The translations under genes were made by a program, and so were the position numbers. Of a DNA stretch of 64,000 nt, positions 1 to 64,000 are shown one piece after another. The notes below the pieces were generated by a model, which was not told the DNA's origin, did no database searches, and was given only the letters and a program-made list of their open reading frames with translations. The stretch is taken from the NCBI GenBank assembly GCA_963698385.1, contig CAVOQP010000010.1, positions 529,518-593,517 on the forward strand, in the 5' to 3' direction. Position 1 is the first letter of the stretch; the number at the start of each line of letters is the position of its first letter. The stretch comes from an uncultured Acidimicrobiia bacterium. Its GTDB lineage: Bacteria > Actinomycetota > Acidimicrobiia > Spongiisociales > JAENVV01.

Positions 1-2050
1 GGGAGAGAAGCGCCCGGCTCAGGAGCCGGTCCGAACCCGTCGTCCGCGCGATCTCCACGGCACGCTCACCGTCCGCCTCCCCCGCATCATCCGCCTCCTC
101 GAACGACCTGGTGAACGACCTTCCGGAGAGCACCGCCACCTGGAGCTCCGGCGGGAGCCCCTCGAGGTGCGCAGACACGTCAGCGAAGAACTCCAGTGCG
201 AGCGACGTGTGGCCATGCGCGAACCAGAACCACCAGATGCCGGCGACGATGCGGGCCGCCACGAGATGGTCCCCGGCCTCCAGGGCCCAGGTGAGCGCCG
301 CCCTGAGGTTGTCGTGGTCGCGCTCCAAGCGGTCGAACCACGCGGCCTGTCCGGGACCCCGGGTGGCGTCGTGCGCCTCGTCCGCCACCGCCGCGAAGTA
401 GGCGGCGTGGCGCGCCCGCCACGTCTCGCCGGCCTTGGCGTCGGTGAGCTTCCCGAGGGCGTACTGGCGCAGGGTCTCGAGGAGTCCGAACCTCCCCGAC
501 TCGGAGCCGCCCTGCACCATCGACTTGTCCACCAAGGAGGCGAGCAGCTCGAAGACGTCGAGTTCGTCGACCCCGTCCCCGGATACGATCGCCTCGACCG
601 CCTCCAGCGAGAACCCGCCGCGGAACACCGCCAGCCGATCGAAGAGGAGACGCTCCGGCTCGGTGAGGAGTTGGTACGACCAATCGACGGTGGCGAGGAG
701 CGTCTGCTGCCGGGGAAGGGCCGTCCGGCTGCCGCCGGTCAGCAACCGGAAGGTGTCGGACAGACGATCGGCGATCTGGTCGGCCGTCAGCATGCGGGAG
801 CGGGCTGCCGCCAACTCGATTGCCAGGGGCATCCCGTCCAACCGCCGACAAATCGTGGCCACCGCCTGCTCGGTCTCCTTGTCCAGGACGAACCTCGAAT
901 TGGCAGCAGAGGCCCGCTCGGCGAAGAGCTCCATGGCGTCCGGGTAGGCACCGTCCCCGATCCCACCGTCGAACGACGACGGAAGGCCGAGGCTGGGCAC
1001 CTGGATGAGGTACTCACCCCGGATGCCGAGACCCTCCCGGGACGTCGTGAGGATCTTGAGGTGCGGACATCCGCGGAGCGCGCGATCGGCGAACTCGGCG
1101 GCCGCCGAGATCAGGTGCTCACAGTTGTCGAGGATCAGGAGCGCGGTGCGGGGCGCCAGGTAGTCGACGAGGACCTCCATCGTGGTGCGCTCGTCACCGC
1201 CGCCGGAGAGCCCCCCGGCCATCCCGGCCCGGGTCACGCCCAACTCCTCGGCCACCCATTGCGGGAACCCTGCTGCCTCGGCCAAGCCGGCCAGCTCCGC
1301 CACCCACACACCGCCGGGGAACTCGTCGAACACCTCGGCGGCCGTCTGCAAGGCCAGGCGGGTCTTGCCCGACCCCCCGACGCCGGTGAGGGTGACGAGG
1401 CGACTGTCCCGCAGGCGCTTCACCGTCTCGGTGAGCTCATCGTGCCGTCCCACGAACGAACTCAGCTCCGCCGGGAGGTTGTTGAGGTGGGTGTCGAGGG
1501 TGCGCAGCGCCGGGAAGTCGTCCCGCAGGTCATGGTGGCCGAGTTGATGGAGGTGCTCCGGCGTCCCGAGGTCCTTCAGACGGTGCTCGCCCAGCGACCG
1601 GAGGGAGACGCCGGTCGGGAGTCGCTGCGACAGGAGGTCGCGGGTGGCCTGGCTGACCAGCACCTGCCCGCCGTGCCCCGCCGAGAGGATGCGTGCGGTC
1701 CGATTGAGGGTGGGACCGAAGTAGTCGCCATCGCGCTCGTGGGCCACCCCGGCGTGGATGGCCATCCGGACGCGGACCTCACCTACGGCCCATGGTTCCG
1801 TCGACAGCGCCTTCTGGGCGTCGATCGCGGTGAGGGCGGCGTCGCGCGGATCGGAGAAGGCCGCGGCGAACGCGTCGCCGGCGGTGGTGAACACGTAGCC
1901 TCGGTTGAGGGCGATCTGTTCGCGCAGGATCTCGTCGTGGCGAGCGAGGACGCCCTCCATCCGATCCGGAGCCTCTTCCCAGAGCCGGGTGCTTCCCTCG
2001 ATGTCGGTGAACAGGAACGTCACTGTCCCCGTCGGCTGTGCACTCACCAT
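1..2050 (-). CDS. Adenylate/guanylate cyclase domain + AAA/NB-ARC ATPase + TPR large regulator (partial; runs off window start)
   Basis: Reverse-complement from 2050 reads MVSAQPTGTVTFLFTDIEGSTRLWEEAPDRMEGVLARHDEIL... then GVGGSGKTRLA P-loop. This frame has no stop down to position 1. It is paralogous to the 2605..5451 protein. The plus-strand ORF 167..2110 is its antisense shadow. Confidence 0.75.
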   Translation of the reverse strand, partial: MVSAQPTGTVTFLFTDIEGSTRLWEEAPDRMEGVLARHDEILREQIALNRGYVFTTAGDAFAAAFSDPRDAALTAIDAQKALSTEPWAVGEVRVRMAIHAGVAHERDGDYFGPTLNRTARILSAGHGGQVLVSQATRDLLSQRLPTGVSLRSLGEHRLKDLGTPEHLHQLGHHDLRDDFPALRTLDTHLNNLPAELSSFVGRHDELTETVKRLRDSRLVTLTGVGGSGKTRLALQTAAEVFDEFPGGVWVAELAGLAEAAGFPQWVAEELGVTRAGMAGGLSGGGDERTTMEVLVDYLAPRTALLILDNCEHLISAAAEFADRALRGCPHLKILTTSREGLGIRGEYLIQVPSLGLPSSFDGGIGDGAYPDAMELFAERASAANSRFVLDKETEQAVATICRRLDGMPLAIELAAARSRMLTADQIADRLSDTFRLLTGGSRTALPRQQTLLATVDWSYQLLTEPERLLFDRLAVFRGGFSLEAVEAIVSGDGVDELDVFELLASLVDKSMVQGGSESGRFGLLETLRQYALGKLTDAKAGETWRARHAAYFAAVADEAHDATRGPGQAAWFDRLERDHDNLRAALTWALEAGDHLVAARIVAGIWWFWFAHGHTSLALEFFADVSAHLEGLPPELQVAVLSGRSFTRSFEEADDAGEADGERAVEIARTTGSDRLLSRALLS

Positions 2051-2090
2051 CCGATGAGCGTACCGCCCGACTCCCCGATGCGCGAGGGGC

Positions 2091-2564
2091 ATGCGAGACT
2101 CGCCCCGTGACCTCCCAACCCCTCCCAATCGGCGCTTACCGGGTGACCGACCGACTGGCCGCGGGGCCCTTCCCGCGCGGGGTGGTCGAGCAGATCGAAG
2201 CCAGGCGGGAGCCCGTCACTTCGTCGACCTCACCGGACTCGGAAAATCCTACGAAGTGCTCCTCGCCGACGGAAGCAGCCGGGCGGCCTTCCCCATCGCT
2301 GACTTCTCGACGCCCACCAGCGAGCACATGGTCACGATCCTCGACGATATCGATCAGCACCTCGACGAGGGCGTCTACCTGCATTGTGGGGCAGGCATCG
2401 GGCGCACCGGGACCGTGGTCGGGTGCTGGCTGATCCGCCACGGCCTTGCCACCCGCGACGATTGGCAACAGGTGCTGGCCGGCCTACGGCCATCAGGCGC
2501 TCCCCCTTCCCCCGAGACTGCGGCCCAACGGGCATTCGTCTCGGCCTGGGAGCCCGGGCGCTGA
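2091..2564 (+). CDS. Protein-tyrosine / dual-specificity phosphatase with CX5R motif HCGAGIGRTG; probable frameshift, with the N-terminal part in another frame from about 2107
   Basis: Frame 0 carries VDLTGLGKSYEV...VYLHCGAGIGRTGTVVGCWL, the PTP/DSP signature. Frame +1 (2107..~2205) carries the typical DSP N-terminus PLPIGAYRVTDRLAAGPFPRGVVEQIEA. The frame 0 N-terminus is R/P-rich low-complexity. Confidence 0.6.
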   Translation: MRDSPRDLPTPPNRRLPGDRPTGRGALPARGGRADRSQAGARHFVDLTGLGKSYEVLLADGSSRAAFPIADFSTPTSEHMVTILDDIDQHLDEGVYLHCGAGIGRTGTVVGCWLIRHGLATRDDWQQVLAGLRPSGAPPSPETAAQRAFVSAWEPGR

Positions 2565-2604
2565 GGAGGCTCATTCGCTACGGTTCACCGACCGCGGAGG
2601 CCAC

Positions 2605-5451
2605 ATGTCCGATCGACCAACCGGCACCATCACGTTCCTCTTCACCGACGTTGAGGGCAGCACCAAGCTGTGGGACTCGTTCCCCGAGCACATGCGAGGG
2701 GCGCTTGCCCGCCACGACGAGATCTTGCGGCAGGCCATCGCCGAGCGGCAGGGTGTGGTTTTCTCCACCGCGGGCGACTCGTTCGCTGCCGCCTTCCACA
2801 CGCCGATGGACGGTGTGCTGGCGGCGGCTTCCGCTCAATTGGCCTTGGCCGCCGAGGACTGGGGTGGACCCACCATCCGGGTACGAATGGGTCTCCACTC
2901 CGGGAGCGCCCAGGAGCGGGACGGCGACTACTTCGGCCCCACCCTCAACCGCGCCGCCCGCATCATGTCGGCCGGCCACGGCGGACAAGTGCTCCTCTCG
3001 GAGGTCACCGCCGAGGTCGTGGCTCCCGACCCGCTCGTCCTCGACGACCTCGGGACCCACCACCTCAAGGACCTGAGCGAGCCCCAGCACCTCTTCGCTG
3101 TCCTCCACCCCGACCTCGAACGAGTCGAGGCCGCCCTCCGAACGGTTGACGTCCGCAGGGACAACCTCCCGGCCAACCTCACCACCTTCATCGGCCGTGA
3201 GGCCGAGCTGGCCGAACTCGCGGAATTGGTGGCAGAGCATCGTCTCGTCGTCCTCACGGGCGTCGGCGGCACCGGCAAGACCCGGCTCGCAACCGAGGCT
3301 GTCCGTACGCTCGCCTCCGACCATCCCGACGGCGTGTGGCTGGCCGAGTTGGCCCCCGTCACCAACCCGGCCTTCATCATGGCGACGATCGGGGACGTCT
3401 GGGGACTCCGGGCCGGGGAAGGCATGCCGATCGACGAGGTCGTCCTTCGCCACCTCTACGGGAAGAGCCTCATCCTCCTCATCGACAACTGTGAGCACCT
3501 CCTCGACGGGTCGGCTGCGGCGATTCGCTCGATCCTCGATGCATGTCCGACGGTTCGCATCGTCGCCACCTCGCGGGAGTCACTGGGGATCCGGGGCGAG
3601 GCGATCTTCCAGGTGCCATCGCTCGGGCTTCCCGATGGTGACCATGCCCTCGTCGACACGGAAGCCGGCCGCCTCTTCCTCGACCGGGCCGAGGCCGTCC
3701 GACCGGGATTCGAGCCGACCACCGAGGACCTGCGGGCAATCGAGCGGATCGTGACCCGGATCGACGGCATCCCGCTCGGCATCGAACTCGCCGCCGCCCG
3801 GCTCCGGAGTCTCTCCCCCGCCGACCTGGCGGATCGGCTCGAACACTCGTTTCGGATCCTCGCCGGTTCCTCGAAGACCGCCCTCCCCCGCCAGCGCACC
3901 CTGCAAGCGACCATCGACTGGTCCCACGACCTCCTCAAGCCGGAGGAGCGTGCGGTCTTCAGGCGCCTCGCCACCTTCATCGGCGGCTTCGACCTCCAGG
4001 CGGCCGAAGCGGTCGCTGTTGGTGATGACGTCGCCGACTTCGAGGTACTCGACCACCTCGATTCCCTCGTCGACAAGTCCCTGGTGCTCATCAACCACGA
4101 CACGTCGCGATACCGCATGCTCGAGCCGGTTCGTCAGTACGCCCAGGAGCAGCTCGCCGAGTCCCACGAAGCCTCGGCGAACCAGGACGCCCACGCCCGC
4201 TACTTCGCTGGGTTCGCAGCAACCGCCTCTCCCCACATCCGTGGCCCACGCCTCACGGAGTGGAACCGGCTGATCACGCGCGATTACGAGAACCTCCGGG
4301 CCGCCCTCACCACCTTCCTGGAAGCAGGCGAGTTCGACTCCTACATCCGATTGGCGCTCGACCTCTCCGAGTTCTGGATGCACACCTCCAAACAGATCGA
4401 GGCCATCGAGATGGCCGAGCAACTCTTCTCGGTCGCTACGCCCAAGACCGACCCGCTCCTCCTCATCAAGCTCCGTTGGGCGACGGCGATCAAGTCGGCC
4501 GAGATCACGCGACCGTCCGGGATCGACCACGCCCGGGCCGGGCTGGCGCTCGCCCATGACCTGGGCGACCCCAACGCGGTCGGCCGAATGGAACTCGCCC
4601 TCGGTGCCGCGATCCGCCACGCCACCACCGACCCCGAATACCTCGAGCACCTCCACGAGGGACGTCGTCTGCTCACCGAGCATCCCAAGCCTCACTGGGC
4701 CGAACCCGACTGGGACGCGGGCCTCATCCAACTTCTCCTGGCCGCCTACCTTCCGGGGGACGACGAACACCTCGAGTCGCACTTCCATGCTGCGCTCGAC
4801 CTTTTCGAGCGGACTGGCGACGAGGCCCTGCTCGCCGCCGCGCTTGCCGACACGCCGAGCCTCTGGGGCAGGGCGGACACGGAGTGGATCATGGGCAACC
4901 TGCGGAGGGCCGTCGAGATACTCGAGCGGGTCGAGGTCCCCTACTGGCTTGGCCATGCACTCCAGACGCTGGGCATCCTCACCCGACTCGAAGGGGACAA
5001 CGACGGGGCGATCGAGCCATTGGCCGCTGCGGCCACGCTGCTCCAGGACATGGGCGATCTCTCCTGTTGGGCGACCTCCAGCCGGGCCCTCGCCAGGGTC
5101 GAGACGGCTCTCGGCGCCACATCCGACGCGGCTCGGCGGGTGGCAGCGGTGATCGACCTCATGCCTGCACTCCCCATGCAGGAGGTCGCCATTCCGCGGA
5201 CACTCGACACGGCCGCCGAGGTGCTGGCCGCCAAGGGCGACCTGCACGCGGCGGCTCGCGTGCTCGGGAGGACGATGGGCATAGAGACGCCCCCATCGGT
5301 GATTCTCGACCGGGCTGCCGGTCTCGACAGCCTGCGGGAACGCCTCACCACCTCACTCGGTGACGGATTGGTGGAGCAGCTCATCGGCGACGGGAACACC
5401 ATGAGCACCGAGGATGCCCTCGAGCTGGCCCGGACGGCTCTTCGATCCTGA
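2605..5451 (+). CDS. Adenylate/guanylate cyclase (class III CHD) + AAA/NB-ARC ATPase + TPR regulator
   Basis: ATG at 2605 gives MSDRPTGTITFLFTDVEGSTKLW (cyclase domain), then GVGGTGKTRLA Walker A, then a TPR-like C-terminus of about 948 aa. The upstream part of ORF 2446 is non-coding. Confidence 0.85.
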   Translation: MSDRPTGTITFLFTDVEGSTKLWDSFPEHMRGALARHDEILRQAIAERQGVVFSTAGDSFAAAFHTPMDGVLAAASAQLALAAEDWGGPTIRVRMGLHSGSAQERDGDYFGPTLNRAARIMSAGHGGQVLLSEVTAEVVAPDPLVLDDLGTHHLKDLSEPQHLFAVLHPDLERVEAALRTVDVRRDNLPANLTTFIGREAELAELAELVAEHRLVVLTGVGGTGKTRLATEAVRTLASDHPDGVWLAELAPVTNPAFIMATIGDVWGLRAGEGMPIDEVVLRHLYGKSLILLIDNCEHLLDGSAAAIRSILDACPTVRIVATSRESLGIRGEAIFQVPSLGLPDGDHALVDTEAGRLFLDRAEAVRPGFEPTTEDLRAIERIVTRIDGIPLGIELAAARLRSLSPADLADRLEHSFRILAGSSKTALPRQRTLQATIDWSHDLLKPEERAVFRRLATFIGGFDLQAAEAVAVGDDVADFEVLDHLDSLVDKSLVLINHDTSRYRMLEPVRQYAQEQLAESHEASANQDAHARYFAGFAATASPHIRGPRLTEWNRLITRDYENLRAALTTFLEAGEFDSYIRLALDLSEFWMHTSKQIEAIEMAEQLFSVATPKTDPLLLIKLRWATAIKSAEITRPSGIDHARAGLALAHDLGDPNAVGRMELALGAAIRHATTDPEYLEHLHEGRRLLTEHPKPHWAEPDWDAGLIQLLLAAYLPGDDEHLESHFHAALDLFERTGDEALLAAALADTPSLWGRADTEWIMGNLRRAVEILERVEVPYWLGHALQTLGILTRLEGDNDGAIEPLAAAATLLQDMGDLSCWATSSRALARVETALGATSDAARRVAAVIDLMPALPMQEVAIPRTLDTAAEVLAAKGDLHAAARVLGRTMGIETPPSVILDRAAGLDSLRERLTTSLGDGLVEQLIGDGNTMSTEDALELARTALRS

Positions 5452-5515
5452 TCGTGGCCGTTGCCACCCACCGTGTGGCGTAGCGTTCCGGGAGAACGAT
5501 CAAGGAGAACAGGCC

Positions 5516-6412
5516 ATGCAACGGGGTGCTCGCACGGGTATCTCCCTCGCCCTCGGGACCGCCCTCATCAGTGGCGTCTCGATCCCCATCAACAAGGTCG
5601 CGGTCGGGGCGATCGACAATGTCACGCTCTTCACCACGGTCAAGAACTCGATCGTCGGACTCCTCCTGCTCTCGCTGCTCGTCGTCCGGCTGGGGAGCAT
5701 CGACCGGTCCTCGCTTGCGGCTCGGTCGTGGACAGGGCTGGGCCTCATCGCGGTCATCGGTGGGAGCGTTCCGTTCCTCCTTTTCTTCAAGGGCCTCGCC
5801 CTCGCCTCGGCACCGTCGGCGGCCCTCATCCACAAGACCCTGTTCCTGTGGGTGGCGATCGCAGCAGTCCCCCTCCTCGGGGAGAAGCTCGGCCGGTGGA
5901 CCTATGGGGGTCTCGCCGTGCTCGCCGTCGGGCAGCTCATCGTCGGTTGGCCAGGGGGTTGGGGTTGGGGCACCGGTGAGTGGATGATCCTCGGGGCGAC
6001 GCTCTTCTGGACGGCCGAGACGATCCTCATCAAGCGGCTCCTCCCGACCCTCCCGGTCACATTGGCCGCCACTGCCCGCATGGCCGGGGGTGCCGTCGTG
6101 ATGTGGGGGTGGCTGCTCGTCACCGGGCAGGCAGGCGGACTCACGGCGCTGGCAGCGGCTGACTGGGCCTGGATCCTCCTCACCGCGGTCCTGCTCTTCG
6201 GCTACGTCACCACCTGGTACGGGGCCCTCTCGATGGCGCCGGCGACCGTGGTCACCAGCGTCCTCACGCTGGGGGCGGTCGTGTCGGCCGTCATCTCCAC
6301 CGTGCAGGGAACGCTCCCGGCAACGCGTCCGGCGCTGGGCCTGGTGGTGATGGTGGTGGGTGCCGGGGTGGTGGCGGCGGGGGCACGCACCCGCAGGCCC
6401 ACCTCCGGCTGA
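5516..6412 (+). CDS. EamA/DMT-family transporter (10 TM)
   Basis: ATG at 5516 preceded by AAGGAGAAC. Hydrophobic repeats typical of the EamA duplication. Confidence 0.8.
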   Translation: MQRGARTGISLALGTALISGVSIPINKVAVGAIDNVTLFTTVKNSIVGLLLLSLLVVRLGSIDRSSLAARSWTGLGLIAVIGGSVPFLLFFKGLALASAPSAALIHKTLFLWVAIAAVPLLGEKLGRWTYGGLAVLAVGQLIVGWPGGWGWGTGEWMILGATLFWTAETILIKRLLPTLPVTLAATARMAGGAVVMWGWLLVTGQAGGLTALAAADWAWILLTAVLLFGYVTTWYGALSMAPATVVTSVLTLGAVVSAVISTVQGTLPATRPALGLVVMVVGAGVVAAGARTRRPTSG

Positions 6413-6423
6413 CGCAACCCCGT

Positions 6424-6459
6424 TGACATCTGGCGGCCTGGTCGTAGGATCGCCCGATG
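6424..6459 (+). promoter_or_regulatory. Candidate leaderless promoter: TTGACA (6424-6429), 15 nt, TAGGAT (6445-6450), CGCCCG, ATG
   Basis: Perfect -35 hexamer. The 17-mer CGTAGGATCGCCCGATG is shared with 18543..18559. Confidence 0.45.
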
Positions 6460-7098
6460 GCGGACTGCTGCCACAACGACTACCGGAAGGTCTTCCGCAC
6501 CGCGGAGGGATTCCGCGACCTCAAGCGGTATGAGAAGCGAGGCCTGCAAGGGTCCGAGGCGACGATCGCTCGGTTCGTCCGCGACCTGGCCATCCGCGAC
6601 GCGTCCCTCATCGAAGTGGGGGCAGGGGCGGGCACGCTCCATGTCGACCTCCTCACGACCGGGGCTGCCTCGGCGGTGGCCGTCGACATCTCCGCAGGAT
6701 GGAACCCCTCGGCGGCCACGCTCCTCGAGCGGAAGGATCTCTCCCGGCGGGTCAACCGGGTCGTGGGTGACTTCGTCGAGCAGTCCGACACCCTCGAGGC
6801 GGCGGACGTCGTCCTCCTTCACCGGGTCATCTGCTGCTACCCCGAGTGGATGGACCTCGTGGATGCCGCGGCCACGCATGCCAAGCGGGCCGTCGTGTTC
6901 ACCGTCCCCCGCGGGAACCTCCTGGCGCGCGTGGTGCTTCTCGGGTTCAATGCCTGGCTTCGTATCCAAGGCTGCGGATTCGAGTCGTTCCTCCATCCGA
7001 TCGACCAGATCCTCGACCGGTTCGCCACCCGAGGGTTCCGAGTGACCGGCGAGGACCCGACCCTGGCGTGGGTCACCTACCGGGTCGAACGCGGATAG
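6457..7098 (+). CDS. Class I SAM-dependent methyltransferase (small; BchM/ChlM-like layout)
   Basis: VGAGAGTL glycine-rich SAM motif, 213 aa. Confidence 0.7.
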   Translation: MADCCHNDYRKVFRTAEGFRDLKRYEKRGLQGSEATIARFVRDLAIRDASLIEVGAGAGTLHVDLLTTGAASAVAVDISAGWNPSAATLLERKDLSRRVNRVVGDFVEQSDTLEAADVVLLHRVICCYPEWMDLVDAAATHAKRAVVFTVPRGNLLARVVLLGFNAWLRIQGCGFESFLHPIDQILDRFATRGFRVTGEDPTLAWVTYRVERG

Positions 7099-7108
7099 CA
7101 GCCCGGGC

Positions 7109-8791
7109 TCAGGACCAGGGGTCGAGACCGAGGACCGCGGTCGGGACCGCCGGGCGGAGCGGGGCAACCGGGCCGATCCGCTCGTAGCCCGCCTCGGGCC
7201 GCGGGTCGACCTCTCCCTTGTTCGGCCAAAAGGACAGCGCACGCTCGGCCAGGGCAGTGATCGTGAGGGACGGGTTGGCGCCGAGATTGGCCCCGACCGC
7301 CGCTCCATCCACCACGTGGAGACCGGCGACCCCGTGGACCCGGTGGTAGCCATCGATGACGCCCGACCGAGCGTCGGGGGCGATGTTGGCCCCGCCGAGG
7401 ATGTGGGCAGTGGTGGGGATGTCGAGCAGCACCTCGTTGACGGCACTCCCGGGGAAGCCGCCCATGGTCTTGGCGGCCACCCGCGCCGCCTCGTTGGCCT
7501 CGGGGATGTAGGTGGGGTTGGGTGTGCCGTGGCCCTGTTCGCTCGTGAGCCGGCCTCGTCGCCCCTTGAGAAAGACCCGGAGGCTGTTGTCTCGGCTCTG
7601 CATGACGAGAAGGATCACCGTCCGCTCGGCCCAGTGCTTGAGTGAGAACGAGCGGAAGAACGTCACCGGCCGGCGGAGGACGGCGCCAAGGAATCGGACC
7701 TGTCGCGGAATCCTCCCGCCACCGTCGACGAGGATCGTCGCCAACAGGCCCATGACGCTGCTCCCGGCCGGGTAGCGGACCGGTTCGATGTGGGTGTCGG
7801 GCAGGGGGTGGATCGACGAGGTGATCGCCACCCCATGGGAGTAGTCAATCGTCGTGTCGAGGGCGGACGCCCCGAGCAACGCTTCGGAGTTGGTGAGCAC
7901 CCGGTGCCCCACCCTGTCGGACAGGCCCGGGAGTCTTCCACGGGCCGCGAGTTGGAGGAGGAGTCGGGTGGTGCCCAGGGCGCCGGCGGCGAGGATCACC
8001 TGCCCGGCCTCGAACGTGCGGCGCCGCTTGCGGATCCACGCCCCCGGACGCTCGGTGGTGATGCGGAATCGTCCATCGGGGAGGCGCTCGATGTCCGTGA
8101 CCTGATGCTCGGCGTGGACTGTCGCGCCGGCTCGTTCGGCCAGGTAGAGGTAGTTGCGGTCGAGGGTGTTCTTGGCGTTGAATCGGCACCCGACCATGCA
8201 ACCACCGCACGACGTGCAACCGGCCCGTGCCGGCCCGGCCCCCCCGAAGTACGGGTCGGGGACCGACATGCCGGGGGCGCCCAGGAACACACCGATCGGT
8301 GTGGGACGGAACGTGTCCTCGACCCCGAAGTGGGCAGCGATGGAGCGGAGGACGTCATCGGCCGGGGTGTCGCCCACGAACTCGGTGACGCCGAGCATGC
8401 GCCTCGCCATCGCGAACCAGGGGGCGAGTTCGGCCTTCCAGTCGGTCATCGAGGCCCAGGTGGCGTCCTGGTAGAAGGCGTCGTGCGGTTCGTAGAGCGT
8501 GTTGGCGTAGACGAGGGATCCGCCGCCGACCCCCGCGCCGCTGAGCACGAGGATGTCCTTGAGGAGGGTGAGGCGCTGGATACCGCGCAGGCCGAGGCGG
8601 GGGAACCACAGGAACTTGCGCAGGTTCCAGTTCGTCGTGGGGAAGTCGGAGGGGGCGTAACGCCGTCCGGCCTCGAGGACGCCGACCGTGTAGCCCTTCT
8701 CGGTGAGGCGGAGCGCGCTCACGCTCCCACCGAACCCACTCCCAACGATGACCACGTCGTACTGCACGTCGCCAGACGCTACCCCCACCAC
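7109..8791 (-). CDS. GMC-family FAD oxidoreductase, cholesterol-oxidase-like
   Basis: YDVVIVGSGFGGSVSALRLTEKGYTVGVLEAGRRY FAD-binding fold and GMC C-terminal motifs. The first 17 codons of ORF 7109..8842 lie inside repeat element A, so the start is moved to the GTG at 8791. Confidence 0.75.
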   Translation of the reverse strand: MVGVASGDVQYDVVIVGSGFGGSVSALRLTEKGYTVGVLEAGRRYAPSDFPTTNWNLRKFLWFPRLGLRGIQRLTLLKDILVLSGAGVGGGSLVYANTLYEPHDAFYQDATWASMTDWKAELAPWFAMARRMLGVTEFVGDTPADDVLRSIAAHFGVEDTFRPTPIGVFLGAPGMSVPDPYFGGAGPARAGCTSCGGCMVGCRFNAKNTLDRNYLYLAERAGATVHAEHQVTDIERLPDGRFRITTERPGAWIRKRRRTFEAGQVILAAGALGTTRLLLQLAARGRLPGLSDRVGHRVLTNSEALLGASALDTTIDYSHGVAITSSIHPLPDTHIEPVRYPAGSSVMGLLATILVDGGGRIPRQVRFLGAVLRRPVTFFRSFSLKHWAERTVILLVMQSRDNSLRVFLKGRRGRLTSEQGHGTPNPTYIPEANEAARVAAKTMGGFPGSAVNEVLLDIPTTAHILGGANIAPDARSGVIDGYHRVHGVAGLHVVDGAAVGANLGANPSLTITALAERALSFWPNKGEVDPRPEAGYERIGPVAPLRPAVPTAVLGLDPWS

Positions 8792-8810
8792 GCAAGACTC
8801 GAGCCGTGTG

Positions 8811-8896
8811 GACTCGAACCCAGGGTTCGAGACCACACCCATGGGCGTTCTCCGGGCCCGAGACCACCTGGAGGTGGTCTCGAACCCTGGGTTCGG
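8811..8896. repeat. Palindromic MITE/REP-like element, family 1, copy A
   Basis: TIRs CTCGAACCCAGGGTTCGAG / CTCGAACCCTGGGTTCGG flank an inner hairpin GACCACCTGGAGGTGGTC. The 40-nt core is identical to copy B. Confidence 0.7.
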
Positions 8897-10318
8897 CTAC
8901 GCGGGCAGGGCGGTGAGGTAGGTGTCGATGGCGGCGGCGGCTCGGCGGCCATCGGCGAGGGCGAGGATGACCGTCGCCCCGCCGCTCGTGATGTCGCCTC
9001 CCGCGAACACGCCTGGAATCGAGGTGGCGCCGGTCGCGGGATCCACCTCCAGCGTCCCACGGCGGGTCGTCACGAGGCCGGGGGTGGCCCGCGACAGGAT
9101 CGGGTTGGGCTGGTTCCCGACCGCGATGATCGCCACGTCGCAGCGCCGGGTCTCGATCGCGCCCGGGATCGCCACCGGCCGGCTCCGCCCGTCGTCGTCG
9201 GGTTCGCCCAACTCCATCTGCTGCACCGTCACCGAGTGCAGCCAGCCCTCATCGCCTGCGAACGCGGTGGGGCCCACGAGGAACTCGAGCACCACGCCTT
9301 CCTCCCGGGCGTGCACCACCTCTTCCCGGCGGGCCGGCATCTCGGCCTCGGAGCGGCGGTAGAGCACGGTGACCGGGCTCCCGCCGAGGCGGAGGGCGGT
9401 TCGTGCCGCATCCATGGCCGTGTTGCCACCCCCGACCACCACCACCGGTCTTCCCTCGAAGTCGTACACCGGGGTCTCCGACTCGGGGTCCCACGCCCGC
9501 ATGAGGTTCACCCTGGTCAGGAACTCGTTGGCCGAGTAGACCCCGATAAGGTCCTCTCCCTCGACGTGCAGGAAGCGCGGAAACCCGGCGCCGGTCCCGA
9601 CGAACACCGCATCGAAACCCTCCTCCTCGACGAGGGCGGCGAGCGACGTACCCGGGCCGATGAGGACGTCGGTCTCGAAGGTCACACCCATCTCGGCAAG
9701 GCGGCCGATCTCGGCGGACACGATCGCCTTGGGGAGTCGGAACTCGGGGATCCCGTAGGTGAGCACTCCGCCCAATTCGTGGAGCGCCTCGAATACCGTG
9801 ACCGCGTGCCCGGCCCGGATGAGGTCGCCGGCACAGGCGAGGCCCGACGGGCCGGACCCGACCACAGCCACGCTCCGCCCGGTGGCGGGGAGGGGGTCTC
9901 GACCGGGGTCGAGCGCATGCTCCCTCGCCCAATCGGCCACGAACCGTTCCAGGTGGCCGATGGCGATCGGGCGGCCCTTCTTGCCCAACACGCACGCTCC
10001 CTCACACTGCGATTCCTGGGGACACACCCTTCCGCACACCCCAGGGAGCGAGTTGTCGGCGGCGATGACGTCGGCCGCCCCGGCGATGTCCCCGCCGGCG
10101 ACCTTGCCGATGAACTCGTCGATCCGGATCCCCACCGGGCAGCCTTCGACACAGGTGGGGTGCGTGCACATGAGGCAGCGAGAGGCCTCGAGCGCCGCCA
10201 ACCCGCTCGTGTACCCCAGGTTGACCTCGACGAACCCGCTCGCCCGCTCGCCGGCATCCCGGGCGGGCATCCCGGTCCGCTCCAATGCCATCCGCTCCCG
10301 CTTGGTGAGTTCAGGCAT
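8897..10318 (-). CDS. Glutamate synthase small-chain-like NADPH oxidoreductase (GltD/NfnB/SudA-like; 2x[4Fe-4S] plus FAD/NAD)
   Basis: Cys clusters CLMCTHPTCVEGCP..CGRVCPQESQCEGAC and the dinucleotide fold VAVVGSGPSGLA. The start at 10318 overlaps the upstream gene's stop by 8 nt. Confidence 0.85.
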   Translation of the reverse strand: MPELTKRERMALERTGMPARDAGERASGFVEVNLGYTSGLAALEASRCLMCTHPTCVEGCPVGIRIDEFIGKVAGGDIAGAADVIAADNSLPGVCGRVCPQESQCEGACVLGKKGRPIAIGHLERFVADWAREHALDPGRDPLPATGRSVAVVGSGPSGLACAGDLIRAGHAVTVFEALHELGGVLTYGIPEFRLPKAIVSAEIGRLAEMGVTFETDVLIGPGTSLAALVEEEGFDAVFVGTGAGFPRFLHVEGEDLIGVYSANEFLTRVNLMRAWDPESETPVYDFEGRPVVVVGGGNTAMDAARTALRLGGSPVTVLYRRSEAEMPARREEVVHAREEGVVLEFLVGPTAFAGDEGWLHSVTVQQMELGEPDDDGRSRPVAIPGAIETRRCDVAIIAVGNQPNPILSRATPGLVTTRRGTLEVDPATGATSIPGVFAGGDITSGGATVILALADGRRAAAAIDTYLTALPA

Positions 10319-11141
10319 CCGCCAACTCCGCCATCTGGCACTCCTCGAAGGCCCGGTAGGCCCGGTTCCTCGCCGCGAGGAGGTCGAAGTCGACGAGGTG
10401 CGCATCGAACTCGGGCCCATCCACGCAGGCGAACCTCGTCTCTCCGCCGACGCTCACCCGGCACCCGCCGCACATCCCGGTGCCGTCGACCATGATCGGG
10501 TTGAGGGACGCCACGGTGGGAATGCCCGCATCCCGGGTGGCCCCGGCCACCGCCGCCATCATCGGGATCGGGCCCACGGCGAACACGTGGTCGATCGGCC
10601 CAGCGGCCATGCGATCAAGGAGGGCGTCCGTCACGAGCCCTTTCCTGCCCGACGAGCCGTCATCGGTGGTCACTGTGAGGGTGTCGGAAGCGGCCGCCAT
10701 CTCGGCGAGGAGCAGCAGCAGCGACGCAGTCCGGGCGCCGACGATCGCGTGCACGGTGTTGCCCGCCGCCCGCAGCGCTTTGGCCACGGGGAGGGCGATC
10801 GCCGAGCCCACGCCTCCGCCGACCACCACGCAGGTGCCGAATCGGCGGATCTCGGTCGGCTTCCCGAGGGGGCCGAGGACGTCGGCCAGGTGGTCCCCCA
10901 CCGCGAGATCGGCGAAACCCTGGGTCGTGGCGCCGAGCATCTGGACCACGAGTGTGATCGTCCCCTCCTGGGGGTCGTGGTCGCTGATCGTGAGTGGGAT
11001 GCGCTCACCCGCGTCAGTGACGCGGACGATGACGAACTGGCCCGGCCGGGCGCCGTGGGCAACCCGGGGCGCCTCGACGACACATCGCACGACGTCGGGG
11101 CCGATGCTCGTCGCCTCCCGTATCCGGAAACGGTGTTCCAT
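10311..11141 (-). CDS. Ferredoxin-NADP(+) reductase-like FAD/[2Fe-2S] subunit (NfnA/SudB/PyrK-like)
   Basis: FAD/NAD-binding fold and C-terminal CGGCRV 2Fe-2S motif. Translationally coupled to the GltD-like gene. Confidence 0.8.
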   Translation of the reverse strand: MEHRFRIREATSIGPDVVRCVVEAPRVAHGARPGQFVIVRVTDAGERIPLTISDHDPQEGTITLVVQMLGATTQGFADLAVGDHLADVLGPLGKPTEIRRFGTCVVVGGGVGSAIALPVAKALRAAGNTVHAIVGARTASLLLLLAEMAAASDTLTVTTDDGSSGRKGLVTDALLDRMAAGPIDHVFAVGPIPMMAAVAGATRDAGIPTVASLNPIMVDGTGMCGGCRVSVGGETRFACVDGPEFDAHLVDFDLLAARNRAYRAFEECQMAELADA

Positions 11142-11206
11142 GCCCCAAGGCTATCGGGAGCTCCGGGGCCGGCCGTCAACCACCCCGGGCCGAACCAGCG
11201 ACGGTG

Positions 11207-11340
11207 CCTCGAACCCAGGGTTCCAGGCCACCCCGCAAAGCGTTCTGTGGGCCCCAGACCACCTGGAGGTGGTCTCGAACCCTGGGTTCCACATGTGGGG
11301 CCCTCAGAACACGTTTCGGCTGGACGTGGAACCCTGGACA
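11207..11340. repeat. Palindromic MITE/REP-like element, family 1, copy B, plus an extra solo TIR fragment
   Basis: Same TIRs and inner hairpin as copy A. An additional GTGGAACCCTGGACAC fragment sits at 11325-11340, immediately before the ATG of the aph fragment. Confidence 0.7.
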
Positions 11341-11345
11341 CACTC

Positions 11346-11795
11346 ATGCTGGCCGACGAGGCCGCCGAATGGGTGCGTGACCTTCCCGAGCTGTGGGAGT
11401 GCGCGGGACGCCCATTCGAGGAATCGCTCCTCGACACGGCAACAACGGCCCTCGCCCAACTCGCGGCCTCGCAGGGTGAGCACGTGCTCCTCCACCAGGA
11501 CCTACACGGGGACAACGTCCTCAGCTCCCAGCGGGAACCGTGGCTCGTGATCGACCCCAAGCCCCTCGTCGGGGAACGCGAGTTCTCCCTCGCCCCGATC
11601 ATCCGCTCCCACGAGTTCGGCCACGGCAGGGACGAAGTGATCGGTCGCCTCGACCGACTCAGCAGCTCCCTCGGACTCGACAGGCAACGGGCGGGCCTCT
11701 GGGCGCTGGGACAGACACTGGCGTGGGCGATCGAAGGCGCCGAAGCAGATGCGCGCCATGTCGAGACGGCGCGGTGGCTGGCGGCGTCGCTATGA
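11346..11795 (+). pseudogene. Aminoglycoside/choline-kinase-type phosphotransferase (APH family), C-terminal fragment only
   Basis: HQDLHGDNVL catalytic loop and C-lobe of 149 aa. No N-terminal ATP-binding lobe is present: upstream is repeat B and then an opposite-strand gene. Confidence 0.5.
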
Positions 11796-12461
11796 GAACG
11801 AGCGGAACGCCGCCTTGGCGCCCGAGTTGATGGCGGGTGAGTGCCCGAAGCAAGCGATGTCGAAGTGGAGGGCGCCGAGACGACGAATCGACGCGTCGAT
11901 GGTCGTGGTCCGGGCGTTGAAGTAGCCACGGACGATGGTGCCCTTCTTGTTGCGGGCGGCATCGCCCACGAACAGCACCCCCGGGCCCCGGTTGAGGACG
12001 TAGGAGACGTGGCCCTCCGTGTGGCCGGGGGTCTCATAGGCAACCAGGTCGCCGGGGAGCCGCATCCCCTCCGAGACGAGCCGATCGACCTCGACACCGG
12101 TAGCGGTCGGGACGAGTCTCATCAGCGGTTTGAGAAACGGGAACCGGAACGCGACCGGCGGCGGCGGAGCCGGCTCGTCGCCCCGCACGGCCGGGGCGTC
12201 GGTCGGCGAGGCGTAGAGCTGCGCTCCACTCTCCTGCTTGAGCTCGGCGGCGGAGCCGGTATGGTCCGAATGCGAGTGCGTGAGCATGATCGCCCGGATG
12301 TCGGAGCTCGAGCGTCCGATCGAGCCCAGGGCCCCGAGGATGCGACCTCCCTTGCCTGGTAGTCCGCTGTCGATCAGGGTCACTCCGTCGTCGCCATCCA
12401 CGATGAACATCCGGACATGCTGGATCCGGACGGAGTACACGCCCGCCGCGATCTTCTCCAT
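11790..12461 (-). CDS. MBL-fold metallo-hydrolase
   Basis: LTHSHSDHTG motif. Start placed at MEKIAAGVYSV; the ORF table extends further upstream. Confidence 0.75.
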   Translation of the reverse strand: MEKIAAGVYSVRIQHVRMFIVDGDDGVTLIDSGLPGKGGRILGALGSIGRSSSDIRAIMLTHSHSDHTGSAAELKQESGAQLYASPTDAPAVRGDEPAPPPPVAFRFPFLKPLMRLVPTATGVEVDRLVSEGMRLPGDLVAYETPGHTEGHVSYVLNRGPGVLFVGDAARNKKGTIVRGYFNARTTTIDASIRRLGALHFDIACFGHSPAINSGAKAAFRSFS

Positions 12462-12547
12462 GGGTCGCGACGCTAGCCAGACGGCCGGGCCGGCGTCGGG
12501 CCACGGGGGTGGCGTCTCGAATGCACCACCCGCCCTACCCTCCGACC

Positions 12548-13423
12548 ATGCGGTATCGACTCGCGCTCGTCGGCCTCGCGGTCCTCCTCGTCCTCCCTGC
12601 CTGCACCGCCAATCGCCCGTTCGAGGAGGTGCGGGACGGTGAACGGTCGTACACCGTGGTCCGCCCCCCTCGCCAAACCGAGCCCGCACCCACCGTCGTT
12701 GTCCTGCACGGCGGGGGCGGCACCGCCAAGCGGGTCCAGCGCTACACCGGGTTCGATGCCGTCGTGAGAAGCGACGGGATCGTCGTGGTCTACCCCGAAG
12801 CGGTTGCCGGGCACTGGAACGACGGGCGTCCGATCGACCTGGTGGACGGTATCGATGACGTGGGCTTCCTCATCGACCTCATCGACGACCTCGTCGAGGA
12901 GGGCTTGGCCGATCCGCGGCAGGTATACGTACTCGGGGCGTCCAACGGCGGGATGATGACGCTGCGAATGATCTGCGAACACCCCGACCGCTTCGCCGCG
13001 GCCGCGGTGGTGATCGCCAACGAACCGCTCGACCCGACCTACGAGTGCCGTGGGGAACCGGTGCCGATCCTGTTCCTGCATGGGACCGACGATCCGCTCA
13101 TGCCCTTCCTCGGTGGGGAGGTGGCAGCCCAGGCCAAGGAGGAGCACGGCTTCGTCTTGGGTGCCGCCGCAACCGTGGACAGGTGGGCAACGGCGAACGG
13201 CTGCTCGGGCCACTCGGAGGAGACACTCGGCACCGACGACACCGTCACCGCCACACGCCGCTCGTATGCCTGTTCAGCCGCGCCGCTGGAATGGGTCGTG
13301 CTCGACGGGGGAGGTCACGACTGGCCGGGAGCCGAGCAGTCCGCAGCCCGCGAGGCACTTCTCGGATCCTCAGGCCCGATCGACGCCACCGCGCTCATCT
13401 GGGAGTTCTTCTCGGAAGGGTGA
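12548..13423 (+). CDS. Secreted alpha/beta-hydrolase lipoprotein (PHB-depolymerase/esterase family)
   Basis: Signal plus lipobox MRYRLALVGLAVLLVLPAC, and LHGGGG...GASNGG motifs. Confidence 0.7.
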   Translation: MRYRLALVGLAVLLVLPACTANRPFEEVRDGERSYTVVRPPRQTEPAPTVVVLHGGGGTAKRVQRYTGFDAVVRSDGIVVVYPEAVAGHWNDGRPIDLVDGIDDVGFLIDLIDDLVEEGLADPRQVYVLGASNGGMMTLRMICEHPDRFAAAAVVIANEPLDPTYECRGEPVPILFLHGTDDPLMPFLGGEVAAQAKEEHGFVLGAAATVDRWATANGCSGHSEETLGTDDTVTATRRSYACSAAPLEWVVLDGGGHDWPGAEQSAAREALLGSSGPIDATALIWEFFSEG

Positions 13424-13425
13424 GG

Positions 13426-13914
13426 TCAGCGAGCCCCGAGGGTCATACCGATGATCGCGATCACCATCACCCACGCCAGCTGGACGCCGGTCCGCATCAG
13501 CTTGCCCTGCAGCGCGCCCAGGCGTTGAGCCTGCTCGGTGGTGGGAGGATCGCCGGCGAGCTCGGCCTGGACGCCTCCGAGCTTCCTGGCGGTCCGCTGT
13601 TGCACCCCGTGGCCGATGCCGGTGGCGACGAGACCCGCCAGGGCCCCAATGGTCAGCATCCAGGTGCGGAAGTCCTTGGGTGACCCCTCCACGGCATCGG
13701 TCCACATCAGGATGCCGAAGAGGACAGTGACCACACTGGCCACCATCATGACCATGCGCATGCGGCCGCTGGCGAGGGCGCCCATGAACGGCCCGGCCGC
13801 CGGACCCGCCTTGGCGGCCGCCGGCCCGATGAACCACGCCATGGCGAAGGTGCCGCCGGCCCACACGATGGCGCCCCCCACGTGCAGGAGGTTCCAGAGG
13901 TCGATGAGTTCCAC
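13426..13914 (-). CDS. Hypothetical membrane protein (about 4 TM)
   Basis: GTG start at VELIDLWNLLHVGGAIVWAGG with a hydrophobic C-terminal half. The long N-terminal extension of ORF 13426..14508 is low-complexity and overlaps 13988..14329. Confidence 0.45.
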   Translation of the reverse strand: MELIDLWNLLHVGGAIVWAGGTFAMAWFIGPAAAKAGPAAGPFMGALASGRMRMVMMVASVVTVLFGILMWTDAVEGSPKDFRTWMLTIGALAGLVATGIGHGVQQRTARKLGGVQAELAGDPPTTEQAQRLGALQGKLMRTGVQLAWVMVIAIIGMTLGAR

Positions 13915-13987
13915 GGGTGCCCTTTCAGTGCTCCACGGAATGTAGTGGCAGGCCGCGGTTGCGCCCGGCCGAGCCGTCGAAGCCGGC

Positions 13988-14329
13988 CTACCCGTGGGAG
14001 GGAGGGGCCACCGGTCCGTAGAGGTTGAACTTCTCGTCCCGCTCGCGGGAGGTGTCGACGAACGAGAGGTACTGCCGAGCGAGCTCGGTGAACACCCCGG
14101 ACGTGTCGGCCGCGGCCTTCCGCAAGTCAGGCATGTTGTTGTCGGCGTATCGCCAGACCTGGTGGTAATCGCAGGGATCGGCGGCCGCAAGCGGTCGATA
14201 TGTCCCGAGGTACTCGTAGTTCTTGGGGGCTCGCTCGAGCATGTCCTGCTCGTGGTCTGCAAGCCACGCGCGGAACTCGTCGTCCTTGCCGGGTGCGACG
14301 AAGAATCCCCAGTCGTAGAACAGCGCCAT
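13988..14329 (-). CDS. Hypothetical 113-aa protein (possible EthD/Dabb-like alpha-beta barrel)
   Basis: Clean ORF with balanced composition, MALFYDWGFFVAPGKDDEFRAW... Confidence 0.45.
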   Translation of the reverse strand: MALFYDWGFFVAPGKDDEFRAWLADHEQDMLERAPKNYEYLGTYRPLAAADPCDYHQVWRYADNNMPDLRKAAADTSGVFTELARQYLSFVDTSRERDEKFNLYGPVAPPSHG

Positions 14330-14509
14330 CTCGTGCCTCTCTCGCGATCTCGTGCGAAGGAACCTAGCGGGAGGTCAGCGTCCGCGGCCGGCTGGGCACT
14401 CCCGAGTCGGCGGCCGGTGGGTAGGAGGGTTGCCCCCGCTACCCTTTGGGCTGCAGGACGGGTCACCGGTCGCGGCCGGTTCCGTCCTTTCCCTAGATCC
14501 AGGAGCACG

Positions 14510-14923
14510 ATGCCATCAGCCGGAGACCACGTCGAGGTGCACTACACGGGCACACTCGATGACGGCACCCAGTTCGACTCGTCCGTCGGCCGCGAGCCGC
14601 TGGCGTTCGAGATGGGCGCGGGTCAGCTGATCCCCGGCTTCGAGGCAGCGATCGCAGGCCTTGCAATCGGCGAGTCGACGACGTTCAGGCTCGAACCCGG
14701 AGAAGCGTACGGCGAGTTCGACGAGTCGCGGGTGCTCAGCCTCCCCGTCGCAGGAGCCCCGGACACGTTGGATGTGGGCCATCGGGTCGAGGTCGGAAAC
14801 GGTGTCCAGGGATTGATTACCGAGATCACCGGCGAAGCGGTGGTCGTCGACACCAACCATCCGCTGGCCGGATTGGCGTTGACGTTCGAAGTGAAGTTGC
14901 TCGAAGTAGGAGGTGCCAGCTGA
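14510..14923 (+). CDS. FKBP-type peptidyl-prolyl cis-trans isomerase (SlyD/FkpB-like)
   Basis: AGGAG RBS then ATG at 14510. VHYTGTLDDGTQFDSS...FEMGAGQLIPGFE FKBP signature. Confidence 0.8.
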   Translation: MPSAGDHVEVHYTGTLDDGTQFDSSVGREPLAFEMGAGQLIPGFEAAIAGLAIGESTTFRLEPGEAYGEFDESRVLSLPVAGAPDTLDVGHRVEVGNGVQGLITEITGEAVVVDTNHPLAGLALTFEVKLLEVGGAS

Positions 14924-15144
14924 TGGCGAACGATGACTACATCAAGGCGAGTGGCACGGTCCTCCAGGTCATGGGCAATGCCACCTTCAGGGTCGAGGTC
15001 GAAGGCGGCCTCGAGGTGATGGCGAAGGCAGCCGGACGCATGCGCCGCGGCCGCAAGATCCGGATCCTCCCCGGTGACAAGGTCGAGGTCGAAGTCTCGA
15101 CCTATGACCCCACCAAGGGTCGCATCGTCTGGCGCTACCGCTAG
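14923..15144 (+). CDS. infA: Translation initiation factor IF-1
   Basis: MANDDYIKASGTVLQVMGNATFRVEVEGG...KIRILPGDKVEVEVSTYDPTKGRIVWRY. Start overlaps the FKBP stop. Confidence 0.9.
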   Translation: MANDDYIKASGTVLQVMGNATFRVEVEGGLEVMAKAAGRMRRGRKIRILPGDKVEVEVSTYDPTKGRIVWRYR

Positions 15145-15167
15145 GGAGCTCTAGCCCGGGCACGAGC

Positions 15168-15242
15168 CCGAGCCAACCCAGGGTTCCAGACCACACCCAA
15201 CGCCGTTCTGTGGGCCCCAGACCACCTCAATGTGGTGCACAG
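15168..15242. repeat. Palindromic MITE/REP-like element, family 1, copy C (degenerate right end)
   Basis: CCAACCCAGGGTTCCAGACCACACCC..GTTCTGTGGGCCCCAGACCACCT matches copies A and B. The right TIR is eroded. Confidence 0.6.
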
Positions 15243-15304
15243 CCCGCGATTCAGGACCGAGCCGAGCCGGACGGTCGCGAGTCGGAATCGCTAGGTTCGA
15301 GTCC

Positions 15305-15757
15305 ATGCAGTCGAAGGCCACAACCGTTGAGCAATACCTGGCTGACCTCCCCGACGACCGCCTCGAGGCGATCGAAGCAGTCCGAGACGTGATCCTCGCC
15401 AATCTCCCCGAGGGGTACGAGGAGACCGTCAACTGGGGCATGATCACCTACCAGGTCCCCCTCGCCCGATACCCGGACACGTACAACAAGAAGCCGCTGA
15501 TGCTGGCTGCACTCGCCTCCCAGAAGCACCACATGGCCGTGTACCTCACCGGCGTCTATGCCAACGCCGAGAGCCGGACCCGGTTCGTGTCGGCCTACAA
15601 AGAGACGGGGAAGCGAATGGACATGGGCCAGTCCTGCGTCCGATTCAGGAAGCTGGACCAACTGCCCCTCAACCTGATCGGCGATGCCATCGCGGAGTTC
15701 TCCGTGGAGGAGTTCATCGCGCTCACCGAGGGAGCCCCGTACAGGAGCCGGGGTTAG
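15305..15757 (+). CDS. DUF1801 (YdhG-like) domain protein
   Basis: MQSKATTVEQYLADLPDDRLEAIEAVRDVIL..., 150 aa. Confidence 0.65.
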   Translation: MQSKATTVEQYLADLPDDRLEAIEAVRDVILANLPEGYEETVNWGMITYQVPLARYPDTYNKKPLMLAALASQKHHMAVYLTGVYANAESRTRFVSAYKETGKRMDMGQSCVRFRKLDQLPLNLIGDAIAEFSVEEFIALTEGAPYRSRG

Positions 15758-15759
15758 TG

Positions 15760-15833
15760 TCCTCCTACCCGCATGATGTCGCCTTCGGCGACGATGCGGG
15801 GGCCCCTTCCTCCCACCTGCGGCGGGAGGACAG
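15760..15833 (+). repeat. Double-hairpin repeat, family 2, copy 1 (candidate terminator / structured 3' element)
   Basis: TCCTCCTACCCGCATGATGTCGCCTTCGGCGACGATGCGGGGGCC..TCCTCCCACCTGCGGCGGGAGGACAG, immediately after the stop of the DUF1801 gene. About 85% identical to 50416..50490. Confidence 0.6.
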
Positions 15834-15998
15834 CAGAGTCCGACCGCGCAGCGGTCAACGTCAACGTCAACCCGGAGCCTGAGGCTCGACGCCTGACCGG
15901 CTTCGTCAGCAGGAGGGGACCGGGACGAGAACGAAGGAGCGTCGACCCGCTTCTTGGTCGAAGCTGAAGTCGACGTTGACGTACGGCCGCTGGGCCGG

Positions 15999-16565
15999 TC
16001 AGCGACACACTCCGAGCCAACGGAACGTCCCGTCGACGAGGGCGTATTGGCCGATGCCGTCATCGAACCTCTGACCTTGGAACACGAACGAGACCGCGGC
16101 CGAATAGACGTCGGGGATCCCGGCCACGGTATCCGGGCCCGCCGTGACCTCGTGCAGGGTGTACTCGGAGAGGCCCATGATCTCGTTCTCCACCCATGAC
16201 CGACACAGGTCCTCGCCACCCAGGGCGACCACGTCGGGGTGGAGCCGAAGCCACACGAACTCGACGTCGCCCTCCTCCAACGCGTCGGCGAACAACAGGA
16301 CGAACTCCTCGACCGTCTCGGCCTCCTCCACGGAGACAACGGTGGTGGTCGTGGTGGATGTCGTCGATGTCGTGGATGTCGTCGATGTGGTCGCGACCGA
16401 CGTCGTGGTCGTGATCGCCTCCTCGACCTCCGTCGGCGGCACCGTCGCCAAGGTCGACACAGCGACCTCACTGGTGTCGTCATCGCTGACGTAGCCAACT
16501 ATGCCGATGACGACGGCGATCGCCCCGATCGCCATCATCAGGAGCCCAACACGCTTTCCCGTCAT
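15999..16565 (-). CDS. Membrane-anchored protein with Thr/Ser-rich (STT)n linker
   Basis: N-terminal TM segment LLMMAIGAIAVVIGIV, then an (STT) repeat, then a C-terminal globular part. Confidence 0.5.
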   Translation of the reverse strand: MTGKRVGLLMMAIGAIAVVIGIVGYVSDDDTSEVAVSTLATVPPTEVEEAITTTTSVATTSTTSTTSTTSTTTTTVVSVEEAETVEEFVLLFADALEEGDVEFVWLRLHPDVVALGGEDLCRSWVENEIMGLSEYTLHEVTAGPDTVAGIPDVYSAAVSFVFQGQRFDDGIGQYALVDGTFRWLGVCR

Positions 16566-16644
16566 CCCGTCAACCTACCGGGATCACCCGGCTTGGCTCT
16601 GGACTTCTCCAATAGCGGCTGCCACCCTACGCTTCGTGAGGTCC

Positions 16645-17343
16645 ATGAAGCCTTTTGCCATCGCCGTTGCCTTCGTTGCGTCTGTCCTGGTCATGGCTGC
16701 CGCCACCTGGGCCCCCACCGAGGGGGCGCTCGGCGCGGTTGCGGAGACGACGACCACCGTCGGGGCCCCGGTCACCACCACTCCCATCGCTCCCGCGCCC
16801 ACCACGACCTCGACCTCCACCACGACCACCTCGGTGGCGGTGAGTACCACGACCACCACCACGACGACGACGCTTGCTCCCGCGGCAACGACGCCGAAGC
16901 CCGCTCCAACGACCACCCGCCCGCCACGCCCGGCCACCACCACCACGACCACCACCACCGTGGCCGCCGTCACTCCCCACCACGACCCCGACTTCGCGTC
17001 GGGGATCTTCCAGTACGCCAACTCGGCCCGTTCGGCAGCCGGTGTCGGCACGCTCAAGTGGTCGAGTTCGCTCGCCGGCTACGCCAAGAACTGGGCCAAG
17101 AGGCTGGGCGACTCCGGCGACCTCGGCCACTCCGACTTCGGCTCGCTGCTCGGGACCACCTGGGGCACGGTTGGCGAGAACGTCGCCATGGGGCACCTCA
17201 ACCCAACCGCCATGCACAAGGGCTGGATGGCGTCGAGCAGCCACAAGGCCAATATCATCAACGCCGACTTCACACACGTCGGGACTGCCGTCTGGGTCGA
17301 TGCTTCCGGGACCACCTGGGGCGTCCAGGTGTTCGGCGGCTAA
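16645..17343 (+). CDS. Secreted CAP/SCP/PR-1 domain protein with Thr/Pro-rich linker
   Basis: Signal peptide MKPFAIAVAFVASVLVMAAATWA. C-terminal GENVAMGH...HKANIINADFTHVGTAVW CAP motifs. Confidence 0.75.
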   Translation: MKPFAIAVAFVASVLVMAAATWAPTEGALGAVAETTTTVGAPVTTTPIAPAPTTTSTSTTTTSVAVSTTTTTTTTTLAPAATTPKPAPTTTRPPRPATTTTTTTTVAAVTPHHDPDFASGIFQYANSARSAAGVGTLKWSSSLAGYAKNWAKRLGDSGDLGHSDFGSLLGTTWGTVGENVAMGHLNPTAMHKGWMASSSHKANIINADFTHVGTAVWVDASGTTWGVQVFGG

Positions 17344-17393
17344 TCAACAAAGTTGGGGAACGACATCTCCCCCGTTGCGCCGATGCATGAAGC

Positions 17394-18344
17394 ATGCGCA
17401 ACACCAACCGAGGCTCCCTTGCAGGGGAGACCATCGCCCCCCAACTTCCGCTGGGAGTCCTGGTTCGGCGATGGCTCGTCGTCATCCTTGCCACCGCGGT
17501 ATTCGGAGCGGGACTGTCGGCCGTCGCCGGGTCCTTCCAATCCGCCGAGGCGCCCACTGCTCCCGAGACCAGCCAGGTCGCCGACTCCGTCGACGCCAGT
17601 GCTGCGACACAGGAGATCCCCATCTCCACCACCCCCTCTCCAAGTTCCGACGTGACCCGGTCAGCCGCCGCCTCGACCACCTCCCCCACGACCACGGGAG
17701 CACCAGCCCCGACCACGGAGGCACCGGCCTCGACCACCACCTCCCAGGACACCACGCCTGCGGTTGATGAGACCCTCCCGCCAGACACCGACTCGTCGAT
17801 TCCCGCCACGACCGTTGCGCCCGCCGCCACCACCACCACGCCAGCACCAACCACAACGACCACCGTTACCCCGGCAACGACCACCACGACAGCCCCGGTG
17901 ACCACCACCACGGCGGCACCGACGACCACCACCACGGCAGGCCCGACGACGACCACCACTGTCGCCCCCGCGGCCCCGGCCTCGGGCGACACCGCCTTCG
18001 CCTCGTCGCTCGTCTCGCTCGCCAACAAGGCGAGGGCATCGGAGGGCATAGCCCCCCTCAGCGTCTCAAGCTCCCTCACCAGCTACGCCCAGGACTGGGC
18101 GGCGCACCTCGCTGACACCCTCACCCTCAGCCACTCGAACATCGGGAGCCTGCTCGGGGCATGGTCGACCGTTGGTGAGAACGTCGCCGCCGGGCACTCA
18201 TCGGCCCAGGTGATGCACACGGCGTGGATGAACTCGGCAGGTCACCGGGCCAACATCCTGAACCCGAACTTCACGCACATCGGGGTTGGTGTCGTGATCG
18301 ACGCCAACGGCGCTCCCAGGGGCGTCCAGGTCTTCGGCGGATAG
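17394..18344 (+). CDS. Secreted CAP/SCP/PR-1 domain protein, tandem paralog
   Basis: C-terminal domain about 60% identical to the previous gene (GENVAAGH..HRANILNPNFTHIGVGV), with a long T/P/A linker. Confidence 0.75.
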   Translation: MRNTNRGSLAGETIAPQLPLGVLVRRWLVVILATAVFGAGLSAVAGSFQSAEAPTAPETSQVADSVDASAATQEIPISTTPSPSSDVTRSAAASTTSPTTTGAPAPTTEAPASTTTSQDTTPAVDETLPPDTDSSIPATTVAPAATTTTPAPTTTTTVTPATTTTTAPVTTTTAAPTTTTTAGPTTTTTVAPAAPASGDTAFASSLVSLANKARASEGIAPLSVSSSLTSYAQDWAAHLADTLTLSHSNIGSLLGAWSTVGENVAAGHSSAQVMHTAWMNSAGHRANILNPNFTHIGVGVVIDANGAPRGVQVFGG

Positions 18345-18542
18345 GGACGGCGAGCGTCAAGCGCCATCGTCCGAGCGCAGCCAGGACTCATGTGGGTAGG
18401 GGGGTCGTAGTTTGTCGCACGGTCTTGACGCGGCGCCAACACTCACCGCCCCCACCTCCCCCTCCGCTTCGCCACGGGGCCGAGGCCTTCCTGCTCGGCA
18501 CGCGGGGACAGATGGTTGGTCCTTGGCGCTTTGCGGCCGGGG

Positions 18543-18559
18543 CGTAGGATCGCCCGATG
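18543..18559 (+). promoter_or_regulatory. Candidate leaderless promoter motif CGTAGGATCGCCCGATG
   Basis: 17/17 identical to 6443..6459. The TAGGAT hexamer lies 6 nt before the ATG. Confidence 0.45.
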
Positions 18560-20668
18560 CATCGAATCGCCGGCCTCATCGTCTCCCATCACAAGCGAGT
18601 ACTTGCCCTCACGGCGCTGATGACCATCGGCAGTGCCCTCATGTTCTTCCGGATCCAGGTCAACGCCGACATCTCCGCGTTCATGTCCGGGAGCGTCGAG
18701 GGCGAGTCGTTCGCTCTCCTCCAGGAGAAGTACGAAACGGCCGACCCGGTCAACGTCATGCTCTCCCTGCCCGATGGCGAGACGTTCCTCGACGGACCCG
18801 CGCTGGCCGACCTGGCCCGGGCGCGCGACACGCTTCTGTCCATGGAGGAGGTGGCGCTCGTCACGAGCCTCGTCCCCGACACCAACCCGCTGACGGGCGC
18901 CGCGCTCACTCCTGAGTTCCTCGAGGCACTGCCGGCATTCGCATTGGGTCAGATGATGGGAACGAACCCCTTCGCCGACCTCCTCCTGAGTGAGGACGGG
19001 CAGCACACCCTGCTGATGGCGGTCCCGGCCGGGGAACCGGTCCAGGCTGCCCACGCAATCGCCGACCTCGACCTCGGGGACCGATTCGACGTCACGGTCT
19101 CGGGCAACCCGGCGATCTATGCCGAGATCACGCAGATCCTCAGCCTCGTACTCCTCTTCATCCCGCCGGTCGTCGTCCTCCTCCTCCTGGCGACCTTCTA
19201 CGCCAACGTCGGGAGCCGGAAGCTGACCATCCTGTCGATCTTCCCGGCATTGGTCGGGACCATCTGGACCTTCGGGATGATCTTCGCCCTCGGCAAGGAG
19301 ATCGACCTCGTCACTGTGATCGTCCCGATCTTCGTAATCGTCATGGGATCGGCCGACGGCCTCCACTTCGTCACGCACTTCCAGGACGTGGCTGCCCGGA
19401 CCGACGATCCCACCGAACGGGTCCGCTCGACACTCGAACAGGTCGGCAAGCCGATGATCCTCACGACCATCTCGACGGCCGTCGGGTTCCTCTCCCTCTT
19501 CGTGGCGGACGTGGGCCCGATCCGGCAGATGGGTCTCTACGCGGCGATCGGTATCACGTTCGCGGGGATCATCTCGTTCTTCTCGCTCCCGGCCGTCCTC
19601 ACTCGGATCGACGTGGTGGGCCGGGCCCATCCCCCACGGATCGGCGGCGCGCTCATCCGCGGGCTGCAGGCATCGGTCCGCACGCGGGTCCCCGCCGTCG
19701 TCCTCACCCTGCTCCTGGTGGCCTTCGCCGTCATCTTCATCCCTCGCATCCAGGTGGACTCCGATCCGCTCTTCATGTTCGGACCCGACCATGAGGTGCG
19801 CAACGCGTTCCAGGCGACGGAGAGCCTCTTCGGCGGAGCGACACCCCTCGTAGGTGAGTTCGTGTTCGATCCGACCGACCCGACCGGCTCTCTCGCGGCC
19901 GCCCGGGACGCCACTGCCCGGCTGGAGGCCTTGCCGGAGGTGCGCACGGTGCTCTCCGTCGCATCACTCGAAGGGGTGCTCTCGCCCGACGTGGTACGCG
20001 GCGTTCTCGCCGGTGAGGTCGACCTTCCGACCGGCAAGATGGTGAGCGAAGACGGCCTCAGGTTCATGGTCCTGACCCAAGACCTCGGAACCGACGGACT
20101 CGATGCGCTTCGGGCGGCAGCCGCATCCGATCCCACCATTCGGTCGCTCACCGGGATGACGGTGATCTGGGCTGCGATGGCCGACTTGGTCCTCGACGCC
20201 CAAGTGTGGTCGGTGACAGCCGCCTTGGTGCTGGTGGCGCTCATGCTCTTCGTCACGTATCGGAAGGTCCGCCCCACCGTGGTGGCCATCGTGCCGCTCG
20301 TGCTGACCGTGGGGGCGCTCCTCGGCTTCATCTCCGCGACCGGCATCAACCTCAACCTCATCACCGCGGTTGCCTCATCGATCGTGATCGGAGTGGGGAT
20401 CGACTACGCGATCCACTTCGTCGCAGCGATCCAGCATGCGGAGAAAGACGGTCCAGGGTATGTCCACCGAGCTCTCCGATCCGCGGGACGACCGATCGTC
20501 GCCAATGCCCTCGGTATTGCCATAGGGCTCACCGGACTCTGGTTGAGTCCCCTCCAGCCGCACCACCACATCTCACTCATCATGTGGTTCTCGATGGTGG
20601 TGGCCGCACTTGCCGCCCTCATCATCATTCCGGCACTCCTGCCCCGGGACGCCGTGGCCGACGGATAG
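18557..20668 (+). CDS. MMPL/RND-superfamily membrane transporter
   Basis: 703 aa with two 6-TM bundles (SSD-like) and periplasmic loops. Confidence 0.85.
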   Translation: MHRIAGLIVSHHKRVLALTALMTIGSALMFFRIQVNADISAFMSGSVEGESFALLQEKYETADPVNVMLSLPDGETFLDGPALADLARARDTLLSMEEVALVTSLVPDTNPLTGAALTPEFLEALPAFALGQMMGTNPFADLLLSEDGQHTLLMAVPAGEPVQAAHAIADLDLGDRFDVTVSGNPAIYAEITQILSLVLLFIPPVVVLLLLATFYANVGSRKLTILSIFPALVGTIWTFGMIFALGKEIDLVTVIVPIFVIVMGSADGLHFVTHFQDVAARTDDPTERVRSTLEQVGKPMILTTISTAVGFLSLFVADVGPIRQMGLYAAIGITFAGIISFFSLPAVLTRIDVVGRAHPPRIGGALIRGLQASVRTRVPAVVLTLLLVAFAVIFIPRIQVDSDPLFMFGPDHEVRNAFQATESLFGGATPLVGEFVFDPTDPTGSLAAARDATARLEALPEVRTVLSVASLEGVLSPDVVRGVLAGEVDLPTGKMVSEDGLRFMVLTQDLGTDGLDALRAAAASDPTIRSLTGMTVIWAAMADLVLDAQVWSVTAALVLVALMLFVTYRKVRPTVVAIVPLVLTVGALLGFISATGINLNLITAVASSIVIGVGIDYAIHFVAAIQHAEKDGPGYVHRALRSAGRPIVANALGIAIGLTGLWLSPLQPHHHISLIMWFSMVVAALAALIIIPALLPRDAVADG

Positions 20669-20731
20669 CCACATCGCGGGGCGCTCCCTGCCGCGAGGCT
20701 GAACGCACCGCCCGGCGCTCTGCCCAAAGGG

Positions 20732-23302
20732 GTGCAGGGCTACGCTTTGCCCATGAGAAGGGCATTCCGGGTCCACCATGACCCGGCACCGGGAGAGTCG
20801 GTTCAGCTCATCATCGACTACCTCCCCGAAGGGATGCGACCCATCGGAGGCGGCTGGTGGGAAGCCGCCGCCGACGTCGACGAGGGTTCCGTCTACTACT
20901 ACCGCGTGGTGGATGAGGCCGGTCGGGTCACCCGGATCGACCACGGACGGCCCCGGAGGCCCCTGGGGGAGTCCGTGATCATCGACCGCTGGCGCGCCGC
21001 CGATCCTGCCCGCATGGCCCGCCACTCGGCGCTCTTCAAGTCCGGCATCGGCCGGCACTGGCCGGAGGCTCAAGGCGCCTCCGGACTGCGCCTCACCATT
21101 CGCCTCCACGAGCCATCGATCGAACCGGGGAACAGGGTGGCGGTCGTCGGCTCGGATCCCGTGTTGGGCGCATGGGACGAGTCCGAGGCAAGGCGGATGA
21201 CCGCCAGCCCCTACCCGTGGTGGACCCTCACGCTCGACCTCGAGCACCCCGAGGAGCCCGGCGAGTACTCCTACCTGGTGATCGATACCGACGGTGGCGT
21301 CGTGCACCGCGATCCGATGCGGCACCCGCTCCCCCCTTGCCCGGCCTCGACCATTGTCAACGACGAGGCGATCGTCGGGCTCCCGGACTGGCGAGGCACC
21401 GGCGTGGCGGTCCCGGTGTTCGCCCTCCGGACGGAGCGCTCCTTCGGGGTGGGTGAGTTCCGGGACCTGATGCCGTTCGCCGATTGGGCGGCGTCGTGCG
21501 GGATCTCGCTCATCCAGGTCCTGCCCCTGAATGACACCATCAAGGACCACTCCTGGGGGGACTCCTACCCATACAACCCGATCTCGGTGCGGGCCCTCCA
21601 TCCGCTCTACATGGATCTCTTCGACCTCCCGGGCTCCGCCAACCTCGACCCGGGCATCAGGGACCTCGGACGCGCGTTGAACCGAGAGCCCGAGGTGGCT
21701 TACGAGCGGGTCATGGAGGCCAAGCTGGCCATCCTCCGCGAGTTGTTCGCCGAAGCTCCACCCGACACCGCCGAGCAGGGCTTCCGGTCGGAAAACTGGG
21801 AGTGGCTGGGTCCCTACGCCCACTGGTGCTCACTGCGGGACCATTTCGGAACATCCAACATGACCCAGTGGGGTGCCGACGAGCACTACGATCCGGCGCG
21901 CCTCGAGGCAGCCCTGGCCGATGCCGAACACCGCGACCTCGAGTTCTGGTGCTGGGTCCAGTACCACCTCCATCGCCAACTCGGCCGAGCCGTTGAGCAC
22001 ATCCACAGCCTGGGAATCGCACTCAAGGGTGACCTCCCGATCGGGGTGGCTCCCAACAGCGTCGAGACCTGGACCCGTCCCGAACTGTTCCACCTCGGCA
22101 CGCAGGCGGGCGCCCCGCCCGACGACTTCGCCATCCGCGGCCAGAACTGGGGCTTCCCCACGTACGACTGGGACGCCATGGCGGCCGACGAATACCAGTG
22201 GTGGAAGGACCGATTCGTCGCCATGCACGCCTACGCCGACGCCTACCGCATCGACCACATCCTCGGGTTCTTCCGGATCTGGGAGATCCCACGCGACGCC
22301 GTGGACGGACTCCTCGGCGTCTTCAGGCCATGCAAACCGCTCACCCGAGCCGAGGTCGAAGCCCACCTCCCGCAGGCGGACCTGGGTTGGCTCATCCGAC
22401 CGATGATCGACCTGGATGTCCTCCATCGCCGCTTCGGGGACCAAGCCCCATCCGTCCGCGAGCGCTGCTTCACCGGGGAGGACGGCGATCTCCGATTCAG
22501 GCCGACGTTCTCCAACCAGCGTGCCGTGGCCGATGCGTCGATCGCCGGGGCATTCGACGGCCTCGGCAATCGGTCGACGGTCACCCGCCACCTGCTGGAC
22601 CTCCGGGCGGATGCCCCCCTGATGGAGGTCGAAGGGGGCTACCACCCACGCATCTCCTGGCAGGCAACCGAGGCGTACCAGCGCCTCCCCGGCCATGAAA
22701 AGGGTGCATTCGACACGATGGCGACGGACTTCTTCCACCATCGGCACACTGGCCTGTGGCGGGCCCAGGGCATTCGCAGTCTCCCGGCCGTGGTCGACGT
22801 CACACCGCTGCTCCCCTGCGGCGAGGTCCTGGGGATGGTCCCCGACATGGTCCCCGCACTCATGGAGGAGCTTGGGATCCTCGGCCTCGAAATCGAGCGT
22901 ATGCCCAAGACCCCGGGGGCGTGGCGAGCCGACCCGTCATCGGCGCCATACCTGTCGGTGGTGAGCCCGGCCACCCATGACATGGCGCCCCTCCGTCTGT
23001 GGTGGGCAGAGGATCGTTCAGCCGCCCAGCGCTATTGGACCGAGGTGCTGGGGCGTGACGGGGAAGCACCGGAGCGAGCCTCGGACGAGGTGTGCCGGGT
23101 GATCATCGGCAACCATTTGTCCTCACCGGCGATGCTGGCAGTCGTGCAACTCCAGGACCTGCTGGCCACCGTCCCCGAGGCCCGGAGACCGGACATCGCG
23201 GCGGAACGGGTGAATGTGCCATCGGATCGCCAGCATCGGTGGCGGTACCGATGCCACCTCGATGTGGGTGATCTCCCGGTGCGGGACTGGCAGCGGACCT
23301 AG
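20732..23302 (+). CDS. malQ: 4-alpha-glucanotransferase (GH77, amylomaltase) with N-terminal CBM20 starch-binding domain
   Basis: CBM20 motif GNRVAVVGSDPVLGAWDESEARRM..WW, then GH77 motifs GVGEFRDL, PLNDT, YRIDHILGFFRIWEIP. Confidence 0.85.
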   Translation: MQGYALPMRRAFRVHHDPAPGESVQLIIDYLPEGMRPIGGGWWEAAADVDEGSVYYYRVVDEAGRVTRIDHGRPRRPLGESVIIDRWRAADPARMARHSALFKSGIGRHWPEAQGASGLRLTIRLHEPSIEPGNRVAVVGSDPVLGAWDESEARRMTASPYPWWTLTLDLEHPEEPGEYSYLVIDTDGGVVHRDPMRHPLPPCPASTIVNDEAIVGLPDWRGTGVAVPVFALRTERSFGVGEFRDLMPFADWAASCGISLIQVLPLNDTIKDHSWGDSYPYNPISVRALHPLYMDLFDLPGSANLDPGIRDLGRALNREPEVAYERVMEAKLAILRELFAEAPPDTAEQGFRSENWEWLGPYAHWCSLRDHFGTSNMTQWGADEHYDPARLEAALADAEHRDLEFWCWVQYHLHRQLGRAVEHIHSLGIALKGDLPIGVAPNSVETWTRPELFHLGTQAGAPPDDFAIRGQNWGFPTYDWDAMAADEYQWWKDRFVAMHAYADAYRIDHILGFFRIWEIPRDAVDGLLGVFRPCKPLTRAEVEAHLPQADLGWLIRPMIDLDVLHRRFGDQAPSVRERCFTGEDGDLRFRPTFSNQRAVADASIAGAFDGLGNRSTVTRHLLDLRADAPLMEVEGGYHPRISWQATEAYQRLPGHEKGAFDTMATDFFHHRHTGLWRAQGIRSLPAVVDVTPLLPCGEVLGMVPDMVPALMEELGILGLEIERMPKTPGAWRADPSSAPYLSVVSPATHDMAPLRLWWAEDRSAAQRYWTEVLGRDGEAPERASDEVCRVIIGNHLSSPAMLAVVQLQDLLATVPEARRPDIAAERVNVPSDRQHRWRYRCHLDVGDLPVRDWQRT

Positions 23303-23475
23303 ACCGCGAGTTCGTCGTCGTCGGTGATCGCGGCGTCCAATTCGACGGAGACCATGTTCTCGCGGCGGATGTCCATCGATTTGATGCGCTCGGTGAGCGA
23401 GACGCCGCGTGTGAAGCCTCCGAGGCGCTCCCGGAGCGCTGATCCGACCAATTCCGGTACTCGATCCTGATCCAC
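23299..23475 (-). CDS. Hypothetical small acidic protein (58 aa)
   Basis: AAGGAGGA RBS then a GTG start. Has no recognisable motif. Confidence 0.3.
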   Translation of the reverse strand: MDQDRVPELVGSALRERLGGFTRGVSLTERIKSMDIRRENMVSVELDAAITDDDELAV

Positions 23476-23560
23476 GCTTCCTCCTTGCATGGATATGACG
23501 ACGGCCGAGCCGTCATGCAGATCCTACCGCCTCGAAGCAGGCCGCGGGTGGATTGGCGGC

Positions 23561-24733
23561 TCAGGCCAGGCGTCGACGGCCGACCACCGCCAGGCCGGCC
23601 AAGAGGAGCACGATCGAAGAACCGGCATAGAAGCTCGCCGACGACCCGATGGTCGCCAACCCGATCCCACCCACGATGGGGCCGATCGTCTGGCCCAGGC
23701 GTAGGCCGCCGACCCACACCGCCATGACCGTTCCCCGGCTCTGGTGGTCGGCCGCCTCGACTACACGGTCCTGGGTCGGAGGGAAGACCAGGCCCTCTGC
23801 GAGGCCCCACAAGACCGCACCGAAGGCGTACACCACGAGTGGGAGCGGGCTTCCGAGAACGGCGAAGGAGAGACCGAAGAGAAAGATCCCCCATGTGACC
23901 GCTCTCCCCCGCCCGAAGCGCTGGGCGATCCGTCCCGCATTCATCGCCACCCAGAACGACACGAGGGACGGGATCCCGAGGAAGATACCGCGCCCACCGG
24001 CAGAGAGGCCGAACTCGGATTCGAGGTGGAACGGGAGGATGGTCAGGATCAACCCGAAGATGGCGATCATGACCCCGATCATCAGCAGGATCAGGCCGAA
24101 CACGACCGGGGATCTGAGAACGAGCCACGAGGCCCGGAGTTGCTCCCGCACCGAGAGTGTCGCCAAGGGACGGTCCGGTGGGAGATGTCTCCAGGCCAAG
24201 TAGCCGATGATGAACCCGAGCGGGTAGAGGTGGAATGGGCCCCGCCAGCCGAACGCATCGGCCAGCAGTCCGCCGATCGTGGGGATCGCAGCAAGGCCGA
24301 CGGTGAGCGCCGCTGAGTTCCTCCCGATCATCCTGACCCGATCGGTCCCTTCCCAGTGATCACCGATGAGCACCACGACGAGGTTGATGAGGCCCGCGGC
24401 CCCCATCCCCTGGAAGAAGCGAGCGACGGCGAGCCAGGTGATGGTCGGCATGTAGGCCGACACGGTGCCTGCGGCCGCGAACAGCAGGAGGCACGGCACG
24501 AGGACTCTCCGACGGCCATGCCGGTCGGCCAGCACGCCGATGACCGGGGCGAGGAGGATGCCCGGGGCAGTGGCTGAGCCGAGGATCAGGCCAGCAGCGC
24601 TCTCGGACTCGCCGAAGGCTCGCAGTATGTCGGGGATGACCGGGGCGATCGGGGTGATGAGGGTGATCCCGACGATCGTGATCGAGAACAGCAGCCACGG
24701 CGGCGGGCGACGAACAACGGGGGCTGTGGACAC
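23561..24733 (-). CDS. MFS transporter
   Basis: 12 TM, GVLADRHGRRRV MFS signature. Confidence 0.8.
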   Translation of the reverse strand: MSTAPVVRRPPPWLLFSITIVGITLITPIAPVIPDILRAFGESESAAGLILGSATAPGILLAPVIGVLADRHGRRRVLVPCLLLFAAAGTVSAYMPTITWLAVARFFQGMGAAGLINLVVVLIGDHWEGTDRVRMIGRNSAALTVGLAAIPTIGGLLADAFGWRGPFHLYPLGFIIGYLAWRHLPPDRPLATLSVREQLRASWLVLRSPVVFGLILLMIGVMIAIFGLILTILPFHLESEFGLSAGGRGIFLGIPSLVSFWVAMNAGRIAQRFGRGRAVTWGIFLFGLSFAVLGSPLPLVVYAFGAVLWGLAEGLVFPPTQDRVVEAADHQSRGTVMAVWVGGLRLGQTIGPIVGGIGLATIGSSASFYAGSSIVLLLAGLAVVGRRRLA

Positions 24734-24867
24734 CGGACGAGGCTACCCGGGGAACGGCGGGAGCAAGCAGGGGCCGGGAGGGGCTCCCGGGCCCCCACTG
24801 GTGGTTGCCCGTGCGTCGATGACGACGTCTCCACTCCATGTGCGGACCCGCCATTAGGGTCTCTTGA

Positions 24868-25131
24868 ATGCACCGGATCGACCTGACCTACTGCGTTCCC
24901 TGAGACTATTCCGATCGTGCCGTGAGCACGGTGAAGGACCTCTTGGGCAATTACCAGCACATCATCGAGGAGCTCCGACTCGTGACGGGTTCAAAGGGGG
25001 TATTCGACGTCGTCGTCGACGGGGAGATCCTGTACTCGAAACACACCGAGGGTCGCCACGCCGAACCGGGCGAAGTGCTCGCCCGCTTCGTCCAGGCCTA
25101 CGGCCAAGGTGTCGCCCGGTACGGGGAGTAG
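24868..25131 (+). CDS. selW: SelW/Rdx-family selenoprotein with in-frame TGA (Sec) at 24901-24903 in a CVPU motif
   Basis: Reads MHRIDLTYCVPU(TGA)DYSDRAVSTVKDLL...GVFDVVVDGEILYSKHTEGRHAEPGEVL. This matches the Rdx consensus IEYCxxC..RA.WxAQELL...FEV.VDGELV.SK...GRFP. The ORF table only called the post-TGA half, 24922..25131. Confidence 0.7.
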
Positions 25132-25236
25132 CCCGCCCAGGTTCTCAGACCGTTCTCACGGGCACCTTACGATTGTCTCATCTCCGACCGCGACAGTGAC
25201 TCGTGACGGTGCAGCAAATCGAAAAGGAGTCGCACC

Positions 25237-25893
25237 ATGAAGAAGACAATCGCAGCATTGCTTGCGGGTATCGCTTTCGTCGCCGGAGGGTTCTTCGCCG
25301 GCACGTTCGGGGCATCCGACACCGCCGCAGCCGAAGAAGGTGACACGGCGGTCACCGCCGACGCCCCCGCTTGGAGTGGCGAGCACAGGGCCGATCACCG
25401 ACGCGGTCCCATGATCCACATGCTCGAGAGCGCGGCCGAGTTCCTCGATCTTGAACCCGTGGAGGTGCTCGAAGCACTCGCCGACGGAGGAGTCCTTGCG
25501 GACCTCACCGACGACGATGCCGGGCTGGTGGCGGCGATCGTCGCTGCGGCCGAAGCCGACATCGACCAGGCGGTCACTGACGGCAGGATGGATGCCGACC
25601 GCGCCGATGCGCTCAAGGACCAACTCGCAGATCGGGTGGAGACATTCATCACGACGTCCCATGAGCGACCGGACGACCGGCCGTTCCACGACCGGCACGT
25701 CCGCGGTTTCGTCAAGGAAGCAGCCGACGTCATCGGCATCGACGCGGCAGACCTCGTCGAAGGCCTCGCTGACGGAAAGAGCATCGCGGACGTGGCACTG
25801 GAGAACGGATTGAGCGAGTCCGACCTCGTCGACGCTCTCACCGATGCCGCCCGCGAGCGGATCGAAGAAGCGGTGAACAAGACGAAGCCGTAA
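25237..25893 (+). CDS. Secreted acidic hypothetical protein
   Basis: AAAAGGAG RBS and signal peptide MKKTIAALLAGIAFVAGGFFAGTFGA. Asp/Ala-rich. Confidence 0.55.
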   Translation: MKKTIAALLAGIAFVAGGFFAGTFGASDTAAAEEGDTAVTADAPAWSGEHRADHRRGPMIHMLESAAEFLDLEPVEVLEALADGGVLADLTDDDAGLVAAIVAAAEADIDQAVTDGRMDADRADALKDQLADRVETFITTSHERPDDRPFHDRHVRGFVKEAADVIGIDAADLVEGLADGKSIADVALENGLSESDLVDALTDAARERIEEAVNKTKP

Positions 25894-25918
25894 GCACGAG
25901 GTACGAAGTACGAAGAGT

Positions 25919-25950
25919 GGGCCCCGGCATCGCCGGGGCCCTCTTCGTTT
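25919..25950 (+). terminator. Intrinsic terminator hairpin GGGCCCCGGC-ATC-GCCGGGGCCC followed by TCTTCGTTT
   Basis: Perfect 10-bp GC stem, 26 nt after the stop at 25893. Confidence 0.65.
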
Positions 25951-25976
25951 GGCGGTCGGGCGCACGACTGACGAAG

Positions 25977-26046
25977 TAGGACTCGGGACTCGGGACTTGG
26001 GACTCGGGACTCGGGACTCGGGACTCGCACCTGGCACCTCGCACGC
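25977..26046. repeat. Tandem heptamer array (GGGACTC) x about 7, then (GCACCTN) x about 3
   Basis: GGACTCGGGACTCGGGACTTGGGACTCGGGACTCGGGACTCGGGACTCGCACCTGGCACCTCGCAC. Confidence 0.8.
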
Positions 26047-26184
26047 GATACTTTCTCCATGTACTCCGACGGCCCGACCCGGCTCAGACCCGACGCTCTT
26101 CGCCTCGTGGCGGCCTGCCCCGCCTCCTCGCTTCCCCGTCGCACGAAGAAGCCCGACAATGCCCTCCTTCGATGGAAGGTGGCC

Positions 26185-27474
26185 ATGGACGCCATCACCC
26201 AGTGGTACCGGGCGGGAACCCCCGAGGACGTCGACCAGATCGAACGAGACCTCTTCGCCGCCCTCGACCCCGTCCAGCGCGACGTGACGAGCCGGGCGTT
26301 CCGGGCCTGGCGGGAGAGCGTCGGTAGGGGTGGCACCATCGGATTCGATGCGGTGGGCCCGTCTGTCGTCTCCGAGGATGAGGCGTACTACCTCACTTCG
26401 GCCATCCAGCTGACATTGACCGACGACGACGGGACCGTCGAACACATCAAAGTCAAGCTGCGTACGCCGACGGGCGAGGACGAACGGGCGATCATCACGC
26501 TCGGAGCCGAGCCGGGCATCGACTACCTCGAAGTCATCCTCGACCCGGGTCAAGTGGACTCCCTCCTGATCGACCGGGGGCGGGCTCAGGAAGTCATCGC
26601 CGAGCTCTTCGCGATGGGGAAGCAGGAGTTCGACAAGAACGACCACGTCGGCGGTCGCCACTGTTGGTGGTGCGACCGGGCTTCGCTGTGCAAGCAGTAC
26701 CCGCCCCTCGGCGACAGCGCGCCGCCTTCGGGGACGAAGAGCCTCGTCCTCGGGAAGGGCACCCTTTCCCGGCTCCCCGAGTGCCCCCGGCGGGTTTCGT
26801 GGAAGGCGATCTTCCAGTTCGCCGACGAACGCTCTGACACCGACGACACCAGTCCGGCCCTCGCCATGGGCAATCACTTCCATGCGGCGATCGCCGGAGC
26901 CCTCCTGGACGCGGACCCCGACGGCGTGATGCGCTCCCATGCCCTCGCATTGGCGGCCTCCGAACAATCGGAGTTCCTCTCCCTATGGGACACGCACCGC
27001 TCCCTCGCGGAGGCAGAACCCGACCCTGTGGAGTTCTCCCGGACGGAGCTCCCCATCGGCTGCACGGCGCCTGCATTCACTGGAGGTGAGGCCACGGCCG
27101 TGACCTTCCTGGGGATCGTCGACGCCGGGGGCCGGGAGAGCGATGGCACCCCGGCGATCGTGGAGCACCGCACCACCATGCGCCGCGACCTCCCCTACCT
27201 CGAACAGGAGCTCTACGCCGTTGCCGGGGCGCTGGCGGTGAAGTCGGACCGGATCGCGGTACACCATCATTGGCTTCGGTCGCCCGTGGACGAGGCGTGT
27301 ACCCGACGCCTGTTCGAGCCGGGGGACCTCGAGCAGGCCCGCGACGCCCTCGTGGCGGCGGCGGGGGTGATCGCCGGCTGGGACCGGGAAGACGCCACCC
27401 ACGCCCCGCACGTCGTTGGGGAGTGGTGCGCCTTCTGCCCGTATCGGGTGCTCTGCACCCGCCACCGCACCTGA
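26185..27474 (+). CDS. PD-(D/E)XK (RecB/Cas4-like) nuclease-family protein with putative Fe-S Cys cluster in C-terminal half; N-terminal half unknown
   Basis: GGAAGG RBS then ATG at 26185. C-terminal half has GIVDAG...AIVEHRTT..EQELY (D/E-x-K and QxxY-like motifs). Terminal CAFCPYRVLC (Cx2Cx5C) plus an earlier HCWWCDRASLC. Confidence 0.45.
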   Translation: MDAITQWYRAGTPEDVDQIERDLFAALDPVQRDVTSRAFRAWRESVGRGGTIGFDAVGPSVVSEDEAYYLTSAIQLTLTDDDGTVEHIKVKLRTPTGEDERAIITLGAEPGIDYLEVILDPGQVDSLLIDRGRAQEVIAELFAMGKQEFDKNDHVGGRHCWWCDRASLCKQYPPLGDSAPPSGTKSLVLGKGTLSRLPECPRRVSWKAIFQFADERSDTDDTSPALAMGNHFHAAIAGALLDADPDGVMRSHALALAASEQSEFLSLWDTHRSLAEAEPDPVEFSRTELPIGCTAPAFTGGEATAVTFLGIVDAGGRESDGTPAIVEHRTTMRRDLPYLEQELYAVAGALAVKSDRIAVHHHWLRSPVDEACTRRLFEPGDLEQARDALVAAAGVIAGWDREDATHAPHVVGEWCAFCPYRVLCTRHRT

Positions 27475-27583
27475 GCCGCAGCACCCGGCACCCGGTCAGA
27501 ACCGACCTCGACCGACTGGCTTCCCGTCGTCGGGACCAATGCGGATCCATCGGCATAGCGATTCGTGCAGTCTCGCCACTGAA

Positions 27584-27601
27584 TTGTGAAACGGATTACA
27601 A
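27584..27601 (+). promoter_or_regulatory. Candidate Rex-type operator TTGTGAA-ACGG-ATTACAA upstream of nsrR-nosZ
   Basis: 12/14 match to the Rex operator consensus TTGTGAA-N4-TTCACAA, 33 nt upstream of the nsrR start. It could alternatively be the Rrf2 site. Confidence 0.35.
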
Positions 27602-27633
27602 TCGGATATAGACTCCGGGAGTCAACAACTCTC

Positions 27634-28026
27634 ATGCGACTCGAACTCACCAGGAAGACCGACCTAGCCCTCCGAGTGCTCAGGGCACTCTCCGGGAAGG
27701 GCCGCGTCCCACGGAAGGACCTTGCCGATCAGGCCGGGACCACGCCGCAGTTTCTCGCTCGGGTGATGAGTCCGCTCGTGAAGAGCGGTCTGGTCGAATC
27801 CAAGCCGGGGACTGCCGGTGGCTACGCCCTCGTGAGCGACCCCTGCACCATCTCGGTGCTCGACCTGATCGAAGTGATGGAGGGGCCGGTCATCAACGGG
27901 CGATGTGTGCTGCAGGGAGGGCTGTGTCCCGCCGACGGGAACTGCTCACTCCACACGGCCTGGTCGAGGGCTCGGGAAGCACTGATGGAAGAACTGAACG
28001 CCACAACCGTGGCGGACTGCAACTGA
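27634..28026 (+). CDS. nsrR: Rrf2-family transcriptional regulator with three-Cys Fe-S ligand set (NsrR/IscR-like)
   Basis: MRLELTRKTDLALRVL wHTH domain, then C..x..C..x..C (CVLQGGLCPADGNCSLH). Directly upstream of nosZ. Confidence 0.75.
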   Translation: MRLELTRKTDLALRVLRALSGKGRVPRKDLADQAGTTPQFLARVMSPLVKSGLVESKPGTAGGYALVSDPCTISVLDLIEVMEGPVINGRCVLQGGLCPADGNCSLHTAWSRAREALMEELNATTVADCN

Positions 28027-28044
28027 GGAGAAGGAGAACCCCTC

Positions 28045-30048
28045 ATGTCCGGACTGGACACGCCGGTGGAGCGTAAGCGCATCACGTGGCAAACCCTGCT
28101 GGCGATTGCCAGCGTGCTCATGCTGATCTTCGCGGCCTGTACGTCAGGTTCGAGTACTGCAGATGTCGGTGCCGACATCATCGAGGCTCGCGGCCTGACC
28201 GATGCCGACGTCGAAGCTGCCCTGAAGACCTTCACCCCTTCGGGTACCCACGACGAATACCTCCTGTTCGCCTCCGGCGGACACGGTGGCCAGATCGGCA
28301 TCATCGGTGTGCCGTCGATGCGCCTCCTGAAGGTGATCGCCGTGTTCACACCCGAACCCTGGCAAGGCTGGGGCTACGGCGACCTGAAGACAGAAGAAGT
28401 CCTGTCCTCCGGCGACGTCAACGGCATCGAGGTCCGTTGGGCCGACACCCACCACCCCGCCCTCTCCGAGACCGGCGGCGACTACGACGGCCAGTTCGTA
28501 TTCATCAACGACAAAGCCAACGCCCGCATCGCGGTCGTCGATCTTCGCGACTTCGAGACGAAGCAGATCGTCAAGAACCCCATCGCCATCAATGACCACG
28601 GCGGGACCATGGTCACCCCCGACACCGACTGGATCATCGAAGGCGGGCAGTACGCCACACCGCTGGCCGGTGAGTGGGCACCGATCGAGGACTACGTCGA
28701 GTCCTACCGCGGCATGGTGACGTTCTGGAAGTTCGATCGGGATAGCGGCCGCGTCCTCGAGGACCAGTCCTTCGCCATGGAACTCCCGCCCTACTGGCAG
28801 GACCTGTGTGACGCCGGCAAGCTCGTCTCCGACGGATGGGTGTTCTGCAACTCCTTCAACGTCGAGATGGCAACCGGTGGTGTCGAGGACGGCAACCCGC
28901 CATTCGAGGCCGGTGCATCGGCGCGCGACAACGACTATCTCCATGTCATCAATCTCGAGGCCGCCGTGGCAGCGAGGGATGCTGGCAAGACCGTCGACAT
29001 GAACGGCTTCCCCGTCATCGAGCTGCAAACCAGCATCGACGAGGGCCTGCTCTACTTCGTGCCAGAGCCCAAGAGCCCACATGGTGTCGACATCACCCCC
29101 AAGGGCGACTACCTCGTCATCTCCGGCAAGCTCGACCCGCACAGCACGATCTACTCATTCGAGAAGATCCAGCAGGCGATCGCGGACGAGAACTGGACCC
29201 CCGACGAGTTCGGTGTGCCGGTCCTCGACTTCGACGCGGTGCTCGAGGCCCAGGTCGAGTTGGGACTCGGTCCGCTCCACACCCAGTTCGACGACAAGGG
29301 CTACGCCTACACGTCGCTCTTCCTCGACTCGGCCGTCGCACGTTGGACCCTCGGGCCCAACTACGACCCACCTGAGGAGCCATGGACCCTGGTGACGAAG
29401 ACCCCGGTGCAGTACAACGTCGGTCACCTTGTCACCGCAGAAGGAGACACCGTCTCACCGGACGGCAAGTACCTGGTGTCACTGAACAAGTGGGCGATCG
29501 ACCGCTTCGCCGACGTCGGCCCGCTGCTCCCGCAGAACTTCCAGCTGGTCGACATCTCCCAAACCGGAGAGACGATGCCGGTGATCTACGACATGCCGAT
29601 CGGGTGGGGCGAACCGCACTACGCGCAGATCATCAAGGCTGACAAGCTGAACGCATGGCAGACGTACCCAGAGGTCGGCTTTGACCCCGGCACGATGTCG
29701 GTTGACCCCGACGCCCCCCAGTTGGGCAACGAGCGGATCGAGCGCAATGGCACCGAAGTGGAGATCTGGATGACCGCCATCCGCTCACACTTCACGCCCG
29801 AGCATGTCTCGCTCAAGCAGGGTGACCATGTCATCTGGCACATCACCAACGTGGAAACGTCCCACGACGCCACCCACGGCTTCGCGCTGCCAGGCTACAA
29901 CGTCAACCTCTCACTGGAACCAGGCGAAACGGCGTCGTTCGAGTTCGATGCAGTGAACGCAGGTGTGTACACCTACTACTGCACGGAATTCTGCTCCGCC
30001 CTCCACTTGGAGATGACGGGATACCTCATGATCGAGCCAAACTCCTAA
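28045..30048 (+). CDS. nosZ: Nitrous-oxide reductase, Sec/lipoprotein-type signal (clade II-like)
   Basis: Seven-blade propeller region and C-terminal CuA cupredoxin motif HGF...CTEFCSALHLEM. N-terminus has lipobox LIFAAC and no twin-arginine. Confidence 0.9.
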   Translation: MSGLDTPVERKRITWQTLLAIASVLMLIFAACTSGSSTADVGADIIEARGLTDADVEAALKTFTPSGTHDEYLLFASGGHGGQIGIIGVPSMRLLKVIAVFTPEPWQGWGYGDLKTEEVLSSGDVNGIEVRWADTHHPALSETGGDYDGQFVFINDKANARIAVVDLRDFETKQIVKNPIAINDHGGTMVTPDTDWIIEGGQYATPLAGEWAPIEDYVESYRGMVTFWKFDRDSGRVLEDQSFAMELPPYWQDLCDAGKLVSDGWVFCNSFNVEMATGGVEDGNPPFEAGASARDNDYLHVINLEAAVAARDAGKTVDMNGFPVIELQTSIDEGLLYFVPEPKSPHGVDITPKGDYLVISGKLDPHSTIYSFEKIQQAIADENWTPDEFGVPVLDFDAVLEAQVELGLGPLHTQFDDKGYAYTSLFLDSAVARWTLGPNYDPPEEPWTLVTKTPVQYNVGHLVTAEGDTVSPDGKYLVSLNKWAIDRFADVGPLLPQNFQLVDISQTGETMPVIYDMPIGWGEPHYAQIIKADKLNAWQTYPEVGFDPGTMSVDPDAPQLGNERIERNGTEVEIWMTAIRSHFTPEHVSLKQGDHVIWHITNVETSHDATHGFALPGYNVNLSLEPGETASFEFDAVNAGVYTYYCTEFCSALHLEMTGYLMIEPNS

Positions 30049-30071
30049 ACGCAACGAAGACTGGAGAAACG

Positions 30072-30728
30072 ATGGAGGCCACCAATCGTTTCCTCGGCCC
30101 CCGGGTCCCGAAAGAGACCCGGGGGCGGAGGGAATTCAGACTCCCTACGATCTTCTTCGTCAGCGCAGCCGTGCTGTTGTTGGCGTCGATCTTCGTTCCC
30201 TACTGGCGCCTGAACCTTGCCGCGCCCCAGTTCCCCAAGGGACTCATCGTCGACATCTACGTCAACGAGATGGCCGGGGACGTCGACCTCCTCGAGGGGC
30301 TCAACCACTATGTGGGACTCCCCGGGTTCGACGAAGGCGCGACACTCGAGCGCCAGATCGCCGTTGCCGGCATCCTGGCGGTCGTGGGTGCGCTCGCAGC
30401 GGGATTGTTCATCCACAGCAAATGGATCGTCCTGTTCACGCTTCCCACGCTCACGTTCCCGCTGGTGTTCCTGGCTGACCTTCAGTATTGGCTCTGGCAC
30501 TACGGGCACTCGCTCGACCCACTGGCACCGTTCGCCAGCGCCGTCGGCGAGTTCACCCCACCGGTGCTGGGACCATCCAAGATCGCCCAGTTCGACACCA
30601 TGGCCCTACCCCACGTCGGCCTCATCATGGCCTTCACCGCCACCGCACTCGTGATCCTCGGCCTTCGGGCCCATCGCAAGGTGTACGAGCCGTTGTTCGA
30701 GGCAGCCGATGAGGCACCGGTTGCATAG
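30072..30728 (+). CDS. NosB-like integral membrane protein (clade II nos accessory)
   Basis: 218 aa, about 5-6 TM, immediately after nosZ as in clade II clusters. Confidence 0.55.
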   Translation: MEATNRFLGPRVPKETRGRREFRLPTIFFVSAAVLLLASIFVPYWRLNLAAPQFPKGLIVDIYVNEMAGDVDLLEGLNHYVGLPGFDEGATLERQIAVAGILAVVGALAAGLFIHSKWIVLFTLPTLTFPLVFLADLQYWLWHYGHSLDPLAPFASAVGEFTPPVLGPSKIAQFDTMALPHVGLIMAFTATALVILGLRAHRKVYEPLFEAADEAPVA

Positions 30729-32166
30729 GCGCCCGGGTACAGGGCCCATCGGTCGAGCGGCGCACCTCAAGGCGCCGAAACGGTCGGGGTACCTGCTGCC
30801 CGGCGGGTCCCGCACGCTCACCCGTCTCCTGGTGGTGGTGCTCGTCGTGGCCGGCGTGGCGACGACCTCCCCGGCACACGCGGTGGACGACCTCCAGGGC
30901 CTCATCGACGGCGCCGAGGCCGGGTCGGAGCTCCTGGTCCCGGCCGGGACGTACAGCCCGATCGTCATCGACAAGCCGATCACCCTCCAGGGCATCGGCA
31001 ACCCTGTCATCGACGGCCACGGAGAGGGAACCGTGGTCACCATCAACGCCGACGACGTCACCATCACCGGCTTCACGATCCGGTCGTCCGGCCGATCTCT
31101 CGACCACGAGGATTCCGGCGTCTTTGCCCAAGGCGCCAGGATCACCGTCACCCACAACGTCTTCGAGGACGTCCTCTTCGGCATCTACCTACGCCTCGGA
31201 GAGGACTCGGTCATCACTCACAACGTCATCGGAGCCAAGGATCTCGAGTCGGGGCGACGCGGGGATCCCGTGAAGCTCTGGGAGAGCCCGCGCACACTCT
31301 TTGCCGACAACTCCGTCCAGAGCGGCCGTGACGTCGTGCTCTGGTACTCCGAGGGGATCGTCATCCGGGACAACGTGATCCAGGACGGTCGCTACGGCCT
31401 CCACTTCATGTACAGCCACGACGCCATGGTCTCTGGCAACACGCTCCGGGACAACTCTGTCGGGGCGTTCCTCATGTACTCCTACAACTTGACCTTCAAC
31501 GACAACCTCGTCGTGGGCAACCACGGGCCATCCGGGTACGGGATGGGGCTCAAGGACATGGACGGCGTGGAGGCGTCCGGCAATGAGTTCATCGGCAACC
31601 GCATTGGGATCTACCTCGACAACTCCCCCACCAAGGTCGACCTCATCCAACACTTCACCGACAACCTCATCGCCCACAACGACGTCGGTGTCATGCTGCT
31701 TCCCGCTGTCCAAGGCAACGTGTTCTCGGGCAACGCCTTCGTCGAGAACCGCGAACAGGTCGGCGTTGCCGGATCCGGTACCCCTCGCAACAACGATTGG
31801 GCGGCCAACGGCATCGGCAACCACTGGAGCGACTTCGCCGGCTATGACGCCGACGGCGACGGGTTGGGAGACATCCCCCACCGGGTCGACGACCTCTTTT
31901 CTGCCCTCACCGATACGAAGTCCGAACTCATGATCTTCTCCGGGTCGCCCGCAGCCAGGCTCATCGACGCCGCCGCCAGGGCCTTCCCGACGCTCCGACC
32001 CGAACCGAAGGCGATCGACCCTTCGCCCCTCGTGGATCTCCCCTCGTTTGCCGCGCCCTCGGGGGCGTCGGCGCCCTTCGGCGTTACGCTCCTCGGGACC
32101 CTCCTCCTTGGGCTGGCAGCACTCATCGTCACCGCCGGTCGCCCACGCCGGGAGCTCCGCCCATGA
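30709..32166 (+). CDS. nosD: NosD, periplasmic right-handed beta-helix copper-processing protein
   Basis: Repeated beta-helix motifs (NVI.DN..G.., GNR.G.YL.NS) with signal peptide. Confidence 0.85.
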   Translation: MRHRLHRRPGTGPIGRAAHLKAPKRSGYLLPGGSRTLTRLLVVVLVVAGVATTSPAHAVDDLQGLIDGAEAGSELLVPAGTYSPIVIDKPITLQGIGNPVIDGHGEGTVVTINADDVTITGFTIRSSGRSLDHEDSGVFAQGARITVTHNVFEDVLFGIYLRLGEDSVITHNVIGAKDLESGRRGDPVKLWESPRTLFADNSVQSGRDVVLWYSEGIVIRDNVIQDGRYGLHFMYSHDAMVSGNTLRDNSVGAFLMYSYNLTFNDNLVVGNHGPSGYGMGLKDMDGVEASGNEFIGNRIGIYLDNSPTKVDLIQHFTDNLIAHNDVGVMLLPAVQGNVFSGNAFVENREQVGVAGSGTPRNNDWAANGIGNHWSDFAGYDADGDGLGDIPHRVDDLFSALTDTKSELMIFSGSPAARLIDAAARAFPTLRPEPKAIDPSPLVDLPSFAAPSGASAPFGVTLLGTLLLGLAALIVTAGRPRRELRP

Positions 32167-33017
32167 TCTCCATCACGAACCTCACCAAGCGCTACGGCTC
32201 CCAACTGGCGCTTGACGACGTGTCGATCGAGATCCCCGCCGGCGACGCGATCGCGCTCTGGGGCCACAACGGCGCCGGCAAGACGACCATCGTCCGCTCG
32301 ATCCTCGGCCTCATCCACTACCAGGGCGGGATCACGGTCGGCGGTCATGACGCGTTCTCGGAGGGGATCGCCGTTCGCCACCTCATCGGCCATGTACCCC
32401 AGGAACTCTCCTTCCACGATGAACTCACCGTGGCGGAGACGATGGAGTTCTCCTGCGCCCTCAAGGGCGTCAGCGGCGCACGGGCCAGGGAAGTCCTGGC
32501 CCAGGTGGGACTCGAGGGAGAGCTCGGCAAGAGGGTCGGGGCCCTCTCCGGGGGAATGAAGCAGCGCCTCGCCATCGGCCTCGCCCTGCTGGCCAACCCA
32601 CCCGTCCTGCTCCTCGACGAGCCGACCTCCAACCTGGATGCGGCCACCCGCGAGCAGATGGTCCACGTGCTGCAGGACCTGAAATCCGAGCAAAGGACCC
32701 TGGTACTCACCTCCCACAACCTCGGGGAAGTCGGCCTGCTGGCAGACCGGGTCATCACCCTCGAACACGGCCGAGTCGTGCTCGAATGCAGCCCCGGCGA
32801 ACTCGACGCGAAGCTCGGGATCTCGACCTGGCTCCATGTCACCGTCAAACAAGACGAGATCAGCCGAGCCATCGAGGCGATCCTCGGGATTGGCATGAAG
32901 GCTCGCAGCAACGGGACCGGCATCCTCGTCGAGGCGCCCGCCCAGGAGAAGGCCAAGGCCCTCGCGGTACTCGCCGCAGCCGGTGTCGATGTCCAGGACT
33001 TCGAGGTGTGGCGATGA
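32163..33017 (+). CDS. nosF: NosF ABC transporter ATP-binding protein
   Basis: GHNGAGKTT Walker A, LSGGMKQRLAIG signature, LLLDEPTSNLD Walker B. Confidence 0.85.
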   Translation: MISITNLTKRYGSQLALDDVSIEIPAGDAIALWGHNGAGKTTIVRSILGLIHYQGGITVGGHDAFSEGIAVRHLIGHVPQELSFHDELTVAETMEFSCALKGVSGARAREVLAQVGLEGELGKRVGALSGGMKQRLAIGLALLANPPVLLLDEPTSNLDAATREQMVHVLQDLKSEQRTLVLTSHNLGEVGLLADRVITLEHGRVVLECSPGELDAKLGISTWLHVTVKQDEISRAIEAILGIGMKARSNGTGILVEAPAQEKAKALAVLAAAGVDVQDFEVWR

Positions 33018-33847
33018 ACGGGCACTGGAACGCCATCCGAACCGTGGCCCGCAAGGAACTGCGGGAATCGATCCGCAACCGTTGGTTGTGGGCCATGGCC
33101 TCCGGCTTCGCACTCATCGCAGTAGCTCTCACCCTCGTGGGGCTTCCCGGCGCCCGAACCGTGGGGGCCGGGGGGTTCGGGCGCACCGCGGCGTCGTTGG
33201 TGGCCCTTGCCCAGCTCATGGCACCGCTCCTCGGGCTCACGGTGGGTGCCCAGGCGCTGGCCACGGCACGTGAGCGGGGGACCCTTCGCTTCGTGCTGTC
33301 ACACCCAATCGGCCGCTCCGACGTCCTCGCAGGGATGTTCCTGGGCTTGGGGAGCGCGGTCTGGGCGGCCGTGCTTGCCGGGTTCGGCGCCGCTGCGCTG
33401 GTGAGCGCGGCCCTGGGCTCCGCGGGACCGGCCGCGGTCGTCTTCACACTCACGGTCCTCTCCGGGTTGCTCGCCACGGCAATGCTCGCCCTCGGGATGG
33501 CCATCGGTGCCGGGAAGCGCGAGGCCTCCACGGCCCTCGGCACGGCCATCTTCATCTGGCTGCTGCTCGTGTTCGCAGGGGACCTGGGAATCATGGGGTC
33601 GGCCATTGCCGTCAAGATGCCGGTGAGCATCCTGTTCTTCTCGGTGATGATCAACCCGGTGGAGGCCTTCCGCATGCTGGCTGTGCCGTTCTTCGCCACA
33701 TCACTCGACGTGCTCGGGCCCGCCGGCTCCTATGCAGTCGACACACTGGGGTCCTTGGCACCCGCCACCGGCGCAGTGGTGTTGGCAGCGTGGATCGTCA
33801 TCCCCGGCGTGTTTGCATTGCGGCGATTCAATCGGAGTGACTTCTGA
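33014..33847 (+). CDS. nosY: NosY ABC-2 type permease
   Basis: 6 TM. ATG overlaps the nosF stop (ATGA). Confidence 0.8.
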   Translation: MNGHWNAIRTVARKELRESIRNRWLWAMASGFALIAVALTLVGLPGARTVGAGGFGRTAASLVALAQLMAPLLGLTVGAQALATARERGTLRFVLSHPIGRSDVLAGMFLGLGSAVWAAVLAGFGAAALVSAALGSAGPAAVVFTLTVLSGLLATAMLALGMAIGAGKREASTALGTAIFIWLLLVFAGDLGIMGSAIAVKMPVSILFFSVMINPVEAFRMLAVPFFATSLDVLGPAGSYAVDTLGSLAPATGAVVLAAWIVIPGVFALRRFNRSDF

Positions 33848-34443
33848 TGACCCCCCACCGAGCCCGAGCGTCGAGCCCGAGCCAGCGGCGCCGAAGCCCA
33901 CACGTGCTCGTGCTGGTGCTCGCGCTCGGGCTGTTCGCGGCCGCCTGCTCCACCTCCGTCAACCTCGATGAACCGCCTGGGCTGAACGTCGGCCGGGACA
34001 TCTGCGCCCGGTGCGGCATGATCATCGAGGACGTCAGGTTCGCCGCCGGCTTTCGGCTTGAGGACGGCACGTCCCGGGTGTTCGACGACATCGGCGGGAT
34101 GTTGGCATGGGGCAAGCTCTCCGGAGAACTCGAAGGGGCCCGCGTCTGGGTCCACGACTACCACTCGGAGTCGTGGGTCGATGCGACGACCGCTACATTT
34201 GTCCTGTCATCCGATATCCCGACGCCGATGGCGTTCGGCATCGCCGCCTTCTCCACCAGGGAGGCAGCGGAGGCCTTCGCCCAGGAGTTGGATGCCATGG
34301 TCCACAGCTGGGACGATGTCTCGGCCATGGGCGAGGCAGGAGAACTCGAAGATCACCACGGCGAAGGAGCCGAGGGAGCCAACGCAGACCATGCAACCCA
34401 TGCGTCCGAGTCGGAGGTAGAGCATGCACACACTGATTCCTAA
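33847..34443 (+). CDS. nosL: NosL copper-chaperone lipoprotein
   Basis: Lipobox LFAAAC and DICARCGMII motif. Confidence 0.8.
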   Translation: MTPHRARASSPSQRRRSPHVLVLVLALGLFAAACSTSVNLDEPPGLNVGRDICARCGMIIEDVRFAAGFRLEDGTSRVFDDIGGMLAWGKLSGELEGARVWVHDYHSESWVDATTATFVLSSDIPTPMAFGIAAFSTREAAEAFAQELDAMVHSWDDVSAMGEAGELEDHHGEGAEGANADHATHASESEVEHAHTDS

Positions 34444-34468
34444 CCGGAACCCAAGAAAGGAACCAACC

Positions 34469-34873
34469 ATGAAGAAGAGCACGATCGCGATCCTCTTCAC
34501 TGTCCTCGCTCTGATGGTCGCCGCGTGCGGCGGCGGGAGTGACGGCGACGGTGGGACCGCCGCGACCGAAGCTCCATCCGGAGCCGGCTCCGGCGGCGAT
34601 GCAGCCAACGGCGAGAAGGTCTTCGCCGGCACCTGCTCGGCCTGCCACGGTGCAGACGCAATGGGCATCGACGGTCTCGGCAAGCAGCTTGTCGAGTCCG
34701 AATTCGTCGCGAGCCAATCCGACAGTGAGCTTTTCACGCTCATCACGACCGGACGCCCCTCAAGCGATCCCCTCAACACGACAGGCGTCGACATGCCTCC
34801 CAAGGGCGGCAACCCTTCGCTCAACGATGCGGCGATTGCCGATCTCGTCGCCTACCTCAGGTCCCTGGCCTAG
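34469..34873 (+). CDS. Mono-heme c-type cytochrome lipoprotein (probable electron donor to NosZ)
   Basis: AAAGGAACCAACC then ATG. Lipobox LMVAAC and CSACHG heme-binding motif. Confidence 0.75.
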   Translation: MKKSTIAILFTVLALMVAACGGGSDGDGGTAATEAPSGAGSGGDAANGEKVFAGTCSACHGADAMGIDGLGKQLVESEFVASQSDSELFTLITTGRPSSDPLNTTGVDMPPKGGNPSLNDAAIADLVAYLRSLA

Positions 34874-34882
34874 TCCCAGGTG

Positions 34883-34903
34883 AGGCCGCCCTCTGGGCGG
34901 CTT
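34883..34903 (+). terminator. Terminator hairpin AGGCCGCCC-TCT-GGGCGGCTT
   Basis: 9-bp stem, 10 nt after the stop of the cytochrome c gene. Confidence 0.55.
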
Positions 34904-35082
34904 CGAACAGGGCCGCGGAGGGCAGTGTGGCCTCCACCTTCCACGGCCGTTGCTGGGCCCGCCCCTCGGGGTGGGCCCAGCGCATTGTTGGGCTCGGCCT
35001 CGAGCTCGAGCCCGAGGGGCCCCACACCGTCGCCTCGCCAGTCTGACGCCTCGCCGCCGCTCCACACCCAGCCGGTAGCCTC

Positions 35083-36180
35083 TTGCCCATGCGCGCAGCG
35101 GCCCTCTTCGAGCAGCCAGGAGTCCTTCGGCTCGTCGACGTCGAGATCGATGGCCCCCAGCCCCACGAAGTCCTCGTTCGTACCGCCGCCTGCGGACTCT
35201 GCCATAGCGACCTCCACGCCTTGACCGGCGATGTACCCGCCCACCTGCCGTCGGTCCTTGGTCATGAAGCCGCAGGCGTGGTCGAAGCCGTCGGGGAGTC
35301 GGTGACGGGCTTCGCGGCGGGTGACCACGTGGTGGCCTGCATCACCCCCTATTGCGGTTCGTGCGCGGCCTGCAATCGCGGAGAGACCTGGCTGTGCCAA
35401 CTGCGCGACCAACCACCCCTCGTGCGAGGGCCCGACGATCGACCCCGACTATGGCACGGTGATGGCCCAGCCAGCCAGTTCTTGGCGATCGCCGGCTTCG
35501 CCGAGCGACTGCTCGTCAGCGAGAGGGCCCTGGTCCGGGTGCCCGATGAGCTGCCGCTGGATCGGGCTTCGCTCCTCGGTTGCGGCACGCTCACCGGCTA
35601 CGGGACCATCGTGAACAAGGCCAGGGTCCGCCCCGGTGAGTCGGTGGTCGTGGTCGGCTGCGGTGGAGTCGGGCTCTCAGCCATCCAGGCCGCTTCGATC
35701 GTTGGGGCCGGCCCGATCATCGCCATCGACATCCACGACCACGCCCTCGACCTTGCCCGGCAGTTGGGTGCCACCGTCACCATCAACTCCTCCGAGGACG
35801 ATGCCAGGAGCATGGTCAAGGCCCTCACCAAGGGCGGGGCCGACCACGTGATCGAAGCCATCGGGCTCCCGTCCACCATGGCGCAGATCGTCGACATGAT
35901 CCGACCGGGCGGAAACGCCTATTGCATCGGGATCGCTCCCATCCCCTCCAAGATGGAGTTGAGTGCCTTCCGCCTGGTGTGGTTCAACCGCAGCGTGCAT
36001 GGCGTGTTCATGGGAGCGAACAACTTCCGACGCGACATCCCCGCCTTGGCCGACCTCTACCTGTCGGGGAAGCTCGACCTCGACCACCTCGTCACCGACC
36101 GCATCACGCTCGATGAGGTGAACACCGGATTCGACGCCATGCGGGCCGGTTCACTCGGCCGCACCGTGGTGATGTTCTAG
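35083..36180 (+). CDS. Zn-dependent alcohol dehydrogenase (MDR superfamily)
   Basis: GHEAAGVVEAVGESV, CGSCAACNRG structural zinc motif, GCGGVGLS NAD fold. Confidence 0.85.
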   Translation: MPMRAAALFEQPGVLRLVDVEIDGPQPHEVLVRTAACGLCHSDLHALTGDVPAHLPSVLGHEAAGVVEAVGESVTGFAAGDHVVACITPYCGSCAACNRGETWLCQLRDQPPLVRGPDDRPRLWHGDGPASQFLAIAGFAERLLVSERALVRVPDELPLDRASLLGCGTLTGYGTIVNKARVRPGESVVVVGCGGVGLSAIQAASIVGAGPIIAIDIHDHALDLARQLGATVTINSSEDDARSMVKALTKGGADHVIEAIGLPSTMAQIVDMIRPGGNAYCIGIAPIPSKMELSAFRLVWFNRSVHGVFMGANNFRRDIPALADLYLSGKLDLDHLVTDRITLDEVNTGFDAMRAGSLGRTVVMF

Positions 36181-36344
36181 TGGTGTGTCTGCGAATTGAT
36201 GGTGGCGTGTCCCGGAGCGATCATCGTCTCTCCCAAGGACGCACAACGCAGGCGCATCGGTAGATGCGTCAAGGCGGAGGACGCCGGGAGGGGCGACTGA
36301 GCGCCCGGGAGACGACCCAGCCAATTCGGAGACGTACCACTACG

Positions 36345-36445
36345 GGAGTCCCAAGTCCCAAGTCCCGAGTCCCAACAAGCGTTAATCGTCAAGGTACGAG
36401 TCCTGAGCCCCCAGTCCTCGGTCCTCGGTCCTCGGTCCTTGGCTG
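36345..36445. repeat. Tandem heptamer arrays: (GAGTCCC, the reverse complement of GGGACTC) x about 4, then (GTCCTCG) x about 4
   Basis: GGGAGTCCCAAGTCCCAAGTCCCGAGTCCCAAC ... CAGTCCTCGGTCCTCGGTCCTCGGTCCTTGG, between convergent genes. Confidence 0.75.
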
Positions 36446-37690
36446 CTACTTCGCCAACACCGTTCCCGGCGCCTTCTTCACAATGGCTTCGAGGGCCTGG
36501 TAGGCCTGCTCCCCGATTCCCTTCTCCTCCTCGTTGAGGAGATTGGCCATCACCTTGAGGACCCACTCCATGAGCGGTCGCGACCGCAGGCCCACATGGG
36601 TGAGCGTGCGCATGACCGAGGGGTAGCCGATCGCCTTCACGAAGAGACGGGCAAAGCGGTAGTAGTCGCCGTACTCGTCCTGCAGGCTGGCCTCGTACCG
36701 ACCAAGCAGCGTGGGATCATGAGCGTCGATGGCCTCGCCGAGCACCCGGGCGGCGAGATGACCGGTCTCATAGGCGTAGGAGATCCCCTCACCGTTCCAG
36801 GGGTTGATGGCCCCGGCTGCATCGCCGACGATCAGCCAATTCGGACCGGAGCGCGGTCCCACCGAGAGCGCCATCGAGAGCTTTCCGCCCCGGTGCCCCG
36901 TGGGGTTGGTCAGGTCCCAGTAGTCGGGTGAAGAGTCGACGTAGGCACTCATCATGTCGCTCGTGTTGACGTCCTTCCATCGCTTGAACGTCGAGAGGAG
37001 ACCGACGCCGACGTTCACCTGCCCGTCGCCGAGGGGGAAGATCCATCCATAACCCGGCATTGCAGCGCCAGTGGCGTCTCGAATGTCGAGCTGGGACTCC
37101 ATGAAGCGGTCGTCGCTGCGCGGGGAGTCGAAATAGCCGCGGGCGGCGAGGCCCATGGGGTAATCACGACGCCGGTGGGTGCCGAGTTCCCTGCCGACTC
37201 GCGACAGAGAGCCGTCCGCCACCACCACGTAATCGACATCGATCACCTCACTGTCCGTCCCTCGGTCGAGGGTGACCGAGGAGATCCTGCCCCGATCGAC
37301 CTGGACCGAGCCGGTTGTTCGATCGACGATCTTGACGCCCTCGGCCCTGGCCAACTCGGCGACCTGGAGATCAAGATCCCGCCGACGGATGATGCCGCCC
37401 CAGTTCGGGAAGACGGGATGGTCGGGCCAGTCGAGTTCCAGGCAGAGCGAGTCACCGGCGTAGGAGCGGAGACCGGTCACCCGGTGGAAGCCGGGGACGT
37501 CGAAGTCGAACCCCATGCGTTGGAGTTGGTGGATGGCCCGCGGAGTCAAACCGTCCCCACAGGTCTTGTCCCTGGGGAAGCGCTTCTTCTCGATGAGGGT
37601 CACATCGTGACCGGCCTTCGCCAGCCAGAGCGCGGCAGCTGCCCCGCCGGGTCCGGCTCCGATCACTGCGATCCTGGGGGAGGACGACAT
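36446..37690 (-). CDS. Geranylgeranyl-reductase-family FAD-dependent oxidoreductase
   Basis: IAVIGAGPGGAAAALWLAKAGHDVTLIEK dinucleotide fold and GDAAG motif. Confidence 0.8.
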   Translation of the reverse strand: MSSSPRIAVIGAGPGGAAAALWLAKAGHDVTLIEKKRFPRDKTCGDGLTPRAIHQLQRMGFDFDVPGFHRVTGLRSYAGDSLCLELDWPDHPVFPNWGGIIRRRDLDLQVAELARAEGVKIVDRTTGSVQVDRGRISSVTLDRGTDSEVIDVDYVVVADGSLSRVGRELGTHRRRDYPMGLAARGYFDSPRSDDRFMESQLDIRDATGAAMPGYGWIFPLGDGQVNVGVGLLSTFKRWKDVNTSDMMSAYVDSSPDYWDLTNPTGHRGGKLSMALSVGPRSGPNWLIVGDAAGAINPWNGEGISYAYETGHLAARVLGEAIDAHDPTLLGRYEASLQDEYGDYYRFARLFVKAIGYPSVMRTLTHVGLRSRPLMEWVLKVMANLLNEEEKGIGEQAYQALEAIVKKAPGTVLAK

Positions 37691-37786
37691 CGACGGGAAG
37701 GGTACCGCCGGGTCCGGCCTAGCCCGTGGGAGGGACCCGTCCTCGACCCGGCACCGAAGCGTCATCGGGACAATCTCCTACAATCC

Positions 37787-37805
37787 ATGTGAGATCTCTC
37801 ACAAT
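37787..37805 (+). promoter_or_regulatory. Candidate Rex operator ATGTGAG-ATCT-CTCACAA (core TGTGAGA-TC-TCTCACA, a perfect palindrome) overlapping the rex promoter
   Basis: 11/14 match to TTGTGAA-N4-TTCACAA. A TAGAGT -10-like hexamer at 37811-16 lies 6 nt before the rex ATG. Confidence 0.5.
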
Positions 37806-37822
37806 TGGTCTAGAGTGTGGCC

Positions 37823-38434
37823 ATGACCAAGCATGCGATCCCCCGGGCGACGGTTCGGCGCCTCCCCCGTTACCTGGGATTCCTCGAAGGGATGGAGCGA
37901 AACACCGTCTCCTCCAAACAGTTGGCGCTCGGCTCCGCAACCACCGATGCCATCGTCCGTCGGGACATGCTCGAGATGGGCATCTCGGGAACCCGCGGCG
38001 TTGGCTATGACGTGGCCACCCTCATCGACGTGTTCCGTCGGGAGTTGGGGGTCGAGAAGGACCGGCGCATCGTCATCATTGGGGTCGGCCACCTGGGCAC
38101 GGCGCTCGCCAACTACGCAGGGTTCGACTCCGCCGGGTTCCACGTCATCGGCCTCTACGACACTGCACCCCGCAAGATCGGCTCCATTGAGTCGGGCCAT
38201 GTCGTCCAGTCACTCGAGGAGTTGGCCGATGATGTCGCCGATGTCAGCGTCGAGACGATCGCCATCCTCGCCGTCCCCGCGAAGGCAGCCCAAACCGCCG
38301 CCGAGGCCGTGGTGCGAGCCGGGGTCAAGTCGATCCTGAACTTCGCTCCCAGGACGCTGCACCTCGACCCCTCCATCACGGTTCGACACGTGGACCTGTC
38401 AATCGAGCTGCAGCTGCTCTCGTACTTCTCGTAG
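37823..38434 (+). CDS. rex: Redox-sensing transcriptional repressor Rex
   Basis: ATVRRLPRYLGFLE wHTH, then Rossmann GVGHLGTALANY. Confidence 0.85.
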   Translation: MTKHAIPRATVRRLPRYLGFLEGMERNTVSSKQLALGSATTDAIVRRDMLEMGISGTRGVGYDVATLIDVFRRELGVEKDRRIVIIGVGHLGTALANYAGFDSAGFHVIGLYDTAPRKIGSIESGHVVQSLEELADDVADVSVETIAILAVPAKAAQTAAEAVVRAGVKSILNFAPRTLHLDPSITVRHVDLSIELQLLSYFS

Positions 38435-38572
38435 AGAGCGCGGGCCCGAGCCAAAGCAGCACGAGCCCAAGGGGCGAGCGAGCACGAGCCAGGAGCGCCG
38501 GTCTGGTACGCCTCCATCGTCTCGCCCTCCCGTTCTTGCTCGTGCTCGTGCCCTGAGCCGTAGGCTCCGTCG

Positions 38573-40405
38573 ATGACGTGGATCCCTGACGCGGCGACGG
38601 TGGCCGGGGCCAACCTCACTCGAGCAATCGCCGATCGTGGACTCGAGTCGTATGCCGACTTCCATGCGTGGTCGGTGACCGACCGAGCAGCGTTCTGGAC
38701 CGACGTGGTCGACCGACTCGGGATCGCCTTTGCCCGTGGTCCTGCCGCTGTCCTCGGGTCCGGGGATCCACTCGATCCGCAGTGGATGCGCGGCGCGCTC
38801 CTCAACATCGCCGAAAGCTGTTTCACGGGTGACCCCACCGGGACAGCCGTCATCCACGGGACCGGGACCACATGCACCCGGGTCACCTTCGGGAAGCTCC
38901 AACAGGATGTCTGGCGGTTCGCCAACGGACTCGACGCCCTCGGCCTCGGCCCCGGCGATCGGGTCGGAGTCGCCATGCCGATGACCTATCAGTCGGTGGT
39001 CGCCTATCTCGGCACGGTGTGGGCCGGCGGGACGGTCGTCTCGATCGCCGACTCGTTCGCACCTCCGGAGATCGCCACCCGGCTACGAATCGCTGATGCC
39101 CACCTCGTCGTCACCCAAGACCGGGTCGAGCGCGGCGGGAAGGAGCTCCCGATGGCGGCCAAGGTCTTGGCGGCCGGGGCCGAGCGGGCGGTCGTCGTCG
39201 ACACCGGTGGCCCGATCAGGTCGAGGCCCGGGGATCTCGACTGGACCGCGTTCATGGCGGATCCCACCGAACGCCCCGCGACCCGAACCGCGCCCCACCA
39301 CAGGACGAACATCCTCTTCTCGTCGGGTACCACCGGCGATCCAAAGGCGATCCCGTGGACCCAGGTGACCCCGATCAAGGCCGCCATGGACGGGTACTTC
39401 CACCAGGACATCCATGCTTCCGACGTCGTGGCCTGGCCGACGAACCTCGGATGGATGATGGGTCCGTGGCTCATCTACGCCACGCTCATCAACGGGGCCA
39501 CCATGGCCCTCCACGATGACGTGCCCACAGGCCATTCGTTCGCCGACTTCGTCGAGTCGGCGGGGGTCACGATCCTCGGCGTGGTCCCGAGCCTCGTCGC
39601 CTCGTGGCGAGCCACAGGTGTGTTGTGCGAGGCGGATTGGAGCCGGGTCCGACTCTTCAGCACAACAGGTGAAGCCTCGAAGGCGGCCGACATGGAGTGG
39701 CTGATGGAGGTTGGCGGGGGAAAACCGGTGATCGAGTACTGCGGTGGCACCGAGATCGGGGGCGGCTACCTCACTTCGACCGTACTCCACCCCTCGGTGC
39801 CCTCCCACTTCACCACTGCCGCCCTTGGCCTCGACCTGATGATCCTCGACGACAAGGGCCACCCGGGGGAGATCGGCGAGGTGTTCCTCGAACCACCTTC
39901 GATCGGGCTCTCGGAGACACTCCTCAACAGCGATCACTTCACCGTCTACCACGCGGAGGCACCTGCACTCGGCGGCCGCACCCTCCGCCGCCACGGGGAT
40001 GAGGTGATTCGCCTCCCTGACGGGACCTACCGAGTACTGGGGAGGGCGGACGACACGATGAACCTCGGCGGAATCAAGGTGGGGTCAGCGGAGCTCGAAC
40101 GGGCGATCGCCGATACCCCGGGCCTGGCGGACTGCGCCGCCGTCGCAGTGGCATCGGATGGGGGCGGCCCTGCCATGCTGGTGATCTTCGCCGTGGCCGC
40201 GACCGGGACAGACCCCGAGGAGCTGAGAACGGCATTCACGGTCGGGATCAGGGAACGACTCAATCCCCTCTTCAAGGTGGCGAGAGTGGTGATCGTCGAT
40301 GCGCTCCCGCGGACGGCATCAGGAAAGGTGATGCGCCGGGAGCTACGCGACCGGGCTGCTGTCCAGGACGAGAAGCCCCTCGCGGACGCAGACGCAGACG
40401 CCTAG
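38573..40405 (+). CDS. AMP-dependent synthetase/ligase (acetyl-/acyl-CoA synthetase family)
   Basis: FSSGTTGDPK AMP-binding motif, ...GRADDTMNLGGIKV, ...PRTASGKVMRR. Confidence 0.8.
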   Translation: MTWIPDAATVAGANLTRAIADRGLESYADFHAWSVTDRAAFWTDVVDRLGIAFARGPAAVLGSGDPLDPQWMRGALLNIAESCFTGDPTGTAVIHGTGTTCTRVTFGKLQQDVWRFANGLDALGLGPGDRVGVAMPMTYQSVVAYLGTVWAGGTVVSIADSFAPPEIATRLRIADAHLVVTQDRVERGGKELPMAAKVLAAGAERAVVVDTGGPIRSRPGDLDWTAFMADPTERPATRTAPHHRTNILFSSGTTGDPKAIPWTQVTPIKAAMDGYFHQDIHASDVVAWPTNLGWMMGPWLIYATLINGATMALHDDVPTGHSFADFVESAGVTILGVVPSLVASWRATGVLCEADWSRVRLFSTTGEASKAADMEWLMEVGGGKPVIEYCGGTEIGGGYLTSTVLHPSVPSHFTTAALGLDLMILDDKGHPGEIGEVFLEPPSIGLSETLLNSDHFTVYHAEAPALGGRTLRRHGDEVIRLPDGTYRVLGRADDTMNLGGIKVGSAELERAIADTPGLADCAAVAVASDGGGPAMLVIFAVAATGTDPEELRTAFTVGIRERLNPLFKVARVVIVDALPRTASGKVMRRELRDRAAVQDEKPLADADADA

Positions 40406-40758
40406 ATGTCCTTGTCCTGCTCTTGCTCCCACTTGCCCAAGGCCGTGAGGAACATGAAGAACAGGATCGTGGAGACGATCATCCAGCTGAGGGGGATGAT
40501 CCGGATCTCGAAGTTGTTGAGTCCTTCGAAGTTGGCCGGCTTGGGGCCCCGCGGGGCGTACATGACGAACAGAAGGGAGTTGATCGCCATCCACCCCGAC
40601 AGGCCTGCTCCAACGACGAGGAAGGCCAGTTTCTTGCCGAGATTGGTGGCGTTGATGAGGTACACCGACCCGTAGAACACGAGGATCGCCGACAGCACCA
40701 GGACGATGCCGGTGAACAGGACACTTGAGCTCAACAGCTCCCGCATGAGTTCTCGCAT
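40402..40758 (-). CDS. Small 3-TM membrane protein (last gene of the bc-complex operon)
   Basis: 118 aa and hydrophobic. Overlaps the stop of the upstream cytochrome c gene. Confidence 0.5.
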   Translation of the reverse strand: MRELMRELLSSSVLFTGIVLVLSAILVFYGSVYLINATNLGKKLAFLVVGAGLSGWMAINSLLFVMYAPRGPKPANFEGLNNFEIRIIPLSWMIVSTILFFMFLTALGKWEQEQDKDI

Positions 40759-42281
40759 CAGTTGCCTCCTCCGAGCGCTGGACCGCCCAAGGTGTCGCCC
40801 AGCAGGTATGTGGCCAGCAGGTCGAGGTCGGCCTGGGAGAGCAAACCACCGAACCCGGGCATGTACCCGCGGCCGATGCCGTTCACGCCGTAGGGCTGGC
40901 CCGACACGGAGCCCGAGGCGATGAAGCCGGCCAGGCTCACGGCGTCACCGAACTGGACCGTCGCCCTGGGTGGCAGCAACGATGGCCCGAACCCGCCGGC
41001 GCCGATCGGGCCCTGGAACGCCGCCCCGGCCGAGTATCCGGTGGTGTGACATCGCGAGCAGTTGGCGTTGAAGAGGTTGATGGCTCGTTGGGCCGAGGCG
41101 CGGTCGCCACTGAATGAAGCGTCCGCCACCGCATCGATGTCGACCTCCCACAGCGCACCTGAGATGGCGTCGGTCAAATAGTCGAGCCCACCCTGGAACC
41201 GCTCGAGGGTCCGGGCCTTGGTCTCGGCCGCCACCTCGAAGAGCTGGATCGTCTTGATGATTCTCGAGAAGTCGCCTTCCACGACGTGGCCGCCCTCGTC
41301 GGTGTAGCCGTGGAACACGTCGCCGTCGTCGGTGACCCCGTTCGTCCTTGGGTTCCGCGGGTCGAGGTCGAGGTCGGGTATCAGCACGGGCGTCACGCCG
41401 AGTACCTCGTACTCCTTGAGCCCGAGGGCTGCCACCTCGGCGAAGAGCCCGGGGAGGAGGTTCTCGGCATTGTCGGAGAGGCCGTCCCGGTCGACGTCGA
41501 CGCCGTCGTCCTCCGAGAGGGCCACGATCTTCTCACCGATGACAGAGAGGGCCGGGGCGAAGCGCCCCGCATCGTTGGCGAATGCGACCAGCGTCTGCTG
41601 GGATGCCAGCAGCGCGGCCGCCGCGTCGCCGCTTCCTTCGAGCCTGGCCTGGGCGACTGCCACGTCGCCTTCGATGAGGTTGAGCGCCTCGGCCTGGGTG
41701 AGTTGGACCGACTCGATGTAGTTGAGGAGGTCTTCGACCTCCTGGTCGTTGAGGGGTCCGCCCCCAGCGAGACCCCACGCCGGCATCGGGGTCCCCGGGC
41801 GCCCGTACTCGATCCAGAACTTGACCTCGTCGCGGCTGTACCGATACATGATCGTGTCGAGTCGGGGAGCCAGCCAACTGACAGCCACGTTGGACCGGCC
41901 CTCGACGAAGGAGGCCACGCCCCCGGACAGCCCCGGTCCATGACACCCGGCGCAGTCGAGTCCACCGTCGGCGGTGGTGGCCGCAGCCGCGGTCCCGCGC
42001 GCCAGCGACTCCGCCTCGAAGTCGTGGGCGAACCCGGCCTGGCGGTCGGTCTCACCGAGGAAGTACACCGGCATCGAGATGGCGAGGAAAGCAGCGAAGA
42101 TGACCGACCAGGCCAGGGCCTTGTCGAGTCGGGGACCCTCCAGTTCGTCGTTCGGCATCCCCGGGCGCAGGTTCGCCGGGACCTTCTCCTTGCCCTTCCC
42201 ACGCACGGAGCCGACGACCATGTACGACAACCAGGTGACGACCGCGACCGCGGCGAGCACCATGACGAGACTGTTCAGCAT
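40758..42281 (-). CDS. Membrane-anchored di-heme c-type cytochrome
   Basis: AAAGGAG RBS. N-terminal TM segment, then CAGCHG and CSRCHT heme motifs. Confidence 0.8.
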   Translation of the reverse strand: MLNSLVMVLAAVAVVTWLSYMVVGSVRGKGKEKVPANLRPGMPNDELEGPRLDKALAWSVIFAAFLAISMPVYFLGETDRQAGFAHDFEAESLARGTAAAATTADGGLDCAGCHGPGLSGGVASFVEGRSNVAVSWLAPRLDTIMYRYSRDEVKFWIEYGRPGTPMPAWGLAGGGPLNDQEVEDLLNYIESVQLTQAEALNLIEGDVAVAQARLEGSGDAAAALLASQQTLVAFANDAGRFAPALSVIGEKIVALSEDDGVDVDRDGLSDNAENLLPGLFAEVAALGLKEYEVLGVTPVLIPDLDLDPRNPRTNGVTDDGDVFHGYTDEGGHVVEGDFSRIIKTIQLFEVAAETKARTLERFQGGLDYLTDAISGALWEVDIDAVADASFSGDRASAQRAINLFNANCSRCHTTGYSAGAAFQGPIGAGGFGPSLLPPRATVQFGDAVSLAGFIASGSVSGQPYGVNGIGRGYMPGFGGLLSQADLDLLATYLLGDTLGGPALGGGN

Positions 42282-42300
42282 GTTGTCAGCTCCTTTCTCG

Positions 42301-43158
42301 TCAGATGCAGGACGGGCCCTGCGGGTACTTCACGGACTTACGGACGGCACGAGATGTCTCGATGATCTGGCCGGTGCTGATGATGAACCGGTTGCGATCG
42401 TTCACCGCCACGACGAAGCGGTCGAGGTTGCGAGGCGCCGGGCCGGCGATGTATTCACCGGCGGCGTTGTACTTCGATCCGTGGCAGGGGCACTCGAATC
42501 CCTGTGACGGTGTGCACCACGGGACCCGGCAGCCGAGGTGCACGCAGGTCTGGTAGAGGGCGACCAGGTTGTGGTCGACCGTCGAGTTTCCCTCGAACTG
42601 GGACCCGGTCACCGACTCCGGCAGCATTGGGATGACGTAGGCGCGGGCCTCCGGGAGGAACAGCGGGCTGATGGTCCCGTCGGCGTTGAGGACCTTGGCC
42701 AGGATCTCGTCGGCATCGCCACCATCGATGTCCGCCCCGAAGCCGCCCTTCACCTTCGGCCACATGAAGGCAAAGGCGCTCATCCCGAAACCGGCGAGGA
42801 AGGTCCCCCACATGGCAAGGAGGGCACGGTTCAGGAACATGCGGCGGGTGACGCCTTGCTCGTCGGGGGTGGCCTCGACGTAGTCCACGACGACGGGGGA
42901 CTCCTCGGCCACTTCGGTGAGGACCATCGTGTCGCCGGTCCCGGCGTCCGCCACGGCATCCGCCACTGCGTGCTCCTCGGCGACCTGGGCAGTGGCGATC
43001 ATCACCGGGACCTCGGAGCGCTTGTCGGCCTTGGCGGCCTTCTCGTCGACCCTCGCCTTCCAGCCCGGGTCGTTGCTCCGGCGGTAGGCAATCGTGAAGG
43101 CGGCCGCAGCAGCAAGGACGGCAACCGCCGCCAGCGCAATCGGGAGCAGGTCGGTCAT
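42301..43158 (-). CDS. Rieske [2Fe-2S] iron-sulfur subunit of a cytochrome bc/b6f-type complex
   Basis: CVHLGC...CPCHGS Rieske boxes with an N-terminal TM anchor. The long N-terminal extension of ORF 42301..43473 is rejected. Confidence 0.85.
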   Translation of the reverse strand: MTDLLPIALAAVAVLAAAAAFTIAYRRSNDPGWKARVDEKAAKADKRSEVPVMIATAQVAEEHAVADAVADAGTGDTMVLTEVAEESPVVVDYVEATPDEQGVTRRMFLNRALLAMWGTFLAGFGMSAFAFMWPKVKGGFGADIDGGDADEILAKVLNADGTISPLFLPEARAYVIPMLPESVTGSQFEGNSTVDHNLVALYQTCVHLGCRVPWCTPSQGFECPCHGSKYNAAGEYIAGPAPRNLDRFVVAVNDRNRFIISTGQIIETSRAVRKSVKYPQGPSCI

Positions 43159-43967
43159 CAGTGGCCTCCGAGGTCCGCGAAGTGGACCCAGTCCTTGAGA
43201 TCGTCGAAGAAGATCCCATCGTTCCACGGGTAGACGAAGTTGAAGCCCGGACCCCGGAAGAGGACACCGAACATCGTGAGCGTCGCCGCGCCCATCAGGA
43301 AGAACGTGAACATGAAGATCACGAACTTGCGATCGGATGGCTTGGTCGAAGGGTTCTTGTCGATGTAGGGCACGGCCATGAGCCCGAACAGACCGGTGAT
43401 GAGCGGGACCGACACACCTGCGACCGCAGGGTCGAAGTAGGAAAGGAGTTCCTGCAAGCCGAGGAAGTACCACGGGGCCTTCGACGGGTTGGGGGTGGCG
43501 TTGAAGTTCGCGGCCTCGAGCAGCGGAGCCTGGAGGATGGTCGAGAGAACGATGAGGATCCCGGTGACCGCGAGAAGAGCCGCGAACTCGATGATCATCA
43601 GGTGCGGCCAGGTGTTCACCTTGTCCTGGGGTTCGACCTTGGCCTGCTGAATCGCCTTGGCCTTGACGACGGTGAGGAGACGCTGGGTCCGCACACCCTC
43701 CGGGCCCGAGACCGCCGGGGCGACCGGGCGCACCGAGGTGGCTTTCGACGGGTCACCGGTCATCACCACTGCGGCAGGCACCGGTGCAGCCGCAGGAGCA
43801 GCCGCGACAGCCGGTGCCGGTTCCGCGGCGGGTACGGCCGCAACGGGCGCGGCAGTCGGGGGCGCTTCGCCCTTCAGTTGGGCCATCGCTTCCTCGACCG
43901 AGATGCCGAGTGCTTTCGCCTTGGCCTCCGCCGACCGGCGGAGTAGGTGTTCGGGGAGTTCAGCCAT
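43158..43967 (-). CDS. Cytochrome b C-terminal (subunit IV-like) protein with extra N-terminal cytoplasmic module
   Basis: PWYFLGLQELLSYF motif of cytochrome b6f subunit IV / cytochrome b C-terminus. N-terminus MAELPEHLLRRSAEAKAKALGISVEE resembles the N-termini of 47560 and 48343. Confidence 0.75.
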   Translation of the reverse strand: MAELPEHLLRRSAEAKAKALGISVEEAMAQLKGEAPPTAAPVAAVPAAEPAPAVAAAPAAAPVPAAVVMTGDPSKATSVRPVAPAVSGPEGVRTQRLLTVVKAKAIQQAKVEPQDKVNTWPHLMIIEFAALLAVTGILIVLSTILQAPLLEAANFNATPNPSKAPWYFLGLQELLSYFDPAVAGVSVPLITGLFGLMAVPYIDKNPSTKPSDRKFVIFMFTFFLMGAATLTMFGVLFRGPGFNFVYPWNDGIFFDDLKDWVHFADLGGH

Positions 43968-43979
43968 CGCACCTTCTCC

Positions 43980-44741
43980 TTACAGCGGCCCAGAGATGCC
44001 GCCATCCTTCCGGACACGCCAGAAGTGGACGGCCATGAAGATGACGATGATGAATGGGAAGAAGAGGACATGGAGCACGTACCAGCGGAGGAGGGTGTCG
44101 GCCGACACCACCGCCGAGCCCAGCAGGGTGAACTTCACCTGGCTCCCGAAGACCGGCACGAACGACGCCATGTTCGTTCCCACGGTGACGGCCCAGAGGG
44201 CCAACTGGTCCCACGGCAGGAGGTAGCCGGTGAAGGAGAGAAGGAGAGTGAGGAGCAGGAGCACGACGCCGACCACCCAGTTGAACTCGCGGGGCGGCTT
44301 GTAGGCACCGTGGTAGAAGACCCGGCTCATGTGGAGGAAGACCGTGAGCACCATGAAGTGGGCTCCCCACCGGTGCATGTTCCGCACGAGGGACCCGAAC
44401 GCCACGGAGGTCGAGAGCTCCTGGATGTCCTGGTAGGCAGCCTCGGCGGTCGGGGCGTAATAGAACATGAGGAAGATGCCGGTGATCGTCAGCAGGATGA
44501 AGAGGAAGAAGCTGAGGCCCCCGAGGCACAGGGTGTAGGAGAGCCGAACGCTGTGCCGCTTCACCTTGACCGGGTGGAGGTGATAGAGCACGTTGTTCAT
44601 GATCACGTAGGAGCGGTTGCGGGGGCTGTCCGTGTACCCCTTCTTGAAGGGGGACCCCGGCCGGAGGATCGAGTCCATGAGCGGACTGCCATGCAGGGCC
44701 GACGGAAGCTCTTTGACCTTGTTGAGGAGTTTCTGCACCAC
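43980..44741 (-). CDS. Cytochrome b6-like (N-terminal half of a split cytochrome b; bis-His heme b ligands)
   Basis: 4 TM with His pairs ([10 protein letters not shown], ...HVLFFPF...HFW). GTG start at VVQKLLNKV is an inference. Confidence 0.75.
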
Positions 44742-44746
44742 TGTTC

Positions 44747-45199
44747 TCACATCCCGCGAATGCCGTAGACGAACCCGTTCTTGTGGTCCCGCTCGCCCGA
44801 GTCGATCTCCCACGGGGCGGGGAGACCTTCCTGCTCGGCGGTGGCGGAGACCGAACCTTCGAACTTGCCGAGGGTGATCACGCCCGTGGGGCACCGGTCG
44901 ATGCAGAGCGCGCACCGGGTGCAGGTGTCCTCGTCCACGAGGAAGAAGCCGAACGCCTCGGGGTCATCGTGGGGATCGGCCACACCGGATGCATCGCGGA
45001 TGGCGTCGATCGAGAGGTAGTGGATGCACTTCCAGGGACAGATATCGACGCAGCCCTCACACAGGATGCATTCGGCTTGGTCGATGTGGAGGAACTGCTT
45101 GGGTCTGACCTGCTTGAGCAGGTAGTCGCCTTCGACCAGGGCGAGGGTGTAGTCGTCGCGGATCGGGGGGACTTCGAAGTAGACCTCGGTGCGGGCCAT
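44747..45199 (-). CDS. 2x[4Fe-4S] ferredoxin-type subunit
   Basis: [12 protein letters not shown] and [16 protein letters not shown] overlap with the upstream gene. Confidence 0.8.
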
Positions 45200-45831
45200 C
45201 AGGCGCCGGCCTTCTTCAGCGGGCGGCCATACGGGGAGATCGCATCGCCCTCGGCCACCCTCGGTGTCGTCTTCCCCCACCCCTGGATCTTGAAAGCGAA
45301 GTACAGGACCGCCGCCAGCGAGGCGAGGTGGTAGCCACCGAGGACCATGTCCTTGAGGGCTGCGTAGGAAATGCTGATCGGGTTGTTGAGCACGATCCAC
45401 TTGGGGATCGTGAAGGCGATCTTCTGGGAGGTGAAACCGAGGGGGCCCTGGGTGAGGTTCAGCCACTCGGACGGGATGACGCCCCACACGAGGATGAGTT
45501 CGATGAAGGCCAGCCAAGCTGCGAAGCCTGCCCGTGCCCACGTCATCGGCTTGTTGGCCACCCACTGCAGCGCGGCACCGGCCAGGAGGAACTGTGAACC
45601 GCCGATCGCCACCAACTGCCCGGCGGTGAAGACGACCCAGTGGCGGGGAACCCAGGTGAGGTAGGTCGCGAAGTGCTCCTCCCCGGGAGCCGTGCCATCG
45701 GGGGCGAGCCCGGCGTGGGCAAAGAAGATCCCGACCACCAACGCGCCGAAGCCCAACACCATGAGCGCCCACGCGATGCGTGAGCGTTGCTTGTCGGTGA
45801 GGTTGGCAAGTCGATGAATCAGTCGGTCCAT
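45199..45831 (-). CDS. Hypothetical membrane protein (about 5 TM), first gene of the bc-complex operon
   Basis: MDRLIHRLANLTDKQRSRIAWALMVLGFGALVVGIFFA... Confidence 0.45.
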   Translation of the reverse strand: MDRLIHRLANLTDKQRSRIAWALMVLGFGALVVGIFFAHAGLAPDGTAPGEEHFATYLTWVPRHWVVFTAGQLVAIGGSQFLLAGAALQWVANKPMTWARAGFAAWLAFIELILVWGVIPSEWLNLTQGPLGFTSQKIAFTIPKWIVLNNPISISYAALKDMVLGGYHLASLAAVLYFAFKIQGWGKTTPRVAEGDAISPYGRPLKKAGA

Positions 45832-46153
45832 GCGAGCCGTCGATGCCTGTCTTGGGTCGGTGTTCCTGTTCGCGGCGATGCCCGTGGGAGGCCAGGGCGT
45901 CGGCGCCATGTTTAGCAGAATCACCCTACCGACATCGAAACGGGATCAAGGTCCGGATCGCCGTCGAGGACGGGTCCCGGGGCGTCGGAGGCCGGGACCG
46001 AGCGGCGGCTGGAAGGCGGGTTTTGACGCTCCCCATCCGGAGAGCGAGAATGCGTGACGCCGGCGCGGGTTCGCGTCGGGCGAGGGAGCATGAAGGAGTC
46101 GCGGACCGGTAGGCTGCGGCCGTCTCCGACCGAGGAAAGAGAAGGAGTTGGGG

Positions 46154-47563
46154 TTGGCCACTGACACAGAAGCGGCACACGCGGTGGATGGTGCCACCGT
46201 CGTGACCCGCTGGGCGCTGGTGGCGGGCGCTGTCCTGATCGCCTTGGCCGCCTTCCTCCACTTCAGCGCATGGCTCTCGCTGGTCTTCCCGCCGGTCTTC
46301 GGCGGGTTGGGATTCGCGCAATTCGGACGACTGAAACCCATGGCCGATGCCGTCCTGATGTTCGGTGGCTTCTACTTCGTCAATACCGGCGCCCTCTACA
46401 TCCTCCTCCCGCGCCTCACCGGCACCACACTGCGGGATGTCGGCCTCGCGCGTGCCAACACCCTGTGGACGCTGCTCGTGGGCGTCGCCTCGGTCGTCGC
46501 CGTGGGTATCGGACTCGGCGACGGAAGGGCCGGCTTCGAGTTCCCGCTCATCCTCGACGCCGCCTATCTCACAACCCTCTTCGTCCCGGCCTGGATCACC
46601 CGGCGTGCATTCTCGACTCGAACCGAGGACTCGCTCCACCCGACCGTGTGGGCCCTGATGACGGGGTTCCTCGCCCTGGCGGTTGCCCTCGTTGTCGCCA
46701 ACTTCCCCCTCACGGAGGCCACCGGAGGTTGGATCCAAGTGGCGTTCGGACGCGGCCTCGTGCTGTGGACCTGGGTGCTCGGGTCGGGCGTCGGCATCGC
46801 CTGGTACGTGGTGCCCAAGGCATCCGGTCGTCCGCTGTTCAGTCGTCAACTGGCTCAGATCGTCGTCTTCTCGATGCTTCTCCCACCCGCGGTCGCAGGG
46901 CTGGCCGGGCTGGCATTCGGCCCGGTCGCCGATTGGGCCGAGACCATCGGCGTCGTCTTCCGATTCTCCCTACTGGTCCCCGCGCTCGCAGTGCCGGCCG
47001 GGATCCTCGGCACCATCAACGGGGCCGATGGGCCACGGATCGCCTCGTCGCCCGCCGTTCGTACTGCGCTCGCCGGCTCTTGGCTGCTCGCCGGAGGCGG
47101 CGTCGCCAGCGCGCTCTCCGCCTTTCCCTACGTCCAGTCCGTTGTCGGACTCACGACCTTCGAGGACGGAACCATGGCGCTCCTGGTAGGAGCCGCCACG
47201 CTCTTCGCCGCTTCGTTCATCTACCACTGCCTCCCGGAGGTGACCGGCAAACCCCTCTTCTCGACGACGTTGGCCATCGACCACATGAAGCTCGTGCTGT
47301 GGGGGTCGGGCTTGACTGCCCTCTTCCTCTGGTACGCCGGGATCTACTCCGGTGCCGGGTTCCGGGGCGGCGCCCTCGGGGGACTGTGGACGGCGGTCGG
47401 TGACGGATTCGGTGATGCCACGGACGGGGCGATCCCCCTCTACATGATCGCACTCCTCGGGATGGCGTTGGTGGCGGCCGGCCAGGTCGCCTTCATGATC
47501 AACGTCCTCGGCACGACCCGCGGCGGTGCGGCCACGACCGAGTCCGAGGAGGTGGCCGCATGA
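46154..47563 (+). CDS. 12-TM membrane protein with three internal 4-TM sequence repeats; occupies the ccoN-like position but lacks the heme-copper-oxidase His ligand set
   Basis: GAAGGAG RBS. 12 hydrophobic segments. Repeated motif Y.LLPRLTGTTL / WYVVPKASGRPLFSRQL / YHCLPEVTGKPLFSTTL, one per third. Only 4 His in the TM region and no HH pair. Its stop overlaps the ATG of the FixO-like gene. Confidence 0.55.
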   Translation: MATDTEAAHAVDGATVVTRWALVAGAVLIALAAFLHFSAWLSLVFPPVFGGLGFAQFGRLKPMADAVLMFGGFYFVNTGALYILLPRLTGTTLRDVGLARANTLWTLLVGVASVVAVGIGLGDGRAGFEFPLILDAAYLTTLFVPAWITRRAFSTRTEDSLHPTVWALMTGFLALAVALVVANFPLTEATGGWIQVAFGRGLVLWTWVLGSGVGIAWYVVPKASGRPLFSRQLAQIVVFSMLLPPAVAGLAGLAFGPVADWAETIGVVFRFSLLVPALAVPAGILGTINGADGPRIASSPAVRTALAGSWLLAGGGVASALSAFPYVQSVVGLTTFEDGTMALLVGAATLFAASFIYHCLPEVTGKPLFSTTLAIDHMKLVLWGSGLTALFLWYAGIYSGAGFRGGALGGLWTAVGDGFGDATDGAIPLYMIALLGMALVAAGQVAFMINVLGTTRGGAATTESEEVAA

Positions 47564-48336
47564 GTGAGTACCTCGCAGCCGCGGCCGCCAACATGGGCAT
47601 GCCCGAGTCACTCGTGATGCGCTCCGCCGAGGCCAAGGCCAAGGCTGGCGGTGTCACCGTCGAGGACCTCCTCAGGGAATGGGCGGGCGGGGAACCGGCG
47701 ACTGCGTCCGCGCCTCCGTCCGCGCCCGCGTCTGCAGCTTCGTCTGCCCCGGAGCCTGTGTCTGCGGCTGCTCCAGCCGCTCCCGCCGCGCCGGTGGTCG
47801 TCACAGCCGCTGCGACACGACGGCACGTCGTGGCCCGCAAGGACCCGGATGCTGCCCCCCTCCTCGTAGGCGCCCGACAGGGACACATCCGGATGCTCTT
47901 GACCATCATGACGGTGCTCGTCGTCGGCTCAGCCCTCGGGGCGCTCCTGCCGACCCAGGCCGCCCGCCAGGACGTGAACAACGCCATCGGCTCACAACCC
48001 GACTACACCGACCAAGCCATCAGCGGGCGGGACATCTACCTGGCCGAGGGGTGCTGGACATGCCACACGATGGTGGTCAGGGCCACCGCCACCGACTACG
48101 GCCTCGGCAAGGTCACCACCCCGAAGGACGTTGCGCCGGTTGCCGGTGAGTCGCTCGGGGTGCGGAGGATCGGTCCCGACCTCGCCCACATCGGAAGTCG
48201 CCGAGACCCGGCCTTCATCTTCAACTTCCTCGTCGACCCCGGCTCGGTGGCCGAAGGTGCCCGGCACCCCGGCTATGCGTTCCTTTCCGAAGACGAACTC
48301 GGCTCGCTGACCGCGTTCCTGATCGAGACGAAGTGA
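47560..48336 (+). CDS. ccoO: FixO/CcoO-like membrane-anchored mono-heme cytochrome c (cbb3 oxidase subunit II family) with N-terminal extension
   Basis: GRDIYLAEGCWTCHT...RRIGPDLAHIGSR...PGYAFL aligns with the FixO motifs GRNIYIREGCYLCHS...KRTGPDLARVG...PGYAFL. Carries about 100 extra N-terminal residues. Confidence 0.8.
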   Translation: MSEYLAAAAANMGMPESLVMRSAEAKAKAGGVTVEDLLREWAGGEPATASAPPSAPASAASSAPEPVSAAAPAAPAAPVVVTAAATRRHVVARKDPDAAPLLVGARQGHIRMLLTIMTVLVVGSALGALLPTQAARQDVNNAIGSQPDYTDQAISGRDIYLAEGCWTCHTMVVRATATDYGLGKVTTPKDVAPVAGESLGVRRIGPDLAHIGSRRDPAFIFNFLVDPGSVAEGARHPGYAFLSEDELGSLTAFLIETK

Positions 48337-48342
48337 GTGCCG

Positions 48343-49269
48343 ATGAGTGAATACCTCGCAGCCGCGGCCGCCAAGATGGGCATGCCCGAGTCACTCGTCA
48401 TGCGCTCCGCCGAGGCCAAGGCCAAGGCCGGTGGCGTCACCGTCGAGGACCTGCTCCGCGAATGGGCGGGCGGGGAAGCAGCGTCAGCAGGAAAGCCCGA
48501 GCCCGGGCCCGAGCCCAAGGTGCCGGCCGAGCCGGCGTCCGAGGAGGCGGCAGCACCTGCCGCTCCGTCTGTGCCGGTCGCCGAGGCAGGGCCGGTCGAG
48601 GTGGTCTACGAGACCCTGCCGACCCCGGCGACCGTGACCCCCGAAGAAGCCATGGCCTGGGACCAGGTGACCACCATCGCTTCGGACGACGTGCGGGAGC
48701 GACCCGGGTCGGTGATCCCCCGCTGGCTGGCAGCGGCGTTCGTCATCATTCCAGTGCTGGCCCTCGGCTACCTCTTCATGAACACCGATGGCCTCACGTG
48801 CGGTGAGTCCGGCCTCCTTGCCTCGGACTTCGAAGGCAACCTCGCCAACTGCGACATGACTGCGTACGTGCCGGGAGGAGGGTCCGAGGGCGCGCTCGTC
48901 ACTGCAGCTTTCGCCGAAGGACAGGGGCTCTATTCGTCGTGCGTGTCGTGCCACGGAGCGAGCGGGGAAGGTGGTGTGGGCCCCGCATTCGGGGACGTGA
49001 CCACGACCTTTGCCGCCTGCTCCGACCACATCGAGTGGGTCAAGGTTGGCTCGGCGGGTTGGCCGACCGGGACATACGGGGACATTGGGAAACCGGTCGT
49101 CGGGGGCATGCCGGGGTTCTTCGCATCGATGTCCGAGGACCAACTCCAGTCCATCGCCCTCTACGAGCGGGTCCAGTTCGGTGGGGAAGCACTCACCGAC
49201 GCCGGGGTCAACTGCGGCATCGTCGAGGCTGAACCCGCCGAGGGCGAAGCTCCCGCTGAGGACGCCTGA
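48343..49269 (+). CDS. Membrane-anchored mono-heme cytochrome c with the same N-terminal module
   Basis: N-terminal 47 aa about 90% identical to 47560. A/P linker, TM segment, CVSCHG heme motif. Confidence 0.75.
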   Translation: MSEYLAAAAAKMGMPESLVMRSAEAKAKAGGVTVEDLLREWAGGEAASAGKPEPGPEPKVPAEPASEEAAAPAAPSVPVAEAGPVEVVYETLPTPATVTPEEAMAWDQVTTIASDDVRERPGSVIPRWLAAAFVIIPVLALGYLFMNTDGLTCGESGLLASDFEGNLANCDMTAYVPGGGSEGALVTAAFAEGQGLYSSCVSCHGASGEGGVGPAFGDVTTTFAACSDHIEWVKVGSAGWPTGTYGDIGKPVVGGMPGFFASMSEDQLQSIALYERVQFGGEALTDAGVNCGIVEAEPAEGEAPAEDA

Positions 49270-49372
49270 CCGCACACCCCCATCCGTCTTGGGGTCATTC
49301 GAGTCGACACATCGCGATCAAGCGACCCCAGAACGGCGCTAGGTCGGGTGTGGCCGATACCATCGGTCGACG

Positions 49373-50203
49373 ATGTCACTCCCCATCTCGTTCCTCTCCG
49401 ACTTCGGCCTGGCCGACGAGTTCGTGGGGGTCGTGCACGGCGTCATCGCAACCCTGGCCCCCGGTTCGCGGGTGATCGATGTGAACCACAACGTCGCCCC
49501 CGGCGACGTCAGGGGAGGCGCACTCTCACTCATGCGGGCGATCCAATACCTCCCGGAGGGGGTCGCACTGGCGGTCGTCGACCCGGGAGTGGGGACCGAC
49601 CGGCGAGCGATCGCAATCCAGACGGAGTGGGGCTACTTCGTCGGCCCCGACAATGGGCTTCTCTCGCCGGCCGTTGCGATGGTCGGCGGGGCGCTGGGCG
49701 CCGTCTCGATCGAGAACGCCGATGCTCGACTCCCTGCCACCGGCGCCACCTTCCACGGACGCGACGTGTTCGCTCCGGCAGCCGCGCTCCTCGCGGCTGG
49801 CGAGACCGGTGTCGACGAACTCGGACCCCGGCTCGATACCGAGCAACTCATCCCGATGCTCCTCCCCCTCCCGGAGTTCCAGGCAGGGGCTGTCAAAGGG
49901 ACGACCTGGTGGATCGACCACTTCGGGAACGTCCAGACGAACCTCTCACCCGCCGACCTGGCGACCATCGATCTCGTGGAGGGCGGGGAGGTTGCCCTGC
50001 GGCTCGGGGCCGAGCGGTACGACGTTCCCTGGGTCGGGGCGTACGGCGACGCTCCGGCCGGGACCCTCGTCCTCGTGACCGATTCCCACGGCCTGGTGGC
50101 CATCTCGGCGGTGGGCGGCAGCGCGGCCGATCGCTTGGGTATCGGCCATGACCGGGAGGTCGTATTCAGCCCAAGCAGCCAACTGAAGGTGTACCCCACA
50201 TGA
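49373..50203 (+). CDS. SAM hydroxide adenosyltransferase family protein (DUF62; fluorinase/chlorinase-like fold)
   Basis: ISFLSDFGLADEFVGVVHGVI...VVDPGVGTDRRAIA...WWIDHFGN motifs. Confidence 0.8.
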   Translation: MSLPISFLSDFGLADEFVGVVHGVIATLAPGSRVIDVNHNVAPGDVRGGALSLMRAIQYLPEGVALAVVDPGVGTDRRAIAIQTEWGYFVGPDNGLLSPAVAMVGGALGAVSIENADARLPATGATFHGRDVFAPAAALLAAGETGVDELGPRLDTEQLIPMLLPLPEFQAGAVKGTTWWIDHFGNVQTNLSPADLATIDLVEGGEVALRLGAERYDVPWVGAYGDAPAGTLVLVTDSHGLVAISAVGGSAADRLGIGHDREVVFSPSSQLKVYPT

Positions 50204-50292
50204 GACCTGGGACGACCATCGTCATCGTCGCGCTCCTCCTCCTGCTCTTCGTCGCCGCCGCGATCCTCGCCTGGCAGTTGGGGAGGGTGTGA
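50200..50292 (+). CDS. Possible 30-aa single-TM micro-protein
   Basis: ATGA overlap with the upstream stop. MRPGTTIVIVALLLLLFVAAAILAWQLGRV. Confidence 0.3.
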   Translation: MRPGTTIVIVALLLLLFVAAAILAWQLGRV

Positions 50293-50415
50293 GGAGAGCA
50301 AGATTCCAGGAGCCGCTTCGGCGAGGCCACGGCCACACGCACCGCCCCCCAGGGTGCTGGGGGGAACGGCCCCGCAAGCGAAGCGAGGCGGGTAGGGGGC
50401 CGTACCCGATCAGTG

Positions 50416-50490
50416 CCCTCCTACCCCGCAAGAAGTCGCCTGCGGCGACGATGCGGGGGCCTCTTCCTCCCACCGTCGGTGGGAGGACAG
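50416..50490 (+). repeat. Double-hairpin repeat, family 2, copy 2
   Basis: CCCTCCTACCCCGCAAGAAGTCGCCTGCGGCGACGATGCGGGGGCCTCTTCCTCCCACCGTCGGTGGGAGGACAG. The second stem carries compensatory changes relative to copy 1. Confidence 0.6.
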
Positions 50491-50667
50491 ACATCGTCCT
50501 CAGCATGAGAACGGGACCCCGTGGGGTCCCGTTCTCGCGAGTGATGATCGTCAGGGCGGGCTGGGAGGCTTCCTGTCAGGACCCGGCGCATCCGGGTGTC
50601 TGGGTAGACGCCACCACTCGCTTCTCCTCTTCTATCGTCATCTGACACCCCGAATCTTGAGTCCCCG

Positions 50668-50919
50668 ATGCACGTGACCCTGCTGGGCCGCCACAATTGC
50701 CACCTGTGCGACGATGCCGCGTCGCTCCTCCTCTCAGTCCGGGAGCGGTTCAGCCTCGAGATCGAGGCACGGGACATCGACTCCGACGACGAGTTGGTGA
50801 AGGAGTACGGCCTGCGAATCCCGGTCCTCCTCGGGCCCGATGGCGCCGTGCTGGCCGAGGGAGCGATCACTCCGGAGAGCCTCGTGGAAGCCCTCCACGG
50901 GGCAGCCGGGGCCGGGTGA
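50668..50919 (+). CDS. Glutaredoxin-like small thiol-disulfide protein (CHLC active site)
   Basis: VTLLGRHNCHLCDDA and C-terminal thioredoxin fold, 83 aa. Confidence 0.65.
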   Translation: MHVTLLGRHNCHLCDDAASLLLSVRERFSLEIEARDIDSDDELVKEYGLRIPVLLGPDGAVLAEGAITPESLVEALHGAAGAG

Positions 50920-50937
50920 ACCGCCGCGCCGAGGGCC

Positions 50938-51822
50938 TCAGTCGAGGCCGAACATGACCTCGCGCAGGTTCACCGGCGACGCCCGATAGGTCGATCTGTC
51001 GATTCGGAGCGACCCAAGGCGGAGACCGCGCATGCCCTCGCCCACGGACGTCTCCACTCGCAGGACATCGCCGTCATAGTCGAGGACGCCAAGTCCGAGG
51101 CATCGATCGTCACCGTCATGGACCCCCACGAGCATGTCCTGGAGGCGACCGGGATCGAGGCCGGCTGGAAGCGTCGGGGCGAACACCGTGGGTCTGACCC
51201 TCCAGCGATCCGTGTCGCCCGTGAGGGCATCCTCCATCGATCGCCGCATCTGCTCGGCCCGGTCGGTCGGCGACGATGGCTTCACGTCAGGGTGGGCGGG
51301 GGTGGTCTCGATGTCCGCGGGGAAGAAGCGGCGCAGCATCCCCACCAGTGGCTCGAGCTCGCCTCCACGCTGGAGTCCGATGACGATGTCGGGTCGGCAC
51401 AGTTCGAGTTTGTGGTACTTGAGGGTTTCCCCCGTCACCCCACTGACCACACCGGTGGTGTCGACGATGACGATGTCGGCCTTCTGGCGAGCAGTCGCAA
51501 CCAGCCGGCTGGTTGCGATCACGAGTTGGAGGACGAGGTGCTTCGGTGAGGTGGAGCCGACGAAGCGGATCTCGTCCGCACTACCGAGCGAGCCGAGGTC
51601 GTCCGGGGACTCGAGGTAGCGCACTCCGGCGCAGGCGGGCGGGGCAACCATGGCGACGGCGACATCGACGTCGATCAGGGCCACTTTCTTCCTCGCTGCC
51701 AGTGCAGCACCGGCCAACTCCCTGGCATAGGTGCTCTTCCCGGTGTCAGAGGCTCCGATCAGCATCACCACGGCCGAGCCTGCGTCGGGCAGTCGGTCGA
51801 GCACGCTCTTGGGGGGAAGCAT
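50938..51822 (-). CDS. Clp1/Grc3-family P-loop polynucleotide kinase-like protein
   Basis: VVMLIGASDTGKSTYAREL Walker A and DTTGVVSG Walker B-like motif. Confidence 0.6.
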   Translation of the reverse strand: MLPPKSVLDRLPDAGSAVVMLIGASDTGKSTYARELAGAALAARKKVALIDVDVAVAMVAPPACAGVRYLESPDDLGSLGSADEIRFVGSTSPKHLVLQLVIATSRLVATARQKADIVIVDTTGVVSGVTGETLKYHKLELCRPDIVIGLQRGGELEPLVGMLRRFFPADIETTPAHPDVKPSSPTDRAEQMRRSMEDALTGDTDRWRVRPTVFAPTLPAGLDPGRLQDMLVGVHDGDDRCLGLGVLDYDGDVLRVETSVGEGMRGLRLGSLRIDRSTYRASPVNLREVMFGLD

Positions 51823-51831
51823 CCTTTGAGG

Positions 51832-52419
51832 CTACAGCGATTCCGGGGGGTCTCCGCCCGGCTCCGAGAGCGGGTCGACAGGGCCCCTGGACTCATAGAA
51901 GGAGAGCGTCGAGACGATCCTGTCGCAGGCGATCTCGACGTCCGTACACGAGTATCCGAGCAGCCGCAGCGGGAACTCCACTCGCTCCGCCTGCTCCCTG
52001 GTGAGCTGTGCTCCGGTTCCTGCATGGTGAGCGTCGAGGGCCTCTGCCGCCTTGGCGAAGTAGTTGCTGACGGCGCCCGGGAGGTAGCCGTCGAGCTCCC
52101 GCCGGGGCCGTAGGTGCCTCAGTTCGGGGGCGGTGACCCTCTTGTGGCCGCTCCCGGAGGCGATCCCCAGTTCGTAGAGAGTCTCGGCTGCGTGGGCAAG
52201 GAACGCATCCACCTCATCCGAGGCATAGCCCCTCAGCGACCTTGAGAACGTCGCCCCTTCCAACTCCCGCGCCCCGATGGCGAGCCCACGAACCACGCCC
52301 CGGCCCGCCTCGGCAAGGGTGATCACAAGCCTGCTCCTCACCGCCTCGACCTCGTCCATTCGATAGCCACCCAGCCTGCGGGGGAACGCAGCGTCGGTGG
52401 CCTCGAACACGGTGAGCAT
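51832..52419 (-). CDS. Protein with three DivIVA-type N-terminal domain repeats
   Basis: Three F.R.L.GY...EV(D/E) motifs (FPRRLGGYRMDEVEAV, FSRSLRGYASDEVDAF, FPLRLLGYSCTDVEIA). Confidence 0.6.
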   Translation of the reverse strand: MLTVFEATDAAFPRRLGGYRMDEVEAVRSRLVITLAEAGRGVVRGLAIGARELEGATFSRSLRGYASDEVDAFLAHAAETLYELGIASGSGHKRVTAPELRHLRPRRELDGYLPGAVSNYFAKAAEALDAHHAGTGAQLTREQAERVEFPLRLLGYSCTDVEIACDRIVSTLSFYESRGPVDPLSEPGGDPPESL

Positions 52420-52523
52420 GGGCGGAGCCTAGAAGGCACGAGAAGCGACCTGTTCGAGCTCCGAGCCGGCGTCGTACCTCCCGAGGAGAAGCGCTGTTGG
52501 GCCAGCCCACTATCCTTCCGTCG

Positions 52524-52997
52524 ATGCCAGAAACCTCGTTCTTGACGCCTGCCGCCAAGGCCCGCCTCGACGAGGAGCTCAACGAGCTCCTCACCAACGG
52601 GCGCGCCCACATCGAGGCGCGTATCGCCGAGGCACGGTCGCACGGCGACCTCAAGGAGAACGCCGACTACGACGCCGCCAAGAACGAGCAGGGCCTCATG
52701 GAAGCGCGGATCCGCCAGCTGAAGCACATCCTCGAGAACGCCGAAGTGCGGGAATCGGTCTCCACCGACATCGTCGAGACCGGCTCGATCGTCGTCGTCA
52801 CCGACGCCGACGGGGATGAGATGGAGTACTTCGTCGCCCCACCAGAGAACAAGGCGCCCGGCATGCTCCTCGCCTCGCCAGCCAGCCCCCTGGGGATTGC
52901 GCTCATAGGGGCCAAGGTCGGCGACACGGTCACCTACGAAGCACCTGGCGGTGCATTCCAGGTCACGATCGCCTCGGTCCGGCCCTTCGAGGGATGA
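52524..52997 (+). CDS. greA: Transcription elongation factor GreA
   Basis: LTPAAKARLDEELNELL...HGDLKENADYDAAKNEQG, and C-terminal FKBP-like domain. Confidence 0.85.
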   Translation: MPETSFLTPAAKARLDEELNELLTNGRAHIEARIAEARSHGDLKENADYDAAKNEQGLMEARIRQLKHILENAEVRESVSTDIVETGSIVVVTDADGDEMEYFVAPPENKAPGMLLASPASPLGIALIGAKVGDTVTYEAPGGAFQVTIASVRPFEG

Positions 52998-53014
52998 CAT
53001 GACAGGGGGCGAGA

Positions 53015-54415
53015 GTGGTCAGGTTCAAGCTCAGTAGTCCTCGACAAGCCGCCGGCAACCTCCGTTCGCGGGCGCGCAACGATCCGAAGACCGTCGCCAC
53101 CTACCTGAAGGGCAACCTGCAGGAGTGGTTCGCGCTGGTGGAGGCCGATCCGGCCGATGCTGCCGACGTCCTCGAGGAGCTTGGCGGGGACATTGCGGTC
53201 GGGATCTTCAACCTCCTGAGCGTTGAACGGGGCGCGCCCCTGCTCGAGGAGGCTCGCGATGACTTCGCTGTCGACATCCTCGAGCAACTCCCCGTCGCCC
53301 GAGCAAGTGCCCTCCTCGCCGAGATGCCGGCCGACGAGGCGGCTGACCTCGTCATCCATCTCGACGACGATCTGCGCGCCAGCCTCCTCGACGCGATGCC
53401 CGACGAGACCGGGCAGGAGATCAAGACCCTCCTCCGCTACCCGGCCGACACGGCCGGTGGCCTCATGACGACCGACTTCGCCGCCCTCCCCATGGGGATG
53501 ACCGCCGGGGAGGCCATCGAGGCCATCCGCCGCCTTCACGAGGACCTCGAGGACCTCACCTACGTGTATGTCGTGGACGAGGAAGGCCGGCTCCGCGGAG
53601 TCATCTCGTTCCGAGACCTCGTGTTCCGGCGGCCCGGCGTAGGACTCGACGAGGCCATGCTCGCCGACCCGGTGACGGTCCGGCCGATGGCAGACCGGTC
53701 AGAGGTGGCCGATCTCTCCACCCGCTACAACCTCTTCGCCATCCCCGTGGTCGACCAGCGCGGTCGCCTGGTCGGGGTGGTCACCACCGACGCGGTGTAC
53801 GAGGTCCTGCAAGAGGAGGCCTCGGAGGACTTCGCCACTTCCGTGGGCGCCGGCGCCCAGGAGACGGTGTACACGGATGTTCTCGTCTCGGTCAAGCAAC
53901 GCTCGCCATGGCTACTCCTCAACCTCGGGCTGGCGCTCATCGTCTCGATCGCCGTGTCGCAGTTCGAGGAGATCCTCGCCCGGGCACCGATCCTGGCCGT
54001 TCTCATGCCGATAGTTGCCCTCCTCGGCGGGAACGCCGGGGCGCAGAGCCTGGCGGTGACGATCCGGGGCCTCGCTTCGGATGACGTGCCCCGCGCGGAG
54101 ACCCGGGGGATCCTCGGTCGTCAGGCAGCGATTGGGGTCGCCAACGGAGTCCTCATCGGGACCGCGGCAGGGATCGTCGCAAGCGTGTTCGCAATCAGTG
54201 CCCGCACCGCCGAGGACCCATTCAACATCGGCATCATCGTCGGCGTGGCCGCGCTGGTGAACCTCATCGTCGCCACCTGCGCAGGGGCCGCCATCCCGCT
54301 CACGCTGCGGGCCTTGCGTCTCGACCCTGCGCTCGCCTCCAACATCTTCCTCACGTTGGTCACCGACCTCGTCGGTTTCGCCGGGTTCCTCGGGGTGGCA
54401 TCGCACCTCCTGTGA
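53015..54415 (+). CDS. mgtE: Magnesium transporter MgtE
   Basis: N-domain, CBS pair, 5-TM C-terminus with GGNAGAQS motif. Confidence 0.85.
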   Translation: MVRFKLSSPRQAAGNLRSRARNDPKTVATYLKGNLQEWFALVEADPADAADVLEELGGDIAVGIFNLLSVERGAPLLEEARDDFAVDILEQLPVARASALLAEMPADEAADLVIHLDDDLRASLLDAMPDETGQEIKTLLRYPADTAGGLMTTDFAALPMGMTAGEAIEAIRRLHEDLEDLTYVYVVDEEGRLRGVISFRDLVFRRPGVGLDEAMLADPVTVRPMADRSEVADLSTRYNLFAIPVVDQRGRLVGVVTTDAVYEVLQEEASEDFATSVGAGAQETVYTDVLVSVKQRSPWLLLNLGLALIVSIAVSQFEEILARAPILAVLMPIVALLGGNAGAQSLAVTIRGLASDDVPRAETRGILGRQAAIGVANGVLIGTAAGIVASVFAISARTAEDPFNIGIIVGVAALVNLIVATCAGAAIPLTLRALRLDPALASNIFLTLVTDLVGFAGFLGVASHLL

Positions 54416-54488
54416 CCCACCGGTCCTTCTCACCTGATTCTCAGGGGATCCTCAGGAACCGTTCACACGCGCCGGGCACAGTCACGAC

Positions 54489-55739
54489 ATGAGCACCTCG
54501 GAGTACGAGCGCATCAGCCACGTGGTCAGGCGCCTCGGTATGGGCGGTCACGGACCGGCCGTCGGGCGACTCACCTCGGTCGAGGAGGCCATCGCCGACT
54601 CCCTCAGCCTGGATGGCGACGAGCCTTCCCTGCCCTCGTTTCCCGTTCCGCAGGACCTCGAGGAGGCCCGGAATCGGAACCTGCTGGGTCAGATCGTCTC
54701 GAGCTGGCTGGAGGCGATGCGCACTCCACAACGCCGAGTCGCCGAGCGGCTGACGTGGTTCTGGCACGACCATTTCGCGGTCTCGGCCAGGAAGGTCGGG
54801 GCCTACAACCTGCTTGCCAATCACCTCACCATGCTCAGGTCCCACGCCGTGGGACGGTTCGACGCACTGCTGAGGGCAACGGCGACCGACGGAGCGATGC
54901 TCATCTACCTCGACGGTGCCACGAACAGCGCCGGCCAGGTGAATGAGAACTACGCCCGGGAGGTCATGGAACTCCACACGATCGGGCTCGGTCAGTACGA
55001 CCAGGCCGACATCACCGAGGCGGCAAGGGCCCTCACCGGGTGGGTACTCGCAATACCCGGAGGACGACGACCCATCCCTGACGAGGTCGAGCCTTGGGCT
55101 TCGGTCTTCGCTCCGTTCCGCCACGACGCCGGCACCAAGACCATCCTGGGGGCGACCGGCAGCTTCGACCTCGAGGACCTCATCGACCTTCTCCTGGACC
55201 ACCCAGAAACCGCCCGACACGTCGCCGGCAAGCTCTACACCCACCTCGTCGGGTCACCTCCCGATGAGGCCACCACCACCCACCTCGCCTCGGTGTTCTC
55301 CGGGGACTGGGAGATCCTGCGGCTGGTCGAGGAGATCGTCGCTCACCCCGCCTTCACGGCAGACGAGTCCATCCGCAGCAAGGTGCGAACGCCAATCGAG
55401 CGAGCGCTCACGATCGCCCAGGGATTCCGACGTGCGGACGACCGACTTCCCGAGGACCTGCCTCTCGTCCTGGCCCGGCTCGGGTACGTCCCGCTCGCTC
55501 CCCCCAACCCGGCTGGCTTCCCCCCGGACAGCCTCCTCCTGGGGCCCTACCAACTCACCCACTCCCTCGACCTCCTGAACGTGGCCACCGAGGTGGATGC
55601 AATGGGGGTCGACGAAGTCCTCGCCGGCCTCGGCCTCTACGACGTCTCCCGCCCGACCCGGCTCACCCTCGAGCGGGCGGAGGACCCCGCAACGCTCATC
55701 GCTCTTGCTGCGTCGTCGCCCGAATTCGCATTGACCTGA
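54489..55739 (+). CDS. DUF1800 family protein
   Basis: Typical DUF1800/DUF1501 gene pair. WFWHDHF motif. Confidence 0.7.
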   Translation: MSTSEYERISHVVRRLGMGGHGPAVGRLTSVEEAIADSLSLDGDEPSLPSFPVPQDLEEARNRNLLGQIVSSWLEAMRTPQRRVAERLTWFWHDHFAVSARKVGAYNLLANHLTMLRSHAVGRFDALLRATATDGAMLIYLDGATNSAGQVNENYAREVMELHTIGLGQYDQADITEAARALTGWVLAIPGGRRPIPDEVEPWASVFAPFRHDAGTKTILGATGSFDLEDLIDLLLDHPETARHVAGKLYTHLVGSPPDEATTTHLASVFSGDWEILRLVEEIVAHPAFTADESIRSKVRTPIERALTIAQGFRRADDRLPEDLPLVLARLGYVPLAPPNPAGFPPDSLLLGPYQLTHSLDLLNVATEVDAMGVDEVLAGLGLYDVSRPTRLTLERAEDPATLIALAASSPEFALT

Positions 55740-55748
55740 GGAGCCGCA

Positions 55749-56996
55749 ATGGAATGCAGTCGCAGAACGTTCGTCCAGGGGCTGGGAATGTCCGTCATCG
55801 TCACGGCGTGCACCGGGGGCCGGATCTCGACATGGGGACCGGACACGACGACCGCAACCTCGACCACCGCTCCCTACGCCGGGTCGTTGGCGCGACCGAA
55901 CGGTCGGACCTTGGTGGTGCTCGAACTCGGAGGCGGGAACGACGGCCTGAACATGGTGGTCCCCCACGCCGACCCCGCGTACCGAACGCTTCGCCCCACG
56001 CTCGGTATCGACGACCCACTCGACCTCGACGGCTCGATCGGGCTCCATCCCGGGCTCCGCACCACCGCTGAGCGGTATCGGTCCGGCCAGGTGACGATCG
56101 TCGAAGGGATCGGATACCCGGATCCCGATCTCTCGCATTTCGAGTCCATGGACACGTGGTGGACCGCCGACGGAGGAACCAACGGAGTCGGCTGGCTGGG
56201 GCGGTACCTCGACGGGACGTTCGGGTTCGACTCCCCCACCGCCGCGGTTTCGATAGGGCCAGGCCCCTCCCGAGCCATGCTGGGTGCTGCCTCCTACACC
56301 GTCGCGATCCAAGGCGCTGACGGGCTTCAGCCCGAGACCCCGGCCTGGATCGATGACGTCGACGAACTCATCGGGGCGTGGTCCGGATTCGTCCCGGTCC
56401 TGGAAGGCGACCCGGGTCCGATCCGCGACGTTCGCAGGGCACTGACTGCCACCGTGGCCGCACGCTCGGAACTCGACGCGCTCCTCGGCTCACCTCAACG
56501 TTCCACCCGCAGGATCCTCCCGTCCTTCACCCAGCAACTCGACGTCGCTGCCACGCTGGCCACGTCCGACAACCCGCCCCAGGTCATGTTCCTCCACGGT
56601 GCCGGCGACTTCGACACGCACCGTGGCCAACAGGGTCGACACGGTGCTCTCATGTCGGAGATCGACAGTGCCATCGACTCCTTTCTCACCAGGGTCGAAG
56701 CGGCCGGGCGTCTCGATGACACCCTTCTCATGACGACCTCCGAGTTCGGCAGGCGCGCCAAGGAGAACGGGGACGGTACCGACCATGGGACGGCCGCTCC
56801 CCACTTGCTCATCAGCGGAGCAATCCGAGGCGGTCGGCTCGGGGAGGCACCCGACCTCACGGACCTCGACGCCAACGGCAACCTCCGTCACACGGTCGAC
56901 TTCCGCTCCCTCTACGCGTCGGTCCTCGACACCTGGCTCGAGGCCGACGCAGACGAGATCCTCCAAGGCACGTTCGAACGACTCCCCATCCTCTGA
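55749..56996 (+). CDS. DUF1501 family protein (Tat signal; sulfatase-like fold)
   Basis: RRTFVQGLG twin-arginine signal. Confidence 0.7.
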   Translation: MECSRRTFVQGLGMSVIVTACTGGRISTWGPDTTTATSTTAPYAGSLARPNGRTLVVLELGGGNDGLNMVVPHADPAYRTLRPTLGIDDPLDLDGSIGLHPGLRTTAERYRSGQVTIVEGIGYPDPDLSHFESMDTWWTADGGTNGVGWLGRYLDGTFGFDSPTAAVSIGPGPSRAMLGAASYTVAIQGADGLQPETPAWIDDVDELIGAWSGFVPVLEGDPGPIRDVRRALTATVAARSELDALLGSPQRSTRRILPSFTQQLDVAATLATSDNPPQVMFLHGAGDFDTHRGQQGRHGALMSEIDSAIDSFLTRVEAAGRLDDTLLMTTSEFGRRAKENGDGTDHGTAAPHLLISGAIRGGRLGEAPDLTDLDANGNLRHTVDFRSLYASVLDTWLEADADEILQGTFERLPIL

Positions 56997-57041
56997 ACGG
57001 CCTCCAGCCCGATACATCATCACCTCCGTACCATGTACGTC

Positions 57042-57551
57042 ATGAAGCGATTGCTGCTCCCACTGTTGGCCCTCACGCTCCTGGGGACCGCCTGCGATCG
57101 AGCATCCGACACGACCACCACCACGATGCCCTCGGCCGTGGTCACGACGTCGAGCACCGAGGCACCGGTCGAGACCATCGTCGCCGAGGACACCATCCCT
57201 GAGACCACGACCACCATCGCCTCGTCGGTGATCCACCTCGAGTACCAGGTCCGGTTCAAGGGGACCACCGACGGCAAGACCGTCGTCATCCTCCAGATCG
57301 ACGAGGGAACCGCGACCGACATCGCCCTCGAGTCACTCGCCCGTCAAGCAGTGGACGAGTTCGAGCCGCTCACCGAATTGTTCGTGGTCGACGCCGAGGA
57401 GGCGATAGAGCTCGTCCGCGTCGACCCCAGCTCACTCACCGATGAGGAAAAGAGCGTCCTCGCCCAGCATTGGCTCCTCCACGTCAAGGACGCCGTCCTC
57501 AGCTTCAAGGGGCCGTTCAGCGGCCTCGACGGTTTCATCCTCGGTAGCTGA
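57042..57551 (+). CDS. Hypothetical lipoprotein
   Basis: MKRLLLPLLALTLLGTAC lipobox. Confidence 0.5.
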   Translation: MKRLLLPLLALTLLGTACDRASDTTTTTMPSAVVTTSSTEAPVETIVAEDTIPETTTTIASSVIHLEYQVRFKGTTDGKTVVILQIDEGTATDIALESLARQAVDEFEPLTELFVVDAEEAIELVRVDPSSLTDEEKSVLAQHWLLHVKDAVLSFKGPFSGLDGFILGS

Positions 57552-57666
57552 CCGCGACCTAGCCTCGCGGTGGGCCGTCTGGGTCGATCCATCGCCATGA
57601 GAGGATCCCGAGGGGTCGTGGGATCCGCGGTACGAGCGAGCGGCCGATACCGAATAGGCTGCGCAC

Positions 57667-59331
57667 ATGTTCCTGCGTGTCGCCGGCGCCCAGCTCAACC
57701 TCACGGTCGGGGCACTCGAAGCCAACACCGACCGCATCCTCGAAGCCATGGCGTGGGCCGAGGACCAGCAGGCCGACATCCTGCTCCTCCCCGAGTTGGC
57801 CATCACCGGCTACCCGCCCGAGGACCTCGTCCTGCGTTCCGGGTTCCTGGCCCGGGCCCAGGCCTGCCTCGACCGGATCGCCGGGGCTTCCGGTCGTTGC
57901 ACGACCATCGTGGGCTATCCCCGGCGGCTCGACGCGGCCGAAGCCGAGCTCGACGCCCGGCAACGGGACTCGGCCAACTCCGCGGCCGCGGTTCGGGAGG
58001 GCCGCGTGCTCGTCACCTATGACAAGGTCCTGCTGCCGAACTACGGCGTGTTCGACGAGAGCCGCTACTTCGCGCAGGGCGACCACCCCGACCTCCTTGC
58101 CGAGGTATCCGGGACGCGGGTCGGCATCTCGGTGTGTGAGGACATCTGGCGTGAGGACGGGCCACCCACCCGCCAGGCAGAGGCTGGAGCCAAGCTCCTC
58201 CTCAACATCAACGCCTCCCCCTTCCACCACGGGAAGGCCCGCGAGCGGGAGCAGCTCCTGCGAAGCAGGGCACGTGGCACCGGGGTCCCCCTCGTATACC
58301 TCAACCTCGTCGGGGGCCAGGACGAGCTCGTTTTCGACGGATGCTCGGTGGTGATCGACCAGCAGGGCGAGCTCCTCCACCGCTCCCCCCAATTCGAGGA
58401 AGACCTCTTCATCGTGGACATCCCGATCCCCGACCTGGGCACGGAGGAGGCGGCTCCCGCCTCACGCTCGATCACCCCACTCATCGAGCATGAGGAGGAG
58501 GTATACCGGGCCCTCACCACCGGCTTGCGGGACTACGTCGTCAAGAACGGGTTCCCCGGGGTGGTCATCGGGCTCTCCGGCGGAATCGATTCGGCGCTGA
58601 CTGCCGCCGTGGCCGTCGACGCCCTCGGGCCCGACGCCGTCACCGGCATCACGATGCCGTCGCCCTACTCGTCCGGGGGCTCCGTGACCGACTCGGAAAG
58701 CCTCGCCCGCAACCTGGGCATCCGGCTCCACACGCTCCCTATCGCGGGCCCGTTCGCGTCACTCACCGAGACCCTGGCCCCGGTCTTCGGTGACCGCCCA
58801 ACCGGGGTGGCCGAGGAGAACGTCCAAGCCCGCATCCGAGGCTTGCTCCTCATGGCGGTCTCCAACAAGCTGGGCCCGATGGTGGTGACCACCGGGAACA
58901 AATCGGAGATGGCGGTCGGCTACGCCACGTTGTACGGGGACATGGCTGGCGGCTACTCGGTGCTGAAGGACGTCTTCAAGACCGAGGTCTTCCGCCTCGC
59001 CCGCTGGCGCAACCGCAACGGGGAGGTGATCCCGGAAGGCACCATCAACAAGCCTCCGTCTGCGGAGCTCCGCCCCGACCAGAAGGACTCCGACTCGCTC
59101 CCTCCCTATGACCTGCTCGACGCCATCCTCGAGCGATACGTCGAAGGTGACGAGTCCATCGGCGACATCGTTGCAGCCGGGTTCGACGCCGACATCGTCA
59201 GGGAAGTGACTCGCATGGTCGATCGCAACGAATACAAACGGCGGCAGGCGGCACCCGGCGTGAAGATCACCACCAAGGCCTTCGGCAAGGACAGGCGCTT
59301 GCCGATCACGAACAGGTACACCCCATCATGA
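57667..59331 (+). CDS. nadE: Glutamine-dependent NAD+ synthetase
   Basis: N-terminal nitrilase/CN-hydrolase domain and C-terminal GLSGGIDSALTAA PP-loop. Confidence 0.9.
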   Translation: MFLRVAGAQLNLTVGALEANTDRILEAMAWAEDQQADILLLPELAITGYPPEDLVLRSGFLARAQACLDRIAGASGRCTTIVGYPRRLDAAEAELDARQRDSANSAAAVREGRVLVTYDKVLLPNYGVFDESRYFAQGDHPDLLAEVSGTRVGISVCEDIWREDGPPTRQAEAGAKLLLNINASPFHHGKAREREQLLRSRARGTGVPLVYLNLVGGQDELVFDGCSVVIDQQGELLHRSPQFEEDLFIVDIPIPDLGTEEAAPASRSITPLIEHEEEVYRALTTGLRDYVVKNGFPGVVIGLSGGIDSALTAAVAVDALGPDAVTGITMPSPYSSGGSVTDSESLARNLGIRLHTLPIAGPFASLTETLAPVFGDRPTGVAEENVQARIRGLLLMAVSNKLGPMVVTTGNKSEMAVGYATLYGDMAGGYSVLKDVFKTEVFRLARWRNRNGEVIPEGTINKPPSAELRPDQKDSDSLPPYDLLDAILERYVEGDESIGDIVAAGFDADIVREVTRMVDRNEYKRRQAAPGVKITTKAFGKDRRLPITNRYTPS

Positions 59332-60173
59332 CCCCGGTGATCGTCATCGACGGGGTCGTCACCGACCTGGAATCGGCGGCCATCTCCGTCCTCGACCTCG
59401 CCGTCCTGCGAGGGATGGGAGTGTTCGAGGCGATGCGCTCGTACTCCGGGGTTCCGTTCGGCCTCGACCGGCACCTGGACCGGCTCGAACACTCGGCTGC
59501 CGCCAACCACACCCCCCTCGCCCCGCGGGCAGACATCGACACCTGGTGCCGTACCGTTGGGCGCCTCGGCGGTGATTCGATCGTCCGCCTCGTCAGCACC
59601 CCGGGATCACCCCTCGGTGCCCCACCCCGCACGGTCGTGGTTGCCGAGCCGATCCCACCCGTGCCCGACGCTTTCCGACTCCAGACGATGGTCGCACCGT
59701 GGCATCCTGCCGGCGCCGAATGGGCACTCGCCGGGGCCAAGACCCTGTCCTACGGCCCCAACCTCACCGCGACGAAGGTCGCCAAGGAAGCCGGCTTCGA
59801 CGACGCCTTCCTCCTCTCCCGAGACCGCATTGCCCTCGAGGGCCCCACGTCGTCGGTGGGTTGGGTCATCGGTGGTGTCCTCCACTTCCCCAGCCTCGAC
59901 CTCGGCGTGTTGGCCTCGGTGACCAGGATCGTGGTCGAGGAAGTGGCAGCCGAGCTGGGCATCCCAGTGGAGACGGGCGTCGACCACATCGACGTGGTCC
60001 TGGAAGCCGACGAGGTCCTCGTCATGTCGACGGTCAAGGAGGTCCGCCCGGTGATCGCGATCGACGACCGGGGTTTCGCCCCGGGGCCGGTGACCCGGGC
60101 CCTTGCCGCGGGGTTCAACGCCCGGGTTCGAGCCGAGGTCGCCGCGTACGCGCCCGACGCAGGCGGCTCCTAG
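59328..60173 (+). CDS. Class IV (PLP fold-type IV) aminotransferase / aminodeoxychorismate-lyase-like
   Basis: Fold-type IV layout. ATGA overlap with the nadE stop. Confidence 0.7.
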   Translation: MTPVIVIDGVVTDLESAAISVLDLAVLRGMGVFEAMRSYSGVPFGLDRHLDRLEHSAAANHTPLAPRADIDTWCRTVGRLGGDSIVRLVSTPGSPLGAPPRTVVVAEPIPPVPDAFRLQTMVAPWHPAGAEWALAGAKTLSYGPNLTATKVAKEAGFDDAFLLSRDRIALEGPTSSVGWVIGGVLHFPSLDLGVLASVTRIVVEEVAAELGIPVETGVDHIDVVLEADEVLVMSTVKEVRPVIAIDDRGFAPGPVTRALAAGFNARVRAEVAAYAPDAGGS

Positions 60174-60177
60174 GCGA

Positions 60178-61353
60178 ATGGACGCAACTACCCTCGGGGC
60201 CATGCTCCCCCACCTCGTAGCCGGGCTCGTCCCGTCCCTGATCGAGCTTCGTCGAGCGCTCCACCGGCACCCTGAGCTCGGCTTCAAGGAGTTCGAGACC
60301 ACCAAGCGCATCGTGGCGGCCCTGGACTCCCATGGCATTCCTGTCAACGTCCGCGAGTCCGGCGCGGGAGCCTGGATCGAACTGGGCGCTGGCGATCGTC
60401 TTGTTGCCTACCGGGCCGACATCGACGGCCTGCCTCTCGAGGAGGAGTCGGGCGTGTCCTTCGCCTCCGAGAACCCGGGCGTCATGCACGCCTGTGGGCA
60501 CGACGCCCACACCGCCATCGGGGTTGGGGTGGCTGCCGCCCTGGCCGGCATGGGTGAGTTGCCCGGGCGCGTCCGGATCATCTTCCAACCGGCAGAGGAG
60601 GTCTTCCCCGGGGGGGCAGAGGTCATGCTCGAGGAACACGTCCTCGAGGGTGTCGAGCGCATCATCGCCATGCACGTCGATCCTTCCCTCGAGACCGGTT
60701 GTATCGGCCTCAAGCCGGGTGCAATCACCTCGTCCTCCGACCGATTCACGATCACTCTCCGGGGCCCGGGCGGTCATACCTCCCGCCCGCACGAGTCGCC
60801 CGACACGGTCTTTGCCGCAGGGAAGATCATCACCGAGCTCGAGGGGTTGCTCTCGCGCCATATCGATGCTCGCACGCCACGAGCTGTCGTCTTCGGGGCG
60901 ATCCACGGGGGTGAGGCAGCCAATGTCATCCCGGCGTCGGTCCGGCTCACCGGTACCGTGCGGGTGGCCGGAATGGCCCTGTGGGATGAGATCGGGCCGC
61001 TGCTCACCGAATTGGTCCCCCAGATCGTCAGCCCGACCGGGGTCGAGGCCGAGATCGAATACGAGAAGGGACTCGGCCCGGTCAACAACGACCCAGACGT
61101 GGTGTGGGCCGTGGAGCATGCCGCCGTCAAGGTGCTTTCTCCCCATTCGGTCCTGAGCACCTACACCTCGATGGGTGCCGAGGACTTCTCCGTCTTCACC
61201 AATGCGGTTCCGGGTGCACTCATCCGTCTCGGCTGCAAGATCGACGGCCGACCTGCCAGGCTCCACTCAGCCCGCTTTGACCTCGACGAGGACGCCATCC
61301 GGGTGGGGACGCTCGTCGGCGCTGCCGCCGTGCTTCGCCTACTCGAGGACTGA
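60178..61353 (+). CDS. M20-family amidohydrolase (N-acyl-amino acid amidohydrolase / hippuricase-like)
   Basis: HACGHDAH metal-binding motif and GGEAANVIP. Confidence 0.8.
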   Translation: MDATTLGAMLPHLVAGLVPSLIELRRALHRHPELGFKEFETTKRIVAALDSHGIPVNVRESGAGAWIELGAGDRLVAYRADIDGLPLEEESGVSFASENPGVMHACGHDAHTAIGVGVAAALAGMGELPGRVRIIFQPAEEVFPGGAEVMLEEHVLEGVERIIAMHVDPSLETGCIGLKPGAITSSSDRFTITLRGPGGHTSRPHESPDTVFAAGKIITELEGLLSRHIDARTPRAVVFGAIHGGEAANVIPASVRLTGTVRVAGMALWDEIGPLLTELVPQIVSPTGVEAEIEYEKGLGPVNNDPDVVWAVEHAAVKVLSPHSVLSTYTSMGAEDFSVFTNAVPGALIRLGCKIDGRPARLHSARFDLDEDAIRVGTLVGAAAVLRLLED

Positions 61354-61388
61354 CCGGCCGGCCTTCTCGGCGGGTAGGACGGGCATCC

Positions 61389-62429
61389 GTGGCAGACTTC
61401 CCCACGCAAGTGATCATCATCATGCGTCCCCAGGCCCTGGAGTCCGAGATCGACGTTGTCGTTCAGCGACTCAAGGACCACGACTGCAACGCCCACGTGT
61501 CCCGCGGTACGACCCACACCGTGATCGGGGTGGTGGGCGACACACGGACCGTCTTCCAGGCAGCCGGGTGGGAGCGCCTGCCGGGTGTCGAAAAGGTGGT
61601 TCGGGTCATGGAGTCCTACAAGCTCGTTTCACGGAAGTTCCAGCCCGAGTCGACGATCATCACCGTGCGCGGGGTCTCGATCGGGGAAGGTTCCTTCACC
61701 GCTGTCGCCGGTCCCTGTGCCGTGGAGAGCCGAGACCAGCTCTTCCGGACCGCGGAAGCCGTGAAGCAGGCTGGTGCCCGCGTTCTCCGGGGTGACGCCT
61801 TCAAGCCCCGTACATCGCCCTACGCGTTCCAGGGCCTCGGCGAAGAGGGTCTCCAATACCTGGCCGAGGCGCGGGAGGAGTTCGACATGCCGTTCGTGGC
61901 CGAGGTGCTCGACCCTCGCGATGTCGAGCTCGTCGCCTCCTACGCCGACATCCTCCGGGTGGGGACCCGCAACATGGCCAACTACACCCTCCTCCAGGAG
62001 GTCGGGCAGACCAACAAACCAGTCCAGCTCAAGCGTGGATTCACGGCCACCATCGACGAGTGGCTCAACGCGGCGGAGTACATCTTCAAGTCGGGGAACC
62101 CCCAGATCATCATGGTGGAACGGGGCATTCGCACGTTCGAGACTGCGTCCCGCAACACCCTCGACATCACGGCCGTGCCCCTCCTCAAGCACATCTCACA
62201 CCTGCCGGTCATGGTGGATCCCTCCCATTCTGGGGGGCGGCGGGAACTGGTCGCTCCGCTGAGCAGGGCCGGGTTGGCGGCGGGCGCAGACGGGATCATG
62301 GTGGACGTCCATCCCGAGCCGGACTCCGCCAAGGTCGACGGCGCCCAGGCACTCCTCCCCGAGGAGTTCGCCGAGCTGATGGCGGTGCTGCGCAAGCTGG
62401 CAGCGGCGCTCGACGTCACCATGACATGA
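61389..62429 (+). CDS. 3-deoxy-7-phosphoheptulonate (DAHP) synthase, type I-beta, with N-terminal regulatory domain
   Basis: AGPCAVES...KPRTSPY motifs of the KDOPS/DAHPS I-beta family. Confidence 0.85.
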   Translation: MADFPTQVIIIMRPQALESEIDVVVQRLKDHDCNAHVSRGTTHTVIGVVGDTRTVFQAAGWERLPGVEKVVRVMESYKLVSRKFQPESTIITVRGVSIGEGSFTAVAGPCAVESRDQLFRTAEAVKQAGARVLRGDAFKPRTSPYAFQGLGEEGLQYLAEAREEFDMPFVAEVLDPRDVELVASYADILRVGTRNMANYTLLQEVGQTNKPVQLKRGFTATIDEWLNAAEYIFKSGNPQIIMVERGIRTFETASRNTLDITAVPLLKHISHLPVMVDPSHSGGRRELVAPLSRAGLAAGADGIMVDVHPEPDSAKVDGAQALLPEEFAELMAVLRKLAAALDVTMT

Positions 62430-63445
62430 GCCAGGTCGCCATCCTCGGGACCGGCCTCATCGGGGCGTCGATCGGGATGGCCCTGCGCACCCTCCAGCAT
62501 CGAGTGATCGGATGGGATTCGTCAGCCGACGAGGCGTCCGAGGCACTCCTCAAGGGAGCGATCGACCGCATCGCCACCGACAGGTCCGACGCCATCGCCG
62601 GCGCGGACCTCATCGTTCTCGCCGCACCACCGGACGCCATCATCGCCCACTTGGCGGACCTCCAGACCGACGCACTGGTCATCGACGTGGCCGGCGTCAA
62701 GCAGCCCGTTGTCGAGGCTGCAGGCCGGCTTCCCCGCTTCGTCGGAACCCACCCCATGGCCGGGCGGGAGCACGGCGGGGCTCGCCACGCTTCGCCGACC
62801 CTCTTCCGGGGGGCGATGTGGATCATCACGTCTGATCGGGCCACCGAGGCCGACGTTCGAGAGGTGGAGAAGCTCCTCGACCGCATCGGGGCCGTGCCCA
62901 TCGTGATGACTGCCGACGAGCACGACCAGGCCGTCGCCGCCATCAGCCACGTCCCCCAGTCGCTTGCCGTCGCCCTCATCCAACACGCCGCCGAGGACCC
63001 GACCCGCCTCCTTCTCGCCTCTGGCAGCTTTCGCGACCTCACCCGGGTGGCCCTGTCGGGCGAGGGCATGTGGACCGAGATCCTCACCGCCAACAGCCCC
63101 ACCGTCGCCGCGCAGTTGCGTCAGCTGTCAGGTCGAATCGAGGCGTTCGCCGGCCTCATCGAGGGAGGGGACCGGGAGGCGATCACCGACCTGCTCTCCG
63201 AGGCCCGACGACAACGACAGGGCATGGCACCGCCGATGGTGAGCGTCGCCATCATCCTCGAGGATCGCCCCGGGGAGTTGGCCAGGGTCGGCGAGGCATT
63301 CGCCACCTCGCACGTCGACGTCCGGGACCTCCAACTCCGTCACGGACGGCATGGGGGCGGCGGTGTGCTCACGATCTCGGTGCGCCCCGGGGAGGCCGAA
63401 CTCCTCCGGGACGCCCTCCGCAGCCAGGGCTTCGAGCTCGCGTAG
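62426..63445 (+). CDS. tyrA: Prephenate dehydrogenase with C-terminal ACT domain
   Basis: VAILGTGLIGASIG Rossmann fold, HPMAG motif. ATGA overlap with the upstream stop. Confidence 0.85.
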   Translation: MSQVAILGTGLIGASIGMALRTLQHRVIGWDSSADEASEALLKGAIDRIATDRSDAIAGADLIVLAAPPDAIIAHLADLQTDALVIDVAGVKQPVVEAAGRLPRFVGTHPMAGREHGGARHASPTLFRGAMWIITSDRATEADVREVEKLLDRIGAVPIVMTADEHDQAVAAISHVPQSLAVALIQHAAEDPTRLLLASGSFRDLTRVALSGEGMWTEILTANSPTVAAQLRQLSGRIEAFAGLIEGGDREAITDLLSEARRQRQGMAPPMVSVAIILEDRPGELARVGEAFATSHVDVRDLQLRHGRHGGGGVLTISVRPGEAELLRDALRSQGFELA

Positions 63446-63468
63446 CCAGCGCCCGCTTCTACCCGTGA

Positions 63469-63585
63469 CGTGGGACTCGGGACTCGGGACTCGGGACTTG
63501 CTCGGGACCAGGGACTCGGGACTCGGGACTCGCTCGGGACTCGGGACTCGGGACTCGCTCGGGACTCGGGACTTGCCCAGGACTC
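63469..63585. repeat. Tandem heptamer array (GGGACTC) x about 14, with higher-order 25-mer periodicity (GGGACTC x3 + GCTC)
   Basis: GGGACTCGGGACTCGGGACTCGGGACTTGCTCGGGACCAGGGACTCGGGACTCGGGACTCGCTC... Confidence 0.8.
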
Positions 63586-63602
63586 CGTAGGATCGCGCCA
63601 TG
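63586..63602 (+). promoter_or_regulatory. Leaderless-promoter-like motif CGTAGGATCGCGCCATG
   Basis: 15/17 identical to the 6443 and 18543 motifs. TAGGAT is 6 nt from the ATG. Confidence 0.4.
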
Positions 63603-64000
63603 TCCCGCATCCTCGTCACCGCTGCGGCGTCCTGGGAGGGCGCACGGCTCATCAATCGCCTCGTCCACCGAGACGGGGTGACGGTGATCGCCGTCGACGA
63701 CGAGGACCGCCGGGCGCTTCCCGTCCCTCTCCACCGAGCCGCCCTCGACACACTCGAGTTCGCCCACTTCGTCGTCGAAGCCGACCCGACGGCCATCATT
63801 CACCTCGCGACCATCGACCGCAGCAACCGCTTGGGCAAGGAACGCTCCCGGGAGGCGGTGATCCTTGGAACCCAGGCCCTGTTCGGGGCTTCCGAGCGGC
63901 TTCGCAACCTCACTCATGTGGTGGTGCGATCGGAGGGCCATGTCTACGGAAGCGGCAACCGCACCGCCCTCATCGCCCGTGAGGGGGATCGTCTCGGTGG
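63600..64000 (+). CDS. Partial CDS (runs off window end); possible NAD-dependent epimerase/dehydratase-like protein
   Basis: MSRILVTAAASWEGARLINRLV..., open to the end of the window. Confidence 0.35.
   Translation, partial: MSRILVTAAASWEGARLINRLVHRDGVTVIAVDDEDRRALPVPLHRAALDTLEFAHFVVEADPTAIIHLATIDRSNRLGKERSREAVILGTQALFGASERLRNLTHVVVRSEGHVYGSGNRTALIAREGDRLG

Follow-up and report, generated by a model that had tools for sequence, protein, structure and literature searches.

Tandem arrays of the heptanucleotide GGGACTC at three gene boundaries of an Acidimicrobiia-like genome

We analysed a stretch of 64,000 nucleotides of DNA, here called the window, from an uncultured Acidimicrobiia bacterium. 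By reading the sequence directly and then running Tandem Repeats Finder (TRF) on the window, we found period-7 arrays at 25978–26044, 36346–36440 and 63472–63586. At these three loci, which make up the sample, all period-7 runs are intergenic, although the window is mostly coding. Array 1 lies between co-directional genes, following a gene of 218 amino acids with a TAA stop codon at 25891–25893 and preceding a PD-(D/E)XK gene whose start codon, the ATG at 26059, was set by an N terminus conserved in homologues. Array 2 lies between convergent genes, an alcohol dehydrogenase (ADH) gene and a geranylgeranyl-reductase-family gene at 36446–37765 (stop codon TAG, 36446–36448) for which the minus strand is the sense strand. 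Array 3 again separates co-directional genes, encoding prephenate dehydrogenase (62426–63445, TAG stop) and an NAD-dependent epimerase (ATG at 63600). A reading made earlier from the sequence only had put the arrays at the 3′ ends of genes or between convergent genes, a placement that holds for all three. The genes next to the arrays have housekeeping or metabolic roles and share no functional theme.

Array 1 proper (25978–26026, plus strand) has seven units, AGGACTC, GGGACTC and GGGACTT followed by four copies of GGGACTC; TRF reported it at 25979–26027 with period 7, 7.0 copies and 95% matches. TRF also reported an adjoining block of three GCACCTS-type heptamers on the same strand (26024–26044; GCACCTG, GCACCTC and GCACGCG). 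The heptamer array ends 32 nt, and the adjoining block 14 nt, ahead of the PD-(D/E)XK start codon. On the upstream side, a short AAGTACG (that is, CGAAGTA) array of 3.4 copies by TRF (25892–25915, plus strand) overlaps the stop codon of the 218-residue gene. Array 2 is on the minus strand and has two parts. Array 2a (36346–36373) reads GGGACTC, GGGACTT, GGGACTT, GGGACTC (TRF, 36347–36375, period 7, 4.1 copies), array 2b (36413–36440) reads AAGGACC, GAGGACC, GAGGACC, GAGGACT (TRF, 36414–36439, period 7, 3.7 copies, 100% matches), and the 38-nt gap between them holds two degenerate units, GGGGCTC and AGGACTC (36398–36411, minus strand). Arrays 2a and 2b are quasi-complementary at five of seven positions, giving a long imperfect hairpin. 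Array 3 (63472–63586, plus strand) has 13 full units of GGGACTC with GGGACTT and GGGACCA variants, grouped 4, 4, 3 and 2 with GCTC between the groups and a degenerate GGACTCC at 63580–63586; TRF reported 15.9 copies of period 7 at 63472–63573. At higher order, a 32-nt period fits it best (2.7 copies, 90% matches, score 151). The period of 25 nt described in the sequence-only reading does exist (79% matches), but it fits the third block only and is the poorer of the two. The three arrays have no flanking sequence in common.

A run detector covering periods 4 to 12 returned six long tandem runs at period 7 in the window and none at any other period, and no period-7 run appeared in 100 sequences simulated from the window with a first-order Markov model. 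As a word, GGGACTC is not over-represented in the whole window (32 copies found versus 26.8 ± 5.6 expected); 20 of those 32 copies fall inside the three arrays. Direct reading, TRF and the simulations thus confirm that the GGGACTC tandem arrays are real, at the same three loci that the sequence-only reading had singled out. The earlier reading was also right to set them apart from CRISPR, in which repeats of about 24–48 nt alternate with unique spacers of similar length, whereas these units are 7 nt long, stand head to tail and have no spacers.

For each of the three arrays, the strand rich in G is also the one that is sense for the upstream gene; array 1 starts 84 nt beyond the stop codon, array 2b 5 nt and array 3 26 nt. 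Between the upstream gene and array 1 there is an intrinsic-terminator-like hairpin of 10 G–C pairs with a T-rich tail (25919–25951, plus strand), and a relative (L139) keeps a comparable hairpin. Lying beyond it, array 1 may perhaps be outside the upstream transcript altogether. Searching for hairpins rich in G+C with a T run behind them gave this one match only, with none in or after arrays 2 and 3. We therefore rejected the idea that the arrays are themselves intrinsic terminators, as the sole hairpin with a T run sits upstream of array 1. Just after array 3, the hexamer TAGGAT (63588–63593, plus strand) stands 6 nt 5′ of the epimerase ATG. The sequence-only reading had called a promoter-like motif here; its position is conserved in relatives, as TAGGAT or TAGCCT, but a scan for the sigma-70 consensus after array 3 found nothing. 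Plausibly, the hexamer is a −10 box of the actinobacterial TANNNT type, serving a leaderless gene, or else an AGGA Shine–Dalgarno sequence.

We compared the orthologous junctions in the closest relatives fetched, which have 72–89% protein identity, and found all three arrays absent. The gap between the prephenate dehydrogenase and epimerase genes is 21–54 nt and array-free in six relatives (L123–L128), compared with 154 nt in the window. Array 2 was absent from both relatives in which we looked for it, L129 and L130, where the reductase/ADH junction measures 78 nt and, to the next called gene, 46 nt, compared with 265 nt in the window. The junction between the hypothetical gene and the PD-(D/E)XK gene is 94 nt and array-free in L139. 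Another relative (L121) carries an array of 4.6 copies of CGAGGTA, and the orthologous site in the window has one copy. Because the arrays are absent from these orthologous junctions, they are, judging from the sequences compared, recent and lineage-specific expansions. Their blocks of variant units, the 32- and 25-nt higher-order duplications and their absence from relatives together point to slippage (slipped-strand mispairing) or unequal exchange as the process that added and removed units. The earlier suggestion that the arrays are slippage products and potential strain markers agrees with this absence and with the change in CGAGGTA copy number; a search for DNA of the same species found none, and against relatives at this level of identity the comparison of array lengths gave differences of presence and absence only.

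At least 120 genome stretches, spread over many phyla, contain the exact sequence (GGGACTC)4, and period 7 accounted for 185 of the 207 tandem runs in these stretches. Isolate and complete genomes, such as those of Xanthomonas translucens DSM 18974 and Luteimonas lutimaris JCM 16916, contain the arrays too. Their polarity is the same as in the window. In other phyla, 73 of 93 arrays had an ORF nearer to the 5′ end of the G-rich strand than to its 3′ end (p = 3e-8), and a stop codon lay within 30 nt of that 5′ end in 41 of 51 arrays, compared with 3 of 43 for the 3′ end; these counts are approximate, as genes were called by a GC3 heuristic and several loci come from the same genomes. From stop codon to array, the median was 7 nt. 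Neighbouring arrays on opposite strands were convergent in every one of 26 pairs, and the spacers of paired arrays are not homologous. In Lysobacterales, arrays are followed by a conserved GGRAAAGC, and inverted pairs occur. Twenty-five arrays in other MAGs, a count that is approximate for the same reasons, lie within 150 nt of a contig end.

We then considered what structures the arrays could form. A canonical motif of four G3 tracts with loops of 1–7 nt is present in all three arrays (at 25985, 36350 on the minus strand, 63472 and 63504), and with at least four consecutive G-tracts an intramolecular G-quadruplex (G4) is formally possible in each. The G4Hunter score is 1.0 for a pure GGGACTC repeat and reaches maxima of 1.20–1.28 in 25-nt windows of the arrays, a value equalled at about 170 other places in the 67% G+C window, and the predicted G-quadruplex potential of the arrays is borderline. 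ViennaRNA, run with G-quadruplex energies, chose a G-quadruplex for none of the sense transcripts and preferred wobble hairpins. The folds of arrays 1 and 3 were no better than those of shuffled sequences (z of +0.9 to +3.1); the array 2 hairpin had a DNA folding energy of −15.7 kcal/mol with a z of −2.39, equalled by one of 200 shuffles. A search of the window for Rfam matches found none. The adjoining heptamer blocks (GAGGACC, GCACCTS and AAGTACG), as well as CGAGGTA in the relative, have no G3 tract. Heptamers that lack such a tract expand too, and the 7-nt periodicity is therefore independent of G-quadruplex formation.

The arrays belong to a published class of G-rich heptamer repeats. Rehm et al. 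(2015; PLoS One, PMC4692102) described G-quadruplex-type heptamers, GGGAATC in Xanthomonas and GGGGAYT in Nostoc, in arrays that are intergenic, biased towards stop-proximal positions on the sense strand and arranged in convergent pairs. CD showed that those arrays form G-quadruplexes in vitro; most are transcribed, and their lengths differ from species to species (PMC4692102). The placement rule for that class is a position no more than about 50 nt beyond a stop codon, the G-rich strand being the coding one, or else ahead of a start codon on the strand that does not code, and its arrays number on the order of a hundred or more per genome. The window arrays likewise consist of G3–4 heptamers with four G-tracts, a bias to non-coding DNA and a post-stop position on the sense strand. 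Both sets have 7-nt units with a G3–4 tract and a short loop, arrays of at least four units, convergent or quasi-inverted pairs and differences in length or presence between related genomes; density is also similar, with 3 loci per 64 kb, counted in the window only, and 186 in the Xcc genome (PMC4692102). They differ in the unit, as GGGACTC is not mentioned in PMC4692102, and in the host, here an Acidimicrobiia-like actinobacterium. The two C residues in each unit lower the computed G4Hunter score (1.0 versus 1.14 and 2.29) and would allow competing hairpins. Neither the published class nor the spread of GGGACTC over many phyla had figured in the sequence-only reading. Thus, the arrays are G-tract-class heptanucleotide microsatellites, built from a run of three or four G residues and three or four other bases, with the unit GGGACTC. 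The repeat class is already known, and the GGGACTC example in an Acidimicrobiia-like genome is new.

Other repeats share some of these features. The REP/BIME elements of enterobacteria are structured intergenic repeats that stabilise the upstream mRNA and frequently lie no more than about 15 nt from a stop codon; each REP is an imperfect palindrome some 35 nt long that carries a conserved GTAG end and owes its mobility to RAYT transposases. Liang, Rudd and Deutscher reportedly found in 2015 that REP elements can affect translation termination. Similar to these elements, the window arrays are multi-copy, intergenic, just past stop codons on the transcript and capable of structure, which offers an analogy for how they might act. 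By contrast, they are tandem 7-mers and non-palindromic save for the quasi-inverted layout of array 2, and with arrays 1 and 3 folding no better than shuffles and the window free of Rfam matches we do not place them among REP/BIME elements; by this analogy, the resemblance is one of position and proposed action, not of membership. The STRR (short tandemly repeated repetitive) heptanucleotides of heterocystous cyanobacteria, said to have been described by Mazel et al. in 1990, are also lineage-specific tandem heptanucleotides scattered in non-coding DNA, but they have other units and belong to another phylum, and we know of no stop-codon polarity for them. The heptanucleotides of Calothrix PCC7601 are cited by Rehm et al. 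(PMC4692102). The TAACTGA direct repeats of Beggiatoaceae, cyanobacteria and Bacteroidetes (MacGregor 2015, PMC4679880) are, like GGGACTC, intergenic heptamers with the exact unit in distant phyla and a fixed position relative to ORF boundaries, and a role at the RNA level has been suggested for them (PMC4679880). Unlike the window arrays, which are G-rich and lie behind stop codons, they are A/T-rich, number 2–6 copies and precede start codons by a few nucleotides.

Taking the explanation as a whole, we lean, at slightly better than even confidence, towards slippage-made G-tract heptamer microsatellites that act as REP-type 3′ elements. One possible alternative, which we consider rather unlikely, is that the arrays are neutral products of slippage with no effect on the cell, seen where selection leaves them. 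Their recent gain and absence in relatives, the lack of a functional theme among flanking genes, the unexceptional predicted structures and the expansion of heptamers without a G tract all agree with neutrality, as do the Xanthomonas repeats, for which no function was found (Rehm et al. 2015, PMC4692102). However, pure neutrality does not predict the strand polarity seen at stop codons in other phyla, the uniformly convergent arrangement of opposite-strand pairs or the sense orientation of all three window arrays. It is possible that this polarity has a mutational cause.

It is very improbable that the arrays are contingency (phase-variable) loci, in which the number of units switches or grades expression of the downstream gene, which the sequence-only reading had offered as one option. 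In Haemophilus influenzae, the hmw adhesin genes are preceded by heptamer repeats that form such a phase-variable locus, and heptamer repeats in a 5′ untranslated region can grade expression (PMC12721329); the window arrays share with them slippage-prone tandem 7-nt units, and arrays 1 and 3 end 14–32 nt before the PD-(D/E)XK and epimerase starts, upstream of −10-like hexamers. Yet they lie upstream of, and not within, the −10-like box and start region, neither inside ORFs nor between −35 and −10 elements, and they follow stop codons. Array 2, between convergent genes, has no downstream gene to control, and the flanking genes are metabolic, with no link to surface proteins, adhesins or restriction–modification. 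Rehm et al. were likewise negative for their arrays (PMC4692102).

We give an equally small chance to arrays that serve as binding platforms or sponges, with GGGA/GGA in RNA or GANTC-containing units in DNA offering many sites to a protein such as a CsrA/RsmA-like regulator, a G4-binding protein or a methyltransferase. Strict 7-nt spacing and an identical unit in very distant phyla would suit this idea, and each unit holds GACTC/GAGTC, which is rarer than expected in the window (176 found versus 258 ± 15), although at a high genomic G+C content codon bias is expected to make it scarce. Moreover, we found a candidate protein neither in the window nor linked to arrays elsewhere, and the same arrays contain GGGACTT and GGGACCA variants and unrelated heptamers. 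We know of no factor common to the GGGACTC-bearing phyla. Protein binding has been proposed for the TAACTGA heptamer repeats (MacGregor 2015, PMC4679880).

An assembly artefact of a long-read MAG, or the ends of a mobile (MITE-like) element, is scarcely credible. In favour of such origins, one MAG contig of 751 kb supplied the window, arrays in other MAGs are often at contig ends and the Lysobacterales arrays have their conserved motif and inverted pairs. Against them, the flanking genes are also present in a short-read (Logan) assembly of run ERR12037370, made independently, in which one contig runs 133 nt past the reductase stop codon and so through array 2; isolate and complete genomes contain such arrays; and the three window arrays have flanks with nothing in common, while the spacers of paired arrays elsewhere lack homology.

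We therefore return to REP-type 3′ elements as the preferred reading. Read-through transcripts would place a (GGGACUC)n tract right behind the upstream ORF, where it could adopt a three-tetrad G-quadruplex or pair with itself through CUCGGG/CUCGGG helices with G·U wobbles; in array 2, the tract could pair with the neighbouring GAGGACC block. In this form the arrays would most likely be structured punctuation, a brake on 3′ exonucleases or RNA polymerase, and not on/off switches of phase variation. The GGGACTC arrays are a fresh case of a published repeat class and of modest interest. In this organism, such punctuation would insulate the upstream cistron from the next gene, and for arrays 1 and 3, right ahead of a −10-like box and a start codon, array length may tune the gene that follows.

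The sequence-only reading had described tandem GGGACTC heptamers at three intergenic loci, and we confirmed these by direct reading of the three sites and by running Tandem Repeats Finder (TRF) on the whole window. Array 1 (25978–26026, plus strand; 95% matches in TRF) consists of seven units, namely AGGACTC, GGGACTC, GGGACTT and four copies of GGGACTC, and is contiguous with three heptamers of the GCACCTS type that run up to 26044. Just upstream of it, a mini-array of 3.4 copies of AAGTACG overlaps a stop codon. Array 2 lies on the minus strand in two parts, GGGACTC, GGGACTT, GGGACTT, GGGACTC (36346–36373) and AAGGACC, GAGGACC, GAGGACC, GAGGACT (36413–36440), with two degenerate units between them. 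Array 3 (63472–63586) is made of 13 full units, which GCTC splits into blocks of 4, 4, 3 and 2, so that a higher-order period of 32 nt fits it best (TRF, 90% matches, score 151); the period of 25 nt originally proposed for it fits the third block only.

These arrays are far beyond chance and their periodicity is specifically 7. Over periods 4–12, a run detector returned six runs in the window, all of period 7, and no period-7 runs arose in 100 Markov-simulated sequences. Over the whole window, the heptamer GGGACTC shows no excess (32 copies found versus 26.8 ± 5.6 expected), and 20 of the 32 copies fall within the three arrays. Each repeat unit also contains a GANTC site, and about 21 of the 176 GAGTC/GACTC copies in the window lie in the arrays. 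The pentamer is under-represented (176 found versus 258 ± 15 expected from dinucleotide shuffles), probably through codon bias, and we rejected clustering of these sites as a restriction–modification signal on that account. Elsewhere in the window, dense coding-type repeats at 16800–17960 (ACCACG, CCA and, by TRF, 5.5 copies of the 24-nt unit ACCACCACCACGGCAGCCCCGACG) suggest a Thr/Pro-rich low-complexity protein region.

The window, with a G+C content of about 67%, derives from a 751-kb contig of a metagenome-assembled genome (MAG), and homologues of its proteins at 55–70% identity carry the name Acidimicrobiia. The expected position of the arrays at gene 3′ ends was borne out: array 2 lies between convergent stop codons, arrays 3 and 1 lie downstream of a stop, and the G-rich strand of each array coincides with the sense strand of the gene upstream. 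Array 2 starts 5 nt past the TAG of a geranylgeranyl-reductase-family gene (36446–37765, minus strand), on the sense strand of that gene, and faces a convergent zinc alcohol dehydrogenase (ADH) gene that stops at 36180. Array 3 starts 26 nt past the TAG of a prephenate dehydrogenase gene (pdh; true start at 62426, stop at 63445) and is followed by a gene for an NAD-dependent epimerase (ATG at 63600). Array 1 is separated by a strong terminator-like hairpin with a T tail (25919–25951) from the upstream gene, which encodes a 218-aa hypothetical protein (25237–25893), and precedes a gene of the PD-(D/E)XK family. The start of the latter gene is mis-set in the MAG annotation, whose own model (P0245, 429 aa) begins at 26185, 126 nt too late; we placed it at the ATG at 26059 because the first 42 residues (MYSDGP...RWK) are kept in homologues down to 55% identity. 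The GCACCTS block therefore ends 14 nt, and the GGGACTC block 32 nt, before the start codon. Since there is no Shine–Dalgarno sequence between the repeats and this ATG, and a −10-like box (GATACT/TACTTT) lies 4–6 nt upstream of it, the PD-(D/E)XK mRNA may be leaderless.

A promoter-like motif had also been noted after array 3, and it is plausible in modified form. A consensus scan found no match to a sigma-70 promoter downstream of the array, but a TANNNT-type −10 box is possible: TAGGAT is present at 63588–63593, upstream of the epimerase ATG, and either TAGGAT or TAGCCT is conserved 6–8 nt before this ATG across relatives (including loci L123, L125 and L128). The hexamer would fit the actinobacterial TANNNT −10 box of a leaderless epimerase gene, and this fit holds despite pdh ending only 21–54 nt upstream in the relatives. 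Between arrays 1 and 2 lies a complete nitrous-oxide reductase (nos) cluster (27586–34873, plus strand) that encodes an Rrf2-family regulator, NosZ (28045–30048), a hypothetical protein, NosD, NosF, NosY, NosL and a cytochrome c, with a G+C content of 0.63–0.64, somewhat below the 0.67 of the window. We rejected the idea that arrays 1 and 2 mark the edges of a nos-gene island, as its right side is unsupported: the ADH–reductase adjacency is kept without an array in the related locus L129.

Comparison with relatives at orthologous gene junctions points to recent gain of the arrays. Exact-protein look-ups with the window's own genes and an exact junction search of JGI metagenomes found no sequence from the same species; the nearest relatives have 72–89% protein identity, and gene order is kept in all of them. 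The pdh–epimerase gap is 154 nt in the window versus 21 nt (L123 and L124), 25 nt (L125–L127) and 54 nt (L128) in relatives, with no repeat in any of these six gaps. The reductase/ADH gap spans 265 nt in the window versus 78 nt in L129 (89% identity), L130 has a gap of 46 nt after its reductase gene, and neither relative carries a repeat there. In L139, the gap preceding the PD-(D/E)XK gene (94 nt) retains a terminator-like hairpin and has no repeat. A different heptamer, without a G tract, has changed copy number at an orthologous site: L121 (80% protein identity) carries 4.6 copies of CGAGGTA upstream of NAD synthase (positions 20–51), against one GGTACGAG copy at that site in the window (57630–57640). 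Because the arrays are absent from relatives and CGAGGTA is expanded in L121, heptamer arrays of this clade come and go on a short evolutionary scale. The earlier suggestion that the arrays are prone to slippage gains support from their absence in relatives, from the clustering of identical variant units in blocks and from the higher-order duplications of 32 and 25 nt; together with the recent gain and loss, these features make an origin by slipped-strand mispairing or unequal exchange, with recent gain, well supported.

We then considered predicted structure. Each of the three arrays contains the canonical motif of four G3N4 units. As pure repeats, GGGACTC scores 1.0 in G4Hunter versus 1.14 for GGGAATC and 2.29 for GGGGATT, and the maximum over the arrays in 25-nt windows (1.20–1.28) is matched at about 170 other places in the window. 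ViennaRNA with quadruplex energies favours CUCGGG/CUCGGG helices with G·U wobbles and never chose a G-quadruplex (G4); with G4Hunter scores unexceptional for the window, we rejected G4 as the dominant predicted fold. The 7-nt period itself is independent of G4, because the co-resident heptamers GAGGACC, GCACCTS, AAGTACG and CGAGGTA lack G3 tracts. Neither array 1 nor array 3 outdoes shuffled sequences in predicted folding, whether treated as RNA or as DNA. The GAGGACC and GGGACTY blocks of array 2 are complementary to each other at 5 of every 7 positions, and array 2 is therefore predicted to form an extended hairpin with tandem G·A mismatches (−15.7 kcal/mol as DNA, z = −2.39; 1 of 200 shuffles was as good). 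This arrangement resembles the convergent pairs of GGGACTC arrays in other genomes, and array 2 could terminate transcription in both directions between its convergent genes. A known RNA family was ruled out, as no Rfam match reached the gathering threshold anywhere in the window.

Searching one genome per species for exact (GGGACTC)4 gave at least 120 stretches. The majority of the matches listed belong to Lysobacterales (Xanthomonas, Lysobacter, Luteimonas and Rhodanobacter), in which a conserved GGRAAAGC comes after the arrays; the others are from Microbulbifer, Zobellella, Photobacterium, Burkholderia, Geobacter, Hyphomicrobiaceae, Novosphingobium, Vicinamibacterales, Holophagae, Gemmatimonadaceae, Chloroflexi/Dehalococcoidia, Planctomycetota and one Peregrinibacteria MAG. 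None of the 120 matches listed is actinobacterial. Of the 207 tandem runs in these stretches, which total 871 kb, 185 have period 7, and 46 arrays among the matches listed have other units, mostly also with G3–4 (GGGGACT, GGGGACC, GGGACCC and GGGAATC). The four-unit mode of this set is an artefact of querying with four exact units and was discarded as evidence. To score polarity we used a crude GC3-based gene caller on listed loci above 60% G+C, several of which share a genome. By these heuristic calls, 73 of 93 intergenic arrays have the 5′ end of the G-rich strand as the one nearer to an ORF (p = 3e-8). A stop codon facing the 5′ end lies at a median distance of 7 nt and within 30 nt in 41 of 51 cases, whereas one facing the 3′ end lies within 30 nt in only 3 of 43. 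Neighbouring arrays on opposite strands are convergent in all 26 pairs among the matches listed.

Heptamer repeats are over-represented long microsatellites in bacteria, and to our knowledge the G-rich ones have no demonstrated function. The G-rich heptamer phenomenon has already been described in other bacteria: Rehm et al. 2015 (PMC4692102) reported Nostoc repeats with the unit GGGGAYT and Xanthomonas repeats with the unit GGGAATC, the latter numbering 186 and 183 arrays per genome. About 90% of those in Xanthomonas lie between genes, on average 28 nt from the ORF on the near side and 160 nt from that on the far side; the arrays often form convergent pairs, seldom lie between divergent genes, differ in length between Xcc and Xac, are mostly transcribed and form G-quadruplexes in vitro (PMC4692102). 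We assign the arrays of the window with high confidence to this published class of G-tract heptanucleotide microsatellites, from which they differ in unit and in phylum (Actinomycetota); GGGACTC is not mentioned in that study (PMC4692102). Elsewhere, TAACTGA heptamer repeats occur in Beggiatoaceae and cyanobacteria (PMC4679880), and a 2025 survey confirmed short tandem repeats as bacterial indel hotspots (PMC12699852).

What the arrays do is a matter of weighing polarity against structure. The case against pure neutrality rests chiefly on how the arrays are oriented towards stop codons, and a main argument against function is their unremarkable predicted stability. We infer, with moderate-to-low confidence, that they work like REP-type 3′ elements, with the structured tract on the sense strand, immediately past the ORF, as the active part. 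Secondarily, arrays 1 and 3 may also influence the following gene, the −10-like box of which comes directly after the array. The sequence-only interpretation is partly right, in that the repeats are prone to slippage, lie at the 3′ ends of genes and, having no spacers, are not CRISPR. Contingency switches, of which the heptamer repeats that grade hmw expression in Haemophilus (PMC12721329) are an example, are less likely; for the Xanthomonas and Nostoc arrays, Rehm et al. 2015 identified no function and judged phase variation unlikely (PMC4692102). Protein-binding platforms are likewise less likely than REP-type elements. So is an assembly artefact: Logan short-read contigs from run ERR12037370 carry genes identical to those of the window, and by coordinate arithmetic one ends within array 1 (about 26001) and another spans array 2, ending 32 nt beyond it (about 36313). 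Such arrays do coincide with contig ends in short-read assemblies, and 25 arrays among the matches listed lie within 150 nt of one. Mobile-element remnants are less likely given that the three arrays have no common flanking sequence, the 8-nt CGAAGTAG that adjoins arrays 1 and 2 being most simply read as one more of the heptamer units of this genome (CGAAGTA). A phage origin was judged unlikely, as only 8 of 2.9 million viral contigs in IMG/VR carry exact (GGGACTC)4.

A broader proposal, which we regard as improbable, treats (GGGACTC)n as a polar cis-element with a function, the tandem-repeat counterpart of REP elements, and no mutational accident. Gammaproteobacteria, Acidobacteriota, Gemmatimonadota, Chloroflexota, Planctomycetota and Actinomycetota would have recruited the same unit, or received it by transfer, because it acts on universal machinery. 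A G-rich structured tract about 7 nt past the stop codon would then act on the terminating ribosome, on 3′ exonucleases or, through a G4 or R-loop, on RNA polymerase.

The window thus provides an actinobacterial (Acidimicrobiia-like) example of G-rich heptamer repeats with a different unit. Its arrays were gained quickly at tight gene junctions, even within the conserved pdh–epimerase gene pair, and would be usable strain markers if their lengths differ within populations. The identical unit and identical stop-codon polarity across many phyla make a neutral explanation less comfortable and supply a concrete rule to test.

Follow-up and report, generated by a model that had tools for sequence, protein, structure and literature searches.

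Organisms carrying clade II nosZ are considered major consumers of N2O, a greenhouse gas. To our knowledge, nos regulation in these organisms is largely uncharted, the known regulators (NosR and DNR/NnrR/FNR) coming from Proteobacteria. The 64-kb stretch of DNA analysed here (the window), from an uncultured Acidimicrobiia lineage, contains a nos cluster with a box of operator type in front of its first gene, which raises the question of which protein reads this box and what signal it would bring to N2O reduction. An earlier note on this DNA had proposed a site for the redox-sensing repressor Rex upstream of an nsrR gene. Comparison with related loci leads us to regard control of the operon by the NADH/NAD+ sensor Rex as the most likely role of the box, with somewhat better than even confidence, and to drop the name nsrR.

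The cluster is a clade II (Sec-dependent) nos gene cluster (Table 1). The genes called from nosZ to the cytochrome c gene were all assigned, with the exception of one membrane protein. nosZ begins 18 nt past the stop codon of the Rrf2-family gene and has a strong Shine-Dalgarno sequence (GGAGAAGGAGAA), and no terminator-like site was found between the two genes. The closest nosZ relatives are from Acidimicrobiia MAGs and are at most 90% identical.

Table 1. Features of the nos promoter, the nos cluster and the rex locus, in positions of the window
Feature	Position	Strand	Basis or remark
Short block TCGTG directly 5' of the -35 hexamer	27563-27567	+	Alignment of related promoters
Predicted -35 hexamer TCGCCA	27573-27578	+	Promoter scans, alignment
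Rex-type 18-bp box TTGTGAA-ACGG-ATTACAA (TTGTGAAACGGATTACAA)	27584-27601	+	Predicted repressor operator
Predicted -10 hexamer TACAAT	27597-27602	+	Promoter scans; overlaps the right half-site of the box
Palindrome TAGACTC-CGG-GAGTCAA	27609-27625	+	Candidate Rrf2 autoregulatory operator
Rrf2-family regulator, 130 aa, first gene of the operon	27634-28026	+	C91/C98/C104/H107
NosZ, Sec-dependent clade II nitrous-oxide reductase	28045-30048	+	TIGR04246, 812 bits (cut-off 625)
Membrane protein, 218 aa	30072-30728	+	
nosD	30709-32166	+	TIGR04247, 402 bits
nosF (ABC ATPase)	32163-33017	+	
nosY (ABC-2 permease)	33014-33847	+	
nosL	33847-34443	+	PF05573
Cytochrome c	34469-34873	+	End of the nos cluster
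rex-upstream box ATGTGAGATCTCTCACAA, perfect 7-2-7 palindrome TGTGAGA-TC-TCTCACA	37787-37804	+	Predicted autoregulatory Rex operator
Redox-sensing repressor Rex, 205 aa	37817-38434	+	NCBIfam NF003995, 199 bits (cut-off 126)

The first gene of the operon encodes a protein that passes the Rrf2 family model TIGR00738 (90 bits, cut-off 73) and matches Pfam PF02082. It does not pass the NsrR equivalog model (NF008886-type, PRK11014), scoring 28.2 bits against a cut-off of 182, and its best matches among solved structures are generic Rrf2 proteins, CymR, RsrR and IscR, with S. coelicolor NsrR tenth of 13. The three cysteines pointed out in the earlier note are indeed there and clustered, and are joined by an invariant histidine in the ligand pattern C91-x6-C98-x5-C104-x2-H107; C91, C104 and H107 are invariant in 15 Rrf2 homologues and C98 is found in 14 of them. 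The ligands of E. coli IscR are C92, C98, C104 and H107, and we take the Cys3-His pattern of the window protein to resemble IscR and not NsrR. A score far below the NsrR cut-off together with this IscR-like pattern leaves the name nsrR unsupported, and the label is here limited to Rrf2 regulator. What stands of the claim that nsrR heads the nos operon is thus the place of the gene, first in the operon with nosZ close behind, and not its identity; gating of nos expression by NO through NsrR becomes conjecture, as the regulator fits the Rrf2 family only. As with the Rrf2-family regulators of clade II nos clusters and with NsrR-type NO-sensing repressors, the gene lies directly ahead of nosZ and encodes three clustered cysteines, and as in those systems a palindromic candidate operator covers the predicted transcription start; unlike NsrR, the protein stays far under the equivalog cut-off. 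Rrf2 regulators have been reported to be enriched on clade II nos scaffolds (PMC6264515).

The box in front of this gene matches the Rex consensus TTGTGAA-N4-TTCACAA at 12 of 14 positions, as the earlier note had it, with a perfect left half-site and both mismatches in the right. No other match in the window has two or fewer mismatches, and dinucleotide-preserving shuffles give an expectation of 0.01 per window. At three or fewer mismatches just two matches are found in the 64 kb, both of them intergenic, one upstream of Rrf2-nosZ and the other upstream of rex; at four or fewer, the window holds no further intergenic match ahead of a gene start, including that of the alcohol dehydrogenase gene after the nos cluster. 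An extra intergenic match at this last stringency lies at 63890, with no gene start close by. The box is separated by 32 nt from the ATG of the Rrf2 gene at 27634; the 33 nt given earlier corresponds to an ATG at 27635.

On the opposite strand the right half of the box reads TTGTAAT and has its mismatch at half-site position 5, which counts against Rex, since exchanges at this position and at one other weakened the binding of S. aureus Rex the most (PMC2883068). The S. aureus nirR site, which has three mismatches, is still bound, about fivefold more weakly (PMC2883068). The box also matches the CRP-type sequence TGTGA-N6-TCACA at nine of ten positions, and could be bound by a CRP/FNR-family regulator (GlxR/CRP-, HcpR- or DNR-like) encoded elsewhere; nos expression would then be tied to cAMP, O2 or NO and not to NADH. 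At this stringency 0.99 CRP-type matches are expected per window and the match is therefore not discriminating. The site of HcpR, a CRP/FNR regulator of N-oxide metabolism, is wTGTGAnnnnnnTCACAw (PMC1274295), and both its TGTGA-N6-TCACA core and its target class, denitrification, are like those of the box.

A protein search with the Rrf2 sequence gave close relatives (75-91% identity), and the promoters of their contigs were aligned. Six distinct close relatives (L161, L164, L165, L167, L168 and L169/170) share both half-sites, TTGTGAA and ATTACAAT, without any change, so that the conservation in orthologous nos clusters called for in the earlier note is found for both halves. The spacers of these close relatives (ACGG, TCGT, CCGT, GTGG, ATGT and TCGG) vary, as do the flanks. 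A dimeric DNA-binding protein typically shows itself in this way, by constant half-sites with a freely varying spacer between them. In L001 and L162/163, with Rrf2 proteins 87-88% identical to that of the window, the right half is CGAACAA, the left half and the ACAA surviving; the box is absent in L166 (Rrf2 76% identical) and in L171/172 (62%). Both the decayed right half and the missing boxes were counted against Rex. T1 and A7 of the left half are invariant in the nine distinct relatives that retain TTGTGAA, and A18 is retained even where the -10 hexamer is lost, which indicates an 18-bp frame. T1 and A7 lie outside the CRP core, and their invariance, like the persistence of A18, argues against a CRP/FNR regulator, the conserved bases spanning the 18-bp frame unlike those of CRP/FNR sites.

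The position of the box within the promoter bears on the same choice. A consensus scan of the intergenic region predicts a single promoter, TCGCCA/18 nt/TACAAT at 27573-27602, and the same architecture is predicted independently in L169 (TTGACG/18/TACAAT), L164 (TTGATC) and L161 (TTGCCG). The alignment shows TTGCAT at the place of the -35 hexamer in L167 and L168, TACAAT kept in L161, L164, L165, L167, L168 and L169, and the GTG of the TCGTG block invariant in ten related promoters. The box is situated between the predicted -35 and -10 hexamers and its right half shares bases with TACAAT; taking transcription to start about 7 nt past the -10 of the predicted promoter, its centre would lie near -16.5, a position that would fit repression and not activation. 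A CRP/FNR-family activator could not activate from between the two hexamers, and such a place in the promoter spacer is unlike the activator position of CRP/FNR sites. A leaderless transcript would centre the box exactly at -41.5 relative to the ATG, in favour of a CRP/FNR regulator, but such a start is unsupported, as neither the window nor its relatives have a TANNNT hexamer 6-8 nt 5' of the ATG. A class II activator site on a leaderless transcript was accordingly dropped as the main reading, the box being bracketed by a good predicted -35/18/-10 promoter.

Overlap with the -10 hexamer also allows the suggestion that there is no dedicated site at all, and that the box is composed of the -10 TACAAT, of TTGTGA serving as a -35-like hexamer for TAGACT, and of chance. 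The C-to-T deviation in the right half is the first T of TACAAT, which explains its fixation in the clade, and the ACAA in the right-half match is accounted for by the same hexamer, a point counted against Rex; four of the seven right-half matches can be put down to TACAAT. The window and L001 have TTGTGA and TAGACT in common, and L001 and L162 have a degenerate right half. As a -35 hexamer, however, TTGTGA fits neither partner, lying 19 nt from TAGACT and 7 nt from TACAAT, and TAGACT is not of the form TANNNT in L167, L168 and L169, so that this pairing was rejected. Promoter spacers are normally unconserved, and an invariant 7-mer within one indicates a protein-binding half-site. With full palindromes at the same place in distant lineages and the strong enrichment described below also standing against it, we consider the absence of a dedicated site very improbable. 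The evidence supports a conserved element of operator type, and not a chance sequence, at the box in the core promoter of Rrf2-nosZ.

The co-transcribed Rrf2 regulator has a better candidate operator than this box. A second palindrome, TAGACTC-CGG-GAGTCAA, lies 7 nt downstream of the box, over the predicted transcription start and leader, and its GAGTCAA is invariant in close relatives. A Gibbs search found the motif ATTACnTAGTCnnnnA[G/C]TnAGGAA in all 24 of 24 Rrf2-upstream regions, and this motif takes the form of a perfect 10-3-10 palindrome in L030 (TCCTATAGTC-CTA-GACTATAGGA) and in L071 (TTATTGAGTC-GAC-GACTCAATAA). As a motif of the type seen at 27609-27625 goes with every Rrf2 gene examined and the Rex-like box with a subset of them, the downstream palindrome is the better choice, and is probably the operator of the Rrf2 regulator. 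Its GACTC/GAGTC arms presumably do not resemble NsrR operators. The earlier note had allowed that the Rex-like box might itself be the NsrR operator. Taken as an operator, or a second operator, of the Rrf2 protein, the box has in its favour the 32 nt that separate it from the Rrf2 gene, autoregulation being common among Rrf2 proteins, and the left edge of the Rrf2-associated motif reaches into the right half of the box in four loci (L015, L038, L063 and L066; an example is TTCACATAGTC). The box is nevertheless confined to a subset of the promoters and is missing where Rrf2 proteins of 62-76% identity keep the other motif; at 18 bp with a 4-nt spacer, it is shorter than the 23-bp 10-3-10 palindromes; and a box of this kind also stands ahead of rex, in a setting that involves no Rrf2 gene. 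With the different motif present in every Rrf2-upstream region, binding of the box by the Rrf2 protein appears improbable.

A further box of this type lies upstream of rex. The window encodes a genuine Rex: the protein passes several NCBIfam Rex models, aligns over its full length with the solved Rex structures from B. subtilis, Thermotoga and Thermus (E = 1e-34) and has a Rossmann motif, GVGHLG, aligned to GxGxxG. Its gene is 10.2 kb downstream of the nos box, in agreement with the 10 kb stated earlier. The rex-upstream box ends 12 nt ahead of the rex start codon and 22 nt from a divergent FAD-oxidoreductase gene. Among 80 metagenomic rex loci whose proteins are 39-74% identical, about 35 have a TTGTGA-N6-TCACAA palindrome with two or fewer mismatches 10-62 nt ahead of rex; the closest of these proteins (L081, 74% identical) is preceded by TCGTGAGGCTTCTCACAT at the same distance from rex as in the window. 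Given these conserved palindromes, the Rex of this lineage very probably recognizes a canonical operator. In favour of Rex, rex neighbours nos in three lineages and adjoins the nos clusters of L030 and L071; the gene order nos-adh-(oxidoreductase)-rex is partly syntenic, with adh and rex adjacent in L081. In L030 and L071, however, neither nos nor rex is preceded by a canonical box, which was counted against Rex; what their intergenic regions contain is the Rrf2-type palindrome and motif A.

More distant nos promoters were drawn from a genome-collection sample of 80 nosZ loci, 22 of which have an Rrf2 gene directly 5' of nosZ; all 22 are from Acidimicrobiia/Actinomycetota. Within the last 150 nt, a box with no more than three mismatches is present in six of these 22 loci, the background frequency being 0.0037 per 150-nt window; the binomial P is about 2e-10, or about 1e-8 with the window and L001 counted once. 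The other 16 have five or more mismatches, which makes the distribution bimodal; their lack of the box was counted against Rex. In the 1.39 Mb searched there are nine matches with two or fewer mismatches, and six of these are found 110-513 nt ahead of nosZ. Four to five more distant Acidimicrobiia nos promoters have better palindromes in the same place, 24-44 nt ahead of Rrf2: L038 (TTGTGAAGGTTTTCACAT, one mismatch), L066 (TTGTGAAGATATTCACGT, two mismatches), L015 (TTGTGAAGCGAATCACGT, three mismatches) and L063 (TTGTGACCACGATCACAT, three mismatches), with a further box directly ahead of nosZ in L060 (TTGAGAACGTGTTCACAT, two mismatches). In L062 a Rex-like box is seen 373 nt upstream of nosZ, with no intact Rrf2 ORF in between.

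A position weight matrix (PWM) trained solely on 20 unique rex-upstream sites was used to score 1.39 million positions. Boxes in nos promoters took ranks 2, 3, 6, 7, 8, 12 and 13; rank 6 is the box of the window, so that a PWM scan, which the earlier note had proposed as a check, came out in its favour. In general, nos promoters show a strong excess of Rex-type boxes. All five boxes of the distant clade have T in place of A at position 18, which was counted against Rex.

Some of this wider evidence can also be read in favour of a CRP/FNR regulator. The symmetry of the distant Acidimicrobiia boxes is restricted to the GTGA/TCAC core, and in about 17 Chloroflexi nos loci of this data set a CRP/FNR gene adjoins nosZ, with the related palindrome TGTGAC-AAAA-GTCACA recurring in several of them (e.g. 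L032, L046, L069 and L079). In Proteobacteria, a DNR/NnrR site, CTTGATnnnnATCAAG, is found ahead of nosZ. Unlike these systems, the Acidimicrobiia nos clusters have no CRP/FNR gene near them: tblastn searches with E. coli CRP and FNR and six Chloroflexi nos-linked regulators, covering 64 kb of this genome, found no homologue in the window, nor within 10 kb of any Acidimicrobiia nos locus. Together with the 18-bp frame and the place of the box in the promoter, this makes binding by a CRP/FNR regulator distinctly less likely than binding by Rex in our estimation, and what remains of the probability falls to some other factor. Of the proposal that Rex brings redox control to nos, the conserved operator-like box and a genuine Rex with its own palindrome are borne out; the shared core does not by itself separate Rex from a factor of CRP/FNR type. 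Rex as the reader of the nos box is plausible and now the leading explanation, although unproven.

We set out how control by Rex might work only as a proposal, in which the binding protein, the sense of the regulation and what the Rrf2 protein detects are inferred. The box would be a repressor operator within a sigma-70-type core promoter of the Rrf2-nosZDFYL-cytochrome c operon, most likely bound by a dimer of the Rex encoded 10 kb downstream. With NAD+ predominant, as in a well-oxidized, aerobic cell, Rex would occupy the box and block RNA polymerase; with NADH accumulating, as when electron acceptors are limiting, Rex would leave the box and the nos operon could be transcribed. If the downstream palindrome is the Rrf2 operator, as seems probable, the promoter may integrate two repressor inputs.

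Repression of alternative respiratory and fermentative pathways by Rex is well established, and Rex operators (ROP) are known in Gram-positive bacteria from S. coelicolor (cydABCD and rex-hemACD) and S. aureus (adhE, ldh1, narG, nirR and nirC). The nos box resembles these operators in its 18-bp geometry, its perfect left half-site and its overlap with the predicted core promoter, and the genome, as in ROP systems, holds a Rex gene with its own predicted operator. It differs in its right half, ATTACAA, where a T that is constant throughout the clade and also belongs to the -10 hexamer replaces the core C; the target, nitrous-oxide reductase, and the host, an uncultured Acidimicrobiia lineage, are unlike those of known operators. 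As an alternative respiratory pathway, the nos target is similar to the nitrate and nitrite respiration targets of S. aureus Rex, which binds the narG, nirR and nirC promoters (PMC2883068). A literature search, outside whose scope lay the comparative Rex-regulon study of Ravcheev et al. (2012), returned no link between Rex and nosZ or nitrous-oxide reductase.

The finding is best seen as a predicted extension of the Rex regulon, under a principle that is already established. Two more motifs specific to nos, and an Rrf2 subfamily that can now be delimited, also come out of the comparative data. A broader possibility, to which we give a little less than even confidence, is that the NADH/NAD+ ratio, through Rex, directly sets clade II nos transcription in a group of uncultured Acidimicrobiia, with Rex acting alongside the previously uncharacterised Rrf2 subfamily (with its Cys3-His pattern and own palindromic operator) and a third nos-specific motif, GGGAC-N4-GGCCCTA. 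If true, it would provide Actinomycetota with their first regulatory model for N2O reduction and add a new branch to the Rex regulon, and N2O reduction by Acidimicrobiia of marine sand and sediment would be triggered by electron-acceptor limitation and not by direct sensing of O2.

Upstream of every Rrf2 gene in the nos clusters of Acidimicrobiia (24 Rrf2-upstream regions), a motif with the consensus ATTACnTAGTCnnnnA[G/C]TnAGGAA was found, frequently as a perfect 10-3-10 palindrome; the form in the window is TAGACTC-CGG-GAGTCAA. This motif is probably the operator of an uncharacterised nos-linked Rrf2 subfamily. Across the sites, the second arm is divided equally between AGT and ACT, so that some appear as direct and some as inverted repeats. 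In the subfamily itself (the product of window 27634-28026 and the homologues P0002-P0042), the N-terminal MRLELTRKTDLALR is conserved, Cys91, Cys104 and His107 are invariant and Cys98 is nearly so, giving a C-x6-C-x5-C-x2-H spacing; this ligand pattern is closer to that of IscR than to that of NsrR.

A third nos-specific motif, GGGAC-N4-GGCCCTA, is a 5-4-5 palindrome that could fold as a small hairpin. Its regular expression gave 12 matches on both strands of the 1.39 Mb locus collection, ten of which lie on the nos strand and no more than 1300 nt upstream of nosZ. As a rule, the Rex-like box or the Rrf2-type palindrome follows 25-30 nt downstream of the motif. It is possibly an activator site; the window carries a degenerate copy. 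Just 5′ of the predicted −35 element, a short (C/T)(C/T)GTG block was aligned between the window and L161-L170 and L001, its GTG being without variation in 10 of 10 related promoters; L171 also has the block (CTCGTGAG).

In the clade of the window, the gene immediately 5′ of the Rrf2-nos promoter always encodes a PD-(D/E)XK-superfamily protein, which in the window has 471 residues and two cysteine-rich motifs (CWWCDRASLC and CAFCPYRVLC). The synteny is kept in L001, L162, L167, L169 and L170, and the protein is 67-73% identical across this clade.

In two Acidimicrobiia MAGs (L030 and L071), rex adjoins a cytochrome c-Rrf2-nosZ operon and is divergent from it. No canonical Rex box was found upstream of either rex or nos at these two loci; in L030, an extra copy of the Rrf2-upstream motif immediately precedes rex. 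The gene order in the window is nos-adh-oxidoreductase-rex; in L081, the Rex of which is 74% identical, the alcohol dehydrogenase gene lies immediately before rex, a partly syntenic arrangement. At locus L062, an Rrf2-type motif accompanies a Rex-like box (TAGTGACAAGTTTCACAA) 373 nt upstream of nosZ, with no intact Rrf2 ORF between these sites and nosZ; this would reflect either a decayed regulator gene or a long leader.

Features of the window and of the fetched relative loci (L-handles)
Feature	Locus	Position	Strand
PD-(D/E)XK-superfamily gene	window	26059-27474	
GGGAC-N4-GGCCCTA, degenerate	window	27543-27558	
(C/T)(C/T)GTG block	window	27563-27567	
Rrf2-upstream motif	window	27609-27625	
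Rrf2-upstream motif	L030	9464-9486; 8810-8828	
Rrf2-upstream motif	L071	4153-4175	
rex	L030	8150-8809	(-)
rex	L071	3409-4020	(-)
Alcohol dehydrogenase gene-rex	L081	441-2182	
Region of Rex-like box and Rrf2-type motif	L062	6444-6813	
GGGAC-N4-GGCCCTA	L008	6309	
GGGAC-N4-GGCCCTA	L025	9495	
GGGAC-N4-GGCCCTA	L030	9418; about 8849	
GGGAC-N4-GGCCCTA	L038	9432	
GGGAC-N4-GGCCCTA	L052	8868	
GGGAC-N4-GGCCCTA	L060	9743	
GGGAC-N4-GGCCCTA	L063	9445	
GGGAC-N4-GGCCCTA	L071	4106	
nosZ-adjoining CRP/FNR-family gene	L004, L005, L009, L016, L017, L019, L020, L022, L032, L033, L034, L046, L051, L067, L069, L072, L079		
CRP/FNR-type palindrome (examples)	L032	9482	
CRP/FNR-type palindrome (examples)	L046	7811	
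CRP/FNR-type palindrome (examples)	L069	2005	
CRP/FNR-type palindrome (examples)	L079	9542	

At clade II nos loci of Chloroflexi, and at one of Acidobacteriota, the Rrf2 gene is replaced by a CRP/FNR-family gene adjoining nosZ, mostly immediately upstream of it. The palindrome (A/C/T)TG(A/T)GAC-AAAA-GTCACA(T/G), which recurs in several of these loci, is probably the site of this regulator.

Elsewhere in the window, two neighbouring ORFs (47560-48336 and 48337-49269) have near-identical N-termini, MSEYLAAAAA(N/K)MGMPESLVMRSAEAKAKAG, and look like a tandem duplication.

Follow-up and report, generated by a model that had tools for sequence, protein, structure and literature searches.

The locus examined here raises the question of whether a set of nos genes in an uncultured Acidimicrobiia bacterium encodes a complete system for the reduction of the greenhouse gas N2O to N2, and how electrons would reach the reductase with neither nosR nor nosGH nearby. 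The window, i.e. the whole stretch of DNA that was analysed, is 64,000 nucleotides (64 kb) in length. As an explanation of the whole, the sequence indicates that the locus is probably a complete, working operon for a clade II nitrous-oxide reductase, in a monoderm member of the Acidimicrobiia known only from assemblies. The first-pass annotation had recognized the operon correctly, yet it is an ordinary one, with a layout frequently met in uncultured Acidimicrobiia and Chloroflexota genomes. What is new here consists of small details on its probable regulation and electron supply.

Genes of the nos operon

Eight genes, all intact, were identified at positions 27634-34873 of the window on the forward strand, in the order Rrf2 regulator, NosZ, NosB, NosD, NosF, NosY, NosL and monohaem cytochrome c. 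The first-pass annotation had described a compact clade II-style cluster with the same coordinates, and each of its genes was confirmed:

27634..28026, + strand: Rrf2-family transcription regulator, first gene of the operon, motif C-x6-C-x5-C-x2-H (PF02082, TIGR00738)
28045..30048, + strand: NosZ, clade II (Sec-dependent) nitrous-oxide reductase, predicted lipoprotein with Cys32 (TIGR04246, CuZ/CuA ligands, lipobox)
30072..30728, + strand: NosB, four-helix membrane protein with an extracytoplasmic beta-sheet (BLASTP to reference NosB, motifs, AlphaFold2 model)
30709..32166, + strand: NosD, beta-helix maturation protein, signal at the N-terminus and membrane anchor at the C-terminus (TIGR04247, PF05048)
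32163..33017, + strand: NosF, ABC ATPase (PF00005, ABC_tran, 105.5 bits)
33014..33847, + strand: NosY, ABC-2 permease (PF12679, ABC2_membrane_2, 106.5 bits)
33847..34443, + strand: NosL, predicted copper chaperone lipoprotein, lipobox FAAAC, CxxCGMII motif (PF05573)
34424..34873 (probable ATG 34469), + strand: monohaem class I cytochrome c, predicted lipoprotein (PF00034, PF13442; lipobox MVAAC; CSACH)

With intergenic distances between -20 and +25 nt, these genes are packed as in an operon; the start of nosF overlaps the stop of nosD by 4 nt, and the start of nosY likewise overlaps the stop of nosF. The GC content between 28 and 32 kb is 0.63-0.64, slightly under the 0.67 of the whole window.

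NosZ exceeds the cut-off of the NCBIfam model for the Sec-dependent enzyme (TIGR04246; 811.9 bits, cut-off 625) and remains under those of the TAT (clade I) model (390.7 bits, cut-off 625) and the L-NosZ model (192 bits). All seven His ligands of CuZ and the Cys/His/Met ligands of CuA align with those of the solved NosZ 5i5i. The N-terminus of the protein (MSGLDTPVERKRITWQTLLAIASVLMLIFAAC) possesses a lipobox, IFAAC, placing a Cys at residue 32 that is kept in 28 of 28 NosZ relatives inspected. This N-terminus has no twin arginine, its sole basic cluster being R-K-R, and a hidden Tat extension is impossible since just six in-frame codons precede the ATG. Judged from motifs and family membership, NosZ is predicted to be exported via Sec rather than Tat and to carry a lipid anchor. 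The first-pass description of a Sec-exported clade II lipoprotein is thus upheld; clade I affinity combined with a cryptic Tat motif, named there as contrary evidence, appears neither in the model scores nor in the N-terminus. The apoenzyme would be exported unfolded and then fixed by a lipid anchor to the outer side of the cytoplasmic membrane, as a cell without a periplasm requires. NosZ of Wolinella succinogenes is periplasmic and has a C-terminal cytochrome c domain.

The gene for a transmembrane protein following nosZ, earlier called nosB-like, encodes a true NosB on the basis of homology and shared motifs. BLASTP against NosB of Sulfurimonas denitrificans and NosB(-NosC2) of Sulfurospirillum (reference sequences from Text S1 of PMC11409646) gave 29-30% identity (E 7e-25 and 2e-22), and its motifs LNHYVGL and YGHS have as counterparts LNHYIGM and YGHN, quoted in PMC9697520. 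The sequence is without a match in Pfam, NCBIfam or the PDB, and its AlphaFold2 model (mean pLDDT 90) gave weak claudin/TARP-like matches to known folds.

The nosDFYL genes are present and intact, as first annotated. NosD passes TIGR04247 (402 bits, cut-off 300), also matches PF05048 and possesses hydrophobic segments at residues 33-59 and 453-479; its sole match in the PDB is NosD of Pseudomonas stutzeri (7o0y_A, E 1e-38). Similarly, the sole PDB match of NosY is P. stutzeri NosY (7o0y_D, E 7e-25), while those of NosL (PF05573; 52.3 bits, cut-off 24) are confined to NosL structures 7znq_L and 7osf_H, with CGMII aligned. The naming of NosF is based on gene context, and its place in the cluster is kept in 59 loci. 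Loading of NosZ with copper (and sulfide) would be carried out by NosDFY and lipoprotein NosL, as in the solved NosDFY-NosL-NosZ system of P. stutzeri.

Relatives of the operon

Related loci were taken as the best 80 in a collection holding one genome per species. The order nosZ-B-D-F-Y-L was found in 59 of them, across several phyla, with 17 more cut by contig ends. MAGs of Acidimicrobiia/Actinomycetota with the same cluster account for 24 of these best 80 loci, such NosZ proteins are already named in NCBI, and nosZ has been described in 8% of genomes of UBA5794, a group of uncultured actinobacteria (PMC12008989); the first-pass view that clade II enzymes are unusual in high-GC Gram-positives does not hold. 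The same order across phyla, together with a neighbouring cytochrome c, suggests a selected, working unit.

Chloroflexota MAGs (Anaerolineales, Ardenticatenaceae, Promineifilaceae, Caldilineaceae) and other Acidimicrobiia MAGs show equal gene order and content, with a lipobox-bearing NosZ (66-90% identical), NosB after nosZ, cytochrome c after nosL and, as here, neither nosGH nor nosR nearby. Some Chloroflexota NosZ have been reported with Tat signals (PMC11409646), which the NosZ described here does not have. Bacillota endospore-formers (thermospore MAGs, bioRxiv 10.1101/2024.05.17.594689; Schinkia acidoalkalinis CFF1, PMC13274427) are likewise monoderm, and their clade II clusters resemble the present one in encoding a Sec-type NosZ, nosB, nosDYF with or without nosL, and an adjoining c-type cytochrome, with nosGH not among the genes described. 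However, their cytochrome gene (nosC) lies ahead of nosZ, not after nosL as here, and nosL is often absent and no Rrf2 gene is described, both being present here.

In W. succinogenes and other Campylobacterota, the clade II order is nosZ-B-D-G-C1-C2-H-F-Y-L (Hein et al. 2017). A clade II NosZ and a NosB homologue are shared with these clusters, but their NosGH quinol-dehydrogenase module and NosC1/C2 are not found in the window, nor is the fusion of NosB to NosC2 that occurs in relatives. Clade I clusters, nosRZDFYL(X) of P. stutzeri and Paracoccus, have a catalytic core of NosZ and a NosDFY-NosL machinery for maturation that are homologous to those here; they differ in employing Tat export, NosR and NosX/ApbE and in being without NosB.

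The identity of NosZ to Chloroflexota proteins is 73-76%, and in a ranking by identity the loci of Acidimicrobiia and Chloroflexota are intermixed, which suggests a transfer between phyla at some time. A reading of the cluster as silent or gained by horizontal transfer, and as supporting no N2O respiration in its host, is nevertheless highly improbable. In its favour, beyond this identity pattern, are the lower GC content noted above and the finding of no nir, nor or nar genes in the 64-kb window. Against it, all eight ORFs are intact, the metal ligands are conserved, and the cluster is accompanied by a regulator specific to the lineage and by conserved motifs upstream. Furthermore, the chromosomal flanks of the operon are common to its relative L001 (NosZ 90% identical), so the cluster is stably resident.

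Electron supply to NosZ

The absence of nosR, nosX/apbE and nosGH from the window, as first reported, was borne out by Pfam scans of its other predicted ORFs, which revealed no NosR/FMN_bind, ApbE or NrfC/NrfD-like proteins; the sole CxxCxxCxxxC ferredoxin in the window is a small two-cluster protein within a bc operon (below). The electron-delivery genes nosGH had also been noted as missing, but their absence is the norm for this NosZ subclade: in all 80 related loci, which come from several phyla, the sequence up to 10 kb from nosZ encodes no NosG-like polyferredoxin (at least three ferredoxin motifs per ORF), and nosB-containing clusters of Bacillota are the same in this respect (PMC13274427, bioRxiv 10.1101/2024.05.17.594689). 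It is thus quite improbable that the operon is not self-sufficient and that a NosGH- or NosR-type module elsewhere in the genome serves NosZ, even though the gene search covered 64 kb of a contig of at least 751 kb and W. succinogenes requires NosGH-C1-C2 (Hein et al. 2017, as cited in later work). One of the Bacillota organisms with nosB and without nosGH described respires N2O (PMC13274427), and nosR accompanies clade I (PMC11409646).

The cytochrome c annotated at the end of the operon was confirmed and is a predicted lipoprotein. It has a single haem motif, CSACH, and generic class I features, matching the NCBIfam cytochrome c551 model weakly (42.6 bits, cut-off 118) and showing no specific similarity to NosC2 (E 0.014). 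Of the 59 complete loci, 53 have a homologue no more than 1.5 kb from the cluster. A putative reductase for this cytochrome is encoded 5.9 kb downstream of the nos operon on the opposite strand:

40402..45945, - strand: Rieske/cytochrome b6-type complex operon, candidate menaquinol:cytochrome c reductase for the nos cytochrome c (NF040969 and operon content)

Its cytochrome b6 passes NF040969 (ExtP; 306 bits, cut-off 290), and the operon also encodes a b6f-type Rieske protein, a subunit IV-like protein, a dihaem cytochrome c and the two-cluster [4Fe-4S] ferredoxin. The genes between the two operons are unrelated (alcohol dehydrogenase, FAD oxidoreductase, Rex, AMP-ligase). The same bc operon lies ~3-4 kb 5' of cytC-Rrf2-nosZ in L030 and L071, and within 10 kb of nos in just two of 24 actinobacterial loci; the linkage could be ordinary synteny, with another bc or ACIII complex elsewhere as donor. 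A Rieske/cytochrome bc complex is required for clade II N2O respiration in W. succinogenes (title of Hein et al. 2017, as cited in later work), and for Schinkia CFF1, a Bacillota isolate with nosBDLYF and an adjoining c-type cytochrome, the growth model includes QcrABC (PMC13274427). Electrons would pass from menaquinol through a Rieske/cytochrome b complex, for which the leading candidate is the b6-type complex encoded ~6 kb downstream, to the membrane-anchored cytochrome c of the operon and on to CuA of NosZ; neither NosGH nor NosR would take part.

The cytochrome c and bc-type complex are plausible as the donors first suggested, two relatives sharing the bc operon next to their nos cluster, but a CcoO-like module put forward with them is not a plausible donor. 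It is part of an oxidase-like unit and would thus be an electron sink, and the CcoN-like subunit of that unit has only five His, with both HH and HxH motifs absent.

It is also conceivable, although unlikely, that the bc complex is bypassed and NosB, alone or with the cytochrome c, is a menaquinol dehydrogenase feeding NosZ directly. NosB adjoins nosZ throughout the NosZ subclade of related loci, is essential in W. succinogenes (PMC9697520, PMC13274427) and carries a fused cytochrome c domain in Campylobacterota, and a confident model places its universally conserved His79 and His146 at the outer face of the membrane. However, these are the only two His conserved with Sulfurimonas NosB and both lie on the same membrane side; a transmembrane dihaem wire would need more. 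Motifs for haem c, Fe-S clusters or known quinone sites are absent from NosB, which belongs to no Pfam or NCBIfam family, and the fusion of NosB to the copper chaperone NosL in Bacteroidota (PMC9697520) points to copper handling. With the Rieske/cytochrome b route preferred, NosB would act beside NosZ and be required as in Wolinella, its candidate roles being docking, copper handling and electron transfer.

Regulator and upstream region

The first gene of the operon encodes an Rrf2-family protein (PF02082, 99.5 bits; TIGR00738, 89.9 bits, cut-off 73.3) whose three Cys are kept in most orthologues adjoining nosZ. An Rrf2 gene was found at the nos cluster in 23 of the 24 Actinomycetota-labelled loci and in two loci of unclassified bacteria, in contrast to none of the 54 labelled with other phyla. 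It had been annotated as NsrR, an identity that is unproven: the protein scores far under the NsrR equivalog cut-off (28 bits vs 182) and in a PDB ranking resembles NsrR no more than IscR, CymR or RsrR, with NsrR placed below IscR-like, CymR and RsrR proteins, so that it is better described as a three-Cys Rrf2 protein. With NsrR (Streptomyces coelicolor 5n07, E. coli PRK11014), an NO-sensing [4Fe-4S] repressor, it has in common the Rrf2 fold, a length of ~130 aa, three clustered Cys and a position heading a nitrogen-oxide respiration operon. Its N-terminal K-T-D-L-A-L-R presumably resembles the NsrR N-terminus, while its spacing C-x6-C-x5-C-x2-H probably resembles the IscR ligand set (three Cys and a His).

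Two candidate sites were read from the sequence upstream of this gene:

27585..27600, no strand assigned: CRP/FNR-family-type inverted repeat TGTGAAACGGATTACA, candidate activator site
27611..27623, no strand assigned: perfect 6-1-6 palindrome GACTCC-G-GGAGTC, candidate Rrf2 operator, 11 nt 5' of the Rrf2 ATG

Transcription would start 5' of the Rrf2 gene, where promoter hexamers are ambiguous. Besides this palindrome, the window has no perfect match to GACTC-N3-GAGTC, and relatives possess palindromes or a common GAGTCAA/GACTCAG core at the same place 5' of their Rrf2 genes; tested singly against shuffles, such palindromes reached p <= 0.05 in one of 22 loci. NsrR sites are AT-rich, whereas this candidate operator is GC-rich. 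The Rrf2 protein, of Fe-S type, probably controls its own operon at this palindrome, and a protein of the CRP/FNR family probably does so at the upstream box, which has the form TGTGA-N6-TTACA. Boxes with at most one mismatch to TGTGA-N6-TCACA start 41-61 nt 5' of the Rrf2 start in L015, L038, L063 and L066, and this type of box is ~57-fold enriched upstream (five matches in 3.3 kb of upstream windows vs 37 in 1.39 Mb overall). The sequence TTGTGAA is kept in an alignment of the window with L001 and L015.

The nos operon and its NosZ

G+C content is approximately 67% across the whole window. Between positions 27634 and 34873, the forward strand carries eight ORFs, all intact and all with the distribution of GC over codon positions that is expected of real genes:

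Genes of the nos operon and the matches by which they were named
27634-28026 (+), Rrf2 regulator (PF02082, 99.5 bits)
28045-30048 (+), NosZ (TIGR04246, 811.9 bits; cut-off 625)
30072-30728 (+), NosB, a 218-aa membrane protein without a family match, homologous to reference NosB
30709-32166 (+), NosD (TIGR04247, 402 bits; cut-off 300)
32163-33017 (+), NosF, ABC ATPase (PF00005, ABC_tran; named from context only)
33014-33847 (+), NosY, ABC-2 permease (PF12679, ABC2_membrane_2)
33847-34443 (+), NosL, copper lipoprotein (PF05573, 52.3 bits; cut-off 24)
34424/34469-34873 (+), monohaem cytochrome c (PF00034; haem motif CSACH)

The intergenic distances are, in order, 18, 23, -20, -4, -4, -1 and 25 nt, and because of this spacing (-20 to 25 nt) the genes are considered to form a single operon. 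A promoter scan of this operon found a single, weak sigma-70-like site, and no terminator seen after the cytochrome c gene was convincing. The NosDFY-NosL maturation set is encoded together (the beta-helix protein NosD, an ABC ATPase, an ABC-2 permease and NosL), with NosD, NosY and NosL each matching in the PDB only their P. stutzeri counterparts in solved maturation complexes. ORFs, family scans and PDB matches agree with the first-pass annotation, whose coordinates and gene list were exact.

NosZ passes the Sec-dependent model of the family (TIGR04246) and fails the lactonase-type model of clade III (L-NosZ, NF052460; 192 bits, cut-off 700). Alignment with 5i5i, a solved NosZ in the PDB, showed the full ligand complement, seven histidines for CuZ and His/Cys/Cys/His/Met for CuA, in the motifs DTHHP, NDHGG, KSPHG, GPLHT, NVGHL, GEPHY, DATHGF and CTEFCSALHLEM. 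The N-terminus, MSGLDTPVERKRITWQTLLAIASVLMLIFAAC, ends in a lipobox with Cys32; a lipobox cysteine was found at the same place in all of the NosZ relatives inspected (28/28). Using the pattern [LIVMFWSTAG](2)-[LIVMFYSTAGCQ]-[AGS]-C at the end of the signal peptide, lipoboxes were identified in NosZ (IFAAC), NosL (FAAAC) and the cytochrome c (MVAAC), and these three proteins are predicted to be lipoproteins.

A clade I (TAT-exported) enzyme is excluded by the score on the TAT model TIGR04244 (390.7 bits; cut-off 625), by the absence of RR and by there being no nosR in the window. The first 40 residues possess R-K-R only in this motif-level test, and six codons separate the ATG from the preceding in-frame stop, with no upstream in-frame extension. 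The enzyme therefore belongs to clade II as first annotated: neither clade I affinity nor a cryptic Tat motif was found. It shares with known clade II enzymes the Sec model, the ligands, a signal free of RR (at motif level) and an adjacent nosB, and has none of the marks of clade I (a score above the TAT model cut-off, a twin arginine, an adjacent nosR). Comparable clusters in Bacillota consist of a cytochrome c gene, nosZ, nosB and nosDYF, with or without nosL (bioRxiv 10.1101/2024.05.17.594689; PMC13274427).

The first-pass annotation had also listed nosR, nosX and nosGH as missing from the window, and this holds. In Pfam scans of the remaining predicted ORFs of the window, neither NosR nor ApbE/NosX nor an NrfC/NrfD-like NosGH was found, the last being a module of an NrfC-like four-cluster ferredoxin and an NrfD-like membrane protein. 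In a six-frame search of the window, CxxCxxCxxxC was present in two ORFs only: it occurs once in a GMC oxidoreductase-like protein, and the other ORF is a 149-aa two-cluster ferredoxin (44750-45196). The latter was rejected as NosG, as it has two clusters only, lacks a signal peptide and sits inside a Rieske/cytochrome b6-type operon (the bc operon).

NosB

No sequence match to the 218-aa membrane protein encoded 23 nt past nosZ was found in Pfam, NCBIfam or the PDB. BLASTP against reference NosB and NosB-NosC2 sequences (Text S1 of PMC11409646) showed 29% identity over 215 residues to NosB of Sulfurimonas denitrificans (E 7e-25) and 30% identity to that of Sulfurospirillum multivorans (E 2e-22). 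The stretches LNHYIGM and YGHN have been described as conserved in NosB (PMC9697520); the window protein carries LNHYVGL (residues 77-83) and YGHS (144-147). Among 50 homologues, no substitution occurs at N78, H79, Y80 or G82, and H146 is conserved in at least 90%. By homology and motifs, the protein is identified as NosB, as the nosB-like transmembrane gene noted on first reading had implied.

Its AlphaFold2 model (mean pLDDT 90, pTM 0.85) has four transmembrane helices and an extracytoplasmic beta-sheet formed by two outer loops. His79 and His146, the only histidines common to the window protein and NosB of Campylobacterota, are both placed by the model at the outer membrane face. A role in electron transfer or copper handling has been proposed for NosB in the literature (PMC9697520). 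Fold searches gave at best weak claudin/TARP-like matches (E 1.8e-3; query-normalised TM-scores 0.3-0.56), too weak for homology to these folds to be accepted.

Several NosB homologues of Acidimicrobiia and Actinomycetota (P0144, P0151, P0181 and P0187) are named 'cytochrome C' by NCBI; these are proteins of about 220 aa in which a haem motif is absent, and the label may have been inherited from NosB-NosC2 fusions. One JGI entry labels a NosB 'copper chaperone NosL'.

Distribution, synteny and regulation

The cluster had at first been thought unusual in high-GC Gram-positive bacteria. A search for NosZ homologues returned thousands of matches, the 120 listed being 68-100% identical; several of those listed are named "Sec-dependent nitrous-oxide reductase" and come from Acidimicrobiia, Anaerolineales, Ardenticatenaceae and Chloroflexota MAGs. 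In a collection holding one genome per species, 458 stretches encode NosZ relatives, and the best 80 loci were compared. Twenty-four of these are labelled Acidimicrobiia, Acidimicrobiaceae, Actinobacteria or Actinomycetota, while the rest are mostly Chloroflexota. By tblastn with the window proteins, the order nosZ-B-D-F-Y-L is found in 59 of the best 80; a further 17 are truncated at contig ends, and four are exceptions. Of the 59 complete loci, 53 encode a homologue of the cytochrome c no more than 1.5 kb away (after nosL in 47, before nosZ in 7). None of the 80 (10-kb flanks) contains an ORF in which CxxCxxCxxxC occurs three or more times, and for this NosZ subclade a compact cluster lacking nosGH is the standard arrangement. 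Its rarity was thus overstated, since 24 of the best 80 loci are actinobacterial and have the same cluster.

In the literature searched, Acidimicrobiia or Actinobacteriota with clade II nosZ were mentioned only in passing, and no paper was found that examined an actinobacterial NosZ biochemically or physiologically. In UBA5794, a group of uncultured actinobacteria, nosZ occurs in 8% of genomes (PMC12008989). The nosB gene has been called the hallmark of clade II clusters, and in one survey every Chloroflexota MAG with nosZ had nosB (PMC11409646). The Acidimicrobiia nos cluster is already on database record and little discussed in papers.

The closest relatives of the locus are MAGs with isolate names starting "Mix_sand". 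In the closest locus (L001), NosZ is 90% identical and the flanks share with the window an MFS gene, an uncharacterised gene, a PD-(D/E)XK gene and an alcohol dehydrogenase gene; because of these common flanks, the cluster is regarded as resident and not recently inserted. No tRNA or Rfam family was found in the 64-kb window, and hence nothing points to an integrative element within it. The PD-(D/E)XK nuclease-family protein (25972-27474, +) is encoded directly upstream of the nos operon and keeps this position in L001 (69% identity).

The regulator heading the operon was first named NsrR. It reaches 28.2 bits on the NsrR equivalog NF008240 (cut-off 182), and in the PDB ranking 5n07, NsrR of S. 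coelicolor, is tenth (E 8e-8), after an IscR-like protein, CymR, RsrR and IscR. The name is therefore too specific, although three cysteines in the pattern C-x6-C-x5-C-x2-H do fit NsrR as candidate Fe-S ligands. These are kept in most orthologues next to nosZ, with the middle one missing in one subgroup, and the protein is plausibly an Fe-S sensor. Among the best 80 loci, an Rrf2 gene is part of the cluster in 23 of the 24 labelled Actinomycetota and in two of unclassified bacteria, compared with none of the 54 of other phyla.

Upstream of the Rrf2 gene, two sites were identified, both as candidates only:

27585-27600, CRP-type box TGTGAAACGGATTACA
27611-27623, perfect palindrome GACTCC-G-GGAGTC

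A CRP-type box (at most one mismatch to TGTGA-N6-TCACA) also starts 41-61 nt before the Rrf2 gene in four other Acidimicrobiia loci; the density is 5 matches in 3.3 kb of upstream windows versus 37 in 1.39 Mb overall. A second group of Acidimicrobiia nos loci (L008, L030, L052, L070 and L075) has instead a GGGAC-N4-GTCCC-like palindrome, often followed by TAT, 69-96 nt upstream of the Rrf2 start. The palindrome at 27611-27623 is the sole perfect match to GACTC-N3-GAGTC within the window, and relatives have palindromes or a common GAGTCAA core at the matching position. A search for inverted repeats found none at its seed settings, palindromes tested locus by locus exceeded shuffled sequence significantly in one of 22 loci only, and GACTC-N3-GAGTC with one mismatch was not enriched in the window (4 matches, 5.5 expected). 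The palindrome is therefore kept as a candidate Rrf2 operator.

Electron supply and wider reading

Downstream of the nos operon lie the following features:

37814-38434 (+), Rex redox-sensing repressor
40402-45945 (-), bc operon of Rieske/cytochrome b6 type, six kb downstream of the nos operon
40402-40944 (-), membrane protein of the bc operon
44750-45196 (-), two-cluster [4Fe-4S] ferredoxin, an extra gene of the bc operon
45199-45945 (-), further membrane protein of the bc operon
46094-47563 (+), CcoN-like subunit of an oxidase-like module (70.7 bits on ccoN; cut-off 583)
47416-48336 (+), CcoO/FixO-like monohaem protein (CWTCH)
48337-49269 (+), second cytochrome c of the oxidase-like module (CVSCH)

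The cytochrome b6 of the bc operon passes the 'ExtP' model, which comes from the Geobacter selenite/tellurite-reduction operon (306 bits; cut-off 290), and the operon further encodes a subunit IV-like protein, a b6f-type Rieske protein and a 523-aa dihaem cytochrome c. It was also found in one related nosZ locus (L030, 871-6151) and in part in another (L071), approximately 3-4 kb upstream of cytC-Rrf2-nosZ; these are two of the 24 actinobacterial loci only. In both of these Acidimicrobiia loci, as in the window, the nos cluster is separated from the bc operon by a Rex gene (L030, 8174-8788; L071, 3409-4023), among others. According to papers citing Hein et al. (2017), W. succinogenes needs a Rieske/cytochrome bc complex for its clade II N2O respiration, and the growth model of the monoderm Schinkia CFF1 includes QcrABC (PMC13274427). 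On the strength of the bc operon's contents, its synteny in L030 and L071 and these two precedents, we favour a route in which electrons would pass from menaquinol through the Rieske/b6 complex and the lipoprotein cytochrome c to CuA of NosZ. When this cytochrome was compared with the NosC2 domain of NosB-NosC2 from Sulfurimonas, the alignment covered the neighbourhood of the haem motif alone (E 0.014); with no specific likeness, the name NosC2 was withheld.

The CcoO-like module had been put forward as another donor. Its CcoN-like neighbour falls far below the ccoN cut-off, possesses five histidines in 490 codons, lacks both HH and HxH motifs and so appears to be without the usual CuB and haem ligand set; on these grounds the module was rejected as donor. 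The module (46094-49269, +) is transcribed divergently from the bc operon, and may represent a haem-copper oxidase scaffold that has degenerated or been put to another use.

Of the original interpretation, the clade II lipoprotein NosZ, nosB, nosDFYL, the cytochrome c and the lack of nosR, nosX and nosGH in the window stand; it went too far in calling the cluster unusual, in naming the regulator NsrR and in proposing the CcoO-like module as donor. The operon joins a well-populated known kind and leaves the current picture of nos gene clusters unchanged: it is one more well-assembled Acidimicrobiia example, and shows that in this lineage the whole maturation set is accompanied by a cytochrome c of its own. 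New details, at the level of sequence comparison and prediction, are the lineage-specific Rrf2 linkage, the candidate CRP-type box, the recurrent ExtP-type bc neighbourhood and the confidently predicted NosB model.

NosZ is the sole known biological sink of N2O, and clade II enzymes of non-denitrifiers are thought to dominate this sink in many habitats. Actinomycetota, as far as we are aware, are generally without soluble cytochrome c. We tentatively propose, as a possibility somewhat short of an even chance, that N2O respiration in Acidimicrobiia uses a self-contained, fully membrane-anchored chain undescribed in any cultured actinobacterium. It would consist of an ExtP-type Rieske/b6 complex to which a two-cluster [4Fe-4S] ferredoxin is added as an extra subunit, a lipoprotein cytochrome c dedicated to this chain and a lipoprotein NosZ beside NosB, controlled by a lineage-specific three-Cys Rrf2 sensor (not a strict NsrR) and a CRP/FNR-type activator site. 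If true, this would be the first model of the regulation and bioenergetics of N2O reduction in actinobacteria, and would show how a phylum poor in soluble cytochrome c feeds a cytochrome-c-dependent enzyme. Since the nos operon is a clean one, with candidates for both a regulator site and a bc-type donor, and no such study of an actinobacterial NosZ was found in the papers searched, it is a reasonable start for expression or enrichment work.

Elsewhere in the window, two large divergent proteins (2-2215, -; 2434-5451, +) each combine an adenylate/guanylate cyclase domain at the N-terminus with an AAA ATPase region after it. A series of low-complexity ORFs rich in Val, Ala, Gly and Thr, with long poly-V and poly-T stretches and no family match, occupies 15999-18082 (-), and GC skew is strongly negative (-0.19) at these ORFs, across 16-18 kb. 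A small Rdx-family (SelW/SelT-like redox) protein (PF10262) is encoded at 24904-25131 (+).
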